A stretch of 64,000 nucleotides of DNA from Plasmodiophora brassicae (GCA_036867785.1 CP145427.1:496001-560000); one strand, 5' to 3'. Counted from the stretch's first letter, positions 1 to 64,000 are shown. Notes: generated by a model not told the origin, from the sequence alone. Numbers and translations are program-made.

Positions 1-380
1 CCCGTTGAACCTCCTCTGCCGGCGCCGCCGACGGACTGGTTCATCGCGCCCCTGCGTGGTTGGCCTGCTGCCCCCAAGGAAGACGGCCAACGACAGGTCG
101 AAGCGCAACCTCCTCAAACAATGCTGCCACCGGCGATACCCGTTGAACCTCCCCTGTCGGCACCGCTGACGGACGGGTTCGACGCGCCCCTGCGTGGTTG
201 GCCTGCCGCCAGCAAGGAAGACGGCCAACGGGAGCTCGACGCACAACCTCGTCAAACAATGCTGCCACCGGCGATACCCGTTGAACCTCCCCTGCCGGCA
301 CTGCTGACGGACGGGTTCAACGCGCCCCTGTATCGTTGGCCTGACGCCACCAAGGAAGACGGTCAACGACAACTCGACGA
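1..380. repeat. 138-bp tandem repeat, about 2.7 copies visible
   Basis: cccgttgaacctcc recurs at 1, 139 and 277, and caaggaagacgg recurs at the same period. Confidence 0.9.
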
Positions 381-585
381 GGCGCTACAGCACTCGAGGG
401 ATCGCCCCGCTCTGCCGAGTCCACGGAGAGCGCCACTGGGAGCCGCCGACGTCCTAACCGGGACCCGCTTCCGGCACTGGTGTCGCACCCGCCTCCCATC
501 ACCGCCCGTCCGCCGCGACGTCGCCGCCGTCCAACCCGTACCTCACGGCCGCCCTGCTAAACGCCTCCGGCTCTTCTACGCCTGA
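1..585 (+). CDS. 3' end of a hypothetical Pro-rich protein with 46-aa tandem repeats (5' part lies outside the window)
   Basis: Frame is open from base 1 to TGA at 583-585. Repeat units begin PVEPPL at 1, 139 and 277. Confidence 0.5.
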   Translation, partial: PVEPPLPAPPTDWFIAPLRGWPAAPKEDGQRQVEAQPPQTMLPPAIPVEPPLSAPLTDGFDAPLRGWPAASKEDGQRELDAQPRQTMLPPAIPVEPPLPALLTDGFNAPLYRWPDATKEDGQRQLDEALQHSRDRPALPSPRRAPLGAADVLTGTRFRHWCRTRLPSPPVRRDVAAVQPVPHGRPAKRLRLFYA

Positions 586-862
586 TTCGGCTGCGTTGAA
601 GAGTAAAGGCACAGGTGGCCGTGTCGATCTATTCGGCACGTTTATTGCGAATATCAATACAGTGTTTGCGACGTAAAGTATAATCAGCAGCATGTTTTTG
701 GCGGGCTTCTGCGGTCAGGGTGTGCGTCTTGTGACTTTGTCGTGTTTTTTTTTTCGGTCGTTGGGGGTGGACTCAGGCGGCGGCTGTCTCGGTCGCTGCT
801 GCGAAGCCCGGAGGCAGACCGTGGCGTCCGCGACCCCCAGACACACCACACCACGCGTGACG

Positions 863-2538
863 ATGTCGACGTCCAGCACGCCAGCGCCGACGACGACGCC
901 GGGTCGCCGGCGCCTGCCGTTCGCCGCGGTGCGCGTCACGCCGTCGGCGTCGACGCCCGGCGACCGGTTCATCCCGCCGGTGTCCGCCCTGCAGGAGCTC
1001 CACACGAACACGCCGCAACCGGACCAGGCGGGGGGCAGCGTCCCCGACAGCGCCGCCAGCGACGCCGACCAGAGGCAACTGAACGCGTGCCTGTATGATA
1101 CGCGCGTGGCTGAACCGGTGGGGTGTTGTGCCCAGGGCAGGTTCAAGCAGCAGCTGGCGGACGAGCTGGACAGCAAGGCGGGGCGGGTCCTGTCGTTCCG
1201 GCAGAAGGCGCCGGCGCCCCCGGTCGACTACCAGAATTCGCTGCGCGTCCTGTACACCCAGAATCGGTACGCGTCGACGAACGGCGGGCCGTCGTCGGGC
1301 AACGCGCAGCCGGTCGCACGACGCCACCGCTTCGTGTCGTCGTCCGCTGAGCGCGTCCTGGACGCCCCCGACCTGCTGGACGACTACTACGTGAACCTGC
1401 TGGACTGGTCCGGCAAGGACGCCCTGGCGGTCGGCCTGGGGTCCTCGCTCTACCTGTGGGATGCGGCCACCGGCGGCATCGATCTGCTGATGGAGACGAC
1501 GGCGACGGACCACATCACGGCCGTGGCCTGGATGCAGGGCGGGACGCACATCGCCGTCGGGACGGACAGCAAGGAGGTCCAGCTCTGGGACGTTCAGGCC
1601 CGGAAGAAGGTTCGCGCCATGCGGGGGCACGCCGGCCGCGTGTCCGCCCTCGCCTGGAACCGGCACATCCTGTCCAGCGGGTCTCGCGACTCCCTGATCC
1701 ACAACCACGACGTTCGTGTCAGTGCACACCTGCAGTCGCAGTTCAGAGGTCGGTCTTCGTCGTCGTCGACGTCCGCGCTGGGACGATGGACCCCCTGGCG
1801 TTCGCTGAACGCGCGCGTGCTGGTAGGCCATCAGCTGGAGGTGTGCGGCCTGAGATGGAGTCCAGATGGCGGGCAGCTGGCCAGCGGCGGCAACGACAAC
1901 CTGCTGCACGTCTGGGAGTTGGCGGCCGGCGAGCAGCCACGCCTGGCGCTGACCGACCACACGGCAGCAGTGAAGGCGCTGGCCTGGTCGCCGCATACGC
2001 GGCACCTGCTGGCGAGCGGAGGCGGCACGAACGACCGGCGCATCCGCTTCTGGAACACGAAGACGGGCGCCTGCCTGAACAGCGTCGATACGAACTCGCA
2101 GGTCAGGTCCCCGATGCTGGCGGCGCCGGCGAATTCGTGACCGCCTGCCTGCGTCCTGTTAGGTCTGCGGCCTGGTGTGGAACCCGCACGAATCCGAGAT
2201 CCTGTCGGCCCATGGGTTCTCCAAGAATCAGCTGACGCTGTGGAAGTATCCGTCGCTGGGTACGCTTGCTGCCCTCTCCCCGTGTGCCGCGCCAGTCTGG
2301 TATATGACGGTTGACGGATCGCTTAGGTCGCGTCACCGACCTGATTGGGCACTCGTCACGCGTCCTGCACATGACGCTGTCCCCGGATGGCACGACGGTC
2401 TGCTCTGCGGCCGCCGACGAGACGCTCCGTTTCTGGAAGGTGTTCGAACCGGTACCGAAGCCGGCCACCGCGAGCGGCAAGGGCCGACCCGGTGCCAATC
2501 AGCTCGCGCGCAAGCTGACCGGCCTGAGCATCCGCTAA
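863..2538 (+). CDS. CDC20: APC/C activator Cdc20/Fizzy (WD40)
   Basis: C-box DRFIP, Mad2-binding-like [33 protein letters not shown]40 start, SGGNDN and SGGGTNDR repeats, and a C-terminal IR tail (LSIR*). Introns 1749-1826, 2102-2162 and 2260-2326 give a continuous frame. A further in-frame intron at about 1087-1140 is possible. Confidence 0.93.
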
Positions 2539-2843
2539 CGCATCCCACGTTTACGTCTACCAGCCAATACACCAGCAGCAAGTCGACAGCCATATGTACC
2601 ACTACGACCGGGCTGAACGTGGTTCTATCATGCATCGTCAGTAGTGAGTAACAATGTTACCTATAAGCCACTGCTCAGGGAGCTGTGAATCGTTCCTTTT
2701 AATTATTCTGTTATTTTGAGATATTGTATGAAGTTCTTGATTACTCGTGTGAATGGCTTAATCTTCATGTTCTATAAAGTACATCCCAAGTCAATTCAAA
2801 ATTATTTCAAAATTCTATAAGAATTTCAGAATAGAAGAATGGT

Positions 2844-2967
2844 TCAATTAAGTTTGTTTGTGTTCCACGCTTTTAACGCAGGCGCCTGGTTCTCGGATCC
2901 GAGGACCGTAGGGAAGTTCGCAGAAGGCTCACTTTCCCGACCTGGCAGAGCCGGTCTGTCACCTCTC
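2844..2967 (-). mobile_element. 5'-truncated non-LTR retroposon (SINE/LINE 3' tail)
   Basis: 13-bp TSD atagaagaatggt at 2831-2843 and 2968-2980. A-rich end on the minus strand. Colinear similarity to the 3' tail of the SINE at 29162-29300. Confidence 0.75.
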
Positions 2968-3537
2968 ATAGAAGAATGGTGTGTTCCGGTGAGTAAACAG
3001 CATGTTTGTATTTTCAATAAGAGCGTTTGATAGCAAAATATTAAAGCTATCAGGTCAAAGACGTCGGCGTCTTCTCAACGAAGTAGGTAAAGCAGTACTG
3101 CTCTCGTCAGCACATACAGTAGGATCAGGAAAACGAAGACGGCTACGGGCGGTGATGGATCTCGGGTCCTGAACAGGTCAACGATTCACATAAGGATTTT
3201 CCGGGTGACGACGCAATCTTCAAACCCATTCGGTTGGCATCGGTGATCGTGTGACCAACATCATGAACCATCCCGGCCGATACAATCATGGCCGACAGCA
3301 CGCGAATCGTCCACCGGTGTAGAGTCTCGACGTGTTCCACGGTCTTGGAACGGGAGCGACTCGATTATAATGGAAACAATGGACCCGACAGCATGGTAAA
3401 ACGTTTGATGCAAAGGTATGTTCGGATTCACCAATGCCTGCACGGATAATCAGATTACCGTGTCGTCAATTCATCAGAGTGCAAATAACCCTGATAATCA
3501 GAACGACAGGGTATGGTAATTTCGCCTGGCCGTCCAA

Positions 3538-4191
3538 CGCCGATGGGGGTGGTCACCACCGAAGACGGAGAAGTCGTCGCCCTGGCTCGAGCCCCGACCA
3601 TATTAGTCGGCTGCTATGGCAGAAATGCACAAATAAGTCCACGGCATTTGGGGTAGTCAGTCGTTCAGGTGGTCGCACCGGCCGACGGCGCGGTCGAAAT
3701 GCTCCAAATTGCGCCACTGCCGCAGACGGCGATGGCGGACGAGCTTGTTGCGGCCGTCCGTCTTCACTGCTCGTACGACCAGTCCCTGGGGGCGCATGCC
3801 ACCCGGTTCGACCAGTATCTCGTTGCCCATTATATCACTATAACTATCAGGACACTTAGCGCAGCGCGATCGCGCTAAGCGCCCTGATAGTAGTGATACA
3901 ATGGGCAACGAGATACTGGTCGAACCGGGTGGCATGCGCCCCCAGGGACTGGTCGTACGAGGAGTGAAGTCGGACGGCCGCAACAAGCTCGTCCGCCGTC
4001 GCCGTCTGCGGCAGTGGGGCAATTTGGAGCATTTCGACCGCGACCTCGTGGTGCGACGACCTGAACGACTGACTACCCCAAATGCCGTGGACTTATTTGT
4101 GCATTTTTGCCATAGCAGCCGACTAATATGGTCGGGGCTCGAGCCAGGGCGACGACTTCCCCGTCTTCGGTGGTGACCACCCCCATCGGCG
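3538..4191. repeat. Long imperfect palindrome (fold-back), arms about 325 bp
   Basis: 3538-3860 is the reverse complement of 3872-4191 with few substitutions and indels. The centre is agcgcgatcgcgct at 3863-3876. Confidence 0.92.
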
Positions 4192-4992
4192 GTTTCGTCA
4201 GATACATGCTGCCTTTATGCGGAAGAAGGGCAGGGAAGGCCTCACAAAAGTGCGCAGTCACAAAACTGCGTCGGTGATCCGCCAGCATCCAAATAATTGC
4301 TGAACCGCATCCAGTGCACTCGATTTGTATGTTCAACCCTGCCATTCGCACCCGTTCGAAGGCTGCGAACCCGGCCGGACACCGACGCTTCTTTAATTAA
4401 ATCAGTGTGCGCGAGTCTCCCAATCAACTAGCGAAGACGTCAATTCATCGTTACAATGTCGCATCATGCAGTTCAGGACGGGGGAAAACGTTCTCATATT
4501 GGACGGCGTGAACGAAAGTTTCGCCTCCCTGACTGGATCGCAATCTGTCGAATCGTTCGCAACTTCGCGTTCGTAATCAGATTCGACATGTCCCGATCAG
4601 CGACGTCGAAATCACCTGCTTCACGGCGACGTTTCCCTGGACGATTTTGTGGCTCAAGGTCATCACGTGGTTCTCGTCAGCGATTCCATCCGCCTCCGGC
4701 TCATTGTCAACTGGAGGAACGTGGGGAGGGGGAGAATCGTTCACCGCGGTCGTGATTGAAGTCCTCGTTCGGCACCTGCGTTGAAGTCATCATCATGCTG
4801 GCGGGCGCGCCTCTCCTTGAATGCTTGTCGCTAGACACAGAGTCGCGCTCGGTTACGCCCACATCGGCAGTTTCGAGCGTCGGCATATTGTGCTACCGGA
4901 TAACGACGACGACTTTCCGCCTATCGATTATTCGTCAAACACGCCACTCGGCGGGGTGATGACACGATAAAGGCCGGGCGATGATGGTGGAC

Positions 4993-5275
4993 GGTTCTCC
5001 AAGAATCAGCTGACGCTCCCCGGATGGCACGACGGTCTGCTCTGCGGCCGCCGACGAGGCGCTCCGTTTCTGGAAAGTGTTCGGACCGACACCGAGAAGC
5101 CGGCCACACGAGCGAGCGGCAAGGGCCGACCCGGTGCCAATCATCTCGCGCACAAGCTGAACGGCCTGAGCATATTCCGCTAACGGGTCACAACGTTGAC
5201 CTCTACCTGCCAGTACGTACACCAGCAGCAAGTCGACAGCAATTCCACTGCTCATGTGATGCATCGATCGTCAGT
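4993..5275 (+). pseudogene. CDC20 3' fragment, copy 1 (internally deleted)
   Basis: ggttctccaagaatcagctgacgct (compare 2215) is joined through tgacgct microhomology to ccccggatggcacgacg (compare 2381). Similarity continues through the stop codon and 3' UTR. Confidence 0.88.
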
Positions 5276-6548
5276 CCGCTGATAACGACCAGCAACATAA
5301 CATAGTACAGTCGGGAAAGCTCATGGGGGCTTTAGTTCAGATGGCGATGGGCATCTCAGACGCGGTCGACGTCTCCGCAGCACAGCAACCTGCTGACACT
5401 CTTCTTCCTGAACGTACCGCGGCTGAGCGTTGGCGCCTGCAGGATAGCGTCCGCGACGCCCGTGTATGGGTGGTCTTTGGCGTACTGCATCGCCTGCTGG
5501 AACCCGGGCGTCGTATCGTCGAGTCCCTGGGCCTGGACGAGCAGCTCGACGATCTCCAGGTTGCCTCTTTGCAAGGCCTCCTGCAACGGGTCGCCTGCGT
5601 TGACGTCGATCCCGGGAACGTTGACCAGCATCTTGACAATACTCAGATGGCCTCTCTGGACGGCTACCAACAGTGGGTTGCCGGTCACCAGGTCGATTCC
5701 CGGGACGTTCAGCAGCATCTCGACAATTTCCGGATGGTCCTTCTTGACGGCATTGTAGAGCGGCGTCTTCTTGGACGGCCTGCCAAAGTTGACGTCGACG
5801 TGCATGCTGAGCAGCAGCTCGACGACGTCCTCGAGGCCGCGGTCGACTATAGTGTCTTCCGTCAAGCCTCGGGTGACACAATAGACGAATGCCGTTTATC
5901 CACGATCGATCCCGTACCCCGCTCTCCCACCAGCGGCGCACGTGATCGCGTGCTCTCGATCCCCGCATATCTCGACACATGAATCTCTGGCGCATGTGAA
6001 TATCTGGAGGATGCTGATGCTGACGTAGGTGATGAGGAGCTAAATATAGGACCCCGGACTACACTGCCTTTTCCCGAACTCAGAACCGGAGTCAGAGGAG
6101 CAGTCGAGAGGAGAATGACGGACGAAGACGTAGGGTAGTGTGAGACTCGAGTGCAGAACACCCACTACTCACTAAAAACCACCTTGTAACCCCATGGGAC
6201 AAATCGGTGGAAAATCCATTTACGGACACCCTCTTCGAGACCGTCTTCCACCTATGCATACACGATTTAGCGTATCAAAGAACCTCAGGTACCTTGACCG
6301 AGTGCAAAGTAGCAAACGACGACATCAGCAATGGTGCGCTCGACCCCCATGGGTGGAGCCCGGTCCATATACATCTAGAAAGTGTCATTCACCTAGCTCA
6401 GCGGCCGACCCCCATGGGTGGACCCCCAGCGCAACAGGAGCCTCGACATCAGTACTCCCTGACAGAGTCAATCCTGCGGTGAAGAGGAACTTAATAGATG
6501 CTGCCGAATGCCTCGCGAGATGGACAGCACGTAGTCCATCGAACAACA

Positions 6549-6725
6549 TTGACCGTGGTGCACATGGCAACCAGCCAGGTCAAATCGACCGTGGTCCCGT
6601 GGGCAACCAGCCAAGTCGAACCGAACTTTGACCGTGGTGCACCGAGCAACCAGCCAAGTCAAAACCGACCGTGGTGCCCAAAGCAACCAGCCAAGTCGAA
6701 CCATGGTTACGTTGCCGTCAACCAG
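6549..6725. repeat. About 36-40 bp tandem repeat (4-5 copies) in the 3' noncoding region of element 1
   Basis: gaccgtggt...gcaaccagcca(a/g)gtc recurs at about 6551, 6587, 6630 and 6667. Confidence 0.8.
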
Positions 6726-6827
6726 GTTGGATTGTCATGAGAGACCAATCCATGATCATGATCATCATCGTATCGTCCACCCGCGAACAGATACGGTATC
6801 GAGATTAATTCAAAGTGATGGTACAGG

Positions 6828-9800
6828 TTAAGATCGTCGCTTCTTTCGATGCGATGTTGCATTCCGAGTGCGAGAGCGTTTCGGCGCCGGAATCAATTGC
6901 CTCAATGCATCAACGTGTGCATGAGTGTCGCCCAGTTTCCGAATAAGTTGTTCCACAAGGTGCGGTACATCTTCGGCGATAAGTGCTGCAGGCTCCCAAG
7001 TAGCCTCAGATGGGTCGAAGCCGGACCAAGCGACTTTGATCTGCAACTCCTGAGTTTCGCGATCGATACGACAATCGAGAAGGTCGTCAACGTGGAACTG
7101 CTGGTCAAGCCGCTCAAGGTGCTGCTTGATTTCGGTGGTGATGTTGAGATCGGCGTCCGCATAGCGGCGGATGCGTTGCGTGTGTGCTTGGAAGCGCCGT
7201 GCAGTCAACAGGTCTTCGAGTTCGTAGACCTGGTCATTGACGCGTTGAACAACTCGGTAGGGGCCGCGCCACTGCGCAATCAACTTCTGTGCGGGTCCGG
7301 GGACGGGCTTCGCGTTCAAGACGTAGTCGCCCGGGATGAACGACTCGCATTGGGCCTTCCTCACGTGTCGCGAGCGTTGCCGTACATTGGACGCGTGCCT
7401 CGCCTCCCTGGCTTCATCGACGACCTTATGGAGTTCGTCCATAACGGTCTGCAGTGCTGACAGGTACGTCGCCACCCATCCCGGAGAGATCGGCCGCAGC
7501 TGATTGCATGCCGGATCCCAGATGTTGTCCAGAGGGTGCTCGGGTTTCAACTTGGTGACGACCGTGAACGGCGCGAAACCTCCGAGGCGTGTGCTCGGCG
7601 AATGGTTGATGGCGTGTTGCACCAATGGGCAGAGGTAGGGCCAGCTGTGCGTGCTGATCTGCCCCTCACTCAGAACGCTTCGTAGGATGCCAACGATAGT
7701 GCGATTGGCGCGTTCAACAGTCCCGTTTGCCCATGGACAGTACGCCAACGTTATATGATGCTCGACGTCTCGCAGCCTGGTCAGCTCCTTGATGAGTTCG
7801 GCGGTAAAGTGAGATCCGCCATCGGTGACAAGATATTGTGGTGTTTTGAAGTCGGCAATCCATTGGAATAGTGCCTCTGCCGCAACTCGGCTGGTCGCGT
7901 CGGCGCATGGAATCAATCGGACGAGACCACTGAAGTCGTCCTTCATCACGAGGATGTACTTGTAAGAATGATCGGTTCCTCGAACTGGTTCGACGTACAA
8001 GTAATCCATGTGCAGGACCTCGAATGGAATGTGGCCATGCAACGCTTCTCCAAGCGGACGCGGAACCTTCGCTCCTCCCCGCGTCGTGATGCAATGAAGA
8101 CACTGCTGGCACATCTGCTTAATGTCCTTGTCCATGCCCGGCCAAGCGAATCGCGTTGTGATTGCCTCCTTGGTAACGTCGTACGCGCGATGAGCAGCAC
8201 TGGCACAATGACCAATGATCATGATGCGTAGGCGCAAGCTGGTGCAGTCGTTGTGATTCGGGATCAGAACGGCGTTCGTTTTCGACTTCCACAAACGAGC
8301 GTCATCATCGAAGAACACGCCGTCCTCGATCTTCTCTTCACGCGACAATAGCCTTTGCGATTCGCGAATTTCGGTCTCGGTCGGCCATTGGAAATCGGGA
8401 TGCGTCATCGGCGTTACGCGAAGATCGTCCATCTGCAAGATGCGCGTTGCCCGGCACGCCAGTGCGATTCGTCCTGCGCCCCATCGAGATAACAGGTCGG
8501 CCCAGACGTTGGCAGTGCCGGAGATCTCCTTGGTACGGTAATCAAACCCTTGGAGATGTAGCGCCCAGCGCTCGATTTTCTGAGCGGTGTGCTTCTTCAT
8601 CTCAGCGTCCTTCGCGAAGATGAACGTGAGGTTCCGGTGGTCGCAGAACATGAGGAATTCACGCGACGTCTGCAGAAGGAAGTCACCACGTTCAGTCGCC
8701 TTGATGATGGCGGCTGCCTCCTTCTCCGGTGTTGACCATCGCAACTCAGCTCCCGAGAACCGCTTGCCGTAGAAAGCAAGTGGTTCGTGTCGTTGTTCAT
8801 GAACTGGTAGGTCGATATCCTCCCTCGGAATCTGGGTAATGACCGCAGCCCATGCTAGGTCACTGGCGTCCGTGAACAAGCATGTCTGGTGATCAGACTT
8901 CGGGTACGCGAGCTGGACGTGCTGGATCAGCGCAAAGCGTATGTCCTCGAAGGCCTTGCTGTGCCGGTCTGTCCATCCAAGATCATGTAACCGAATCGAC
9001 GAAGATGACGAAGACTGGATTCTCTTCATCTCCTCGTTCGCCTTGTCCGTGAGCTCCTGGAGCGGGGCGATGATGTACGCGTAACCGGGAACACTGATAC
9101 GCATCCAGTTGGCCGCCCAGATGAACTGCTGTAGCTCTTTGAAAGTGTTAGGACGCGGCATGTTGGTCAGCGCTTCGATTCGTTCAGGATCGTGTCGGAT
9201 TCCATCACGAGAGTAGATGCGCCCACACCACTTCAGCTCTCGAGCGAATAGGACGCATTTGTCCGGGTTGAACTTCAAGTTGCGTTCGCGTGCTCGCTCC
9301 AAGACACGTGCAAGCTGATGCAGTAGAATGTCTTCCGTTTTGGCGAATCCCAGCAGGTCGTCGATCCCTATCAAGAGGTGATCCTTCATGTCGTCGAAGA
9401 TCTTCCCGATCCGCGCCTGGAACTGCAAGGCAGAGTTGGTCGCGCCCTGAATGCTCCTGGTAGGCGTGTAGACGCCGTCGTCGGTCATAAACGAGAAGAT
9501 CTCCTGGCATTCCTTCGCAATTGGCATGAGCCAGAACCCCTTGTGGGCATCGATCGTGAAGAAGCAGGTCATGCCAGCCAGCTTCCGACTAGCCGCCTCG
9601 ATGTTGGGCATCGGCCAAGCAGTTGGTACCGTACGCGAGTTCACCTGGCGCAGATCGACGCACAGGCGGTACCCCTTGCCGTTCGGTTTCTTGACCACAA
9701 GAACGGGACTCGCCCATCTGGAGTTCATGTTGAGGTAGACCAGATTGTTTTCCAACAGCATCTTGATCATCTCGTCGAGGAACTCCTTTTGCTTCGGGTT

Positions 9801-11633
9801 GTAGGAGCGTGGTCTGCATCGGTACGGCGTGGCGTCTGGTTGAAGCTTGGTAATCATAGGTTCGATGTTGACGGGACCGTCCTGACCAAGCTGTGTGCGG
9901 AATTCGTTGACGTGTCGTCGAAGGATGAGTCGTAGCCGTGCAACCCCTTGACGAGACATGCCGTTGAGGCGTGCTTGATGTATCAGGCGGGTGAGGGATG
10001 CCTCAATCTCTTGAACGTTGATCGGCCCTAAGTCGACATCACTGGAGGTAGGTTCCGCCGCATCGTGTACATGTGGCGCCTGATACGTGTCGCCGCTCAA
10101 CGTCGCCATCCTTGCAACGATTTCACTGACGGCGTCGAACGACTCCACATCGAACATGGCGCATCCAGATAGTCTGGCATCAAACTCGGTGGTGCCGGAT
10201 GCGATCATGTCCTCGAGTTGCTGACGTGGACTGATGCCGATCATAGAGAGTAGTGTGTCGCCGAATAAGATGACTGGAATAGCGTCGCAGACATAGTAGG
10301 CAACATGGTACAGGGTGAGATTCCCAGCTTTGGTTTCGAGTTTCGTCACTGGAACGGTGACGATGCGGGTGCTGACGGCAATGACTTGGTCGTCGGCTGA
10401 TGCGATTTCTCGGGGCTCGATAACCTCGAACGTGGCGCCCTTCAACTCATTCGCAACGTGTTCAGGTATGAGGTTTCCCCCATCACAGCCAGAGTCTAGA
10501 ACATAAGGGATACGCCTTCCCTCGATCTCTACTTGCTGTGTCACGTGCTGGATCCCAGTGTAGGCGCGAGTTTTGGCGACTTTAATCGGTCGACGTCCAT
10601 CGGGATGATGTCCGCCTGCGGGCCGATGATGACGTGCGAGCTCATTGCGCCTTTCTCTCGTCGGCTTCTCTGGGCACATCGACATCTTATGTGGCCCAGA
10701 GCAGTGCCAGCATTTGAAGTCGCGCTTGCCATCAGTCGTCCCCGTCATCTGGCTGCTGTCACTTGTCGCAGTCGGTTCGCGGTTGCGCTTGGGAGCGTTC
10801 ACGGTCACTGGATGTGGGCCCGATTGCCGGTTGGCGGGCACAGGGCGATGGGCTGGTACGCGGCGTCCACCTGAAGTTGTCGCAGCGGGAGTCAGCTTGC
10901 TCTGCTTGTCGGCGAGTCGCAGTTCGGAACACGTCTTCCGAGGACGCTTGATCGATGCGTTGCGGGCGCGTCCGATCGCGACGAAGTGCCTCGCCCAATC
11001 CTGCGCCTCGCGAACGATCGCCCTGGTATTGCCTTCACGTTCGGCCTTGTCCTCCTTGACCCATGCCTGTACGTGACCGCGGAGGTAGCCGGGCTGGAGC
11101 GAGTCAGCGATCAGGCGCCCCATGGCCTTGCGTCCTCCGGCGGTCTCGCTCAGCTTCCAACCGTGGCGGTCCTGGATGGCCGTCAGCTGGTCCGGGATTG
11201 ACGCGATTTGATCTCGCAGGGTCGACATCGAGGTATCCATCGAAAGCTCATCCGCGATCTTGGACTCGATGTCCTGAATACGCAGCCCGTGGCTGGTGGG
11301 CAATGCGTTGACCTGGTCTCGGATCCATCCGTCCAGCAATTCGTCCGTCAACGCCTCGGCGCCGTCGTCCAGGTCCAGGTGATTTTCGGCAATGGCCTTC
11401 AACTGCACGGCGGTGAAGCACAGCCGGATGCCTTGCGGACGAAGTCGACGCCCCCGCGGCTGCTGCGCCTCCCGATCCTCGAAGATGGCGACGTAGCGGT
11501 TGTACGCCTCGCGCAGCGTCAGGATCGATGTCGAGTCAAGGTTGTTAGCCTTGGGCAGGATGCTCGCATCGGCGTTCGTAACGATGGTAGCGCTTGTCGA
11601 GCCGCCGCTGCTGCTGCTGCTTGTCAGCTCCAT
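6828..11633 (-). CDS. Single gag-pol polyprotein of element 1 (Gag, protease, RT, RNase H, integrase, chromodomain)
   Basis: Zinc knuckle CWHCSGPHKMSMC, protease LDSG, RT WASP...IGIDDLL, RNase H LFTDAS, integrase HMDYL/VTDGGSHF/VER with GPY, chromodomain IKVAWSGFDPSEATWEP. The ORF is uninterrupted from the ATG at 11633. Confidence 0.93.
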   Translation of the reverse strand: MELTSSSSSGGSTSATIVTNADASILPKANNLDSTSILTLREAYNRYVAIFEDREAQQPRGRRLRPQGIRLCFTAVQLKAIAENHLDLDDGAEALTDELLDGWIRDQVNALPTSHGLRIQDIESKIADELSMDTSMSTLRDQIASIPDQLTAIQDRHGWKLSETAGGRKAMGRLIADSLQPGYLRGHVQAWVKEDKAEREGNTRAIVREAQDWARHFVAIGRARNASIKRPRKTCSELRLADKQSKLTPAATTSGGRRVPAHRPVPANRQSGPHPVTVNAPKRNREPTATSDSSQMTGTTDGKRDFKCWHCSGPHKMSMCPEKPTRERRNELARHHRPAGGHHPDGRRPIKVAKTRAYTGIQHVTQQVEIEGRRIPYVLDSGCDGGNLIPEHVANELKGATFEVIEPREIASADDQVIAVSTRIVTVPVTKLETKAGNLTLYHVAYYVCDAIPVILFGDTLLSMIGISPRQQLEDMIASGTTEFDARLSGCAMFDVESFDAVSEIVARMATLSGDTYQAPHVHDAAEPTSSDVDLGPINVQEIEASLTRLIHQARLNGMSRQGVARLRLILRRHVNEFRTQLGQDGPVNIEPMITKLQPDATPYRCRPRSYNPKQKEFLDEMIKMLLENNLVYLNMNSRWASPVLVVKKPNGKGYRLCVDLRQVNSRTVPTAWPMPNIEAASRKLAGMTCFFTIDAHKGFWLMPIAKECQEIFSFMTDDGVYTPTRSIQGATNSALQFQARIGKIFDDMKDHLLIGIDDLLGFAKTEDILLHQLARVLERARERNLKFNPDKCVLFARELKWCGRIYSRDGIRHDPERIEALTNMPRPNTFKELQQFIWAANWMRISVPGYAYIIAPLQELTDKANEEMKRIQSSSSSSIRLHDLGWTDRHSKAFEDIRFALIQHVQLAYPKSDHQTCLFTDASDLAWAAVITQIPREDIDLPVHEQRHEPLAFYGKRFSGAELRWSTPEKEAAAIIKATERGDFLLQTSREFLMFCDHRNLTFIFAKDAEMKKHTAQKIERWALHLQGFDYRTKEISGTANVWADLLSRWGAGRIALACRATRILQMDDLRVTPMTHPDFQWPTETEIRESQRLLSREEKIEDGVFFDDDARLWKSKTNAVLIPNHNDCTSLRLRIMIIGHCASAAHRAYDVTKEAITTRFAWPGMDKDIKQMCQQCLHCITTRGGAKVPRPLGEALHGHIPFEVLHMDYLYVEPVRGTDHSYKYILVMKDDFSGLVRLIPCADATSRVAAEALFQWIADFKTPQYLVTDGGSHFTAELIKELTRLRDVEHHITLAYCPWANGTVERANRTIVGILRSVLSEGQISTHSWPYLCPLVQHAINHSPSTRLGGFAPFTVVTKLKPEHPLDNIWDPACNQLRPISPGWVATYLSALQTVMDELHKVVDEAREARHASNVRQRSRHVRKAQCESFIPGDYVLNAKPVPGPAQKLIAQWRGPYRVVQRVNDQVYELEDLLTARRFQAHTQRIRRYADADLNITTEIKQHLERLDQQFHVDDLLDCRIDRETQELQIKVAWSGFDPSEATWEPAALIAEDVPHLVEQLIRKLGDTHAHVDALRQLIPAPKRSRTRNATSHRKKRRS

Positions 11634-12989
11634 GTCGTGTCGTCGTCGGTGTCGTTCACGGAGAGTCAACGTACGACACGTAGTGGCCACTATAGTGTCT
11701 TCCGTCAAGCCTCGGGTGACACAATAGACGAATGCCGTTTATCCACGATCGATCCCGTACCCCGCTCTCCCACCAGCGGCGCACGTGATCGCGTGCTCTC
11801 GATCCCCGCATATCTCGACACATGAATCTCTGGCGCATGTGAATATCTGGAGGATGCTGATGCTGACGTAGGTGATGAGGAGCTAAATATAGGACCCCGG
11901 ACTACACGACGGCCCAGTACAGTGGCGACATTTCGGTCGTGCCGACCCCGGCGCCGACACGAATTAGCTTCTGGATGGTGCGACGCAGCGAACGAGACGG
12001 TGATGGCCCCTGCCACCGCTCTAACGCGTACTGCAGAGGCGTTTTTCGGTCCCAGTCCATGGCATTGACGGAGATGCCGTCAACGTCGAGCAGCAACTGG
12101 ATAACTTTGAACTGTTGATTCATCATGGCCAGGTGCAGAGGCGTCTGCTGTTGTGCGTCGCGTGCATCGACATCGATACCGTGAGCCTGGAGCAGCGACG
12201 AGACAACGTCATTGCGCCCACGAAAGGAGGCCCAGTGCAGTGCCGTCCGTCCCAGGTACCCTTGCGTATTGAGGCGCATGCCCGGGACACTCAGCAGGAA
12301 CTTGACAACGTCGGCCTCCCCGTGATACGCAGCCCATTGCAGCAACGTCATGCGTTCGTCCCAGTGCGGCTTTACGTCGTTAACGAATGCGACATTGCCT
12401 TTCCCGGTAAGCAGGCAATCGTGAAGCTTAGCGACGATCTTCATCTTAGCATGCGTGTTGGCGAGCTCCCGCAGACGGACCATGCCAGGAGCACTGTGGT
12501 AATAGTGTTCCTCTGGAACACTTTTACCGCGCGAACTTGCGATCGCGCTCCAGTCGTCGCTTCGTGTGCTGGCGGTCTCGTAGCCCAGATCGTCGCCCGA
12601 GCTCGACGTCGCCAGGACGGCAACATCGACGACGCCGACGATCAGAAGCAGGCAGGCGGCCGATGCCGTAGCCAAGGACGGGATGCGATTGCCGACTGAC
12701 ATTGTAGAGCGCACCTGGTGATGCTGGTGTTACAGCCGTTGGGATTACGGACGCGTTTGACCAGCCGTCGGCCGGGCGTGGCCCACGGCGTCCGGAAATT
12801 CCGCAGCCTGGGGCTGTATATGGCAAGAGCGCCCTAACGTTTCGATGCGGGGTGTTGTTCCAACTTCAGGACACCAGCGCAACGACCAATGAATCGTGTG
12901 CGGTCCCTGTGATGGAAAATCTCGATTGGGTGAGCAGGCAGGAAATTGTGTCGGCGGCGTCGGTTGCCTCCCTCGCGCACAGACACCAT

Positions 12990-13660
12990 TGACCGACCAC
13001 ACGCCAGCAGCGAAGGCGCTGGCCTGGTCGCCGCATACGCGGCACCTGCTTGCGAGCGGAGGTGGCACGAACGATCGACGCATCCACTTCTGTAACACGA
13101 AGACGGGCGCCTGCCTGAACAACGTCGATACGACCTCGCAGGTCAGCTGGTCCCCGATGCTGGCGGCGCCAGCGAATTCGTGACCGCCTGCCTGCGTCCT
13201 GTTAGGCCTGCGGGCTGGTGTGGAACCTGCACGAATACGAGATCCTGTCGGCCCATGGGTTCTCCAAGAATCAGCTGACACTCTGGAAGTATCCTTGCTT
13301 GTTACGCTTGCTGCCCCGCCCGACGTCAGGCATCTGACGGTTGGCGGTTCGTGCGTCACCGATCTGATTGGGCACTCGTCACGCGTCCTGCACATGACGC
13401 TGTCCCCGGATGGCACCACGGTCTGCTCTGCGGCCGCATACGTTTCTGGAAGGTGTTCGAACCGGTGCGAATTCGAAGCCAGCCACCGCAATTAGCAACC
13501 CGGTCCCGATCACCTCGCGCGCAAGCTGAGCGGCCTGAGCACCCTCTAACGGGTCACACGTTCCACGTTGACGGCAACACACACGCTAATACACCAGCAG
13601 CAAGTCGACAGCAATTCCACTACGACGCGGCTGAACGTGGTCCTGTCATGCATCGCCAGT
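12990..13660 (+). pseudogene. CDC20 3' fragment, copy 2 (intron-retaining, DNA-level duplication)
   Basis: Colinear with 1950-2643: [31 protein letters not shown], relics of the last two introns, indels, and the 3' UTR. Confidence 0.9.
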
Positions 13661-13726
13661 CAGCTGAAATATTGTACAGGCGCCGGGAAAGCTCAGAGGG
13701 CTTTAGTGCAGATGGCGATGGGCATC

Positions 13727-15040
13727 TCAGACGCAGTCGTCTCCGCAGCACAGCAATCTGCTGACACGCTTCTTGCTGGACGTACGGGAGACGTCGGGCG
13801 TGCTACCGCGGCTGCGCGTTGGCGTCTGCAGGACACGGTTCGCGGCCCACTGGTCGACCACTTTGGCGTGCCGCATCGCCTTGTGGAACCCGGGCGTCGT
13901 GTCGTCGAGTCCCTGGGCCTTGATGGGCAGCTCGGCGATCTCCACGTTGTGTAATCCCGGGGCCTTCAACGACGGGTCGCCGGCGTTTACGTCGACCCGG
14001 ATATCGTTGATCAGCATCTGCACAATACTCAGACGGTCATTCTGGACGGCCTCCAGCAACGGGTTGCCCGCGTTAACGTCGATCCCGTTGCAGCGGAGCA
14101 GCATTGCGACGATATCGGGGAGATCATTCCGGACGGCCACCAACAGCGGGTTGCCGGTCACCAGGTCGATTCCCGGGACCTTCAGCAGCATCTCGACAAT
14201 GTCCGGATGGTCCTTCTTGACGGCATTATAGAGCGGCGTCTTCTTGGACGGCCCGCCAAAGTTGACGTCGACGTGCATGCTGAGCAGCAGCTTGACGACG
14301 TCCTCGAGGCCGCGGTCGACGGCCCAGTACAGTGGCGACATTTCGGTCGTGCCGACCCCGGCGCCGACACGAATTAGCTTCTGGATGGTGCGACGCAGCG
14401 AACGAGACGGTGATGACCCCTGCCACCGCTCTAACGCGTACTGCAGAGGCGTTTTTCGGTCCCAGTCCATCGCATTGACATCAATGTTGCCGACCCGGAG
14501 CAGCAACCGGATGACGTGGAACTGTTCGAAAATCACGGCCAGGTGCAGAGGCGTCTTCTGATGCACCCCTTCCGCCACGTTGGCGTCAATTCCAGGCGCG
14601 CTGAGCAAGAACGGGACAATCATCACATCGCCTTTGTACGAGGCCCATTGCAGCAACGTCATATCTCCGTCCCATGCCGCAGTATTGAGGAATGTGACAT
14701 CGTCCCCCCCGGCCACAAGACGACGACGAAGTTCCTCGACGATCGCCAACCGTTCGCGGGTGTCTGCAACGTGCCGCAAACGGACAAGGCCAGGAACGAT
14801 ATCGAGCAACAACTCAAAGGAGTCCATCGGCACCTGGACACGAATGTCTGCAAGCACGCTCCAATCGTTAAAGGCCCACCGGGTGGAGCGTGACGCAGCG
14901 GGGTCGTCGCCAGCGTTACCGGGAACGTCCCAGACGTTCGCCATGACGGCAGTATCAAGGACACCAACGAGAAGTCCGGCGATGAGGACCGCGAGCGTCG
15001 CCGGCATTCCAGTAGCCTGAGAGCGATTGCTGATGGGCAT
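13727..15040 (-). CDS. Signal-peptide ankyrin-repeat protein B (437 aa, intact), effector-like
   Basis: N-terminal hydrophobic segment ATLAVLIAGLLVGVLDTAVMA, multiple ankyrin repeats (TLLQWAS, TPLHLAV, TPLQYAL, TPLYNAV, NPLLVAV), C-terminus KKRVSRLLCCGDDCV. Confidence 0.88.
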   Translation of the reverse strand: MPISNRSQATGMPATLAVLIAGLLVGVLDTAVMANVWDVPGNAGDDPAASRSTRWAFNDWSVLADIRVQVPMDSFELLLDIVPGLVRLRHVADTRERLAIVEELRRRLVAGGDDVTFLNTAAWDGDMTLLQWASYKGDVMIVPFLLSAPGIDANVAEGVHQKTPLHLAVIFEQFHVIRLLLRVGNIDVNAMDWDRKTPLQYALERWQGSSPSRSLRRTIQKLIRVGAGVGTTEMSPLYWAVDRGLEDVVKLLLSMHVDVNFGGPSKKTPLYNAVKKDHPDIVEMLLKVPGIDLVTGNPLLVAVRNDLPDIVAMLLRCNGIDVNAGNPLLEAVQNDRLSIVQMLINDIRVDVNAGDPSLKAPGLHNVEIAELPIKAQGLDDTTPGFHKAMRHAKVVDQWAANRVLQTPTRSRGSTPDVSRTSSKKRVSRLLCCGDDCV

Positions 15041-15269
15041 TGTGGATGAACTCGGGGCGCAGCTGCAAAGGCGACAGCACAACGAGCACCCAGACCGCGG
15101 ACACGCCGCATTGCGTGGCGGTCCGTGACTCCGTCGTACCTCGCTGTAAGTACGAGGTCTGCCCTAATGATGATCGTCGTGCAGCTCGCACGCCGGACAT
15201 CACCGCGTCGCAGCAGATGATCCAACAACGGTCCATGCGTTACAGATAAACGCGATTGACGCTGTACTA

Positions 15270-16523
15270 ATGGGTGCGGGGCGGGGGGTGGGGGTTCCGG
15301 GTGCAGGATTGGCTTGGGCCGATCTGCTGACAGGATCGATCGATGTCGTCGCGCACGGCGGTGCCCGCGATCCAACCCCTGGGTGGCATATCCTCGTCGC
15401 CTTTGCGGACGGCCAGCAATAACAGGTCGTCAGCGTTAACATCAATTCCGTCAGCGCGTACCAGCACTTTCACGATTTCGGGATATGTAGTCCTGCTTCC
15501 TGACCGCATGATACAGCGGGGTTTTCTTGGACGGCCTCCCAAAGTTGACGTTGACTGTCCCCATTGCGGTCAGCAACTCAGCGACGTCATGAAGGTCTTG
15601 GACGTCGACGGCCAGCTGTACAGAGCCGATACATGCGCCGGCGCCTTGTAAACCAGTGCGCCAGCACTAACCAGCGCGTCAACGATGTTACGATGCTCAG
15701 GAGTCATGGTCGTCCGCAAACTGACCAGAGCGATTTGCAGAGGGGCCTCGCCGTCGTTATCGGCTGCATTTAGGTCAATGTTATCGGCCTGCACGAGCGC
15801 TCGGACGACGTCTGCATGTCGGAAGAGCGCGGCCAATTAGTGCAACGGAGTACTGCCTTACTCGTCTCGTGCATTGAAGTTGATCTCGGGAGCACGTGAG
15901 CAGCCACTCGACGACAGAGATATGCCCTAGAGACGACGCCCAGTGCAGCGCCGTCCGCTCCATGAGTGTCCCGCCCGCGTCAGTACTGACGCGGAGTCCC
16001 GGAGCACTGTCCTGCGCGTGCGGCCCACTGCAGGAACGTATGTCCATCTTCTTCCCATGCAGCTGGAAAGCTGGCGAATCTGACATTGGCTAATCCGGTT
16101 AGGACGCGGTGACGAAGGATGTTAACGGCGGCGCGCTTTCGATCGGTACGGGCCGCTTTCCGGAGGCGGACGAGGCAGGCGCGCGGTCAATGGCCCACTC
16201 GAACTGTGTTCAAACCGGATTTCCAGGCGTCGCTGGAAGCTGGGGTCGCAGGTTGGCGAGGTCGACGGACCAGCTGTTGACGGATCCACGAGTGGTAGGC
16301 GCGTCCTCACGCCAAACCGCGCCCCTTGACCTGCGCTGCGCTTGCTCGCGCCAAACTGTGCCCCTTGACCTGCGGCATAGGAAAGCTGAGCGACCAGTCA
16401 CCTGCAGATCATACTCAGGGGAAGGCGTTGGCGATGCTGCAGGTACGTCATCAGGTTCAGTACCTGAGCTGTGTACCCTATGTTCTCCGCCTAGTACAGT
16501 CGACGACGTTACGATCGCCCATG
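15270..16523 (-). pseudogene. Degenerate ankyrin-repeat paralog C
   Basis: Frameshifted fragments ERTALHWASSLGHISVVEWLL, RHADVVRALVQADNIDLNAADNDGEAPLQIAL and YPEIVKVLVRADGIDVNA. DNA at 15525-15555 resembles 14240-14270. Confidence 0.72.
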
Positions 16524-16560
16524 GCGCGGTACCGTCTATCTCCTCCTATTAGTATACGTC

Positions 16561-17877
16561 ATGCTTCGGAGATCAGCGTCGACGACAGGTAGTCGTGGCG
16601 GGATCGTCGACCGCCAGCTGACCGCAGAGCAATGTCTTCGCGTGGCTGGCTCGAGCCATCCCGCCATCCAGTACTGCCGCCCGGCGTCGTCAACGCCTGC
16701 AGCCGGCCATCGGCCACTGTCTCGGTCCAGCAGTGCGGTGGCGTCGAAAGCGCCCAGCGTGCGTCCGCGAATGCTGGCCGACGTCCGCACGTCGATACGG
16801 GTCCGATCCCTGCAGCATCGTCGCGCCGCCAGCGCTGGCAGCCTGCGGCCGCAGCACCCTCGACAGGTGCAGGTCCCGGTGGCGGGCGGTGCAGTTCGTG
16901 TCGCGCGCCAGCTGCAGCCCACTACTGGCACGACCTGGCAACTGCGCCGACCTGCCACGGGCGCAGCAGTACTCGGGACTCGCGCGTTCCGCTCCCGGCT
17001 ACTGGACGTCGAAGTTGACCTCGCCGAGTCGCTCGAGCGGTTAGCCGGTCAGCAAGCGGAGCGTCTGGCCGTCGCGCGGCGCTTCCTCCAGCAGGTCATC
17101 GCAGCGGACCCGCTGCTGGGCCCGATTCTCGAGCGGGTACGCGCCGAGTATGATCGGGCCGTCCAAGGTGGCGACGACCTGGATCGAAGAGTCGTCGACG
17201 AGATGTCCATGGCCAAGCTGCTGTCGATGAACGACGGACTCAAGGCGGCGCTGGCCAGGCACCGACGCGAGGCGGCCGACAAGGACGGCAAGTTGGCGCA
17301 GCTGACGGCCCGATGCGAGATCCTCGAGCTCGAGAAGGAGCAGCTGAAGGAGGAGGTCATCGACCTCCGGCAGACAATCGAGGCGAGTCTACCGACTGGG
17401 AGGCAGGCGCGGTTGGCACAGGGACCTGGGGCCGCGACGTCGAACGATGCAGACCTTGAGAGGACCGGCCGGTACTGCCAAGTGGACCTGGTGGCACTGG
17501 ACGACGCCGACCGTGGCGCCTCCAGAAACGTGGTGCGTCACCAGACGATGATCACCGTCGACGGGTTGAAGGCGATCGAGAGGACGGTAGCAACGTTGGA
17601 GTCGGAGAAGGTTGCCATGGAAGCGGCGACAGGCGAGGCCGTCAAAGTCCTGACCAAAGCCGGCGCCCAATACGACACGCTGACCGCCAGCTGGCAAGCC
17701 AGGCATGCCGCCGTCTTCGACAAGGCGGCAGGACCGAGATCAGGAGAGGCCACAGACGCAGCAGGTGCGGCCGAGGTCCCAGGCGCGCACGCTGCCAGCC
17801 TTCGCACGCCAGGGGCACCCGAGCGCGCCCACCCAGCTGACGCACCTGGCGCGTCGCCCAGTCATGTCGTCTCATAA
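16561..17877 (+). CDS. Hypothetical coiled-coil protein, possibly with a TSNAXIP1_N-like helix; exon structure uncertain
   Basis: Long ORF. ERLAVARRFLQQVIAADPLLGPILERVRAEYD is followed by a heptad-rich segment. Small introns are probable. Confidence 0.55.
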   Translation: MLRRSASTTGSRGGIVDRQLTAEQCLRVAGSSHPAIQYCRPASSTPAAGHRPLSRSSSAVASKAPSVRPRMLADVRTSIRVRSLQHRRAASAGSLRPQHPRQVQVPVAGGAVRVARQLQPTTGTTWQLRRPATGAAVLGTRAFRSRLLDVEVDLAESLERLAGQQAERLAVARRFLQQVIAADPLLGPILERVRAEYDRAVQGGDDLDRRVVDEMSMAKLLSMNDGLKAALARHRREAADKDGKLAQLTARCEILELEKEQLKEEVIDLRQTIEASLPTGRQARLAQGPGAATSNDADLERTGRYCQVDLVALDDADRGASRNVVRHQTMITVDGLKAIERTVATLESEKVAMEAATGEAVKVLTKAGAQYDTLTASWQARHAAVFDKAAGPRSGEATDAAGAAEVPGAHAASLRTPGAPERAHPADAPGASPSHVVS

Positions 17878-18115
17878 TGCAATAGATAGCAGGACCCTGC
17901 CCTGGGCGCCTGCCTGCGCATATCAGCCGGTGTCGTGCCGATCTGCGGTCCCTATGGCGTGTGCCCCCCGGGCGCCTGGGTGCGATATTCGCTGGCCGAT
18001 TGCTGGGCAGGCGCCCCCCCCCCCCCCCTGCGGCCGCGTGCGTGCCTCCCCCTGACTCGTCAAGCGTCGTCGTACTAGATAGGCAGTGCGACGTCGCACG
18101 TCGTCCTGGGCAGCT

Positions 18116-18901
18116 ATGGTCAGTGCATTGAAGCGACGGGAGCTGCCCGCCCACCGGTTCTGGAAGCCGAAGCTCGACGTCGCCGCCAAGGTGACGCAGT
18201 GCCCTGCTGCGCGTGTGGCACCTCGGGGCGATCCGGTGCGGCCGCATCCTAAGCCGGCCAATCTGTACGGCCCGGCTGTGTCTACAGACCCTCCACCGAC
18301 GACGACGACGACAACGAGGACGACAACGCAGCTATCGCTGGCCGACCAGGAGCGATTGGAGCATCGCCGCGCCATCCTTCGCAAGCAGGCCGCCTACCGG
18401 GACGCGCTGCAACGGCAGATCACGACACGGCAGGAGAAGGCGGCGTCGGAGCAGCAGCAGCGGGCGACGAACGCAGAGGTCACGACAGCGTTCCACGGTG
18501 GGCTGTTCAGCCGCCTGGGGCGCAACGTCGTCGATGGGGAGGGCCGGGCCCACCTGCAGAGAGCGTGGCGGGACGACTTGCAGAATCAGATCAAGATGAA
18601 GGCGGATAGGCTGATGGCCGAGCGCCAGCAGGCGCTGCGTATCGAGGCGCACCTCGAGGCCATGATGACAGCCGCCACCAAAGACATCATCGAACGCGAG
18701 AAGCGGGACAATGGCGCCGACGTGGACAAGCGGCACAACATCAGGTCGGTGCTGTCGAAGCCTGGGCCGGCGCAGGCACCGTCCAGTGCTGCCGATCCGC
18801 CCTGGGCGATCGACACGAAGCACGGTGGCGATCCGGGCGACACGCTCGACCGCATGATCCTCGGGTTCCTGAACGAACCCGTCGCACTGGACACCGCTTG
18901 A
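18116..18901 (+). CDS. Hypothetical coiled-coil protein with CSPP1/CCDC66-like charged helices
   Basis: ATG at 18116. Two YRDALQRQI / WRDDLQNQI motifs, each followed by a K/E/R-rich helix. Confidence 0.5.
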   Translation: MVSALKRRELPAHRFWKPKLDVAAKVTQCPAARVAPRGDPVRPHPKPANLYGPAVSTDPPPTTTTTTRTTTQLSLADQERLEHRRAILRKQAAYRDALQRQITTRQEKAASEQQQRATNAEVTTAFHGGLFSRLGRNVVDGEGRAHLQRAWRDDLQNQIKMKADRLMAERQQALRIEAHLEAMMTAATKDIIEREKRDNGADVDKRHNIRSVLSKPGPAQAPSSAADPPWAIDTKHGGDPGDTLDRMILGFLNEPVALDTA

Positions 18902-18974
18902 CCCCATGATACAGCACGTCCTGCCCAGCACCGGCAGATTCCAGGCGGCGTACTGTGCACGCATGTGTATGGGA

Positions 18975-20234
18975 CTAGACGAGCGTGCCGATCAGCATGG
19001 TGTCGAGCAGGTTGCGAGCCGCCCGAGAATGGGTGTGACGCTGTGCGTACTGGGACGCGATGAAGTCGGGCGGGCGCGACGCCATGGCTTGCAGGAGGGC
19101 GGATCCGCCCGGGTGATCCGCCAGGAATTCGGTCACGTCGAACACTTTGGCGTCCAGGGTCACCCAGATGCGGCCGCGGTCCTTGGCGTTGTCGTATTCG
19201 GCGCGCGTGATCGTGCGATCGTTCAGGGCTGGATCCGGCCAGATGATGCTCTGCTTCAGGCCGAGCAGGGCGTTCTCCGCCACTTGGTACTTGGCCTTCT
19301 CGATCTCGTTCGACGACGGGTGACGCAGGTCCCAGGCCTGGCCCAGCATATTGGCAACCTCGATCAGGAACCGCGTCGGGTCGTAATGGTACCTGCGAAT
19401 AATGCATTTGTAAGGGACACGTTGCCGTATGGCCAACAGCGTACCATTTCAGGCCATTCTGGTAGCTGAACGAGAACGCATGATGGAATCCGTGGTTGCC
19501 CTCGCCGAACGTGACCAGGGCGGTCAGCAGGTGGTCCTTGGCCGTGGTATCGTCCGAATACACGTTGTCGCCGAGCCAGTGCGCCAGCGAGTTGACGAAC
19601 CAGGTTGAGTGCCAGGTGAAGACGCGGCCCCAGAACCCGCCATAGACGAGTGCAGCCGCGATGTTGCTCGGGAACATCAGGCAGGGCATGGCAAAGGCGA
19701 CGAACAGGCCGAACCCGTACTTGTACAGGCGATGCTGCAGGCGGACGATCGGGTCGGCCTTCAGATCTTCGACATTGATGATGCGCATGTACTTGCTGCG
19801 GTCGACCTTCTCAAACATCCACAGACAGTGGCTGTACCAGAACCCTTTCGCCGGGCCATATGGGTCCTACGATGAGCAGGTGATCAGCGGCAATATTTGA
19901 CGACGCGGGATACGGGACACATCGAGGCGCGTACGGCGGGGGTATCCGGGAACGAGTGGTGCAGACGGTGGAGTTTACCCCACCAGAGGATGGATCCCTG
20001 GAGAGCGCCGGCGCCCCAGAACCCCCAGAAAATGCGCCAGGGCAGGCTGCCCTTGTAGGAGCGGTGCGACCACAGGCGATGGTACCCGACGGTGATGCCC
20101 ATGCCGGTCAGCACGTACATGATCACGAACGACTTGAACCCGACCAGCGTCAGCGGCACGGCGCATGCGCCCGCGACGGCTCCGACATGGAACAGCGACA
20201 CCAGTACCAGCGGAAACCAGTCGACCCGGAACAT
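18975..20234 (-). CDS. OLE1: Delta-9 fatty acid (acyl-CoA) desaturase with C-terminal cytochrome b5 domain
   Basis: His boxes HRLWSH, HRLHH and GEGNHGFHH; b5 motifs DVTEFLADHPGG and HTHS. Introns 19867-19934 and 19393-19444 give a continuous frame. Confidence 0.93.
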
Positions 20235-20439
20235 GGCTGCCCGGGTGGTGTCAGGGCGACGACGTCACTGATGAATGATGACGGGTCGATTGTGGCGGGG
20301 TGCCCCGAGGGGCGAAGGGGTGACCGCGTGGCGGACTCCGAGCGCTCCACAAATAGACCGACGCCAGTGGCGCTGCTGACTGTGCTGCACACTGACCCGC
20401 CGGTGGGGTGGGGCCGATGCAGAGTTCTAGGAAGCCACC

Positions 20440-21450
20440 ACGCGATGGCAGCGGGTCGACCCGACCCGAGTCGACCCGACCCGTGGGTGTTCCCAGTCGA
20501 CCCGTGGGTGTTCCCAGTCGACCCGGGTGCGCCCGCCCATGACCCGGGTCATGGACGTGGTGTACCCGCACACGGGTGCGCGGATGGCACATCACTTCCT
20601 CCAGCTGGTTGTGGATATGGATCCTGACCTACTCTCCAGCGTATGGACGATATCAATTGCGTCGTCGAACTGTTCAATGGTCGACAGCATCACGAGTCCT
20701 TACAAGGCATGATCACCAGATCCGGTGACAGATTTTGTGTCTGGGTCTGAATATCCTATCCTATAGGTATGGCAATTCCGGTATACTTGATGGTGATGGA
20801 GCATAACAAGAAAGCTGTTGCAACGGCGACGGGTTCCGTGCGACCCACACGATCAAGTTCGCGACCAGCGTTCTGGCGAAGCCCACAACCTATGAAGACG
20901 TGGTGCGGAACTCGAGATCGACGATGGCAACTGCTCTGGATCCAAGAATGGAGTCGTTCTTGAAGGTGCTCGGGATCGAGCACCTTCAAGTTATGCCAGC
21001 ACTCGTCGACGAGTTTACTTTGCGCCATAGAGCTCCCTACGAAGCCAAGTTTGCAAGTCATATCGTTGCGGACGGCGCCACTGCAAATCCCGAAGCTTCT
21101 TCGTTTGAGGCAACGGCAGCGATGGACAGCCTGCTAACCCTGTTCAAGCCGAACGAGGCGACCCAACCACCTGGACGAAGTGAATCTTCCAGCGAGTCGT
21201 TCGAGAACGAACTGCAGCGGTGGTTCTCCCACCAGGGAATGTCAGTGGAGCAGAGCTCCCGCGACGTTTGCAAGTGGTTCAAGGTTAACCAGCAACTAAT
21301 TCCATGGGTCGCGATGTGGCGCGTGACTTCATGGGGGTGACTTCAACCTCGGTTCCCGGCGAGGTTGCGTTCTCGAAGGCGGGGGTCTACCATTAACAAA
21401 CGCCGAACGCGCCTGAGCGACACAGCAGTGGCTGCTATCTGCGAATTGTA
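20440..21450 (+). mobile_element. hAT transposon remnant (terminal gacccg repeats plus transposase C-terminus)
   Basis: gatggcagcgggtcgacccgacccg repeat cluster at 20444-20550; ALDPR motif; frameshifted dimerization motif TSTSVPGEVAFSKAG...KRRTRLSD at 21337-21450. Confidence 0.75.
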
Positions 21451-22184
21451 GTCCTTACAATACAAATCGTCTAAGTGACATATTATGTTAAGTCGCCGAC
21501 TTTCCATTGTCTTCTGGAGGTGTTTCCTGGCCAGTGGCCTGACAATCATGCGGATCCGGATCGACCCGTTGACCACATTACTAAGTCCACGCGCACACGC
21601 TATTGCTGCAGACGACGACCACCGCCTGGGGCACGTTCGGCGTCGGCGTGTGTGGGACGCCACCTGCAGTGGATCGCGCGAGATTGTTCGAGAACGATGC
21701 TGGGTGTCGCGGGTGCTGCCCGTTGACAGTGTGCCTACAACATTGGAGGGTAGCAGCAGGTTGCGGGTGACCCCGCCAATTGCGGTCGCCAGTCTGGCTC
21801 TCTGCATAGGGCGGGCAGTCGTCACAGAGCAACCTGCTCCGACGTACGTCGTCTGCCTCGATATCGTATCTACCCCAATCGTCGCACACGATCGACCAGC
21901 TGGCCTGTGCATGGCCCGCTGATTCGCCGTCCGACCCGTTGCCAGGTGGTCCACATTTGTGCCCACGTGCTTCAAGGCTGAGTCGAGTCACCCCCCACTA
22001 GACCGATACTAACGGCGGGTACCCGTGATTGATCAACGACGTCCATCGCGCCTGCTAGTCTCTCTGTCGCCCGATTGGGATTGTATTGGTCGGATAGGGC
22101 CCGGGAGCCGCCTGTCGCTCCCGTCGGCCTGCTGGCGAGGGCTGCGTCACGACCATCACGACGACCGGTCCAAGCCCCAGGCGC

Positions 22185-24429
22185 ATGACGTTCGATGCGC
22201 TGGAGACCGAGTTCGCCAATGCCAAATTGGTGCGGTCGTTAGCGCGCCGCGACGACCGCAAGTACTTCTGGCGCCTGCTGCCGCCCGAATCAGAGCAATG
22301 CGTGCGCCTGGCGGCTCGGTACGGCGTCGCATCGTCGTCGTCGTCGCCCAAGTCGAAGTTCGCGGCCGCCGCCTCGATGGACGCCATCAGCGACCCGAAG
22401 CGGCAGGTCTCGGAGGCCCAGTCCGCCTCGAATTACCATTTCCTGGACATCCTGTCGGAGCCGTGCGGCCTGTACATGTTCGACCTGTTCCTGCAGCGCC
22501 TGCAGGAGGACGACGCCATCCACTGGCTGCACTTCCTGCAGGTCGCCCACCCGACCGTCATCTTCTCGCAGCGCGGCGTACGACTCGACTTTGACCAGAT
22601 CGTCGCCAAGTACCTGAGCGACACGCTCGCCAGCGGCGCCGGTGCCGAACCCGTCGACGTGCCCGCCCCCGGCCCACCCGTCAGCGAATCACGGGGCGCT
22701 CGACGCCTGTCCGGCAAGCAACAGTTCAGCTCCATGTCGCAGCAGCCGGGGCACATCGCCGTACAGGTCGGCGCACAGTCGCCTGCCAAGACCAAGGTAC
22801 GTCCCGGGGCGGGTGCGCTCGCGTCGTCGTCGTCTGCCGCTGCGCCTGCGTCGCTGACTGAATCCGCCTGCTTGGCAGTTGCGTTCGGCCATGTCGCATT
22901 ACGCGGCGCCGTTCCGGTTCCAGTACGACACCGCCGACCGGGCGCAGGCGTTCGCGAACAGGGCGGCCGGGTCCGGCGAACCGCTGGCGCAGCTGTCGAA
23001 ACGGGTGCTGGAGGCCCTCGAGCAGGCCTTCTTCGTGGCCTTCCTCGAGAGCCAACAGTTCAAACGGTTCATTCAGCTGAAGGAGTTCGCGCTGCGACCG
23101 GTGACGGTCGACGATTTCACGACGTTCCGCGTGATGGGCCGCGGCGCCTACGGGGCCGTCTACGCCGTCGAGAAGGTGAACACGCACCGGGTCTACGCCT
23201 GGAAGGAGATGAACAAGCGGCACCTGAAGCACCAGCGGGCGATCGACGTCGCCCTGAACGAGGTCCGCATCCTGTCCGAGCTGAACTCGCCGTTCATCAC
23301 GTCGCTCCGGTACTGCCTGCAGACCAGCGAGAGCCTGATCCTCGTCCTCGACTTCTGCTCCGGCGGCGACCTGTCCTACCACATGAAACGGAAGCCGTCG
23401 GTCGGGCCGGGCGACCCGGGAGGGGCCGCTGTCCCGAATGCGAACGCGCTCAATGCCGCGCAGGCCACGGCGGTGTCGCCGACCGCCACGACGAAACGGC
23501 GACGGAAGAAGCCGATCCCGCCGGATCTGCTCCTGCTGTACGCCGCCGAGATCATCCTCGGCCTGGAGCACATGCACGAGCACCGGATCGTGTTCCGCGA
23601 CCTGAAACCGGCGAACATCCTCCTCGACATGAACGGGCACGTGCAGATCAGCGACCTGGGTCTGGCGAAGAAGTTCAGCGACCGGAAGCCGTCGACGTCG
23701 TCGCTGGGTGGGACGCCCGGGTACTGGGCCCCGGAGGTCCTCGCCAGGCAGCCCTATGCGCAATGGGTCGACTGGTGGTCCTTTGCCGTCTTCCTGTACG
23801 AGGGCATCTGTGGCATGAGGCCCCCGTGCCGATGCGTACGAGGCACCAGCGAATGGTGCCCGTTCATTGATTCCCGGGAGCAGGAGGAGAACGCCAAGAA
23901 CGGCGGCACGTTGAAGCTCTGCATTGACTTCCCGGAGCCGTACTTTACACCCGAGGCCAAGGACCTCATCCAGCAGCTGCTGAGGCCGATCCCCAGCAGT
24001 CGCCTCGGGTACAACGGCGCCGCCGAAGTCAAGGCGCACGACTTTTTCAAATCGGTCGACTGGGCCGCCGTTGCCTCCCGGTCCATAACGCCGTCGTTCG
24101 TGCCCGGTATGAACGTTCACGCCAGCTCGGTCCAGGAGGTCGGCGAGGTCAACAAGCAAAGGTACAAGAAGGTTCGTGCGCGCCGATGATGCCCTATGTC
24201 GTGTTTCATACTGACACCGACTGGTGGCATTCGTCAGGTACCTCTGGATAATCGCGACCACAAGCAATTCGCCCAGTTTAAGTACGTCAACGACCGCGTC
24301 GTTCAAGAGGAGCTCGTTCGCGTGCTGATAGAGGAAAGCGAACGCGATGCGCCGAACAAGTGGACGCCGTTCGAGCAGCACGGGAGAGGCGCCAGACAGC
24401 TGTCTCACAAGTGTTGCACCATATTATAA
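22185..24429 (+). CDS. GRK: G protein-coupled receptor kinase (RGS-homology plus AGC kinase) with C-terminal CaaX
   Basis: RGS-like ILSEPCGLYMFDLFL...FLESQQFKRFIQLK, GRGAYGAV, RDLKPANILLD, GRK-type SDLGLA, ends KCCTIL*. Introns 22797-22878 and 24172-24237; an in-frame intron at 22542-22598 is possible. Confidence 0.9.
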
Positions 24430-24528
24430 TCAGTATGAGTATAGTACAATACTATAGCAGTAGCTCATATGTACGGTGCCATGCTGGTGAAAACGCCGAC
24501 CGAATGCATGCTCAACGGGGAGCCTATG

Positions 24529-25070
24529 TAGAAGTGCATGACAGATCGGGTACCCGATACCCGTACCCGAGCCGCTTACCCGACCTACCCGCGGGCGGGT
24601 ACGGGTATGGGTGCTGGAAAGCTCTGCGGGTGGGTAGTCTGCGGGTACTGCTTTTCGTTCGGGCGGCCACGGGTGCGGGCACGATCACGCCGCTGCCGCG
24701 TACCTCAACTCGATGTTCAAGTGGCGTCTGCCAAAGTTGGGGTTGGACGACGAGTTGATCGCCGATGGCTTGGCATTGCTGAAAACCATGTTGTTCGTCA
24801 GCGAACCCGTCGATGCTGAGCCGAAACGCAAGCAACCGCCGACGCGTACGCAAACCGAAACGATCCAAGGACGTCGCTGTTCGAGGACCTGCATGCTCTG
24901 AAATGAGTTCCATGACGACGACGACATATATAGGCGGTGTCGACGATGAAGACTCAGATGGCGCGGCTGACAGCGAGGAAGTGGCTCTGGCTGCTTTGGA
25001 AATACGGTTCAACTTGGAGCTACTCCCCAATACTCGAGACGCTGTCGCCCGCCCGTCTCGTTGTTGACAA
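24529..25070 (+). mobile_element. Probable hAT-type terminal region or remnant
   Basis: Dense tacccg/cgggta subterminal-style repeats at 24548-24647, followed by degenerate ORF fragments. Confidence 0.45.
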
Positions 25071-25296
25071 TATCAGTGAGGGTCATCAAAATTAGCCTTA
25101 TCTGGTCCGGGAGAAGCGCTTCTACATAGTCAGGCCTCTTTAAAGTAGGACATTGCCCTATTCGTACTATTCCAGCTTAAATAGTACATCTTGGGACGCT
25201 TAGAATAGTACATCTAGTACATCTACAGAATTCCGTCCAATAGACGCCCTATGATCGATCTAACTAGTGTGTAAATATCAATTAATGCAGCAGGCC

Positions 25297-25944
25297 CTAG
25301 AGACGATTTGCCACATCCTGGAGTGCGCGGTATTGCTCGGCATACATGATTCCTTCCAGAACGAAATCTGTCATGGCGGCGCAATAGGCATTCCGGCGAT
25401 AGGACATTAAGGAGAAGTCACCCTCGACCCGACTAGTGGTTGGCATCACGGTCGCCAGACCCGCCGCGGACTGCAGCAACTCGGCGAAAAGATCGAGAAC
25501 CACAAGGTGACCAGGCCTTTGAGAACGCATTGCGAGTCGTAGACTGCAGTGATGCCATCAACGGCGGCTCTTGTGCAGAGATGCGAATGAGATCTTTGTG
25601 CTGCCCGCGCAAACTGTAGGACTAAATTCTGGATCGAAAGCTGCTCCTTGTGACTTGCAACCAAGGACACAAAATCGACCATTGATCACGTACTGTATTA
25701 GCCAGTTGCACGGCAGACAAGGTGGCGCAAGAGCCGATTCGCGGCCAGCAGCCTGTATGCCTGCCATCACCTTGGCCACACCACTCATAGCTTCCAGATA
25801 AAGAACTGCACAGGAGGCAAGTACTGCCATCTTCCTATATAAGAGGTTCAATCTCTGCAGCAAGTTCTGCAGCATCCACATCAATGCCTTGGAGTAGAAG
25901 CTCTATGCCAGCAACAGAGACCGAGAACTGTCCTTTCAACACAG
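25297..25944 (-). pseudogene. hAT-like transposase C-terminal remnant, interrupted at 25945 by element 3
   Basis: AGLATVMPTTSRVEGDFSLMSYRRNAYCAAMTDFVLEGIM resembles the hAT dimerization region. Several frameshifts. Confidence 0.65.
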
Positions 25945-25995
25945 TGTAGATCGTGTATAGAGAACCTCAGTGTCCTCGCTCCCAGATCTCCTGAT

Positions 25996-26648
25996 TATGG
26001 AATTGTTAAAAACAGAGAATGGCTGGTTGAGTGTAAAATACATGTATTTTACACGTAAAAAACATGTTTAAAACAGCAGGGGGCTGCGCCCCCTCGCAGT
26101 ACGCCTTCATTGGTCACGGTCCTGACAACCTGACCAGATTCGATGACCTCTTCGTCACCAACGGGGTACAAATGTGTGTCCGAAATCGCCTCGGGAAGTG
26201 TGCCTGGCTCGGCAATGCCAACGAACCCTGCGAACTCCAGTCGAGTTACGTCTTCGTCATCGGAATCAACGACGTCTGGCTCTTCGTCAAATTTGACGAA
26301 GAGCCTTAGGCGAACCAAGCGACCCGGTTCAACGTGTGAAGGGGGTCATCTCGTGTATCTTTGTACGGCGAGTCATCTGGGCACTTGAATGCGATCCCAG
26401 TTCCTTGTTCGACGTTGCATCCCGATAGTCGAGCGCGTAGCCGGGAGTGCACGCGGTTGCAGGGCTCGTGATTCCGCTCGCCCCCGACGACGACGACGCG
26501 CACGCACAACGAAGGCTCTGGGACGGATCGGGAAACCCTGACGTTACCTGTATTTTACAGTGTAAAGTTGGTTCCTGGGTAGTGTATTGTATTTTACATG
26601 TAAAAAACAGGCTTGTAAAAAACACCCCTTCATTACAACAATTCCATA
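25996..26648. mobile_element. 653-bp non-autonomous hAT-type element (MITE) inserted in the LTR of element 3
   Basis: TIR tatggaattgtt / aacaattccata. 8-bp TSD ctcctgat at 25988-25995 and 26649-26656. Subterminal tgtaaaa/ttttaca repeats. Confidence 0.9.
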
Positions 26649-28294
26649 CTCCTGATCCTTCTCCTCCATGCCGTCCGGCCTTCCCGCATGCCGTACGGAC
26701 TCTCCCTGGTCTTAGGGCTGCCTCTCCTAGATGCTGTTCTTGGTATCACAGGCAGCAGATTCGCTACATGCGCGCTACATTATTTTGGTATTTTTCAATG
26801 GTGCATCGGCGCTACATTCATGTAGCCGCCCGACAACAGAGGTGCTACATGCCTGTGCCACGTTTGTAGCGTGTTGGCTACATTTGTGCTACATTCGATG
26901 TAGCGTGTTTGTAGCCTTTCGGCCACAAACATGCTACATGAATGTAGCTCAAATGTAGCACCCCGGGCACGTGCATGCTACATTAATGTAGCTCAAATGT
27001 AGCCTTTCGGACGCATACACGCTACATTCAATGTATCTGAGATGTAGCCGATTGGACACATTTTAGCTACAACACTTGTAGTCTGGATGTAGCCGTTCGG
27101 TAACAGACCGGCTACATTAATGTAGCCCAGCTGTAGCCCTTCTACTACCGTATTTCGTAGCGCATTCGAAGCACGAAACCCGTATCCATTGCGACGCATC
27201 GCACACCGCCGGAGCGTGAAACTGTATTACCGATTCCTCAGCTCTTGCTTGGCGCGCTTTATATGACGAGCCGTCATCTTAACGAGGTCGGGGTGCACCC
27301 AGGTGTAATCCTCATCATCATCATCATCATCGCACAGCTCGTCCCAAAGGTTCGCGATTGTAGTCAGTCTCGAGCCAATATCCCCAATCACTTTATCATC
27401 CATCCCATCCACGGCGTCGGCCATGCCATCACAGTGGAGCTAAATCCGTGCAGGCCCCCTTTTCCTCAGGACAGCAGGACCCTTCTCCTCAGGACAGCAG
27501 CATCTTGAGGTCGGGCACGAGACGCTAAATATAGAGCCCCGCTCTACACTGCCTTTCTCCGAACTCGTGCCCGGAACCAGCAACATCATCTTCGTGCCCG
27601 GCGAAGATAGGGAAGATGGCGAAGGGTAGTGTGAGACTCGGAATCACCCAATACTCACTAAAAACCACCTTGTAACCCCATGGGAAAAATCGGTGGAAAA
27701 TCCATTTACGGACACCCTTGCCACAGCCAGCCGAGATGGAGATACATGAACTGACGAAAACATCGGCGATGGGGCGCTCGACCCAGATGTGTGGAGCCCG
27801 GTCCATATACACCCGAAAAGTATCATTCACCTAGCTCAGCGGCCGACACAGATGCGTGGACCCCCAGCGCAACAGAATCTCGATAGTCAGAACGCCCTGA
27901 CCAGAGTCAAATCTGCGGTGACGAGTGACTTAACGGATGCTGCCGAACGTCCCGTGACACAACGATATTGATGAGGCCACCTGTGTGACTACCCATCGAG
28001 TAGCGTGATGGCCTCTCAGAGGAGCACCATAAACCGTGGTTGCATGATCGCATAACAACCAGGTTGACTGATTCCATGACTTGCATGCAAACCAGTTGCA
28101 ATGGTCCCAATGATTTGAGAACCGGGCCCGCAATTATTGAGGACCATGATCATGATCATCCTCGTATCGTCCAGTGCAGAACCGATACGGTTGCGTCGTC
28201 CTTCCGGTCCCGACGGTACTGAATAAGCGTGTTTGACGGTTGACTCCTGTACAACCACAAACCGTAAACACTGCACAGGCATTGTCATTCATAC

Positions 28295-31200
28295 CTAATG
28301 CCGTCGTCGCTGCTTCCGCTTTGTCTGTCGTTGCGCGTTACTCGCTCGCTTTGGTGCTGGGGCGAAACGACGTAGAGCTTCCGCTTGTGGATGATTGTCT
28401 TCCAGACGTCTTATGAGCTGGTGCACTAACTCGGGAACGTCCTCATAGATGATATGTGCAGGTTCCCACGTCGCCTCCTCAAGATCGAACCCAGACCACG
28501 ATACCTTGATCTGCAGTTCTTGCGTGTCTCGATCGATACGACAATCCAATAGATCGTCCACAATCAAATGCTGGTCAGTGTGTTGGAGGTGGCGCTTCAA
28601 ATCGACGGACATGTTCAAGTCAGCGTCTGCATATCGTCGAATTCGTTGCGTGTGTGCGTTGAAGCGTCGTTCAGATAGGGGGTTCTCCAACTCATACACT
28701 TGCTCGTTGATTTGCTTGACAACTCGATACGGTCCCCGCCACTGCGCTATCAGCTTCTGCGCAGGACCTGGTACCGGCTTGGCATTGAGCACGTAGTCGC
28801 CAACGATGAACGATTCGTAGGGACTACTCTTGAGTCGTCGTCGTCGTTGCTCAACATTGGCAGCATGTCGCTGTGCCTTCGCTTCATCGAAGGCCTTGTG
28901 GATCTCGTCGAGGGTCTCTTGCAACATCTGCACGTATTTGGCGAATCCCTCCGGTGGTACTCGTCGACACTGTCTTTCTACTGGGTCCCAGATCTGGTCA
29001 AGCGGGCTTTCCGGTGAACGTCCCGTGATAACCGTGAATGGCGCGTAGCCGTTGAGTCGTCGACTTGGTGTGTGGTTGATGACATGCTGAACAACAGGAC
29101 ATAAGTACGGCCAGTTGTGCGTGCTAATCTGGGCCTCGTTCAGGACTGATCGCATGACGTTTAGTTTAGTCAGTTTAGTTTTATTTGTTTTTCGCGCTTT
29201 TTCATCACGCAGGCGCCTCGGTCTCGAGTCCGAGGATCGAAGGTTCAGCAGCAGAACGCCAACATCACCCGGCCTGGCCGTGCCGGCCCGTCACCTTTGT
29301 ACTGGGTTCATCGCGCCTTGGACGATATCGGAACGGGACGTGATTCGCTCGGACTTGTCGACTGCACTCTTGTCGTACCTCTTTCGCCATACCGCCTATG
29401 CCGGGGAGCCGACATACACTTGTTACGGGCCGTTCTTTTACCTTCCAGACGCTCAAGCGAAACCCCTAATGGCTCTGGCACTTTGGGCTGCCTGATCAGT
29501 AAACACACCCCTTCAACATTTACGGCTGTTGGCCACCGGGACATTTTTGGGGGAGATCGTGCCTCGAACTGGGGACCTTGCGGTCCCACGACTCCTTGCT
29601 GACCTGCTGGTACTCCTGACCAGCTAGGTCACTGGGGGCAGCGCCCATCGCATGACGTTAAGCACAGTGCGGTTCGCGCGTTCCACCGTGCGGTGAGCCC
29701 ACGGACAATATGCCGTTGTGATGTGATGCTGAACATCTCGTAGCCGGGTAAGCTCCTCCATGACTTCTGCAGTGAAGTGTGAACCACCGTCCGTGACCAG
29801 GTACTCGGGCGTTGCGAAATCGGCAATCCACTGATTCAGAGCTTCCGCAGCAACACGACTTGTCGCTTCAGCTGATGGAATCAGACGAACATAACCACTG
29901 AAGTCGTCCTTCAAGAGAAGGATATACTTGTACTTGTGGTCCGCGCCCCTGACAGGCTCCACATAGAGATAGTCCATGGTGAGTACGTCGAACGGCTGGT
30001 GACCATGTAATGCTTCACCGAGCGGCCGAGGAACTTTCTTACCACCGCGTGTCGTGATGCAATGCAGGCATTGCTGACACATCGCTTCAATGTCCTGATT
30101 GATCTTGGTCCAGAAGAAGCGCTCCGTGATCATCTGCTTTGTTACTTCCGACGCACGATGACCAGCGCTTGCGCAATGGCCAATGACCAGGATTCGAAGG
30201 CGTAGACTCTTGCAGTCTTGATGACAAGGAATAAGAACGGCTTTGCTCTCGTTCTTCCACAGACGATCAGCTTCATCGAAGTATACCCCGTCCTCGATCT
30301 TCTCCTCTCGTGACAGAAAGCGTTGCGAATCGCGGATCTCCTTTTCGGTCGGCCAGCTAATTCAGGATGTTGCCGAGGAGTGACTCGCAAATCGTCCATC
30401 TGCATGATGCGCGTTGCTCTACATGACAGTGCGATGCGACCAGCTCCCCATCGAGTCAAGAGGTCTGCCCATACGTTGTCGGTTCCAGCGATCTCCTTCA
30501 TCTTGTAGCTGAAGCCTTGTAGATGCAATGCCCATCGCTCTAGCTTCTGCGCCGTATGCTTCTTGATCTCCGAGTTCCGGTCGAAGATGAACGTCAGATT
30601 GCGATGATCGCAGTATAGCAGGAACTCCCGGGATGTCTGCAGTAGGAAATCACCGCGCTGCGTAGCGTTGATGATCGCGGCTGCCTCCTTGTCGATCGTA
30701 GGCCATCTGACCTCTGCACCTGAGAAGCGCTTGCCGTAGAACGCGAGAGGTTCATGTCGTTGTTCGCATACAGGCAGGTTGACGTCCTCCATCGGGATCT
30801 GCGTAACCACCGCCGACCATGCTGCATCACTGGCGTCCGTGAACAGACAGGTCTGATGATCCTCCTTCGGAAATGCCAGCTGAACGTGTTGAATCAAAGC
30901 GAAGCGCACGTCCTCGAATGACTTGCTGTGCTGATCGGACCAGCCCAGTGCGTCCAGCGAGACACATGATGGCGATGATGATCGAATGCGCTTGAGCTCC
31001 TCGTTGGCAATATCAAGCAGCTCTTGCAGCGGTCGTACTATACTTGCGTAGCCGGGTACGTGGGTACGCATCCAGTTGGCCGCCCACAGAAACTGCTGCA
31101 GGTCCTTAGCGGTCTTCGGGCGTGGCATGCTGGTCAGCGCCTCGATGCGTTCTGGATCATGCCGAACTCCTTCTCGCGAGTATATCCTGCCGCACCACTT

Positions 31201-33618
31201 CAACTTGCGAGCGAACAACGTGCACTTGTTCGGGTTCAGCTTCAGGTTGCGCTCGCGACACCGCTCCAACACTCGTGTCAATTGATGAAGAAGGTCTTCC
31301 TCCGACCTCGCGAATCCGAGTATGTCGTCAATCCAGATGAACAAATTCTCCTTCATGTCGTCGAAGATAGCAGCCATTCGGACGTGGAACTGAACCGCCG
31401 AATTCATTCCCCCTTGAATGCTCCTCGTAGGCGTGAATACAGCGTCGTCCGTCATGAAGCTGAAGATTTCCTGACACTCCTTAGCCAAAGGCATCAACCA
31501 GAAGCCCTTGAAAGCATCAATCGTGAAGAAACAAGTCATGCCGGAGAGCTTGCGCGTAACAGCCTCAACATTCGGCATCGGCCATGCTGTGGGAACACAC
31601 CGTGCGTTCACTTGACGAAGATCGACACATAGACGATAGCCATCGCCTTTCGGTTTCTTGACGACTAGGACTGGACTTGCCCATCGCGAGTTCATGTTCA
31701 TGTAGACAAGACCGTTCTCCTTCAGCATACTGATCATGTCGTCTAGGAACTCCTTCTGCTTAGGATTGTAGAACCGAGGCTTGCATCGGTACGGAGTAGC
31801 GTCCTGCTTGAGTTGTGTTACCATCGGTTCGACATCGACAGGCTTGTCTTGACCCAGACGCGTGCGGAATTCGTTCAGATGTCGTCGCAAGATCAATCGT
31901 AGCTTAGCAACTCCTTGACGAGACATGCCATTGAGACGTGCTTGGTGTACCATCCGGTTACAAGAAGTTTCGATCTCGTGAGCATTGATCGGTCCCAAGT
32001 CAACTTCACTTGACGACGGTTCCATAGAGTCCGACTCTGGTACTGGGTAGTGATCTCCTCGCAACGTTGCCATTCTCGCGGCAATTCGCCTCACGGTCTC
32101 GATACAATCGACATCGACTGCGGCACATCCTGAGAGCGTATCCATCTCGGTGCATCCTGACGCGATGATGTTCTCGAGTCGCTGACGCGGATTGATGCCG
32201 AGAGTCGTTAGCAGATTGTCACCGAACAGGATCACAGGAATCTCGTCGCAAACGTAGTAGGTCACATGATACAGCGTCAAATTGCCAACTTCGGTCTCCA
32301 GGATCGTGATTGGAACTTGCACCGTGCGCGTTATGGTTCCGATAACTTTGCCTTCTGCTGAGGTGACGTCTCGTTGCTGAACGTCACGGAACGTGGCTTC
32401 TTTCAACTGGACAGCGATATGGCCAGGCATGATGTTGCCTCTGCGGCAGCCGGAATCCAACTCGTACGGAACACGTATGCCTTCCAGCACTACGCGTTGT
32501 AGATCATCGACAGTCTCAGCGTACCCGTTAGTCTTCTGGATCTTTATCGGGCGATGGTTGGCGCGAACAAGCTCATAGCACTTCTCCTTGGACGGCTTCG
32601 TCGGACACTCCTTTAAACTGTGCGGCCCCGCACAGTTCCAACACGTGATCTTGGCGCCTTTACGTTCAGCTGCAGTGTCGCGTGTCCGCTTCGTGCTTGA
32701 CGTTGTCTCATTCTCGGCCGTCGACACGCTAGGGGGTATGAACTGTACCGTTGGTTCTCCAGGCGACTTGACCTTCGTAGCAGGTGTCTGCTGCTCACGC
32801 AGATGAGCGGGCTTCGGACGGGTCGGCCGATTCAGAGGAGGAGGACGATGTTCCCGAACGCGTCGTCCCCCCGACGTGATCGCCACCTGATACTTGTGGC
32901 TGCGGTCGTTCAGACGAAGCTCGGCGCAGGTCTTCTTGGATACGCCACCAATCTGGGCTGAACCGTTGACAGCGACCTTGTGCATGATCCACTCCTGCAC
33001 CTGCTTCATAATCGCCTTCAGGTCCCCTTCGCGCTTGGACTTGTCCTCCTTGACCCATTGCCTTGTGAAGTCACGTAGCCTCCATGGTTGAAGCGTATCA
33101 ACCAGCAAACGGCCAAGGGCTCTACGCCCACCGACTGTTTCGCGCATGTGCTGCCAGCCTCGTCTCCACTGGATTTCAGTCATGCGGTCCAGGATCGACT
33201 GAACTTGATCCCTCAGAGTCGGGAGGCTGGTGTCCATCGACAGCTCACTCGCGATTTTGGCCTCAATGTCTTGGGTCGTCAGGCCATGACTCGCTGGAAG
33301 CTTTTTGATCTGCGCTTCGATCCATCCTTCCAGGTCGTCATCTGTCAGCAGGTCGACATTGGTCAGGAACAGGTGATTCAACGCGATGCAGGTCAGCTGC
33401 GGCGTGGTAAAGCAGAATCGTATCGCTTGAGGCTTGATTCTCGCGGCTTCCGGACGGTTGCCCTCACGGTCGATCACCACTGCACAATATCGATCGTACT
33501 GCTCTTTCAACTTCAAGATGGATGTGGAGTCCAACTTCGCGACCCGTGGCAGGATGCTGACATCCGCGTCCTTGACACCAATATGCTCGTCCGTGCTGGA
33601 CGTCGTCTCCGATGCCAT
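28295..33618 (-). pseudogene. gag-pol of element 2, frameshifted near 30355 and with a SINE in the integrase
   Basis: CWNCAGPHSLKEC, LDSG, IWIDDIL, LFTDAS, integrase fragments in different frames, chromodomain at 28440-28570. Confidence 0.88.
29162..29646 (-). mobile_element. 485-bp tRNA-type SINE
   Basis: 13-bp TSD atcgcatgacgtt at 29149-29161 and 29647-29659. Minus-strand A-box-like TGACCTAGCTGG (29620-29631), B-box-like AGTTCGAGGC (29561-29570), and an A-rich (ACTAA-type) tail. Confidence 0.85.
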
Positions 33619-33970
33619 GGCGCAGCGTCTCGACGTGGTGCGGGACGAAGTCAGACGTGTGGGATCAGACAGAGTGCGCACTGTAGTCAGTCTCGAGCCA
33701 ATATCCCCAATCACTTTATCATCCATCCCATCCACGGCGTCGGCCATGCCATCACAGTGGAGCTAAATCCGTGCAGGCCCCCTTTTCCTCAGGACAGCAG
33801 GACCCTTCTCCTCAGGACAGCAGCATCTTGAGGTCGGGCACGATACGCTAAATATAGAGCCCCGCTCTACACGATGAACGTGAATTTCTTTGAATCTGGA
33901 TTCTGCGCCACAATTGGGCCTTTTCGATTCTTACGACGCACCTGAGATCCCTCTTGGTGATGGCGTATCC

Positions 33971-34156
33971 TGTGCCGGCTCCAAGCTATAAGACAAGAAT
34001 AGCTGTGATCCGGCTGGCCGCCCTAAGAATGACGGACATGCACGAAGTCCGCACGGAGTCCGCACGGCGTCCGCACGGCGTCCGTGGGAGCTGCAGGTCG
34101 AGGACACAGACGACTACGTACACGGTTCGATAAACCATCACCGTTAGGACGTCACA
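33971..34156 (+). mobile_element. Solo LTR of the element 4 family
   Basis: Near-identical to 46078-46263. Ends TGTG...CACA with a 4-bp TSD atcc. Confidence 0.92.
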
Positions 34157-37100
34157 ATCCCCAGATCATCTCGGCGCCTCGCAATCTCAGTTTTGATCAC
34201 TACGAGCAGTTGACACATTCAAACAGTGGTGTTTACATGGAAATACACACTTACTAAGATTCGTATGATTGTAGGAGTACTGGTCGACATCCTCTTCATT
34301 GAGATCATCGCGATGCCTCAGCCAGTCCTTCAAATCGTTGTGAATTTTCATCGTGGTGGGCTTCTTCTGTCCGCCATCGACAGCAAATACTCGTCACTGT
34401 AATAGCTATACAACCACGGTTTCGTCAGATTGTATAAGGTCATATCAAACCATGCCTGACCTACGCGGCACACAGAGTTTTCATATCGCTCCGCAGCGCG
34501 TTGCTCTGGGGCGTCATTGCTGCCCTGACATTCTCCTGTGACAGGTATTCCGCAATCGGCCCCTGTGGCAAGGGTTCTTTCCTCCTGCCCGAAAACGGAT
34601 CACGAGTAGGGCCAGGACTGGGCGACGTTGACCGTTCAGTCTCTGAACGGGCTTCCCGTGAAGGTCTGTGTTCGAATGGCAACAGTCAGATACCTGACAA
34701 AAGGGCCGACGACGTACTTGTACCTCGACGATGCTCGTCTTCGTCGCGCCATCTCGACCTACACCGCCCAATATCACTTCGAGTGGTTGTGGGCGCACGT
34801 CACGAATGAGCAGCCCGGATCGGACTGTGACTGGGTCGAGTTCACTGCGTGGGGGTTTGCGCAGCCTTCATCATGCAGCACCCCTCTCCCGAGCCGGTCC
34901 CCTCTCCCGAGCCGGCCGCACTGAATCTTGCAAAACGCCGCTCACTACGACTTCTCGTCACAAGGCTTCCGTATTCCACGATTTGAGCAGGAATAACAAT
35001 AAGTATCTGCTTACCCTAACGTACCCACGTCAGATTCTATTTCGTATTACATTTGTACATAACGGTCTCGACGTTTACGCCTGCGGTCCGCCGCTGGGTG
35101 TACGCGCCAGAGTTGTCGGCTTCCTCGGACTTGTCACTTGCCGCAACCTGTGTCGCCTCGCTGCACCGACATGCTTCTGACCCCACGTGTTCTTCGTGCC
35201 AGGAAGGCTGCACGAACGGATGCGGCCAGTTCGATTCCACCATCGGACAGCACTAGTCCATCGTCTCCAGTGCCCATCGTCGACACTCCTGTCGTCGATC
35301 ATTCGCCCGAGGATTCCGATTCATCTGTTTCCGATTCGTCGTATGACTCCGACCATGCATCAGCGGGCGCCGCCAAGATGCATGCTACCTATGATGCTGA
35401 ATCGAACATATCCAATGTCGATTTTGATGTCGGGGAAGCCCTTCCGCCCGATGCTGATGAATGTCTAGTCGAGTGCTCCGAAGCACTAGCGGCGCTGCTG
35501 AAAGCCCGCATTCCCGGGTTTGTCAGGCCCTCTGCTAAGCCTAGCAGTGGTCGGCAGCAGACTTTCTTCGTCCTCGACGAGATGTGCAAGTCCTCCCTGT
35601 CCGACGCCGCGTTTACTCGCATGTCTCAAGTTATTCATTCTACGGCGAAGCTGGCAAAGTTGCAGTGCGCTGGGGAATCTATCGCTGAGGTAACACGCAC
35701 GGTTGCATTGCAGGCGTTTCTGGTCGGCATTCTTTACCTTTCTTCACTGCGCAAACCTCCTTTTGTCAAAGGCATTTCCCAAGTCTGCCCTTGACAATAT
35801 CGTTTTGGAATTTCGCGCCGCTCTCGCTGAGATGGAGTATTTAGGGCCAGCGACCATGATGACCATATCAGTAAGAAATGCTTCACACGAGTGCTTTGAT
35901 TGTGTTGACGGCTGGTCGTAGGCCCATTCCATAATGCACATCCCTGATATCGTTAAACAGTTCGGCCCAATCAAGGGATTTGTCTGGAATTACTACGTGG
36001 AGCGATGGATGCACTACGTGAAACGCGCGTTATCCGCGACGATCGGGTTCGCGCGTAACATCGTACAAGCGTTCCAGGTGATGTCGGCGACAGCGAGGAA
36101 CCGGTAAGAGAACAGCACCAGGTTATTGTCATCATTGAGTTATTTACCGAGCACTTTGTCAGGGCTGACTGCCGATTGTTTCCCAACGCAAACCGGGAAC
36201 CGGTTTACGTTCGGAGATGCAGAAGAGGTCGACGAGCAGGATCAGAACGGGCTCGTGTTGGCGTTACCTGTGGACCAACCCGCCAGCGACCTGCTACTGT
36301 CGAGACACGATCGGGCTTGGCTGCACCGCCGTATGTACGGCAGTCAGGAATGGCGCACTGCCCATGCTCTTCCATACTTCGACGAGTACCGTGATGCATG
36401 TCATCAGTTTGCGCACGACGTCGGTCACTCTGTACGCGAGTACGTTGACATGTTCCGCGACGTCGACGCCTTTGACGAGTGGTGTTTAACCAACTTCGGT
36501 CGGCGGTTGCTTCCCACGAAAGTCAAAGTGTATCACCGGGCGTATTATGGTACGAACCCGCTGCATCAGCGCCTTTCACAACGTTGTCCTTACTTTGCTT
36601 TAGGTAATGTGTTATGGAGGACGACGCGGCTGGATCGCACGTTTCCAGGGAGCCAGAATGACCTGGTCTACACGATATCAGGAGACGAACATTACACCGG
36701 CCAGATCGAAGCGATTGGTCAATTCGAATTCCCTGGCGGCCCGCCGTTCAACGTGTTCATCTGTCAACGGTAATTGGGAGAAACTGCTGTTACCCAAGTG
36801 TCTGCATTTGAATCCGGTCATTTACACAGTTGGTGGAGGATGTACGTCCCAAGAAACTGCTAGTTGGGAATCGGCGCGTCGAGTTAAAGTTGCCACGATA
36901 TATTACCGGGGATGGCTTGGCGTCCGGACGTGAACTGTCGCCGTTCTTCCCGATCAATCAGTGGGTTCCGGCGAACGTCGTCTTGGTGCCCACGAAATTC
37001 CAGAGACGATCTCGCACAGTGGGTCGAACATGCGCGCCAGCTTTGTCTGTGTGCTGCCGAGGGCCAATGCGATTGTGGCGTCGTCCGTTGCATGCTCTAC

Positions 37101-37392
37101 GAGTGGATAAGTAAACGATGTTTGGTTGTACGTTCAAGCGCGGTGCTGAAGGCTTGTAGCACATTTGTATCCCCATCAGCGCAGTCCGTGGGCAGGCGGA
37201 AGAATGTATCACCAATGTGTCCACTGATGTAGCCGATTTGTAGCTCCTTCGCAAATTTGTATCCCCGCTGTAGCCGATATGCTGCCTGTGTATCTCTGGC
37301 TGCGACAGGGCATGCTGCACTGCTCCACCGTCTACACTGCCCTTTTCCGAACATGACCTGGATGCAGACGTAGAGATACGTAGGCTCGTTGC

Positions 37393-38328
37393 TAAGGAAG
37401 ACAATAACGAAGTGATTTATTCCGACCGACATCGGCGCGAGACGATGGCGACGTAACGCTGTGTAACAGGGCTCGCCAAGCCGTTACCGACCACGGCGAC
37501 ATTGGCGGAGCCTCTGCCGTGGACGTTACGCAGTCGCGCACAGTCACAGGGTCACCGTGTGTCGGTGGTACGACATTGTCCTCGACACGCCCCCTCCAAC
37601 GGCACGCGGTTGCATGCGGAAGACGGTCGAACGGACGTGTCCCGGCTGGAACTTTGGCTCTGGATCACAGACAACACGGCCTTGCACGTGCTCGTATGCC
37701 TTGGCTCGTTGACGCGACACGAGACGGATCGTGGCGTAGCTAGAGTTGACACGAATGGCGCGGTATGCTGGGGCGGAGTCGACAGTGACGACGCAGAGTG
37801 GCGGACTTGGCTCAGGACGACACCAACGCCGATACGTTATGTCGTGAAGAGGTTGGGGCCAGCGATTGATGCCCGTACGACCGGCGTACGCCTGGCGCTT
37901 ACGTCCCTGTACTGGTTCTGGGTTCCCGAAATGACGGCCTGTCTTGCTGGCGCGATCTGCCTTGGCTCTCTGGCGCGTGGCGCGGACTAGAGCGGGCGTT
38001 CGTGGCGCGTTGTGCAGAAACAGTGTCAGGGCAGAGACGCAGTGACGCGGGACTGGCACTGGATGGCACCGGCGCGCGGGGCGCCGGTGGGCTCGCCGCC
38101 TCGAAGCGCGTAGAACGCGTACGACTGTTAATCTAAGGAAGACAATAACGAAGTGATTTATTCCGACCGACATCGGCGCGAGACGATGGCGACGTAACGC
38201 TGTGTAACAGGGCTCGCCAAGCCGTTACCGACCACGGCGACATTGGCGGAGCCTCTGCCGTGGACGTTACGCAGTCGCGCACAGTCACAGGGTCACCGTG
38301 TGTCGGTGGTACGACATTGTCCTCGACA
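37393..38328 (-). mobile_element. TRIM-like miniature LTR element (936 bp) inside element 3
   Basis: 195-bp direct repeats at 37393-37587 and 38134-38328. 5-bp TSD gttgc. PPT ggaggggggcg on the minus strand next to the left LTR. No pol similarity in the 546-bp interior. Confidence 0.92.
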
Positions 38329-40159
38329 GTTGCTGCATTCGTGCGACACGTAGGCGTTACTTGGTTCGTGTGCGCGTTCAGATTGGTCACGCCCGTTTCT
38401 TGAGATTAGACTCATCGCGATAAGGACGGAGTTGTCAGCATAGTGACAGTTCTCAGCCATACTGACGACATCCACCCCCACGTGGGAGGTGGTCACCTCG
38501 TTCCAGGCACCCATCCATTCCAAATCACTCCAGCGAGTCACCAAACGTTCCATATTTCCCAGTGATCCATCCAACCGTCCCCATGTGGTGTACGACAAGT
38601 CATACGCCGACATTAAGGCACCATTTCCAATTCCCTCAGTTCCCAATTCGCACCCAGTTCCATCCAATTCCAGTTCCCGTTCCCCATGCACTGATTCTGT
38701 GAGTTGCGTCCAACACACTACATCAGCGCCGGTTGTGAGCTCACTACTGCGTCCAGTAAGTTCCGCTCGCAACCACCACGAAGACCCACACCGCGTCCAG
38801 CCATGTGCATCCGTAGTTAGTTCCGTTCCCATCCGATATCGGTTCACCGAAGCCCAATCTTTAGGAGTCCGATGACTGGCGTCCGTTTGACTACCAGGGT
38901 TAGCCGAAGTCCAATCTTTAGGATCCGACTGTGGTGGAGTGTTTCCCCATGCATATGCGAGTTCCGTACCGTTGGTTTCCATTTGGTACATGATCCCATT
39001 CAGTGGCCAATTTGCTGAATGTTCCCAGAATGAGTCCCGTGCCCAGTGGTTTGGGCCCCGTGCCCACGCAGGTGCTCCGCGCATCGTGCGTCCGATCGAC
39101 GTCCTTTCCGTTCTCGCGTCGGTGTTCCTCGTTGCCTATGTATAGTTAGCAACCTTCGACCAGCTACTTTACCATGTTCCAGCCGGTCCATCATCATATC
39201 GTCAATTCCGTTGTCGTTTAGTCCTCTGACGTCGCGCTCCTTTTGCTTGACGTCGTTTCGAGGCAGGCTGGCGATTCCCGTTCGTCGCCGCCGAGTTCAA
39301 CAGTGTTCGCAACTCCTCCGCCTGAGGGTGTTCCCAGTCGGTCATACAGATCACGAGCCATCGTCGGCACGTCCTCGATTGTGATGTTCGCCGGTTCCCA
39401 TGTGGCGTCCGATTCCTCGAATCCTTCCCAGAGCACTTTGATTTTGATTCACTTCTCGCTCGCATTGTATCGGCAGTCAGCTAGATTCTCCACCAAGAGC
39501 CTATGATTCGAGTGCTGAAGATGCTTCTTCATCGTCGCCGTCATGTTCAACTTCCCATCAGCGTATCGTCTGATCCGTTGGATGTGTGCCCGAAACTCCT
39601 TCTCGTGAAGAGGATCGTACAGCAAGTACACTTGATCGTTCAGTCGCTGCAGCACACGGAACGGGCCATTCCACTTGGCGATCAGTTTGTTCCCCGGGCC
39701 CATGTTCGGTCGTGTGCACAAGACGTAGTCGCCTGGAATGAATGCTTCATCGTCTCCAGGACGTAGCTGCCTGTTGTGCTGCTGGACATTGGCTCGATGC
39801 CGCTTCTCTTTGCCCATCTCGACATCCTTGTGTATGTTGTCGAAATCGTCCTTCATTTTCTCGATGTGCTGAGTACTGGTCGCAGGATTCACAGGTCGCC
39901 AATCGCTAGCCTTCAAGTCCCAGATCAGGTCTAGAGGATTCTCCGGTTGGATGCCAAACGCCGCCGTCACCGGTGCATGACCTCCACGACGCCTTGAAGG
40001 CGTATAGTCCATGGCATGCTGCACCAGCTGACATGCGTATGGCCAATTGTGGGTGTCGATCTGGTTCTCATTCAGTAGGCTCCTCATCATTTCCACGACC
40101 GTTCCATTCGCCCGTTCGACCGTTCCATTCGACCATGGACAGTACGCCAACGTGATGTG

Positions 40160-40354
40160 TGTCGAGGATCATGTCGTACCACCGGCACACGGTGACACCG
40201 TGACAGTGCGCGACTGCGTAACGTCCTCGGCAGAGGCTCCGCCACTGACGCCGTTGTCGGTAACGGCTTGGCAAGCCCCTGTTACACAGCGTTACATCGC
40301 CACCGTCTCGCGCCGATGTCGGTCGGAATAAATCACTTCGTTATCGTCTTCACA
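40160..40354 (+). mobile_element. Solo LTR related to the TRIM LTRs, inserted in the element 3 integrase
   Basis: TG...CA, 195 bp, 5-bp TSD atgtg. Removal restores HFAHHITLAYCPW. Confidence 0.92.
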
Positions 40355-41111
40355 ATGTGATGCGCAAAGTGACGTAGCCGACACAAATCCTCCATCACCT
40401 CAGCGGTGAAATGTGAACCGCCATCGGTAACCAGGATCTCTGGCGTCCCGAAGTCAGCGATCCACGCCATCAGGGAATCAGCTGCAGTCCGGGCCGTCGC
40501 GTTCGTGCAAGGAATCAGGCGGACGAGTCCCGAGAAGTCGTCCTTGAGCAGCAATATGTACTTGTAGTCGTGGTCCGCTCCGCGAACCGGCTCGACGTAC
40601 ATGTAGTCCATATGCAGCCCTGAAACCTTTCGTGACCGTGAACAGCCTGACCCAGCGGCCGCGGAACCCGTTCTCCTCCTCGAGTGGTGACGCAGTGCAG
40701 GCACTGATCGCACATTTGTTGCACGTTCTCCTCCACTCCAGTCCAGCGGAATCGTCTCATGACCGCTTCTTTGGTGGTTGTCCCGCCACGATGCATAGCG
40801 CTGCCGCAGTGCGCCACGACCAGGATCCGTAGTCGTAACGTCTCTGCGTCGTCATGGCTTGGAATTAACACCTGTCCAGAGTCAGATTTCCACAGTTTGT
40901 CGCGATCATCCCATTGCGCCTTGAATGCTGCCTTCTCGTCGTCGGTCAGCAGCTTCTGGGATTGTCGTATGTCGGCTTCACGAGGCCATTCGAATCCGTC
41001 GTGCGCCATGGGGGTTACTCGCAGGTCTTCCATGGACATGACTCGAGTTGCCCGACACGTAAGCGCGATTCGACCCGCGCCCCATCGCGTCAGTAGATCT
41101 GCCCACGCATT

Positions 41112-41295
41112 TGTCGAACAACGTATCCACTACGACCAGCAGCACATGCCTGCAGCACGTGAACGCCGTCACGCACTCCGCGACTCCGTGCCCGCCGGCG
41201 TTGGCAACCGTTACACCGTCGGCGACTACGTCGCCACTGTAACGTCCGCCGCACACGCCGTACGTAATACATCCACTCCATTATTGTCTTTCTCA
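41112..41295 (+). mobile_element. Solo LTR (TGTCGA-start family) inserted at the end of the element 3 RNase H
   Basis: TG...CA, 184 bp, 5-bp TSD gcatt. Removal restores GEDNAWADLL. Confidence 0.9.
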
Positions 41296-44200
41296 GCATT
41301 GTCCTCCCCGCTGATGTCCACCATCTTGTATCGGAATCCTTGCAGATGAACAGACCACCGCTCCAGCTTTGCGACTGTGTGCTTCTTCATCTCCATGTTG
41401 TTGATGAAGATGTAGCGTAGATTCCGATGATCGCAGTACAGCAGGAACTCACGTCCGGTTTGCAGCAAGAAATCGCCTCGCGTAGTCGCCTGGACGATCG
41501 CCGCTGCCTCTTTCTCGATGATAGGCCACCGTAGCTGCGTGTTGTCGAAGCGTTTCCCGTAGAACGCCAGCGGTTCATGTCGTTGCTCACTGATCGGCAA
41601 TTCGATGTCCTCCATTGGAATCTGAGTCACGACCGCCGACCATGCGAATTCGCTTGCGTCCGTGAAGAGGCAGGTCTGGAAATCCTTCTTGGGGTGGGCC
41701 AGTTGCACGTGTTCGACCAGCACCGCCCGCAGCTTCTCGAATGCTTCTCGTTGTCGTTCAGACCAGTCCATCGCGTCCACCGTCAATGAGGCATAAGAAC
41801 TGGACTTCGTTCGTTTCAGCTCCTCATTCGCCCGGTCAACGACCTCCTGTAGTGGCTCGATGATGTACGGGTAGTCCGGGATGCTCGTGCGCATCCATCC
41901 CACCGCCCACATCAGTTGCTGCAGGTCTTTAACCGTCTTCGGCTCCGGTATGCTTGTCAGAGCTGCTATCCGTTCCGGGTCATGTCGAATGCCGTTGCCA
42001 GAGTAGATCTTCCCGCACCAGACCAGCTCCCTGGCGAAGATCGTGCATTTCGTAGGGTTGAACTTCAGTCCGACTTCGCGTGCCCGTTCGAATACGTTGA
42101 CCAGCAGTTCCAGAAGCTCGGCCTCCGTCTTCGCGAATCCCAGCAGATCATCAATCCAGACCATCATTCGATCCATCAGGTCGTTGAAGATGTTCACCAT
42201 CCTTGCTTGGAATTGCGGGGCCGTGTTCAGTCCGCCCTGGATGCTTCGTGTAGGTGTCCAAACCGAATCGTCTGTCATGAATGAAAACATCACTTGACAA
42301 GATTTGTCCAGAGGCATCAACCAGAAGCCCTTGAAGGCATCCAAGCTGAAGAAACACGACATACCTTCGAGCTTGCGGGCTCCCGCCTCGATGTTCGGCA
42401 TGGGCCAGACAGTTGGCTCAGATCGCAGGTTCATCTGTCGAAGGTTGACGCATAGGCGGTAGCCGTCCCCGTGCGGCTTCTTAACGATCAGGACAGGACT
42501 AGCCCACTTCGAGTTCATGTTCGCAAAGATCAGGCCGTTGTCCTTCAGCATCCGTATCATGTCCGTCAAGAACTCCTTTTGTTTCGGATTGTACATGCGC
42601 GGCTTGCACCGATATGGTGTGGCACCGTCCTTCAGGTCCGTCCTCAGTGGTTCCACGTCCACAGGTGGGTCAGACCCCAGCGTCGTACGGAAATCGCCCA
42701 TGTGCTTGTTCAAGATCTTCCGCAGTCGCCTCAAGCCTTGCCTCGAAATGCCATTCTTCTTAGCCTGCTTGATCATATCGTTGACAGCCTTGCTGATTCC
42801 AGACGGATCAACCTTTCCGAGATCGATCTCACTGCGCGTCGGCTCGCCTTGGCTGTTCGCGTAGGGGTTGCATCCGTGGTTGGCGCTCAGTTCGATCATC
42901 TTGGCCGTCACCCTCTCCACCGTCTCGAGCGAGTCAGCATCGAACTGCATGACCCCATCGTTCGTTGACATCAGCGACTCCAACTGCTGTTTGGGATCAA
43001 TTCCCATAGCCGTGAGAATCGGGTTTCCGAGCAGCGTCTTCGCAATCATCGTCGAGATGTAGAATCGCATGTTGTACAGCGTCAATGTCCCGTGTTCGCC
43101 GTGCAGTTTCATGATCGGAACGGCAAGGACCTTCGAGCAGACCTCAGTGGTCTTGTCATCACCCAGGACAATCTCGATCGGATCAATCTCCTGTATCGCA
43201 GCTGCATCGTCAAGCCGTTCTGCAATGTTCGCCGGTATGACGTTGCCTCCACGACATTCGGAATCCAGAGCGCACTCGAATGTGGTCTCCCCGATGGTTG
43301 CCCTCAGAGTGTCATCGCTTGCATCACCATCGTACGTTCGAACACGTGCCGCGTTTATTCCGCGGTTGCCACTACCACGGCGCTCCTCCTCCGTCGGCGG
43401 TTGCGGGCAGTCGCTCACGTAGTGATCGCCCTTGCATCGGAAGCAACCACCTTTGGGGGATTTCTACGTGTCACGGTTGCCGTCCTGCTCATCTTCTCGA
43501 TTACGTCCTCCGTTTCGCTGGCTTCCGCCTCCCGCAGGTACGACTTCTTGCTGTCCTCCTGGTGTGTCCCGACCGGATCCTTCAGTCTTGTGTCGACCAT
43601 GACCTTCTCCGCGTCGTCCGTTCGGGCCTTCGCGCTCATGACCGCGTCCGTTGCGCTGGAATCCGCCACCGAATCGTTGACGCTTGGGAGTGGGTTCCGG
43701 GGACCGTCGACCGTCTCGCTTGTTGACCTTAACACCGCGAGGGTAGTTGCCGCCATTGCCCTTCGCGATTGCCCTCAGTTGTGCGACCGTCTCCTTGTCA
43801 GATGTGCTCGGGTTGCCCAGCACGTCGACGACCGAATTCGCGTATCAGATGGCTTCCTGGAACAGGCCCTCGATGTCGCCAGTGCGCGCTTCTGGATCCC
43901 GTTCTACCCAGTCGACCATGTGTTTCTGCAGCGGAATCGGCTTGACGGCATCCACCACTAGCTTGCCGAAGACGCGCCTCCCCGCCTGGTCGTCGTTCAT
44001 CCACTCCAGGCCGTTTTGGGACACCAGACGCCGCAACTCGAATCGTATCGACTTGATCCTGTCGATCAGGAATGGTAGCTTCGTGTTCATGGCCAGTTCG
44101 TTCGCCAGCAACTTCTCCGCCGCCTTCAGATTGTGCGCCATTCGGCTCCCCAGCTGTGCAATCTCCTCGGCCATCCATGCCTCGAGGTGAGCGTCCGTCA

Positions 44201-44629
44201 TCTCCTGCTCGTCCTGGAGTCCCAGCTCGTCCATCGCAATTGCCTGTCGTTCATGAAACGTGAAGCAGTTCCGGATTGAGACTGGGCCGCGTCGTTCTCG
44301 CTCCGGCAGGTACGCCTCCGCCTCCGACGTGATGCGACAGTAGTCCGTGTACTGCTCCTCCAACTTCTTCAGTGAGCTCGGGTCCAGCCCCTCCGCCATT
44401 GGCTGCTGCCCGGGCTTCAATCGTCGTGCCATAGTGCTTTGGATCTCGTCGATCGCGCTAAAACCGGTTTTGTAGATCGTGTATAGAGAACCTCAGCGTC
44501 CTCGCTCCCAGATCTCCTGATCCGTCTCCTCCATGCCGTCCGGCCTTCCCGCATGCCGTACGGACTCTCCCTGGTCTTAGGGCTGCCTCTCCTAGATGCT
44601 GTTCTTGGTATCTCTGGCTGCGACAGGGC

Positions 44630-46077
44630 TTTGTCCGCTTGGCGGAAAAGTTCCGATCTCGTTGAACCCTGCGCTCTCCGACGCGCTGTTGTTCTTCAAC
44701 TTCAGAGACTACGACAACATTCTCGAGATGGCGGCTCATCTTGAGTCGAAATACCCAATCGCCGCCATCAACGCTGGCGGTGATGCAAGGCCGGCACAAC
44801 CCCTGGCTTGCCACTATTGTCGCGAAGTTGGGCATTTTATTGCGTCCTGCCCGAAGAGGCCACCGTGCCCGCACTGTCGTAAGGTTGGCCACCGCTCATC
44901 GCTGTGTCCCGAGCGGTCCGGCAACCCTCTCCACGTCACTGATCTGTTCCTTATGACGTCTCCTTCAATACCGCATCTGTGGTACCGGTATGCTTTGTTA
45001 TCGGCTCACGCCGTGTCAACACTTTCGCCCTGTTAGATTGTGGTGCGACTTCCAACTTCATCGACTGGTCGTTCTGTCGTCACCACGAAATACCGATTCG
45101 TTCTAAATCGCGTGCCATTCCTCTTCGCGTCATCGACGGGCGACACCTGTCTCCAGTAACTCAAGAAACCGCCCCGCTACGTGCTACCGTCGACGGATGT
45201 TTCGACAGCGACGTCGTCCTGAACATGATCCACTCGCCTCAACACCCTGTCATTCTTGGGCTGCCTTGGTTGGCGGATACAAACCCAGATATCGATTGGC
45301 GTCAGCGCCGCCTACAGCGCCGCGGAGATACCCTCGTGGGGATGTCACGCCGTACAGAAGACGTCCATGAGTCTGGGTCCGTCGTCTCTTCGGCGGGACC
45401 ATTTGCAACAGTAAAGCGCGGGGATAGTCTCTCAGCTGGTGTCTCACCTCCTGCACGACGCGTTCCTGCGCCTGCGTGTGCCATCCCTTCAGCTGAATCA
45501 CTCGAAACGTTGCCGCTTACATCCGTGTTTGTCGACGGCAAGCTGGCTTCCGTAGCTAACGACGACCACCCGGAGTGCCACATTGCCAGTGCTGCCGTCG
45601 ACGACAGGCCGAGCCCTTCCGCTTTCAATTATGGTAGCATCCCGGGGGTCGCCGCCTTCAATGATACTGTTGCCCCCAGCCGCACCGAACTCTTATCATT
45701 GTCCCGTTCAGGCTCCGAGTCCACGCCCCCTATGTCCTCCTTCCGGAACTGGGGCCCCGTTCGACGCGGGGTGAGACGGTCTCTCCCGCCGCCCCCGCCG
45801 TCTCCCTCCAATGATGGCTTCCGGGACGGCCACAGCCTCAATCTTCTGATGTTCGCAACCTTTGTCGCCCTGACCTGGATCCTAGTTGGGTGGCCGTATT
45901 TTCCAATAGCACAGCTGTGTACGAGCGCCTCTGCGGAACCCCCGCCCTTGAATGCACCCGCCGAGTCCTTCTTTGCACCTTTTGCTACGCTAGAGGATGA
46001 CCAGGCCTCATCAACCTCGATCGCGTTTCTCAACCCCGATCTCATGTTCCTGGACGTCGTCGCACGTGCGTTTGCCC
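44630..46077 (+). pseudogene. Gag-protease fragment of a different gypsy lineage
   Basis: Two knuckles CHYCREVGHFIASC and CPHCRKVGHRSSLC, then ALLDCGATSNFID...VILGLPWL...NPDIDW in a shifted frame. No LTR of its own is visible. Confidence 0.75.
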
Positions 46078-49000
46078 TGTGCCGGCTCCAAGCTATAAGA
46101 CAAGAATAGCTGTGATCCGGCTGGCCGCCCTAAGAATGACGGACATGCACGAAGTCCGCACGGAGTCCGCACGGCGTCCGCACGGCGTCCGTGGGAGCTG
46201 CAGGTCGAGGACACAGACGACTACGCACACGGTTCGATAAACCATCACCGTTAGGACGTCAAAGAGATCTCTTGAACATCCTTTCGGGGAAGGTTTCAAA
46301 GAAGGACGCGATGGTGGCCACCGCGCAGGAGATGCTGTTGGAAGATGACGTCGACGATCTGTCCAACAAGGACGGAGCGTGCAAGGCTCAACGATCGTCC
46401 TGCAGATGAACAAGGCGCCGACCTTGAAGAGCATGGACCGCAAGGCCGTCACGACGTTCATGGCCGCGCTGAAGACGTACCGGAATCACTTCCGGGACGA
46501 TCCGAACGCCAAGGGCCAGATCCCGCGACTAGTGAAGAGTATGATCGACCCCGGTCTGCTCAGGGCGATCTGCACGTGGGAACTCGGCAAGGACGCCGAG
46601 AGGGTGACGGAGAGCGACCTGATGGACTGGATGAAGAGGCATCTGGAACAGGATCGCTCGACGGACGCGAACATCGACCGGGAGATGCGCAAGCTGGCGA
46701 TGAAGCTTACCATCACCACACCGGCGGCAAGGGTCGTGAACCTCGTGCAGCAGTACGAGGAATTGGTCGCGCGCAACGGGTGGCAGGACCTCTTCACGTC
46801 CCGCGAGGGACGGAAGAACCTGGTCAAGTACCTATTGGGTGCTGTGAGCCCATCCGGTTTGCAAGCGCTCATGCGGACCCTCGTCATGAAGCGCCAGACC
46901 GAGCTCCAGAAGGACCCGATGGAGTTCTATCGAGTCCTTAAGGAGCGTGCAGCATCGTATGAGGAGACGATGTTGTACGCGGAGCCGGGACGGGAGGACG
47001 GCAAGGGGAAGGGAAAGGTCAAACCCACCTCGAAGAAGCGAGGGGCGCAGACGGATGACGGAGGCGATGGAGGCCGGGACACGAAACGACACCGGAAGGA
47101 CCTGCGATGCTTCAATTGCGAGGAGGTTGGGCATCCAGCGTTTCGTTGCCCGAAGAAGCCTACAAAGAAACAGGTTGCAGACCTGCTGAAGGATCGCCGC
47201 AAGGTGCCAACGGGAAGGGATGGATCCCGTAGGGCCAGAGGGATTCAGGAATCTGATAAAGAGGACCTATCGGAGTACCCATGGATTCCAGTGGTAGGAA
47301 GGGTGTCAGAGGAGGCGCGGAGGACAGGGGGCCAAGTAGTCGTTCGTATTAACGGACATGAGGAAGACTACGTTGGGGTTCAGGACAGTGGAGCGACATC
47401 GGTTGATGTTCTGATGCCATTGACCATAGCGCGCGAGCTGATGGAAAGGGACCCATTGTTAACAATGGAGAAACTCCAGAAGCCGGAAACGTTCTGTTTG
47501 GTAGACAGAGAAACGAAGCACACAGCCTACCATCTGATGACACTGGATCTGGGACTGAAGACGACGGCAGGCGAACTGATCACTCGCCGGCGCCGATGCC
47601 TCGTATGGGACATTCCTGAAAAGGAAATTATCCTAGGTGAGAGGCTGCTTGACGACTTGGGTATCCACCCAAAGAAGGCCCTGGACGTACTCATTAAGAG
47701 CACGCCGATGAAGGGGAATGACGTCATGGATGAAGTGCACAATATGGCAAATGAGGTGCCACCTCTCTGGGAAGGGGAGGAAGAGGAAACAGAGGATGTG
47801 AGGATCGGGGCAGATTCCACAGACTCCCTGGAAAGGGAGATGGACGGGATGGTCGAGCGCGCATTGAGGAATGGCCTACCGCAGGCGATGGCAAAATCGC
47901 TGCGAAAGCTCGTCAAGAGGTACAGGGACGTTTGGCGTATGAGCGTTGGACCCGATGGTCCAGCCAGGGTTACACCATTTGTCACGGAGCTGAAACCAGA
48001 GGCGGAACCTTACAGGTGCCGAGCCAGAAAGTACAGTATGGAGGACAATGCTTTCATGGAGGAATTCGTTGCCCAATTGAAGAAGTACGGCCTCGTCGTT
48101 GAAAACTACAACGCGAAGTGGGCTTCACCGGTGGTGGTGGTGACGAAGCCAGGGGGCGGAAAGCGGTTCTGTGTTGATCTCAGAGCTGTTAATGCCAAAT
48201 GTGTCGCCGTGGCGTGGCCTATGCCACATCAGGAGGCGATACTGAGGAACCTGGCAGGCTCGAGGTTCTGGTTTAAGCTAGACGCGTTCAAAGGCTTCTG
48301 GATGATGCCGCTGGATGAAGCGTGTCAGGAGATCTTCTCCTTCATGACAGATAAGGGGGTGTATAAGCCAACGAGGTCGATGCAGGGGGGAATGAACTCC
48401 GCCCCTCAGTATCAAGGGAGGATGTTTGAGGTGTTCGGGGAACTGATGTTTCACAAACTAATCATATGGATCGATGATCTAATGGGGCATGCCCAGAGGG
48501 AGGATGATTGGTTCCGAACGTTGGAACGAACTCTGATGCTAGCCGAACGGCATAACATCAAGTTCAACGTGGAGAAGTGTGAGCTCTTCACGACAGAGGT
48601 TAGGTTCTGTGGGAGGATATTCACGCCAGAAGGGGTAAGGCACGATCCAGCGAGGATCGAAGCTTTGATGGCGATCCCACAGCCGAGGACAGCAAGGGAC
48701 TTACAACAATTCCTAATGGCAACTCAGTGGATGAGCAGGTCCATCCCTGAGTACAACAGGAAGGTACACCTGTTGCAGAGGATATATGAGGATGCGATGA
48801 GGGACCAACCTGGCAGGACGAAAGCCATTGCCAGGAGGGTGCGATTGTGCAAATATGGATGGTCACCCGAACATGCGCTGGCATTCGAGAAACTGAAGAC
48901 GGCAGTGGCGGACACGGTCCAACTAGCGTACCCGCGAAAGGACCGGATCCAATGCCTATTCTCGGATGCAAATGAGGTCAACAGCGCGGCGGTAGTCACA

Positions 49001-51304
49001 CAGATTCCGCCTGAGGATTTGGGTAAACCAGTGCATGGGCAGCGACATGAACCGCTGGGTTTCGTCGGACACAAGTTCGCGGGCCCAGAGCGGAACTGGT
49101 CCACGGTGGAGAAGGAAGGGTTCGCGATCAAGGATGGGATTGACAAACTGGACTATCTCGTTACAACCAACGAGCAGTTTCGTCTGTTCACCGATCATAA
49201 GAACCTCGTGAGGATATTCTCACCAACGGACGTGTCAAAGCCAACGGCGCAGAAACTGCAACGATGGGCACTGGACATACAGAGGGTCAACTACGTCATT
49301 GAACACATTGCGGGGGAGGACAATGTGTGGTCGGATCTGATGACGCGGTGGGGTGCACCGGACGGTGGACCTGATGACCAGCACCTAGAGGTACGCACGA
49401 TCAGGAGGATTACGCTTCAAGTTGAGGACGGATATCGGGTACGGCCGTTACAAAGGAAGGAATTCCAATGGCCGACCGTGGACGAAATCCGGAAGGGACA
49501 AGTGATCATACCAGACGAATGCAACGAGCTGAAGCTGCAGCTATGCGCTATTGCTCATGCGGGCGGAAACAATGGGCATCTAGGACTGAAGGCCTCGTTG
49601 AGGAAGTTGGGGGAGTTCTGCCATTGGGCACACTGCGATGAGGACATGAGGAAGTTCTGCAACGCGTGTTTGAACTGTCTACCGACAAGGGGCGGGGTTA
49701 GGATTCCCAGGCCACTGGGAACAGCTGTTCATGGTGTAAGGCCGAATCAGGTGATTCACTTGGATTGGCTGTACATGATGCCGGCTGAGAAGGGTGGAAG
49801 GCATGATCTGCAATGGAACCTGATAATCAGGGACGATCTGTCTGGCATGGTCAAGATTACTCCTGACCATATCCCCAATTCAGAAACCACTGTAGAGGCA
49901 CTGCTCGAATGGAGGGCTATCTTCGGAACGTTTGAGTTGATGGTGTCAGACATGGCGTCTTGCTTTTTGGCAAACGTTGTGAAGGAACTGGCGCGTCGAT
50001 GCGGATTTGCTCATCACCCGACTGTTGCCTATGGGCATTACAGTAATGGATCGATCGAGGTGATCAACAGGAACTACTTGCAACTAGTCAGAGCACTTCT
50101 GTCTGAATTGCAGTGGGACAAACACGACTGGCCATGGTTGAACCACAACATTGAACACACGATCAATCACAGGTCGCAGGCGCGTACCAACGGGAATGCG
50201 CCGGTGACAGTGATGATGGGACGTCAACCAGACAACCCGCTGAAGCAAGTGTTCAAGGGGCCAGGGGATGAGAAGTATGGGGAAGCTACACTCTCAAAGG
50301 AGCATATTCAGGAGCTAGTCATGCAACTGCAGACGTCGCTGAATGAAATGCACAAGGGAGCAGTGAAGCAATCGAGAAAAATCCGAGCCGTACACAGGAA
50401 GAGGAGCGACGCGTACCGACGAGCAACTGCACCGAACTTTCAGATCAGTGACTATGTGCTTATTGGATTGCCTGAACCGGGTAAGGTTCCGGGCAAGAAG
50501 CTCTTTATGAAGTGGCGGGGCCTATATCAAATAACTGATAGCCACGAGAACTACACCTACGAGGTGAGGAATATGTTCAATGAGACGGACACGCGAACCG
50601 TTCACGGGGACCGCGTTCGCCTCTATGAGCATGGCAAACTGAATGCCACTGAGGAATTGAAGCGACAGATGGATTATGACAATGAGCGTTTCGCCATTGA
50701 GGTCTTCAAGGACTGCAGGCATAGTCCAGAGACAGGGGAATTGGAATTGTTGATCGGATGGAAGGGCTTCTCTGAGGCTGAGGATTCATGGGAGCCAATC
50801 TGCAGGTTGGCGAAGGATGTACCAACGATGGTGAAGACCCATGCAGCCAGGATGAGGAAGGAGAAACACTACCTTGCTGATGAGGTTAAGGAGTTACTTA
50901 AGGCGGAAGGAGTCCAGTAGGCTAGTCATGCTTTTTTCCCGGATGCGCGCTGGGTTATTTTAATGCCGATGGCCATGTGACGACAGAAGCCAAAACTGTG
51001 TCCTACGAAGATTGAGACTTAATTATGTTAATTAGACTATATTAAGGAGGAGACATGATTACGATACACCACCACTGAAGACACCTGCAAGGAGGAGCAT
51101 TTCTTTGAAGGAGGGGAATGTGCCGGCTCCAAGCTATAAGACAAGAATAGCTGTGATCCGGCTGGCCGCCCTAAGAATGACGGACATGCACGAAGTCCGC
51201 ACGGAGTCCGCACGGCGTCGGCACGGCGTCCGTGGGAGCTGCAGGTCGAGGACACAGACGACTACGCACACGGTTCGATAAACCATCACCGTTAGGACGT
51301 CAAA
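46078..51304 (+). mobile_element. Chromodomain Ty3/gypsy element 4
   Basis: 186-bp LTRs at 46078-46263 and 51119-51304, one mismatch seen. PPT gaaggaggggaa at about 51107-51118. The flanks do not form a TSD. Confidence 0.93.
46406..50920 (+). CDS. gag-pol polyprotein of element 4 (true start may be the ATG at 46311 with a frameshift)
   Basis: CFNCEEVGHPAFRC, QDSGA, IWIDDLM, LFSDAN, HLDWL integrase, LIGWKGFSEAEDSWEP chromodomain. Confidence 0.88.
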   Translation: MNKAPTLKSMDRKAVTTFMAALKTYRNHFRDDPNAKGQIPRLVKSMIDPGLLRAICTWELGKDAERVTESDLMDWMKRHLEQDRSTDANIDREMRKLAMKLTITTPAARVVNLVQQYEELVARNGWQDLFTSREGRKNLVKYLLGAVSPSGLQALMRTLVMKRQTELQKDPMEFYRVLKERAASYEETMLYAEPGREDGKGKGKVKPTSKKRGAQTDDGGDGGRDTKRHRKDLRCFNCEEVGHPAFRCPKKPTKKQVADLLKDRRKVPTGRDGSRRARGIQESDKEDLSEYPWIPVVGRVSEEARRTGGQVVVRINGHEEDYVGVQDSGATSVDVLMPLTIARELMERDPLLTMEKLQKPETFCLVDRETKHTAYHLMTLDLGLKTTAGELITRRRRCLVWDIPEKEIILGERLLDDLGIHPKKALDVLIKSTPMKGNDVMDEVHNMANEVPPLWEGEEEETEDVRIGADSTDSLEREMDGMVERALRNGLPQAMAKSLRKLVKRYRDVWRMSVGPDGPARVTPFVTELKPEAEPYRCRARKYSMEDNAFMEEFVAQLKKYGLVVENYNAKWASPVVVVTKPGGGKRFCVDLRAVNAKCVAVAWPMPHQEAILRNLAGSRFWFKLDAFKGFWMMPLDEACQEIFSFMTDKGVYKPTRSMQGGMNSAPQYQGRMFEVFGELMFHKLIIWIDDLMGHAQREDDWFRTLERTLMLAERHNIKFNVEKCELFTTEVRFCGRIFTPEGVRHDPARIEALMAIPQPRTARDLQQFLMATQWMSRSIPEYNRKVHLLQRIYEDAMRDQPGRTKAIARRVRLCKYGWSPEHALAFEKLKTAVADTVQLAYPRKDRIQCLFSDANEVNSAAVVTQIPPEDLGKPVHGQRHEPLGFVGHKFAGPERNWSTVEKEGFAIKDGIDKLDYLVTTNEQFRLFTDHKNLVRIFSPTDVSKPTAQKLQRWALDIQRVNYVIEHIAGEDNVWSDLMTRWGAPDGGPDDQHLEVRTIRRITLQVEDGYRVRPLQRKEFQWPTVDEIRKGQVIIPDECNELKLQLCAIAHAGGNNGHLGLKASLRKLGEFCHWAHCDEDMRKFCNACLNCLPTRGGVRIPRPLGTAVHGVRPNQVIHLDWLYMMPAEKGGRHDLQWNLIIRDDLSGMVKITPDHIPNSETTVEALLEWRAIFGTFELMVSDMASCFLANVVKELARRCGFAHHPTVAYGHYSNGSIEVINRNYLQLVRALLSELQWDKHDWPWLNHNIEHTINHRSQARTNGNAPVTVMMGRQPDNPLKQVFKGPGDEKYGEATLSKEHIQELVMQLQTSLNEMHKGAVKQSRKIRAVHRKRSDAYRRATAPNFQISDYVLIGLPEPGKVPGKKLFMKWRGLYQITDSHENYTYEVRNMFNETDTRTVHGDRVRLYEHGKLNATEELKRQMDYDNERFAIEVFKDCRHSPETGELELLIGWKGFSEAEDSWEPICRLAKDVPTMVKTHAARMRKEKHYLADEVKELLKAEGVQ

Positions 51305-52222
51305 GACGTGCCACACCTTGTCACGAAGCAAGCCAGGTTCAATCACCAGTTGAGCGTCTTCAACTTTGGCGTCTATTCCGCTCATACCGACCGTCACTTT
51401 TTCCACCTGTGGTCCGAGTGGGATGGCGCCTGCGTGTCAGACGAGACGATCACCTGCCTGCTCGCCGTTATTGCTAACCAGAGCGACTCACTCGGCCGGG
51501 GCATTCTCAACCTGATCTGCGACTCATGTGGCGGGCAGAACAAGAATCAGTTCTTGCTCGCATTCGCCGCCGAGCTGTCACGCCCTGGCAGCGCTTTCTA
51601 CCGGTTCGCTGAAGTCAACATCAAATTCCCGGAGGTCGGCCATACGTTCTTGCCGAATGACCGCATATTCGGCGTCATAAGTCAGCACGTGAAGAAGCAC
51701 AACTTCAACGAACCGCGCGAGCTGTTGCCACTGATCCAGCAGTCGTTCGATCCTCGCCATCCGCAACATGCAGTGTGGATGGACCGCCTCGATTTCAAGA
51801 ACTACGGCGCCTACATGGCGAGCACGTATAAGATTCTTGGCGCTGCTGCCCTCGGTGGCGATCCGCATGATGGCGGCGCAGAGAAACTTCTTCTACGCGA
51901 CGAAGCGAAATGGATGAACTTCGGCCGGCACCGCCAGTGGTCGCACCCGGGCGAAATGTGGGTGCGATCATGCCTGCAAGCTGGCGCGACGTGGAAGAAA
52001 TACAGGATATGTCATCGTGCACCCGCCGACATGCCGGACTTAATCGTCAAGTATCCTCAGCAGTTGACTTTGGATGCTGCCAAGATGCAGTCTTTATGGG
52101 AGTTGTCGGCGTCCATTCCCGTCCAGTACAGGCCCCTGTATCCGGCGCCTGATCAGGGCGACTTGGCTGTCGTTCGCGATGCCGTCGCCAGCAAGAAGGC
52201 GGCCAAACGCCGGCCCAAGTAG
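51305..52222 (+). pseudogene. 3' part of a Sola-type DDD transposase, truncated at the element 4 LTR
   Basis: QLSVFNFGV...LWSE...ICDSCGGQNKN...GHTFLPNDRIFG motif pattern. Confidence 0.7.
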
Positions 52223-52599
52223 TAGTAAAACTTCAAACGCGATTTCTGAGCGATCCAGGAAATCCAGCCTAGTTCTATTTTCGGAGTCGTTTACTTTTTC
52301 CACGGGCACCGAGACATACGAAAAGCGCGCCGGACTTGCGGTGGCCTCCTGGGTGCAGCTGCTTGCCAACCGATGTCGAGAGGCGCGCCCCCAGCGGCAG
52401 AGAAGCGGATCAATGTCACCGCTGGGTGGACCTTCGACAAAATCAGGTCCTGGGAAATTGTCGACGAAGATGAATTCGTCACTGACGTCGTCGGCGACCG
52501 CTATATATGTTCGCTGGGTGAAAGGTGTGCTTGCTCGGCTCGACCAAACGCTGAAGGCAGACCGAGTGTCTTACTCACGGGGACAGCTCGTGGTCACCC

Positions 52600-55500
52600 T
52601 GATGATGCGGGCTCTGCCATTACTCGTTCGATATGCCAACAGCAGCATGCCTGAGAATATCGCCCACACGACTGTTGAGGAGTTCGTGAGATTCATCGGT
52701 ACCACTCTCTGCCTATCAGGAGTGAAGTTGTCGCCAGACAAGGCCTTTAGGGTTCTTGTGCACGACCTGAAGCTCCAGGTTATGGACCGCACTCGTTACC
52801 TCGAGATTCTGTGCTCCATCCGTGGGTACCCGCAAGTCGGTCGAACCGGCTCGTGGGATGCAGGCTGGAACACGACAGAGGTCACACATCAGTTCCAACC
52901 CATGCTCGACGAGCTGTTTGAAGAGTCACGCCACATATTTGTGGACCTGCATAACAGCTGGTTGGTGATTGACGACGAGCTCGTTGGGCGCAGGGCTAAA
53001 ACTGTTCCTGTAAAAACTGTGACCGGGCGCAAAGCAGGCAAGGAAGGTCAGATCGTCGACGTTGTCGCTGATACTTTCTCGAGGGTGGTGCTTGCGTCGC
53101 AACTGCGAGGGCGTAAAGCTCGTGTAGCAGATACATGCAAGTCTCTGTTGGCCAAGGTGAGTCGCAGCATCCGCCTTTCAATTTTCTTGCGCACTTACTC
53201 ACCCGCTTGACAGGTCAAGCAGACAGTGTATGGCTCAGTTCCTGGGTGTGGACTTACTCAGGATCGTGGGTACACGTCACCCGACGTCGCGCCATCGTGC
53301 GTACGCGATGGGTTTAACGTGGCATTCATAATGTCAGAACACTTGCTGAACTACCGCCCGTTCTGCTCAGAGTCCTTGTTCCGTCGTAACAACAAGGTTG
53401 TCGAATTCTTCGAGAGCTTAGACGGCGGTGGCGAATATCGGGATCCTTTCTCTGCCGGGGTTCTCGATCTGGATCGGACGGATTCTGACGTGGTGTTTGA
53501 CGATGATGACAACCTGGAGAATGGATCTGATTCTGATGACCCAGCAGATGTGGGAATCATTGATGAGATGGTTCAACAATCGCGTCAGGAGGAGCGTCCG
53601 AATCATGCCGCCTTCGTAATTCCCGATGCACCGCTACTCGGACCGGATGTTTGGTCGGCACATCTGGATGTCGAAGCAGATGGCAAGAGCAAGGCACGAA
53701 CCTTGCATTCCGTTATAATCAGAAGCCATGGCGATGATTCGACGTGCAAAACGCTCCGCTTTTATGTGTCGTGGCCCAACATGCTGGGCCACCTTCACAA
53801 GTGGATGGCTGTTCCTGTACCCACATCTCGCATAGCTCCAGGCACTCTGTATTACCCCGGAGTTGAGCCATGTCCTGCCCGGCAGCACATCGAAAAGGTT
53901 GTTGCAGGTCGTTTTCGACCGTGGACTGCTTCTCAGCGAACCCAGGACTGGTTCGTCTCGCGGGGAATGTCATGCACTGGGACTATGTCTCACGAGGTAG
54001 CTGTTCGCAATCCTGTCTGTCGAATCTTGCTCTTGAGAGACCGACGCTCTAATTGTCCGCCACGACTTTCGAAGGAGGAGTGGATCAGGGATTTCTGCAA
54101 GTCATGGTATACCTGGAAAAAGGCGACCGTCGCCATGAAACGTGGGACGAAGAATGAACCGTCCGTTTTGAATGCCCTATCACACCTGGAGTTCGTGCTA
54201 TGCGTATGCGAGGTTGGTATGATTCGTCACCATCAACACAGCTGGCTCGCTGCGTCTCCCGATGGTGTCGCCCTGCTTCGCTTGGATGCCACACTTGATC
54301 CGTTCCCTGCCGTTGTTGAGATCAAGACGGCTGTAGCCGCGTCCGTTGTTACTGAGGCCCTTTCGATTCGTGAGGCATTTGGCGAAGTCGTTCATGTTAT
54401 CGTCGGGGATGACAAATGGTTCGACGTCGTACCGACTGAATACCGTGCTCAGATTATCCAACAAATGATTGTTGCGAACCTCCTCTCGTTCGTTTTCGTA
54501 CGTGCTTGTGACGGCAAATCTGTGTATGTCGTGGTTGGGCACATGAACGCCAACGATGCTCATGCCTACCTTGCTGAACTTGTCAATGAGTTGAAGCCCC
54601 TGCTCCAGTGGGCCTACGGTACTTCCTCTAGGCCGTCTTCTGCTCGAGTGCCATCCTGGGTCCCTAGCGACATATCTGCGATCCTGTCCTCGCACTACCG
54701 TTTCTGGAGGATGGTATACGACCGCATTAGCGCTAACGGGCCCATGAAAAGCCCGTGTTGCTATTCAAGACGCGGCGCAGACGTTGTACAGCAAGACGAA
54801 GGGTGGTGTGGATGGTGCAACGGATGCTGTCGCCGACATCCAGTTCCCATCCAACAACTTGTGTTTCGAGAGGAAGCTGGTGCTGCGAAGTCTTTATCAG
54901 GTCGTAAGCAATGCATGCGTACTGTCACGGTTGTACCGGGCAGGCGGGGCGCTAGTGGCCGATGACCATCGCCACGACGGAGGTTCCTCTGGCCTTCCGT
55001 CACACCAACTGACACGGCGACGCTCTTTCGCCCAGTGTCGAGCCTCGGTCAGCCGCATCGAATGTTTGTTTGCGAGGTTTCGTCTTCGAGGCGGGCAAGG
55101 AGCTTCTGCAGATCGACGTCGTCAACGCACGGGCTGGCGACATTCAACCTGCTGTCGACACAAATGCTCTTCAGAGCGTCGGATCCCGATTGCTGACAGA
55201 CGCCCAGGTGAAGGACCTTCAGGGCCGCATCCGCTGGAAGGGCAAGGAACGTCGTCAGTTCTTCAACGGCGAAGGAAAGTTACTGCGCCTGTCAATCGGT
55301 AATCACCGTCTTGTCAGGGTTACCGAGTGTCCAACACGGTCGGGTGCGATGAAAACCGTAGCCGGTGGACGTCAATGCACGTTGTGTACCAGACGCGTGC
55401 GGACGATGTGCCCGACTTGTTGGCAGCATCTCTGCGATGCTCACGACAGAATTTTCCATGAATGCGATGTGTTGCCTGACGATCGTATTCTGTGTCGGCG

Positions 55501-55735
55501 TAGTTACACTATAACGGATGACGAGAAGGGCAAGAGAAGCGTGCGTGCTATCGAACTACACGCAGCCAAAAAACAGAAGAAAGAAGCAACGCGTTTTGAG
55601 GATGTGACGACATCACGGCCGCGTTCGTGTGGTCGATTCAGCCATTTGCAGTCATTGGCACAAATAACCCCAACGAGTACCATATCGCGGGCCCGTTCAA
55701 GCTCCGGTCGATACTCCAGTAACATTGATCGATAG
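52600..55735 (+). pseudogene. piggyBac-like transposase with embedded YqaJ/lambda-exonuclease-like domain and C-terminal Cys-rich finger (frameshifted)
   Basis: EFVRFIG, MDRTRYLEIL, VIDDEL, QDRGYTS, then GTKNEP...LAASPDG...VEIKT...QIIQQM, then YSKTKGGVD...NACVL, then CTLC...CPTC...LC...H. Intron 53157-53213. Frameshifts near 54760 and 55070. The 5' end is uncertain. Confidence 0.7.
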
Positions 55736-55839
55736 CCTTGTTCACATTCTCTGGATTCTGACTGATTGTGCGTCGTTTCATTAGAAACCTCTGTGGAGCA
55801 TGGTGTCTCCGACGTCGATGAGGTGTGTGCCGCCTATTG

Positions 55840-55995
55840 CGACAGTGACAAGCCAGGCGAAGGTGACACACTTACGACGTCCGCTGCCGATGTTCCCAGC
55901 ACCGATCGGCGTGTCGTCTATTTGGACAGTGACAAGCCAGGCGAAGGTGGCACACAAACGACGTCGGCTATCGATGTTCCCAGCACCGATCGCCG
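55840..55995. repeat. Tandem duplication, period about 85 bp
   Basis: gacagtgacaagccaggcgaaggtg...gatgttcccagcaccgatcg occurs twice. Confidence 0.85.
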
Positions 55996-56874
55996 CACAC
56001 ACCAAGGCTCGGGAACACGAAGGACGCGCTTCGCCACATCGTTCGATCATTCCCATATAGGTGCGCTCTTTCGTAAACATCGTAAAGCATGGCGTTTCCG
56101 ACAACTTTCGGTTACTAAGTTGCTCACCGTGATTGTCAGGATCTAAGGGAGTGCTGACTTGGGAGGAAGTCAACCCGAAGCTGCATCAGCTGGGTGTTGA
56201 GAGTCATACTGATCCAGCAATTAGTTGGAATCCCGCCAACCACCAACAAGCAGTGACGTTGTTAAAGGATTTCCTGCAGCATCATGGAAATCATGGCATT
56301 GCCACCATGCACCTGGAGAGGCTTGACAGGCCGTTGAAAACAATAATTGATGAATACAATTCACGTAACTGATTGGTTTATAGTGACGTTGTTGCGCAGT
56401 GGGCAAACGTATTTAAGATTGACTGGCCAATTGTCCAGTATCATACGGAAATCAGGTGTTCGTGGTCTGCGACCATGACTGTTCCAGCTGGCGGCTTATC
56501 CGCTGTCCGAGATCCGAAGAATTGACATTGCTCACTAACCAACCATGACGGGTCAGCCTAAAGAAGGAATTATGTCAGCCGCTTGAAATTACATGTCATC
56601 AAATCTTATTACCACAATTCAACCGCTGGAACGCTCAGACGAAATAGGTGCAATTAATTGCACATATCCATGTTAGGGGCTATTTTAGGACGATTTCTAC
56701 GGTGACTTCGGAGCAGCACAACAGATAAACCAACCAGCAGAACTTAACGCATTCAAGACAGAATACTGATTTGGCTATACCAAAGAGTCTCACCTTACGG
56801 ATTTTCAAGTTGACCGCTAGATTTTATGTACGAGGCCGTCAAAGTGGTAGGTGCAATATATTGCACCTACGGAT

Positions 56875-57275
56875 CTGCGCTAGGGATATTCGGCCTGGTC
56901 GAACAAGATGGTGCCTGTGTCAGGTTCGCGTCTGATGCGCATGCTGAGCAGGGTTGATGGTTCTCCCTGATCCGTGATTTCAGCCATGCTGGCGAGCTTC
57001 TCGAGGACGGAATAATCCGCGAACGCGACGTCGTTGTATGCCAGGAGGCCATCGTCGGTATGCACAAACATGACATAACCTTGCCGTCACGGTCGTAACG
57101 GAAGACGCACGAGCCCGTTATGATCGATTTGAACCCGAGTGACAGCAGCGTTTCACGGATCAGGGAGTACCATCAACCCTGCTCGGTATGCGCATCAGAC
57201 ACGAACGTGTCACAGGCGCCATCTTGTTCGACCAGGCCGAATATGTGGACAAGATCCTTGACGACTTCAACATGG
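56875..57275. pseudogene. Ty1/copia RT remnants in opposite orientations
   Basis: Minus strand reads WYSLIRETLLSLGF...FVHTDDGLL...STLLSMRIRREPDTGTILFDQAEY. Plus strand from about 57174 reads STLLGMRIRHERVTGAILFDQAEYVDKILDDFNM. Confidence 0.75.
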
Positions 57276-57439
57276 CACTTTATTGTTTCGTAAGAGCAAG
57301 ACCTGCTTTCTACTGATACCGCATGCTGACCGCAGCAGCTTAGGCGCGACGAACGTTACAAGTCTTGGCGGTCGAAAAAGAAGGCGGGCCGATACAAACG
57401 TCGTCCTTACAAGGACGACATTGAGGCGCTGTTGACTGC

Positions 57440-57600
57440 CTGCGAATTCCACAAGGCAGTCTGCCTCATTCAGAGGCCGGGCGACGTCCTTTATATGCCG
57501 TCTTGCATGGTACACGCGGTCTTCACCGCTCATCTCCCCGGAACTTTAACCGCCAAGCAGTTCTGCCTGGCGGGCGGCTGCCTCTTCTGCACCGAGGAAG
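57440..57600 (+). pseudogene. JmjC/cupin-like C-terminal fragment
   Basis: CLIQRPGDVLYMPSCMVHAVFT fits the JmjC QxPGDxxxxPxxxxHxV strand motif. Confidence 0.55.
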
Positions 57601-57990
57601 ACCCACCGTACATGGTACGTGCGCATCGCTCATGTACCACATAGGCACGCCTGAAACGGGGCATGCTCAGAAGAAGGCCTCGCAATACCTGCCGCTGGGT
57701 GCTCGGATATCCTACTACCACGGAAGGGCCCATTCAACAATGCGTGGCAATTTCAGCTGACGGTTACGGTAGGATATCCGAGCACCCAGCGGCAGGTATT
57801 GCGAGGCCTTCTTCTGAGCATGCCCCGTTTCAGGCGTGCCTATGTGGTACATGAGCGATGCGCACGTACCATGTACGGTGGGTCTTCCTCGGTGCAGAAG
57901 AGGCAGCCGCCCGCCAGGCAGAACTGCTTGGCGGTTAAAGTTCCGGGGAGATGAGCGGTGAAGACCGCGTGTACCATGCAAGACGGCATA

Positions 57991-60443
57991 CACGGCCAAA
58001 AGTTGAGATTCTCCTGAGGAGGTTTTTGGCGGGGAAATCTCCGTGGCACCATTCTTGCGGAGGCTCCGTGGGAGGTTTCTCGTCTCGGACCTCTGGTGGA
58101 GACTGCGGCTGGAGTCTCCCACGGAGTGGTGTGCAAAATACTCTTTCAAAGGTCGACGCCGAGCTCCTGTAGAACATTTTAACAGCGGACCTCCTGAGGA
58201 GGCCTTTCAAGGAGACTCCGTAGGAGGTCCTCAGTCGTGAAGCATGGCCACGACCCACGGCAATCTGTTCGCGTCCACATCGAATGGGTGATTGCGATTT
58301 TGTATTTATTGGATGAATGTATAGCAAATGCCGGTTAGGGTCGTTGGGGGCATCCCTTCGACCACGCTGTCGCAGGTTTCTCCGTCTCTCCTCTTTTCTA
58401 CGTTTGTCAACTTTCGTCAGCGGCCAGGCGCGGGCGTTGGACCAACGCGTCCACATGCATTAATGGTGATCGTAATTTTGTATTCGTAACGGAAGTCGTG
58501 ATGCGATCAGGGACACGCTCGTTATTCCCGTCGTCTTCTTCAGGGACGGGGTTCTTCGTTCCCCTCGACCTGTGGGTCGTCACCTTCGTAATGATCGTCA
58601 TTGATAGTTGTGCCGAACTTTTCCTTATCGTCCTCGATGTAATCCCACAATTCCTGGTTATAAACCGATCGACCCGATAGACATTGCTGCCAAAGCAGGA
58701 AGCCACAATATCGTCAACAACGATGGGGCCTACACCGGTTACAGTGATCATCGGAGTGTGAAGTACAGGTTCGCGGTGCCATTTCGCTGCCTGGTACGTC
58801 TCGCGGACAGAGGTTCCTAAGTCCTCTGCATGAATGTGCAGCCGTGAACGAACAAAAGGCTTGCATAGTTCGCGTTGAATCAACGCTATAGGTCGTTCAC
58901 ATAGTACCCATTGCCCAGTGGGGAGGTGAACTGTTTGGTGGGCTGGCCGATTCGAAAGCAGACGCGTCGATGGGTACTACGGACAGATTCGAGCGATGGC
59001 AAGTCGAAGCCGAGTTTGGTCCCCATAATGAACCAGATGTGTTTCAACTGCCCGAGCGATAATGGCCTTCGATCCATACGGGTGCCACTCAGCCGCCTCG
59101 GGCTCGACGTCATTGGACCATGCATCTCCTTCGGAAAACAGTTTATACATTCGGGCTGGGGAACGTCTTCTTCATCGTCGAAAAGCTCTCCAGTGGGGTC
59201 GATACAGTCGTTACCGTCGTTACAATCGATTCGGGCGCTGCCGCCTGCAGAGTCAGAATGCATCGGCTCGATGACGTCTTGCTCAATCGGGTGGAGTATA
59301 GCATCGGCTTCAGCAGACTGGTCACCAGTCTGGTCATTCTGATCGACGATCGAATCAACGGGATCAGTCGTGGTCAACAGGTGATTGAACGCAATGCTGC
59401 TTCGGACATGACCCTCGCGCGCCAAGTGCATGGCCAACGTTCGCGACCCACCAAGTCGGGCATTGCATGCTCGACACAAGAACCCGCCATGTTCAAGCTC
59501 AATAATCACGTTCTGGTCGAATGGCATATGATATGGCGAAATCGAAGTGGCAACCGGCGGCACTGACGACGTCGCGTATTGAAAAAGCGAGGCTCGCGCG
59601 CATGAAGAAAGAGTGCGAGACTGCGCATGACAGAATGTGCGACACTGTGCAGGAGGGGCCCATAATTTCTGCACAGTGCCCGCGCCGCGGTCATTTTGAA
59701 CAGACGCTCTCGCGAGAACGATGTCAAGGCTCGAGTCGCGGCCGGCTGTCCCTGAGGCTGCGGGGTGAAACCGGAGATCATCGGCCGGTTAAACTGTGCC
59801 CGTATCATATCAATAAAACGGCAGCTGGTACTTTATGTCCACGCCACCAATCAACAACGGATGATCCAAGACAGCCAAACCCCACGCCGATCACGAAGAA
59901 AGCCGGAACCAACTCTGGGGTAATAAAATGCAGATCGTGGCTGAATGCCCTCTGCCCTCATAACCCCAAAGGTTCGCGCGCCAATAACAAGAAATCCCAG
60001 CATCTGGCCGGTTGTTCGGTGTCCGGTTGATCAGCTGTTCACAAGTCACGCATTACAAACGCCTCCAAGACGACATCGTCAAGAAACAAACACCAGAACA
60101 GCATGATTACATAATAAACATAAGCTTCTTAGCTTGAAAATCATTACTGCTCCCGAGATCATTATAGAGTACTGTGGACGATCAGGAGGTTTCGGGGAGG
60201 TCCTGCAGGAGGTTTCGCGGAGGTCCTCCAGGAGGTTCTGGGGAGGTCCTGCGGAGGCCGTGGAAGGACCTTCTCAGGAGGTTTGTCCGAGCTCCTGAGG
60301 AGGTTTTGGCGAATGTCCGTTTGCCGTTTTTGGCGGATGCGGTTTGGAGGTCCTGCAGCCAAATTCCACACAGGAGATTCCGCAAAATACCCCTGAGGAG
60401 GTCCGCCAAATGCTCCCCAGGAGGCTCGCTAACTTTGGCCGTG
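57991..60443 (-). mobile_element. CMC-superfamily DNA transposon with CACGG ends, internally deleted
   Basis: TIR cacggccaaa(a)gtt / aactttggccgtg. 2-bp TSD ta. cctgaggaggt-type subterminal repeats. ORF relics include a C2H2-like CRAC...HLAREGH and RLHIHAED...ETYQAAKW...TPM. Confidence 0.82.
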
Positions 60444-61197
60444 TATAAAGGACGTCGCCCGGCCTCTGAATGAGGCAGACTGCCTTGTGGAATTCGCAGG
60501 CAGTCAACAGCGCCTCAATGTCGTCCTTGTAAGGACGACGTTTGTATCGGCCCGCCTTCTTTTTCGACCGCCAAGACTTGTAACGTTCGTCGCGCCTAAG
60601 CTGCTGCGGTCAGCATGCGGTATCAGTAGAAGGCAGGTCTTGCTCTTACGAAACAATAGACCATATTTTCAGCGCAACGTTACCGTCGTTCAAATGCAAT
60701 GCAAGGAAACGACTAAGTTCCTTGTGACAAGTCTACAGCAGTGGGTCTTAGCGACAGAGATCAGCGTCTTCACGAAGACTCGAACGCATTTACAGGGTCA
60801 CATTCGCACCAGTCTGGACCATGAACGCCATTCTGGACCAATGGATCCCGTCAGCGAACATCGACGAGTGGTTGGGAATTAACCGATGCGAAAATTCGTC
60901 CATCATGTTGACAGACGGATGATGGCCAATGAAAAGACCACTAAGAGGACGAAAGTTGAGTTCATGCATTGTCGCGATAAAGAAGGAACGACGTCGTACC
61001 GCAGCCGCTCTTCAGCGACGTAGTCCTCGATACCTTGGCGCACGTGGCTCTGAACAGTATCGCGGTAGGTTCGTACCGTATCGCGGGCGCGAATGAGCCG
61101 GCGATGACAGACCCCTACACCTTTACGATTCGTTTTCCAGGAGGGTTGACGAGCTGAAGCTGTCGTCAGCCGACAGAGACACCACCAAAGAGTAGTC

Positions 61198-61356
61198 GAT
61201 GACTGGACCGGCATTCGGCGCCGAATTCGACGCCGAATGCCGGTCCAGTCATCCGGATGTCGTAGTTTGCAGCACACCGCTCGCTATAGCCGACGTAAGG
61301 ATAGATGGGCGCAGACCAGGGCATTCGAATGCCCTGATCTGCGCCCATCTATCCTT
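61198..61356. repeat. Two adjacent loopless palindromes, 56 bp and 60 bp
   Basis: 61198-61253 centred on GAATTC and 61297-61356 centred on TTCGAA, one mismatched pair each. Confidence 0.9.
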
Positions 61357-61532
61357 GTCGATGCATTCGACAACATCTGGCAACGTCCTCGATGACGAGG
61401 CCGACGACGACGCCATGTGCGAAATGCCGCGCAGTCCGTGGCACGAAGGCTGTGAAGTTGTTGCAGACTCACCGCAAGGGAGCCCGTCTGCACATGTCCA
61501 GGTAGTGCCCGTTATCGCTTTCACCGGTTAGG

Positions 61533-64000
61533 TGTAGCAAACGCTTATACTGATAGTTGGTCAGTTCTTTTCTTCGGTGTTCAGGTCGTTCTTCAGCGGT
61601 AGGTGCGGGGCGTTGGAGAAGGCCGTTTGTTCATCCAGAGTACCAGTACTCAGATGATGCTGCTCAGATGCTGCTGCCACCCGGTCACATGATCATGACC
61701 GTACTCGACCCCGCAGCGGCCCTTGCTGTGACGATCCTGTCCAAATACATCAGTTCGTTATATCACCAGGCGCCGACTCTTGCGACCGACCGCCCCCGTA
61801 GTGGGCAGCGGCGGCGTTAGCACAGAAGCTTCTTGCGCAAAGAGCCCCAAGCAAACGAACTCACTTAATGGCAGGAGGTGGCCGCAGAGCGCCCGTTCGT
61901 CTACAGATGGAGGACGACGCCAGGACCAACTCCGATGCCGAGGCCAAGGAGCATGAATCGTCGACAGATGACGAAATCGATCGAGGGCTTCAGTCAACAA
62001 ACCTGCACGGTAAGAGCCCGATCTTTATGCCTTTGAAACCGCCCATCCTACGTACCCTGAGCCTTACGGCCAAGGACGGAATTAACGATTTCCTCAAGAA
62101 ATATAGGAAACACGTCGAGATCGTTAACGAGCGCCGACTGATCTACAAGGAGGATATTCATCCGCCAACGGTGAAGTCATGCATTACCGAGGACGTCCTC
62201 AGAGGGATGTCGAAATATCGCCTACGTCAACCCGCCAGCACGATCACGGATGGCGACATCATGAGCTACTTGAGGTCAGTCCAACGCAGGGAGGCTGATG
62301 TCGAGAGTTCGACAGACATCAAGGCGCTTCTCACGAAGACAGTGGTCATGAACCTGTCAATCAAGAGTATTGAGGAACGTGTCACGTCTTTCTTCGCCAA
62401 GTTCGATGAGCTAATCGACGACTATGGGCTACAAGACACATACGCCAAAGGAACGAAAGGAACCAAGCGCAAGATCAAGGTATTACGCGGAGGTATCCGT
62501 CCCACTGACCTTGCGGTTCTAGTCGAACGCGCGATCGAGTTCGGAGGGTGCAGGGACGCTGAGAAGGACGAGCTCAAATTCTTCGACCTCGTCGACCGTC
62601 TTGCCAAAGAGCAGGACAAACACTTCCGGCTGCAAGCTGAGAAGAAGAAGTCTCCAGCGCAGACCATGTCCCCACCTGCAGGTAAGAAAGGTAAGGACGT
62701 TGTTGCTCCGAATAGGAATGGCGGCAAGCATCCGACAAATCCGATCGGACTGAAGACAGCTCAATCGTCCACATCGCAAACGAAAGACGAATCGAGGGAC
62801 ATCCCCGAGCACATCCGAAAACGTTTCGAAGGTAAGGATCCTCCAAAGGCAGGTTGCCTAATCTGCAAGGAGCAGCACTGGGTCCAAGTGTGCCCGAAGG
62901 CAACTCAAGGAGAACGCAAAGCTGCCATTGAAAAGTTCCAGAAAGAGCGCAAAGAGAAGGAGGAGAGTAAGGGCAACGCAGACACGGCAAAGCGCATGGG
63001 CCCGCCGTCGCCGTCAACACCGTCCCCTATGAGACTTCGCTTCCAGAACTCGCTCGACCTTCCATTCGAAGCCGATAGTGGTGCGACGAAGACCGTCATT
63101 TCGCAGTCGCAACTGCTACGGATTCAAGCCATCCAGCATGTCCCAGTCAAAGTTTTCGACCATCCAACGGAGGCGAAACTTGCGACGATCGGGGCTACGA
63201 CAACAATTGTCGCCACAGCGATCGTGGACATCACCATTGTCCCACCTTCCCATGGCAAACCTGCACATCTACGCGGGCGGGAAATCAACGTATGTCGCGA
63301 AGACCTATCTGATGATATTGTCCTTTTAGGAGCCCCGGAACTGGACGCGTTGGGTATCAATCCAGCTACACAACTGAAGGAGATGTTAATCGAGGCAAAT
63401 GGTCCTATCATCATCGAAGCGGATCCGACCCCGGAACGTCACGCCCCAGGTGGTCAAGGGATCACGATGAGAGCGGTAAGACACCCGGAGGTAAGTGGAA
63501 CAACTCGCGATCATGAGCCCCAATTGGACACCAATGATCCGGGTGACGACTATGATGTCGAAATCGGAGAACACTCCGATACAGACGTGGACAGGGCAAT
63601 AGACCGGATGATACAACGTGCAACTGACTCCGGTTTCCCTAACGATCAAGTCCCGCGTCTACGCACAACTGTCAATCGACACAAAGACATATGGCGAACG
63701 AAGCTTGGCCGTGATCCACCTGCGAAAGTAAGTCCACTGAAACTACACTTCAAAGCAGATGCTCGTCCTGTTCGTTGCCGAACACGAAGGTATACCCTCG
63801 AACATCAAAAATTCATGGATGATCACGTAGGAACCTTGGCGGAAAACGATTTTGTGTACCGCAATCCGCACAGCAGGTACGCGTCGCCGTGTCTGGTCGT
63901 CGACAAGAAGGACACGGAGGTTCGCGGCCATCGGCTGACCGTCGACATCAATGAAGCCGTCAACAAACAGACCGAACGCATTGCATGGCCGATGCCTCAC
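61533..64000 (+). mobile_element. 5' part of Ty3/gypsy element 5 (runs off the window)
   Basis: Putative 5' LTR 61533-61824 with imperfect inverted ends tgtagcaaacgc / gcgttagcaca. The second LTR is outside the window. Confidence 0.75.
61868..64000 (+). CDS. gag-pol of element 5, partial and apparently open to the window end
   Basis: ATG at 61868; knuckle CLICKEQHWVQVC; protease EADSGAT; RT start YASPCLVV...HRLTVDI...AWPMPH. Confidence 0.82.
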   Translation, partial: MAGGGRRAPVRLQMEDDARTNSDAEAKEHESSTDDEIDRGLQSTNLHGKSPIFMPLKPPILRTLSLTAKDGINDFLKKYRKHVEIVNERRLIYKEDIHPPTVKSCITEDVLRGMSKYRLRQPASTITDGDIMSYLRSVQRREADVESSTDIKALLTKTVVMNLSIKSIEERVTSFFAKFDELIDDYGLQDTYAKGTKGTKRKIKVLRGGIRPTDLAVLVERAIEFGGCRDAEKDELKFFDLVDRLAKEQDKHFRLQAEKKKSPAQTMSPPAGKKGKDVVAPNRNGGKHPTNPIGLKTAQSSTSQTKDESRDIPEHIRKRFEGKDPPKAGCLICKEQHWVQVCPKATQGERKAAIEKFQKERKEKEESKGNADTAKRMGPPSPSTPSPMRLRFQNSLDLPFEADSGATKTVISQSQLLRIQAIQHVPVKVFDHPTEAKLATIGATTTIVATAIVDITIVPPSHGKPAHLRGREINVCREDLSDDIVLLGAPELDALGINPATQLKEMLIEANGPIIIEADPTPERHAPGGQGITMRAVRHPEVSGTTRDHEPQLDTNDPGDDYDVEIGEHSDTDVDRAIDRMIQRATDSGFPNDQVPRLRTTVNRHKDIWRTKLGRDPPAKVSPLKLHFKADARPVRCRTRRYTLEHQKFMDDHVGTLAENDFVYRNPHSRYASPCLVVDKKDTEVRGHRLTVDINEAVNKQTERIAWPMPH

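Follow-up and report, generated by a model that had tools for sequence, protein, structure and literature searches.

Five LTR retrotransposons, referred to here as E1 to E5, were found in the window, the 64,000-nucleotide stretch of Plasmodiophora brassicae DNA that was analysed (GCA_036867785.1 CP145427.1:496001-560000; Table 1). The original prediction that all five are gypsy elements is borne out by the domains that E1 encodes in a single frame and by tblastn matches of E2-E5 to the 1636-aa frame of E1. This frame is ordered PR-RT-RNase H-IN-chromodomain, with Pfam matches, in order, to Asp protease (weak), RVT_1, RT_RNaseH, Integrase_H2C2, rve and Chromo, and its best solved relative is Ty3 Gag-Pol (E 2.5e-50). 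E2 shares 63-76% aa identity with E1 and has a Chromo domain (Pfam) in its last frame piece, E3 contains two foreign LTR insertions, and E5 extends beyond the window edge. The LTR termini are inverted (TGTAG...CTACA in E2, TGTAG...CTATA in E1), the target duplications are 4 bp (absent for E4), and a GGGAAAAGGCAG-type polypurine tract precedes the 3′ LTR. In domain order, LTR termini, target duplication and polypurine tract, the window elements are members of the chromovirus branch of Ty3/gypsy (Metaviridae).

Table 1. Coordinates of the elements and junction palindromes in the window.
Feature	Position	Strand	Remarks
E1, intact chromovirus-type gypsy	5848..11906	-	one 1636-aa frame
E1 LTRs	5848-6063 and 11691-11906	-	216 nt each, 100% identical
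E1 target duplication CGAC	5844-5847 and 11907-11910		4 bp
Paralogous empty target site CGAC	14317-14320	.	fixes exact E1 ends
E1 palindrome TAGTGGCCACTA, TA-GTGGCCAC-TA	11681-11692	-	first 2 nt are last 2 of 5′ LTR
E2, relative of E1	27359..33871	-	frame split in three pieces
E2 LTRs	27359-27548 and 33682-33871	-	target duplication CGAT
E2 palindrome AGTGCGCACT, A-GTGCGCAC-T	33673-33682	-	
E3, degenerate E1/E2 relative	37280..44628	-	
E3 3′ LTR remnant	37280-37341	-	adjoins polypurine tract
E3 5′ LTR remnant	44471-44628	-	
E3 palindrome AAAACCGGTTTT, A-AAACCGGTTT-T	44460-44471	-	LTR end by CTACA homology
E4, intact 1523-aa frame	46078..51306	+	WIDD motif
E4 LTRs	46078-46261(5) and 51119-51302(6)	+	target duplication absent
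E4 palindrome AAGAGATCTCTT	46262-46273	+	
E5 palindrome AGAAGCTTCT, A-GAAGCTTC-T	61824-61833	+	~35 nt 5′ of gag ATG
Second E5 palindrome TTGCGCAA, 8 nt	61834-61841	+	directly after first

The five palindromes originally noted (TAGTGGCCACTA, AGTGCGCACT, AAAACCGGTTTT, AAGAGATCTCTT and AGAAGCTTCT) are all present at the 5′ LTR junctions where they had been placed, and the junctions differ in how firmly the LTR end is fixed. The E1 LTR ends in ...CACTATA followed by GTGGCCAC, as fixed by the LTR pair, the target duplication and an empty site, and the E2 LTR ends in ...CTACA followed by GTGCGCAC, as fixed by the LTR pair and the target duplication. Both ends are fixed independently of the palindrome. 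The E4 end is ambiguous by 4 nt (46261-46265), as both LTRs are identical for 4 nt beyond CA. Both LTRs of E3 are truncated and its end was placed through homology of CTACA with E1 and E2, while E5 has a single LTR and thus an inferred end, as originally stated. The E1 palindrome is identical in contigs from four public runs that cross the site, and these contigs, which drop rare forms, contain no strand-switch joint or variant at the palindrome. In E4, the U5 end and the leader together form an imperfect inverted repeat of ~50 nt with the palindrome at its middle (MFE -21.2), and none of 300 flank shuffles gave an equally low value.

Palindromes with at least five mirror pairs, the criterion adopted, occur in the window at a background of 0.00178 per position, which corresponds to a chance of p ~0.011 per element when six centre positions are allowed. 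The joint chance falls to 1.2e-6 when the three elements with LTR pairs are taken together and to 1.4e-10 over all five, with the independence of E1, E2 and E3 incomplete because these elements are related. The predicted enrichment also held in a wider family set, where a palindrome of at least five pairs lies within 96 nt 5′ of the automatically called gag ATG at 8 of 13 loci against a background of 0.104 (p = 1e-5), or at 7 of 11 after removal of duplicate contigs (p = 3e-5); L016, where the gag start is misplaced, and L005 are counted as called. For L005, the automatic call chose the palindrome TTACAATTGTAA, 76 nt upstream, which equals the junction palindrome AAAGATATCTTT in arm length. 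No palindrome of at least five pairs was found at the called gag start of L045 or L046 (25% identity). L046 carries TTGATCAA ~110 nt 5′ of the gag ATG, at a position not matched to an LTR end.

Examination of 80 related metagenome loci confirmed that the palindromes extend past the window, with about ten further families sharing the same geometry and having other palindromes. For four of these (L003, L007, L050 and L076), the LTR end was established from separate LTR copies. Together with E1, E2 and E4, which have LTR pairs, they make up seven of the eight junctions whose position was set independently of the palindrome; at these seven it starts 0-2 nt inside the U5 end, and the eighth, L052, is a single mismatch from the palindrome of its relatives. 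The junctions of L001, L005, L008, L016 and L028 are biased, as they were selected by a palindrome near gag. Of the 85 cells that mirror pairs 1-5 make up over 17 distinct junctions, 83 are complementary, and each of these pairs occurs in 2-4 types; pairs 8-9 are at chance level (2/17 and 4/17 junctions). The last LTR base is always A, and this A forms the first or second palindrome base at 15 of the 17 (E4 is ambiguous).

The palindromes also show compensatory changes. Between GTGGCCAC of E1 and GTGCGCAC of E2 the central pair is swapped, GC to CG, and a further change separates AAGAATTCTT from AAGATATCTT, the latter nested within the AAGAATTCTT group on the RT tree. An AGA-(centre)-TCT frame with a variable, self-complementary centre is common to E4, E5 and six metagenome families, and AGA-(AT/TA/GATC/ACGT/AGCT)-TCT recurs in the group of E4, E5, L001, L005 and L028. 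Within subclades the palindrome is constant and the flanks have diverged (AAGAATTCTT in four families, TTGATCAA in three). The covariation originally claimed, in which position and self-complementarity are constant and sequence varies, is also found in independent relatives. The five palindromes do differ in sequence, as had been reported, but they are not unrelated to each other, since they follow phylogeny. Identity in RT-RNase H among palindrome carriers goes down to about 33-40%. Scans of IMG/VR with the E1 protein and an RT-RH alignment did not find relatives, and the ESM Atlas gave generic RT clusters only, from several eukaryote phyla, in which the clade was not placed. The constant position and self-complementarity, in the window and in its relatives, support the view that the palindromes are genuine and under selection.

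No complement of at least 6 nt to the first 20 post-LTR bases was found in the LTRs of E1-E5 (0/5), and a 6-mer in L007 and a 7-mer in L052, both near the LTR start, are compatible with chance. Each palindrome core occurs once per element with no second copy in any element, in agreement with the earlier observation that the LTRs hold no copy, and the palindrome is not present in the 3′ LTRs. Downstream, a partner with at most two mismatches was found at none of 14 junctions. The best downstream matches had 3-5 mismatches per 10 at all 14 and were equalled by shuffles, and a GalEa-like downstream partner was rejected. A symmetric extended stem around the palindrome is clear at 4 of 15 junctions (E1, E4, L007 and L008) and absent in six (E2, E5, L003, L050, L076 and L080), so that an extended U5-leader hairpin was rejected as a universal feature. 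For homodimer duplexes of the sites, the predicted energies are -14 to -22 kcal/mol. No separate primer site adjoins the palindromes, and the gag ATG follows at 6-60 nt, including 6-8 nt in L008 and L003, so that no space is left for another.

Textbooks give two answers to how LTR retroelements prime the first DNA strand, a host tRNA or, as in Tf1, folding back of the transcript at its 5′ end. Before either is considered, the palindromes could reflect chance or LTR ends chosen to fit them, for which the inferred ends of E3 and E5 and the 4-nt ambiguity of E4 leave some room. We regard this probability as negligible given the independently fixed ends of E1, E2, L003, L007, L050 and L076 and p values of 1e-5 to 1e-13 across the enrichment and junction tests. 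Intramolecular self-priming of the Tf1/sushi type, with the transcript's 5′ end folded back onto the site, would suit elements that are chromoviruses like Tf1 and whose short sites adjoin the LTR without tRNA sites. It is nevertheless very improbable, as originally argued, because the LTRs of E1-E5 contain no complement of at least 6 nt to the site; the matches in L007 and L052 are compatible with chance. It is also quite improbable that these are conventional sites matching host tRNA 3′ ends or internal segments, with palindromy incidental. Of the five window elements, E1 alone has a TGG at most 5 nt from the LTR (TGGCCAC, 1 nt after it), which upholds the earlier count of four elements without TGG, and among the aligned metagenome junctions TGG is found in L003 only, 3′ of the palindrome and overlapping the gag start. 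The sequences thus support the apparent absence of a conventional tRNA 3′-end site in four of the five window elements, and E1 alone may have one, given TGGCCA one base past its LTR. ARAGORN detected no tRNA genes in the window. Half-tRNA priming is known in copia lineages (PMC6317226), but the corresponding bases in E2, a close relative of E1 with LTRs 99.5% identical, are TGCGCA rather than TGGCCA, and the palindromic pairing in 83 of 85 cells is unexpected for tRNA-derived sequence. Moreover, no single host RNA could match every site with its 3′ end, as the palindromes are of at least ten kinds, and a host primer would need to be palindromic every time.

Two further explanations accept the palindrome as functional and assign it another role. 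It may be solely a dimer-initiation or packaging signal, like the retroviral DIS or PBS-pal, with a host RNA, such as a tRNA fragment or another small RNA, priming at overlapping or adjacent bases. Retroviral leader palindromes do dimerise RNA, some of them within the primer site of MMTV and HIV-2 (PMC5874298), homodimer duplexes of the sites are predicted, and flanks lengthen the symmetry in E1, E4, L007 and L008. We consider this unlikely, as an LTR end that falls on the palindrome requires the bases of the palindrome to pair with the 3′ end of the primer. In addition, the sequence after the palindrome is unconserved between families, with gag only 6-8 nt away in two of them, and the retroviral DIS described in PMC5874298 sits in hairpin loops 3′ of the tRNA site, whereas no separate site is seen here. 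Alternatively, the signal could act at the DNA level, as a symmetric site at which a dimeric protein (integrase, host factor or nuclease) binds or processes the cDNA end or the provirus. Dimeric proteins typically use symmetric DNA sites, the outer arms AGA...TCT are constant in one subclade around a variable centre, and in E4 the four bases after the 3′ LTR are those that start the palindrome, which with the lack of a target duplication hints at unusual end processing. This explanation is improbable, however, because at least ten sequences kept symmetric by compensatory changes fit nucleic-acid pairing better, and because the palindrome is missing from the 3′ LTR side and so is not in both cDNA ends.

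In the established scheme of reverse transcription, the U5 end is set by the annealing position of the primer's 3′ end. A site whose only complement is itself, whose position is kept in many families and whose sequence changes only in compensatory fashion, points to a third solution, priming from partner RNA. We give about an even chance to the palindrome being the minus-strand primer site that pairs with the same site on another RNA copy of the element. Two packaged genomic RNAs would pair through the identical self-complementary site, forming a 10-14 bp duplex that could also serve as the dimer link. A Tf1-like RNase H would then cut one strand at the 3′ edge of the palindrome, leaving a 3′-OH paired to the last U5 base(s) of the partner, which would be extended over U5-R to give strong-stop DNA. 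Copying back of the RNA primer would regenerate the palindrome, so that the site is inherited. To our knowledge, cutting of such an RNA-RNA duplex has been demonstrated for Tf1 alone. A weak local fold-back at the palindrome could take the place of RNA-RNA pairing. The sequences show the position, self-complementarity and covariation of the sites and the lack of any other partner sequence; from these we infer the priming, the cut and the inter-molecular geometry. They suggest a palindrome-primed clade in which the primer is the element's own RNA and host tRNA is unused, while the constancy of palindromes within subclades also fits a shared trans-acting partner, which counts against self-priming. 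The lack of a strand-switch joint in the E1 contigs counts against it weakly, and the TGGCCA of E1 leaves some probability of a tRNA site in that one element.

Priming from partner RNA may have a wider reach. A possible, more tentative reading of the sequences is that a deep chromovirus clade primes in trans from partner genomic RNA, with dimerisation and priming a single event, the palindrome centre a family code, and the same solution having arisen independently in GalEa. The partner RNA primer would be cut by the element's own RNase H, and the variable centre (AT, TA, GATC, ACGT or AGCT in the AGA-TCT frame) would allow only like RNAs to co-prime. If true, genome dimerisation would be tied directly to initiation, and the elements would be independent of host tRNA and of tRNA-fragment-based silencing. 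Annotation tools that search for tRNA-type sites will record no primer site in such elements.

Precedent for tRNA-independent priming exists in related chromoviruses of the Tf1/sushi and Tcn1 clades (PMC6317226). Like the elements described here, these are chromodomain gypsy elements with a short, LTR-adjacent site, in which element RNA freed by RNase H presumably serves as the primer. Tf1, however, requires the first bases of the transcript (~11 nt) to be complementary to the site, whereas the sites here are complementary only to themselves. Half- or internal-tRNA priming in copia, Osser and Bianca shares the lack of a tRNA 3′-end TGG, but those sites are described as matching a conserved internal tRNA segment and are non-palindromic (PMC6317226). 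Retroviral dimer palindromes are likewise short, perfect, located in the 5′ leader and able to pair two genomic RNAs, and in MMTV (PBS-pal) and HIV-2 one lies inside the primer site; there the site complements a tRNA, whose sequence gives rise to the palindrome as a by-product (PMC5874298), whereas here the palindrome makes up the entire site and differs between families. The closest likeness is to fungal GalEa copia elements, in which the palindrome at the primer-site position takes in the last A of the 5′ LTR (Donnart 2017, PMC5445492). Whether such sites had been described before, as originally asked, is answered in part: this precedent exists in copia, and no description of a palindromic primer site in gypsy elements was found in the literature searched, which covered few subscription journals. 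Both groups appear to lack a tRNA-type site, the short conserved post-LTR sequence is palindromic together with the LTR's final A (included at 15 of 17 distinct junctions here), and a U5 complement was not found; for GalEa, none of the known priming models is said to fit (PMC5445492). GalEa elements are copia elements of ascomycetes, whereas those here are gypsy chromoviruses. In GalEa a hairpin arises through pairing with a second sequence, CHSeq2, located 12-41 nt downstream (PMC5445492); with no such partner (0/14), the sites here differ from the GalEa 'Conserved Hairpin Site'. Two sequences cover 85% of GalEa families (PMC5445492), compared with at least ten palindromes of 10-14 nt here. 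If priming from partner RNA is correct, it would offer an explanation for the published and so far unexplained GalEa 'hairpin site'.

Self-comparison and six-frame searches identified five Ty3/gypsy elements in the window (E1-E5; Table). E1 is encoded by a single 1636-aa frame comprising protease, RT, RNase H, integrase and chromodomain, and its best solved relative is Ty3 Gag-Pol (E 2.5e-50). The palindromes originally noted at the 5' LTR ends of these elements were all confirmed in the window sequence. Palindromes with at least five pairs occur in the window at a background of 0.00178 per position, and the chance of one being centred 3-8 nt past a given LTR end is ~0.011. The joint chance is 1.2e-6 when only the three elements with LTR pairs are counted and 1.4e-10 when E1-E5 are all included, although E1-E3 are kin. 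The gag ATG lies 35-63 nt past the LTR in these elements, so that the leader is very short and the palindrome its main feature.

Features of the window and junctions of related metagenome loci (L numbers). Junctions are in element sense; the slash marks the LTR end, with the LTR to its left.
Feature	Position	Strand	Junction	Description
E1	5848-11906	minus	...CTATA/GTGGCCACTA	intact; 216-nt LTRs, 100% identical
E2	27359-33871	minus	...CTACA/GTGCGCACT	protein 63-76% identical to E1; frame broken
E3	about 37280-44628	minus	...CTACA/AAACCGGTTTT	degenerate; truncation in both LTRs; foreign LTR insertions inside; LTR end inferred
E4	46078-51306	plus	...GTCA/AAGAGATCTCTT	intact; 1523-aa frame; WIDD motif
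E5	start before 61824	plus	...CACA/GAAGCTTCT	continues past window edge; matches gag-PR-RT start of other elements; LTR end inferred
Second E5 palindrome	61834-61841			TTGCGCAA, perfect, 8 nt, directly after the first
L001			CCACA/AAGAATTCTTT
L003			...GCTACA/AAGAATTCTTT
L005			GCTACA/AAGATATCTTT
L007			...GCTATA/AAGAATTCTTTA
L008 and copies in L004, L006, L009			GCTCTA/AAGAATTCTTTA
L016			CCACA/GCTAGCGCTAGCT
L028			CGACA/CAGAACGTTCTGT
L050			...GCCACA/TTGATCAATG
L052			...GGAACA/GTGATCAAT	own LTR pair, only 93% alike
L057			TTGATAAAT	decayed
L076			...GTACA/TTGATCAAT
Tandem repeat	1-414			138-nt unit, three copies, 73-88% identity
Segmental duplication	1950-2642 / 12990-13660; 5129-5847 / 13498-14320			75-95% identity; codes WD40-like and ankyrin-repeat sequence; E1 inserted in one copy only
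Segments skipped in run X11	7961-8016; 8171-8231; 8531-8605	plus		54, 59 and 73 nt; GT..AG ends
TGTAGC/GCTACA-rich stretches	26750-27130; 37150-37280			inverted motifs; 16-18-nt palindromes, e.g. GGCTACATTAATGTAGCC; each adjoins an E3-family LTR fragment (26649-26747 99% identical to 44514-44612)
Solo LTR, E4 family	33971-34154			99% identical; duplication ATCC; ends ...CACA; 100 nt from E2 5' LTR
Tiny LTR pair	37392-38328	probably minus		in E3 3' region; 196-nt LTRs, 100% identical, ~545 nt between; GGAGGGGGCG tract precedes 3' LTR; ATTAACAGTCG... after 5' LTR has neither TGG nor palindrome
Solo LTR, tiny-pair family	40160-40351			92% identical; 5-bp duplication; splits E3 integrase
Sixth-retroelement fragment	44700-46077	plus		CCHC zinc knuckles, RVP_2 protease; adjoins E3 truncated 5' LTR; cut off by E4 insertion
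ORFs directly downstream of E4	51296-54965			DUF7869, PiggyBac-like DDE_Tnp_1_7, YqaJ-like domain
Inverted repeats	57281-57495 / 60444-60658			215 nt, 99.5% identical, 3 kb apart; ORFs between them without Pfam match; possibly a DNA transposon

The position of the palindromes depends on the LTR ends. E1 lies within one copy of a duplicated segment, and the other copy lacks the insertion (...GGTCGACGGCCC... at 14317-14320). This comparison gives E1 a target duplication of 4 bp (CGAC), and its LTR is TGTAG...CACTATA in element sense. For E2, the target duplication is CGAT and the LTR TGTAG...CTACA. E4 has an LTR pair without a target duplication, and its two LTRs are identical for 4 nt beyond CA, which together with the end of the solo LTR of its family places the E4 end somewhere in 46261-46265. 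The AAGA that follows the E4 3' LTR (51303-51306) equals the first four palindrome bases (46262-46265); either the LTR end lies 2-4 nt beyond CA or the captured cDNA end was unprocessed.

E1 was present in 18 public runs (at least half of its sequence words), which carry three organism codes as well as plant-metagenome labels. Contigs from four runs span its palindrome with no changes listed there, and no strand-switch joint was found at the palindrome in these contigs, a form of data in which RNA starts and rare cDNA forms would not be visible. Separately, the segments skipped in contigs of run X11 (guessed to be RNA) lie antisense to E1 pol and resemble short introns in a spliced transcript antisense to E1.

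Palindromes of this kind also occur outside the window. A scan with an RT-RNase H alignment recovered 80 loci from metagenome contigs, 25-57% identical to E1. In four families (L003, L007, L050, L076), a separate copy of the LTR, located on a different contig or at another place in the same one, ends exactly at palindrome base 1 or 2, while the L052 site is one mismatch from its relatives' palindrome. The junctions of L001, L005, L008, L016, L028 and L057 were picked via the palindrome just upstream of gag. For an unbiased test, the gag ATG was called automatically and the 96 nt upstream were scored, yielding a palindrome of at least five pairs in 8/13 loci versus a background of 0.104 (p = 1e-5), and in 7/11 after removal of duplicate contigs. 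The misses were L016 (ORF mis-called), L020 (4 pairs), L057 (decayed) and the distant relatives L045 and L046 (3 pairs). Our chance tests and the metagenome relatives indicate that the original observation is genuine, far from random and shared across the clade, and the enrichment holds in this larger set.

An alignment of 17 distinct junctions, centred on the palindrome, bears out the proposed covariation. Of the 17 junctions, 17, 16, 17, 16 and 17 are complementary at mirror pairs 1-5, with 4, 3, 3, 3 and 2 pair types, respectively; complementarity is 11/17 at pair 6 and 6/17 at pair 7, and is at chance level at pairs 8-9 (2/17 and 4/17). A free MAFFT alignment of the same junctions anchors on the LTR end, where the last A of the LTR is invariant and forms palindrome base 1 or 2 in 15/17. 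The palindromes track phylogeny on an RT tree of 17 rows, from which E5, L052 and L080 were excluded because their match was too short. One group carries TTGATCAA (L050, L057, L076), another has G+C-rich palindromes (E1, E2, E3, L016), and a third has the frame AGA-[centre]-TCT, with centre AT (L001, L003, L007, L008), TA (L005, nested among the AT rows), GATC (E4) or ACGT (L028). The E5 centre, AGCT, also fits this frame, and E1 and E2 differ by a swapped central pair. Judged from the sequences, the palindrome differences are symmetric, compensatory changes.

The integrated LTR end corresponds to the start of minus-strand synthesis, give or take integrase trimming, and the primer 3' end must therefore pair with the bases that immediately follow the LTR, namely the palindrome. 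Between the LTR and gag there is no room for another site, and none is conserved. A primer complementary to the palindrome has the palindrome's own sequence, which the element RNA carries by definition; each palindrome core occurs once per element. No complement of at least 6 nt to the first 20 post-LTR bases was found in the LTRs of E1-E5 (0/5), which upholds the original argument against Tf1-type priming, in which the transcript 5' end anneals to the primer site. tRNA or tRNA fragments would be a very improbable primer source, and it is implausible that at least 10 different host RNAs would each have a palindromic 3' end. Also unlikely, if less so, is that the palindrome is a dimerisation signal only and some other RNA is the primer; PBS palindromes are described for MMTV and HIV-2 in a dimerisation review (PMC5874298).

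We infer the mechanism of priming as a whole, and give roughly even weight to the reading that the element's own RNA may prime at the palindrome. The simplest scheme would begin with a PBS-PBS duplex between two packaged RNAs, then an RNase H-type cut like that of Tf1 at the duplex 3' edge, and finally extension across the partner's U5-R. Homodimer duplexes of these sites are predicted at -14 to -22 kcal/mol. A local fold-back is a possible alternative, but would offer only 3-5 bp. E4 has a strong extended symmetric stem of U5 end and leader (MFE -21.2; 0/300 flank shuffles as low), also visible in E1, L007 and L008; its absence from E2, E5, L003, L050, L076 and L080 indicates that it is not a defining feature. 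Retention of one palindrome across several families within a subclade fits the partner-RNA scheme, since two pairs are lost with each single change, but it would also be compatible with a shared trans factor; that the palindrome is a DNA-level protein site seems improbable. The original interpretation, tRNA-independent priming or dimerization via the palindromes, is the best available and unproven.

Self-priming has been predicted for Tcn1 and Tf1/sushi chromoviruses (Neumann et al. 2019, PMC6317226). In the literature found, with subscription journals and supplementary tables outside the search, no gypsy element was described as having a palindromic primer site. The closest counterpart is in the fungal GalEa copia elements (Donnart et al. 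2017, PMC5445492), where the 5' LTR is followed by a 9-bp sequence that is palindromic when the final A of the LTR is included, has a complementary partner downstream and fits no known model. In contrast to GalEa, whose downstream partner pairs with the site, 0/14 junctions here have even an imperfect partner (at most 2 mismatches) within 80 nt, no better than shuffles, and a GalEa-type hairpin is thus absent. The palindromic junction is a gypsy-side variant of this published, unexplained copia feature.
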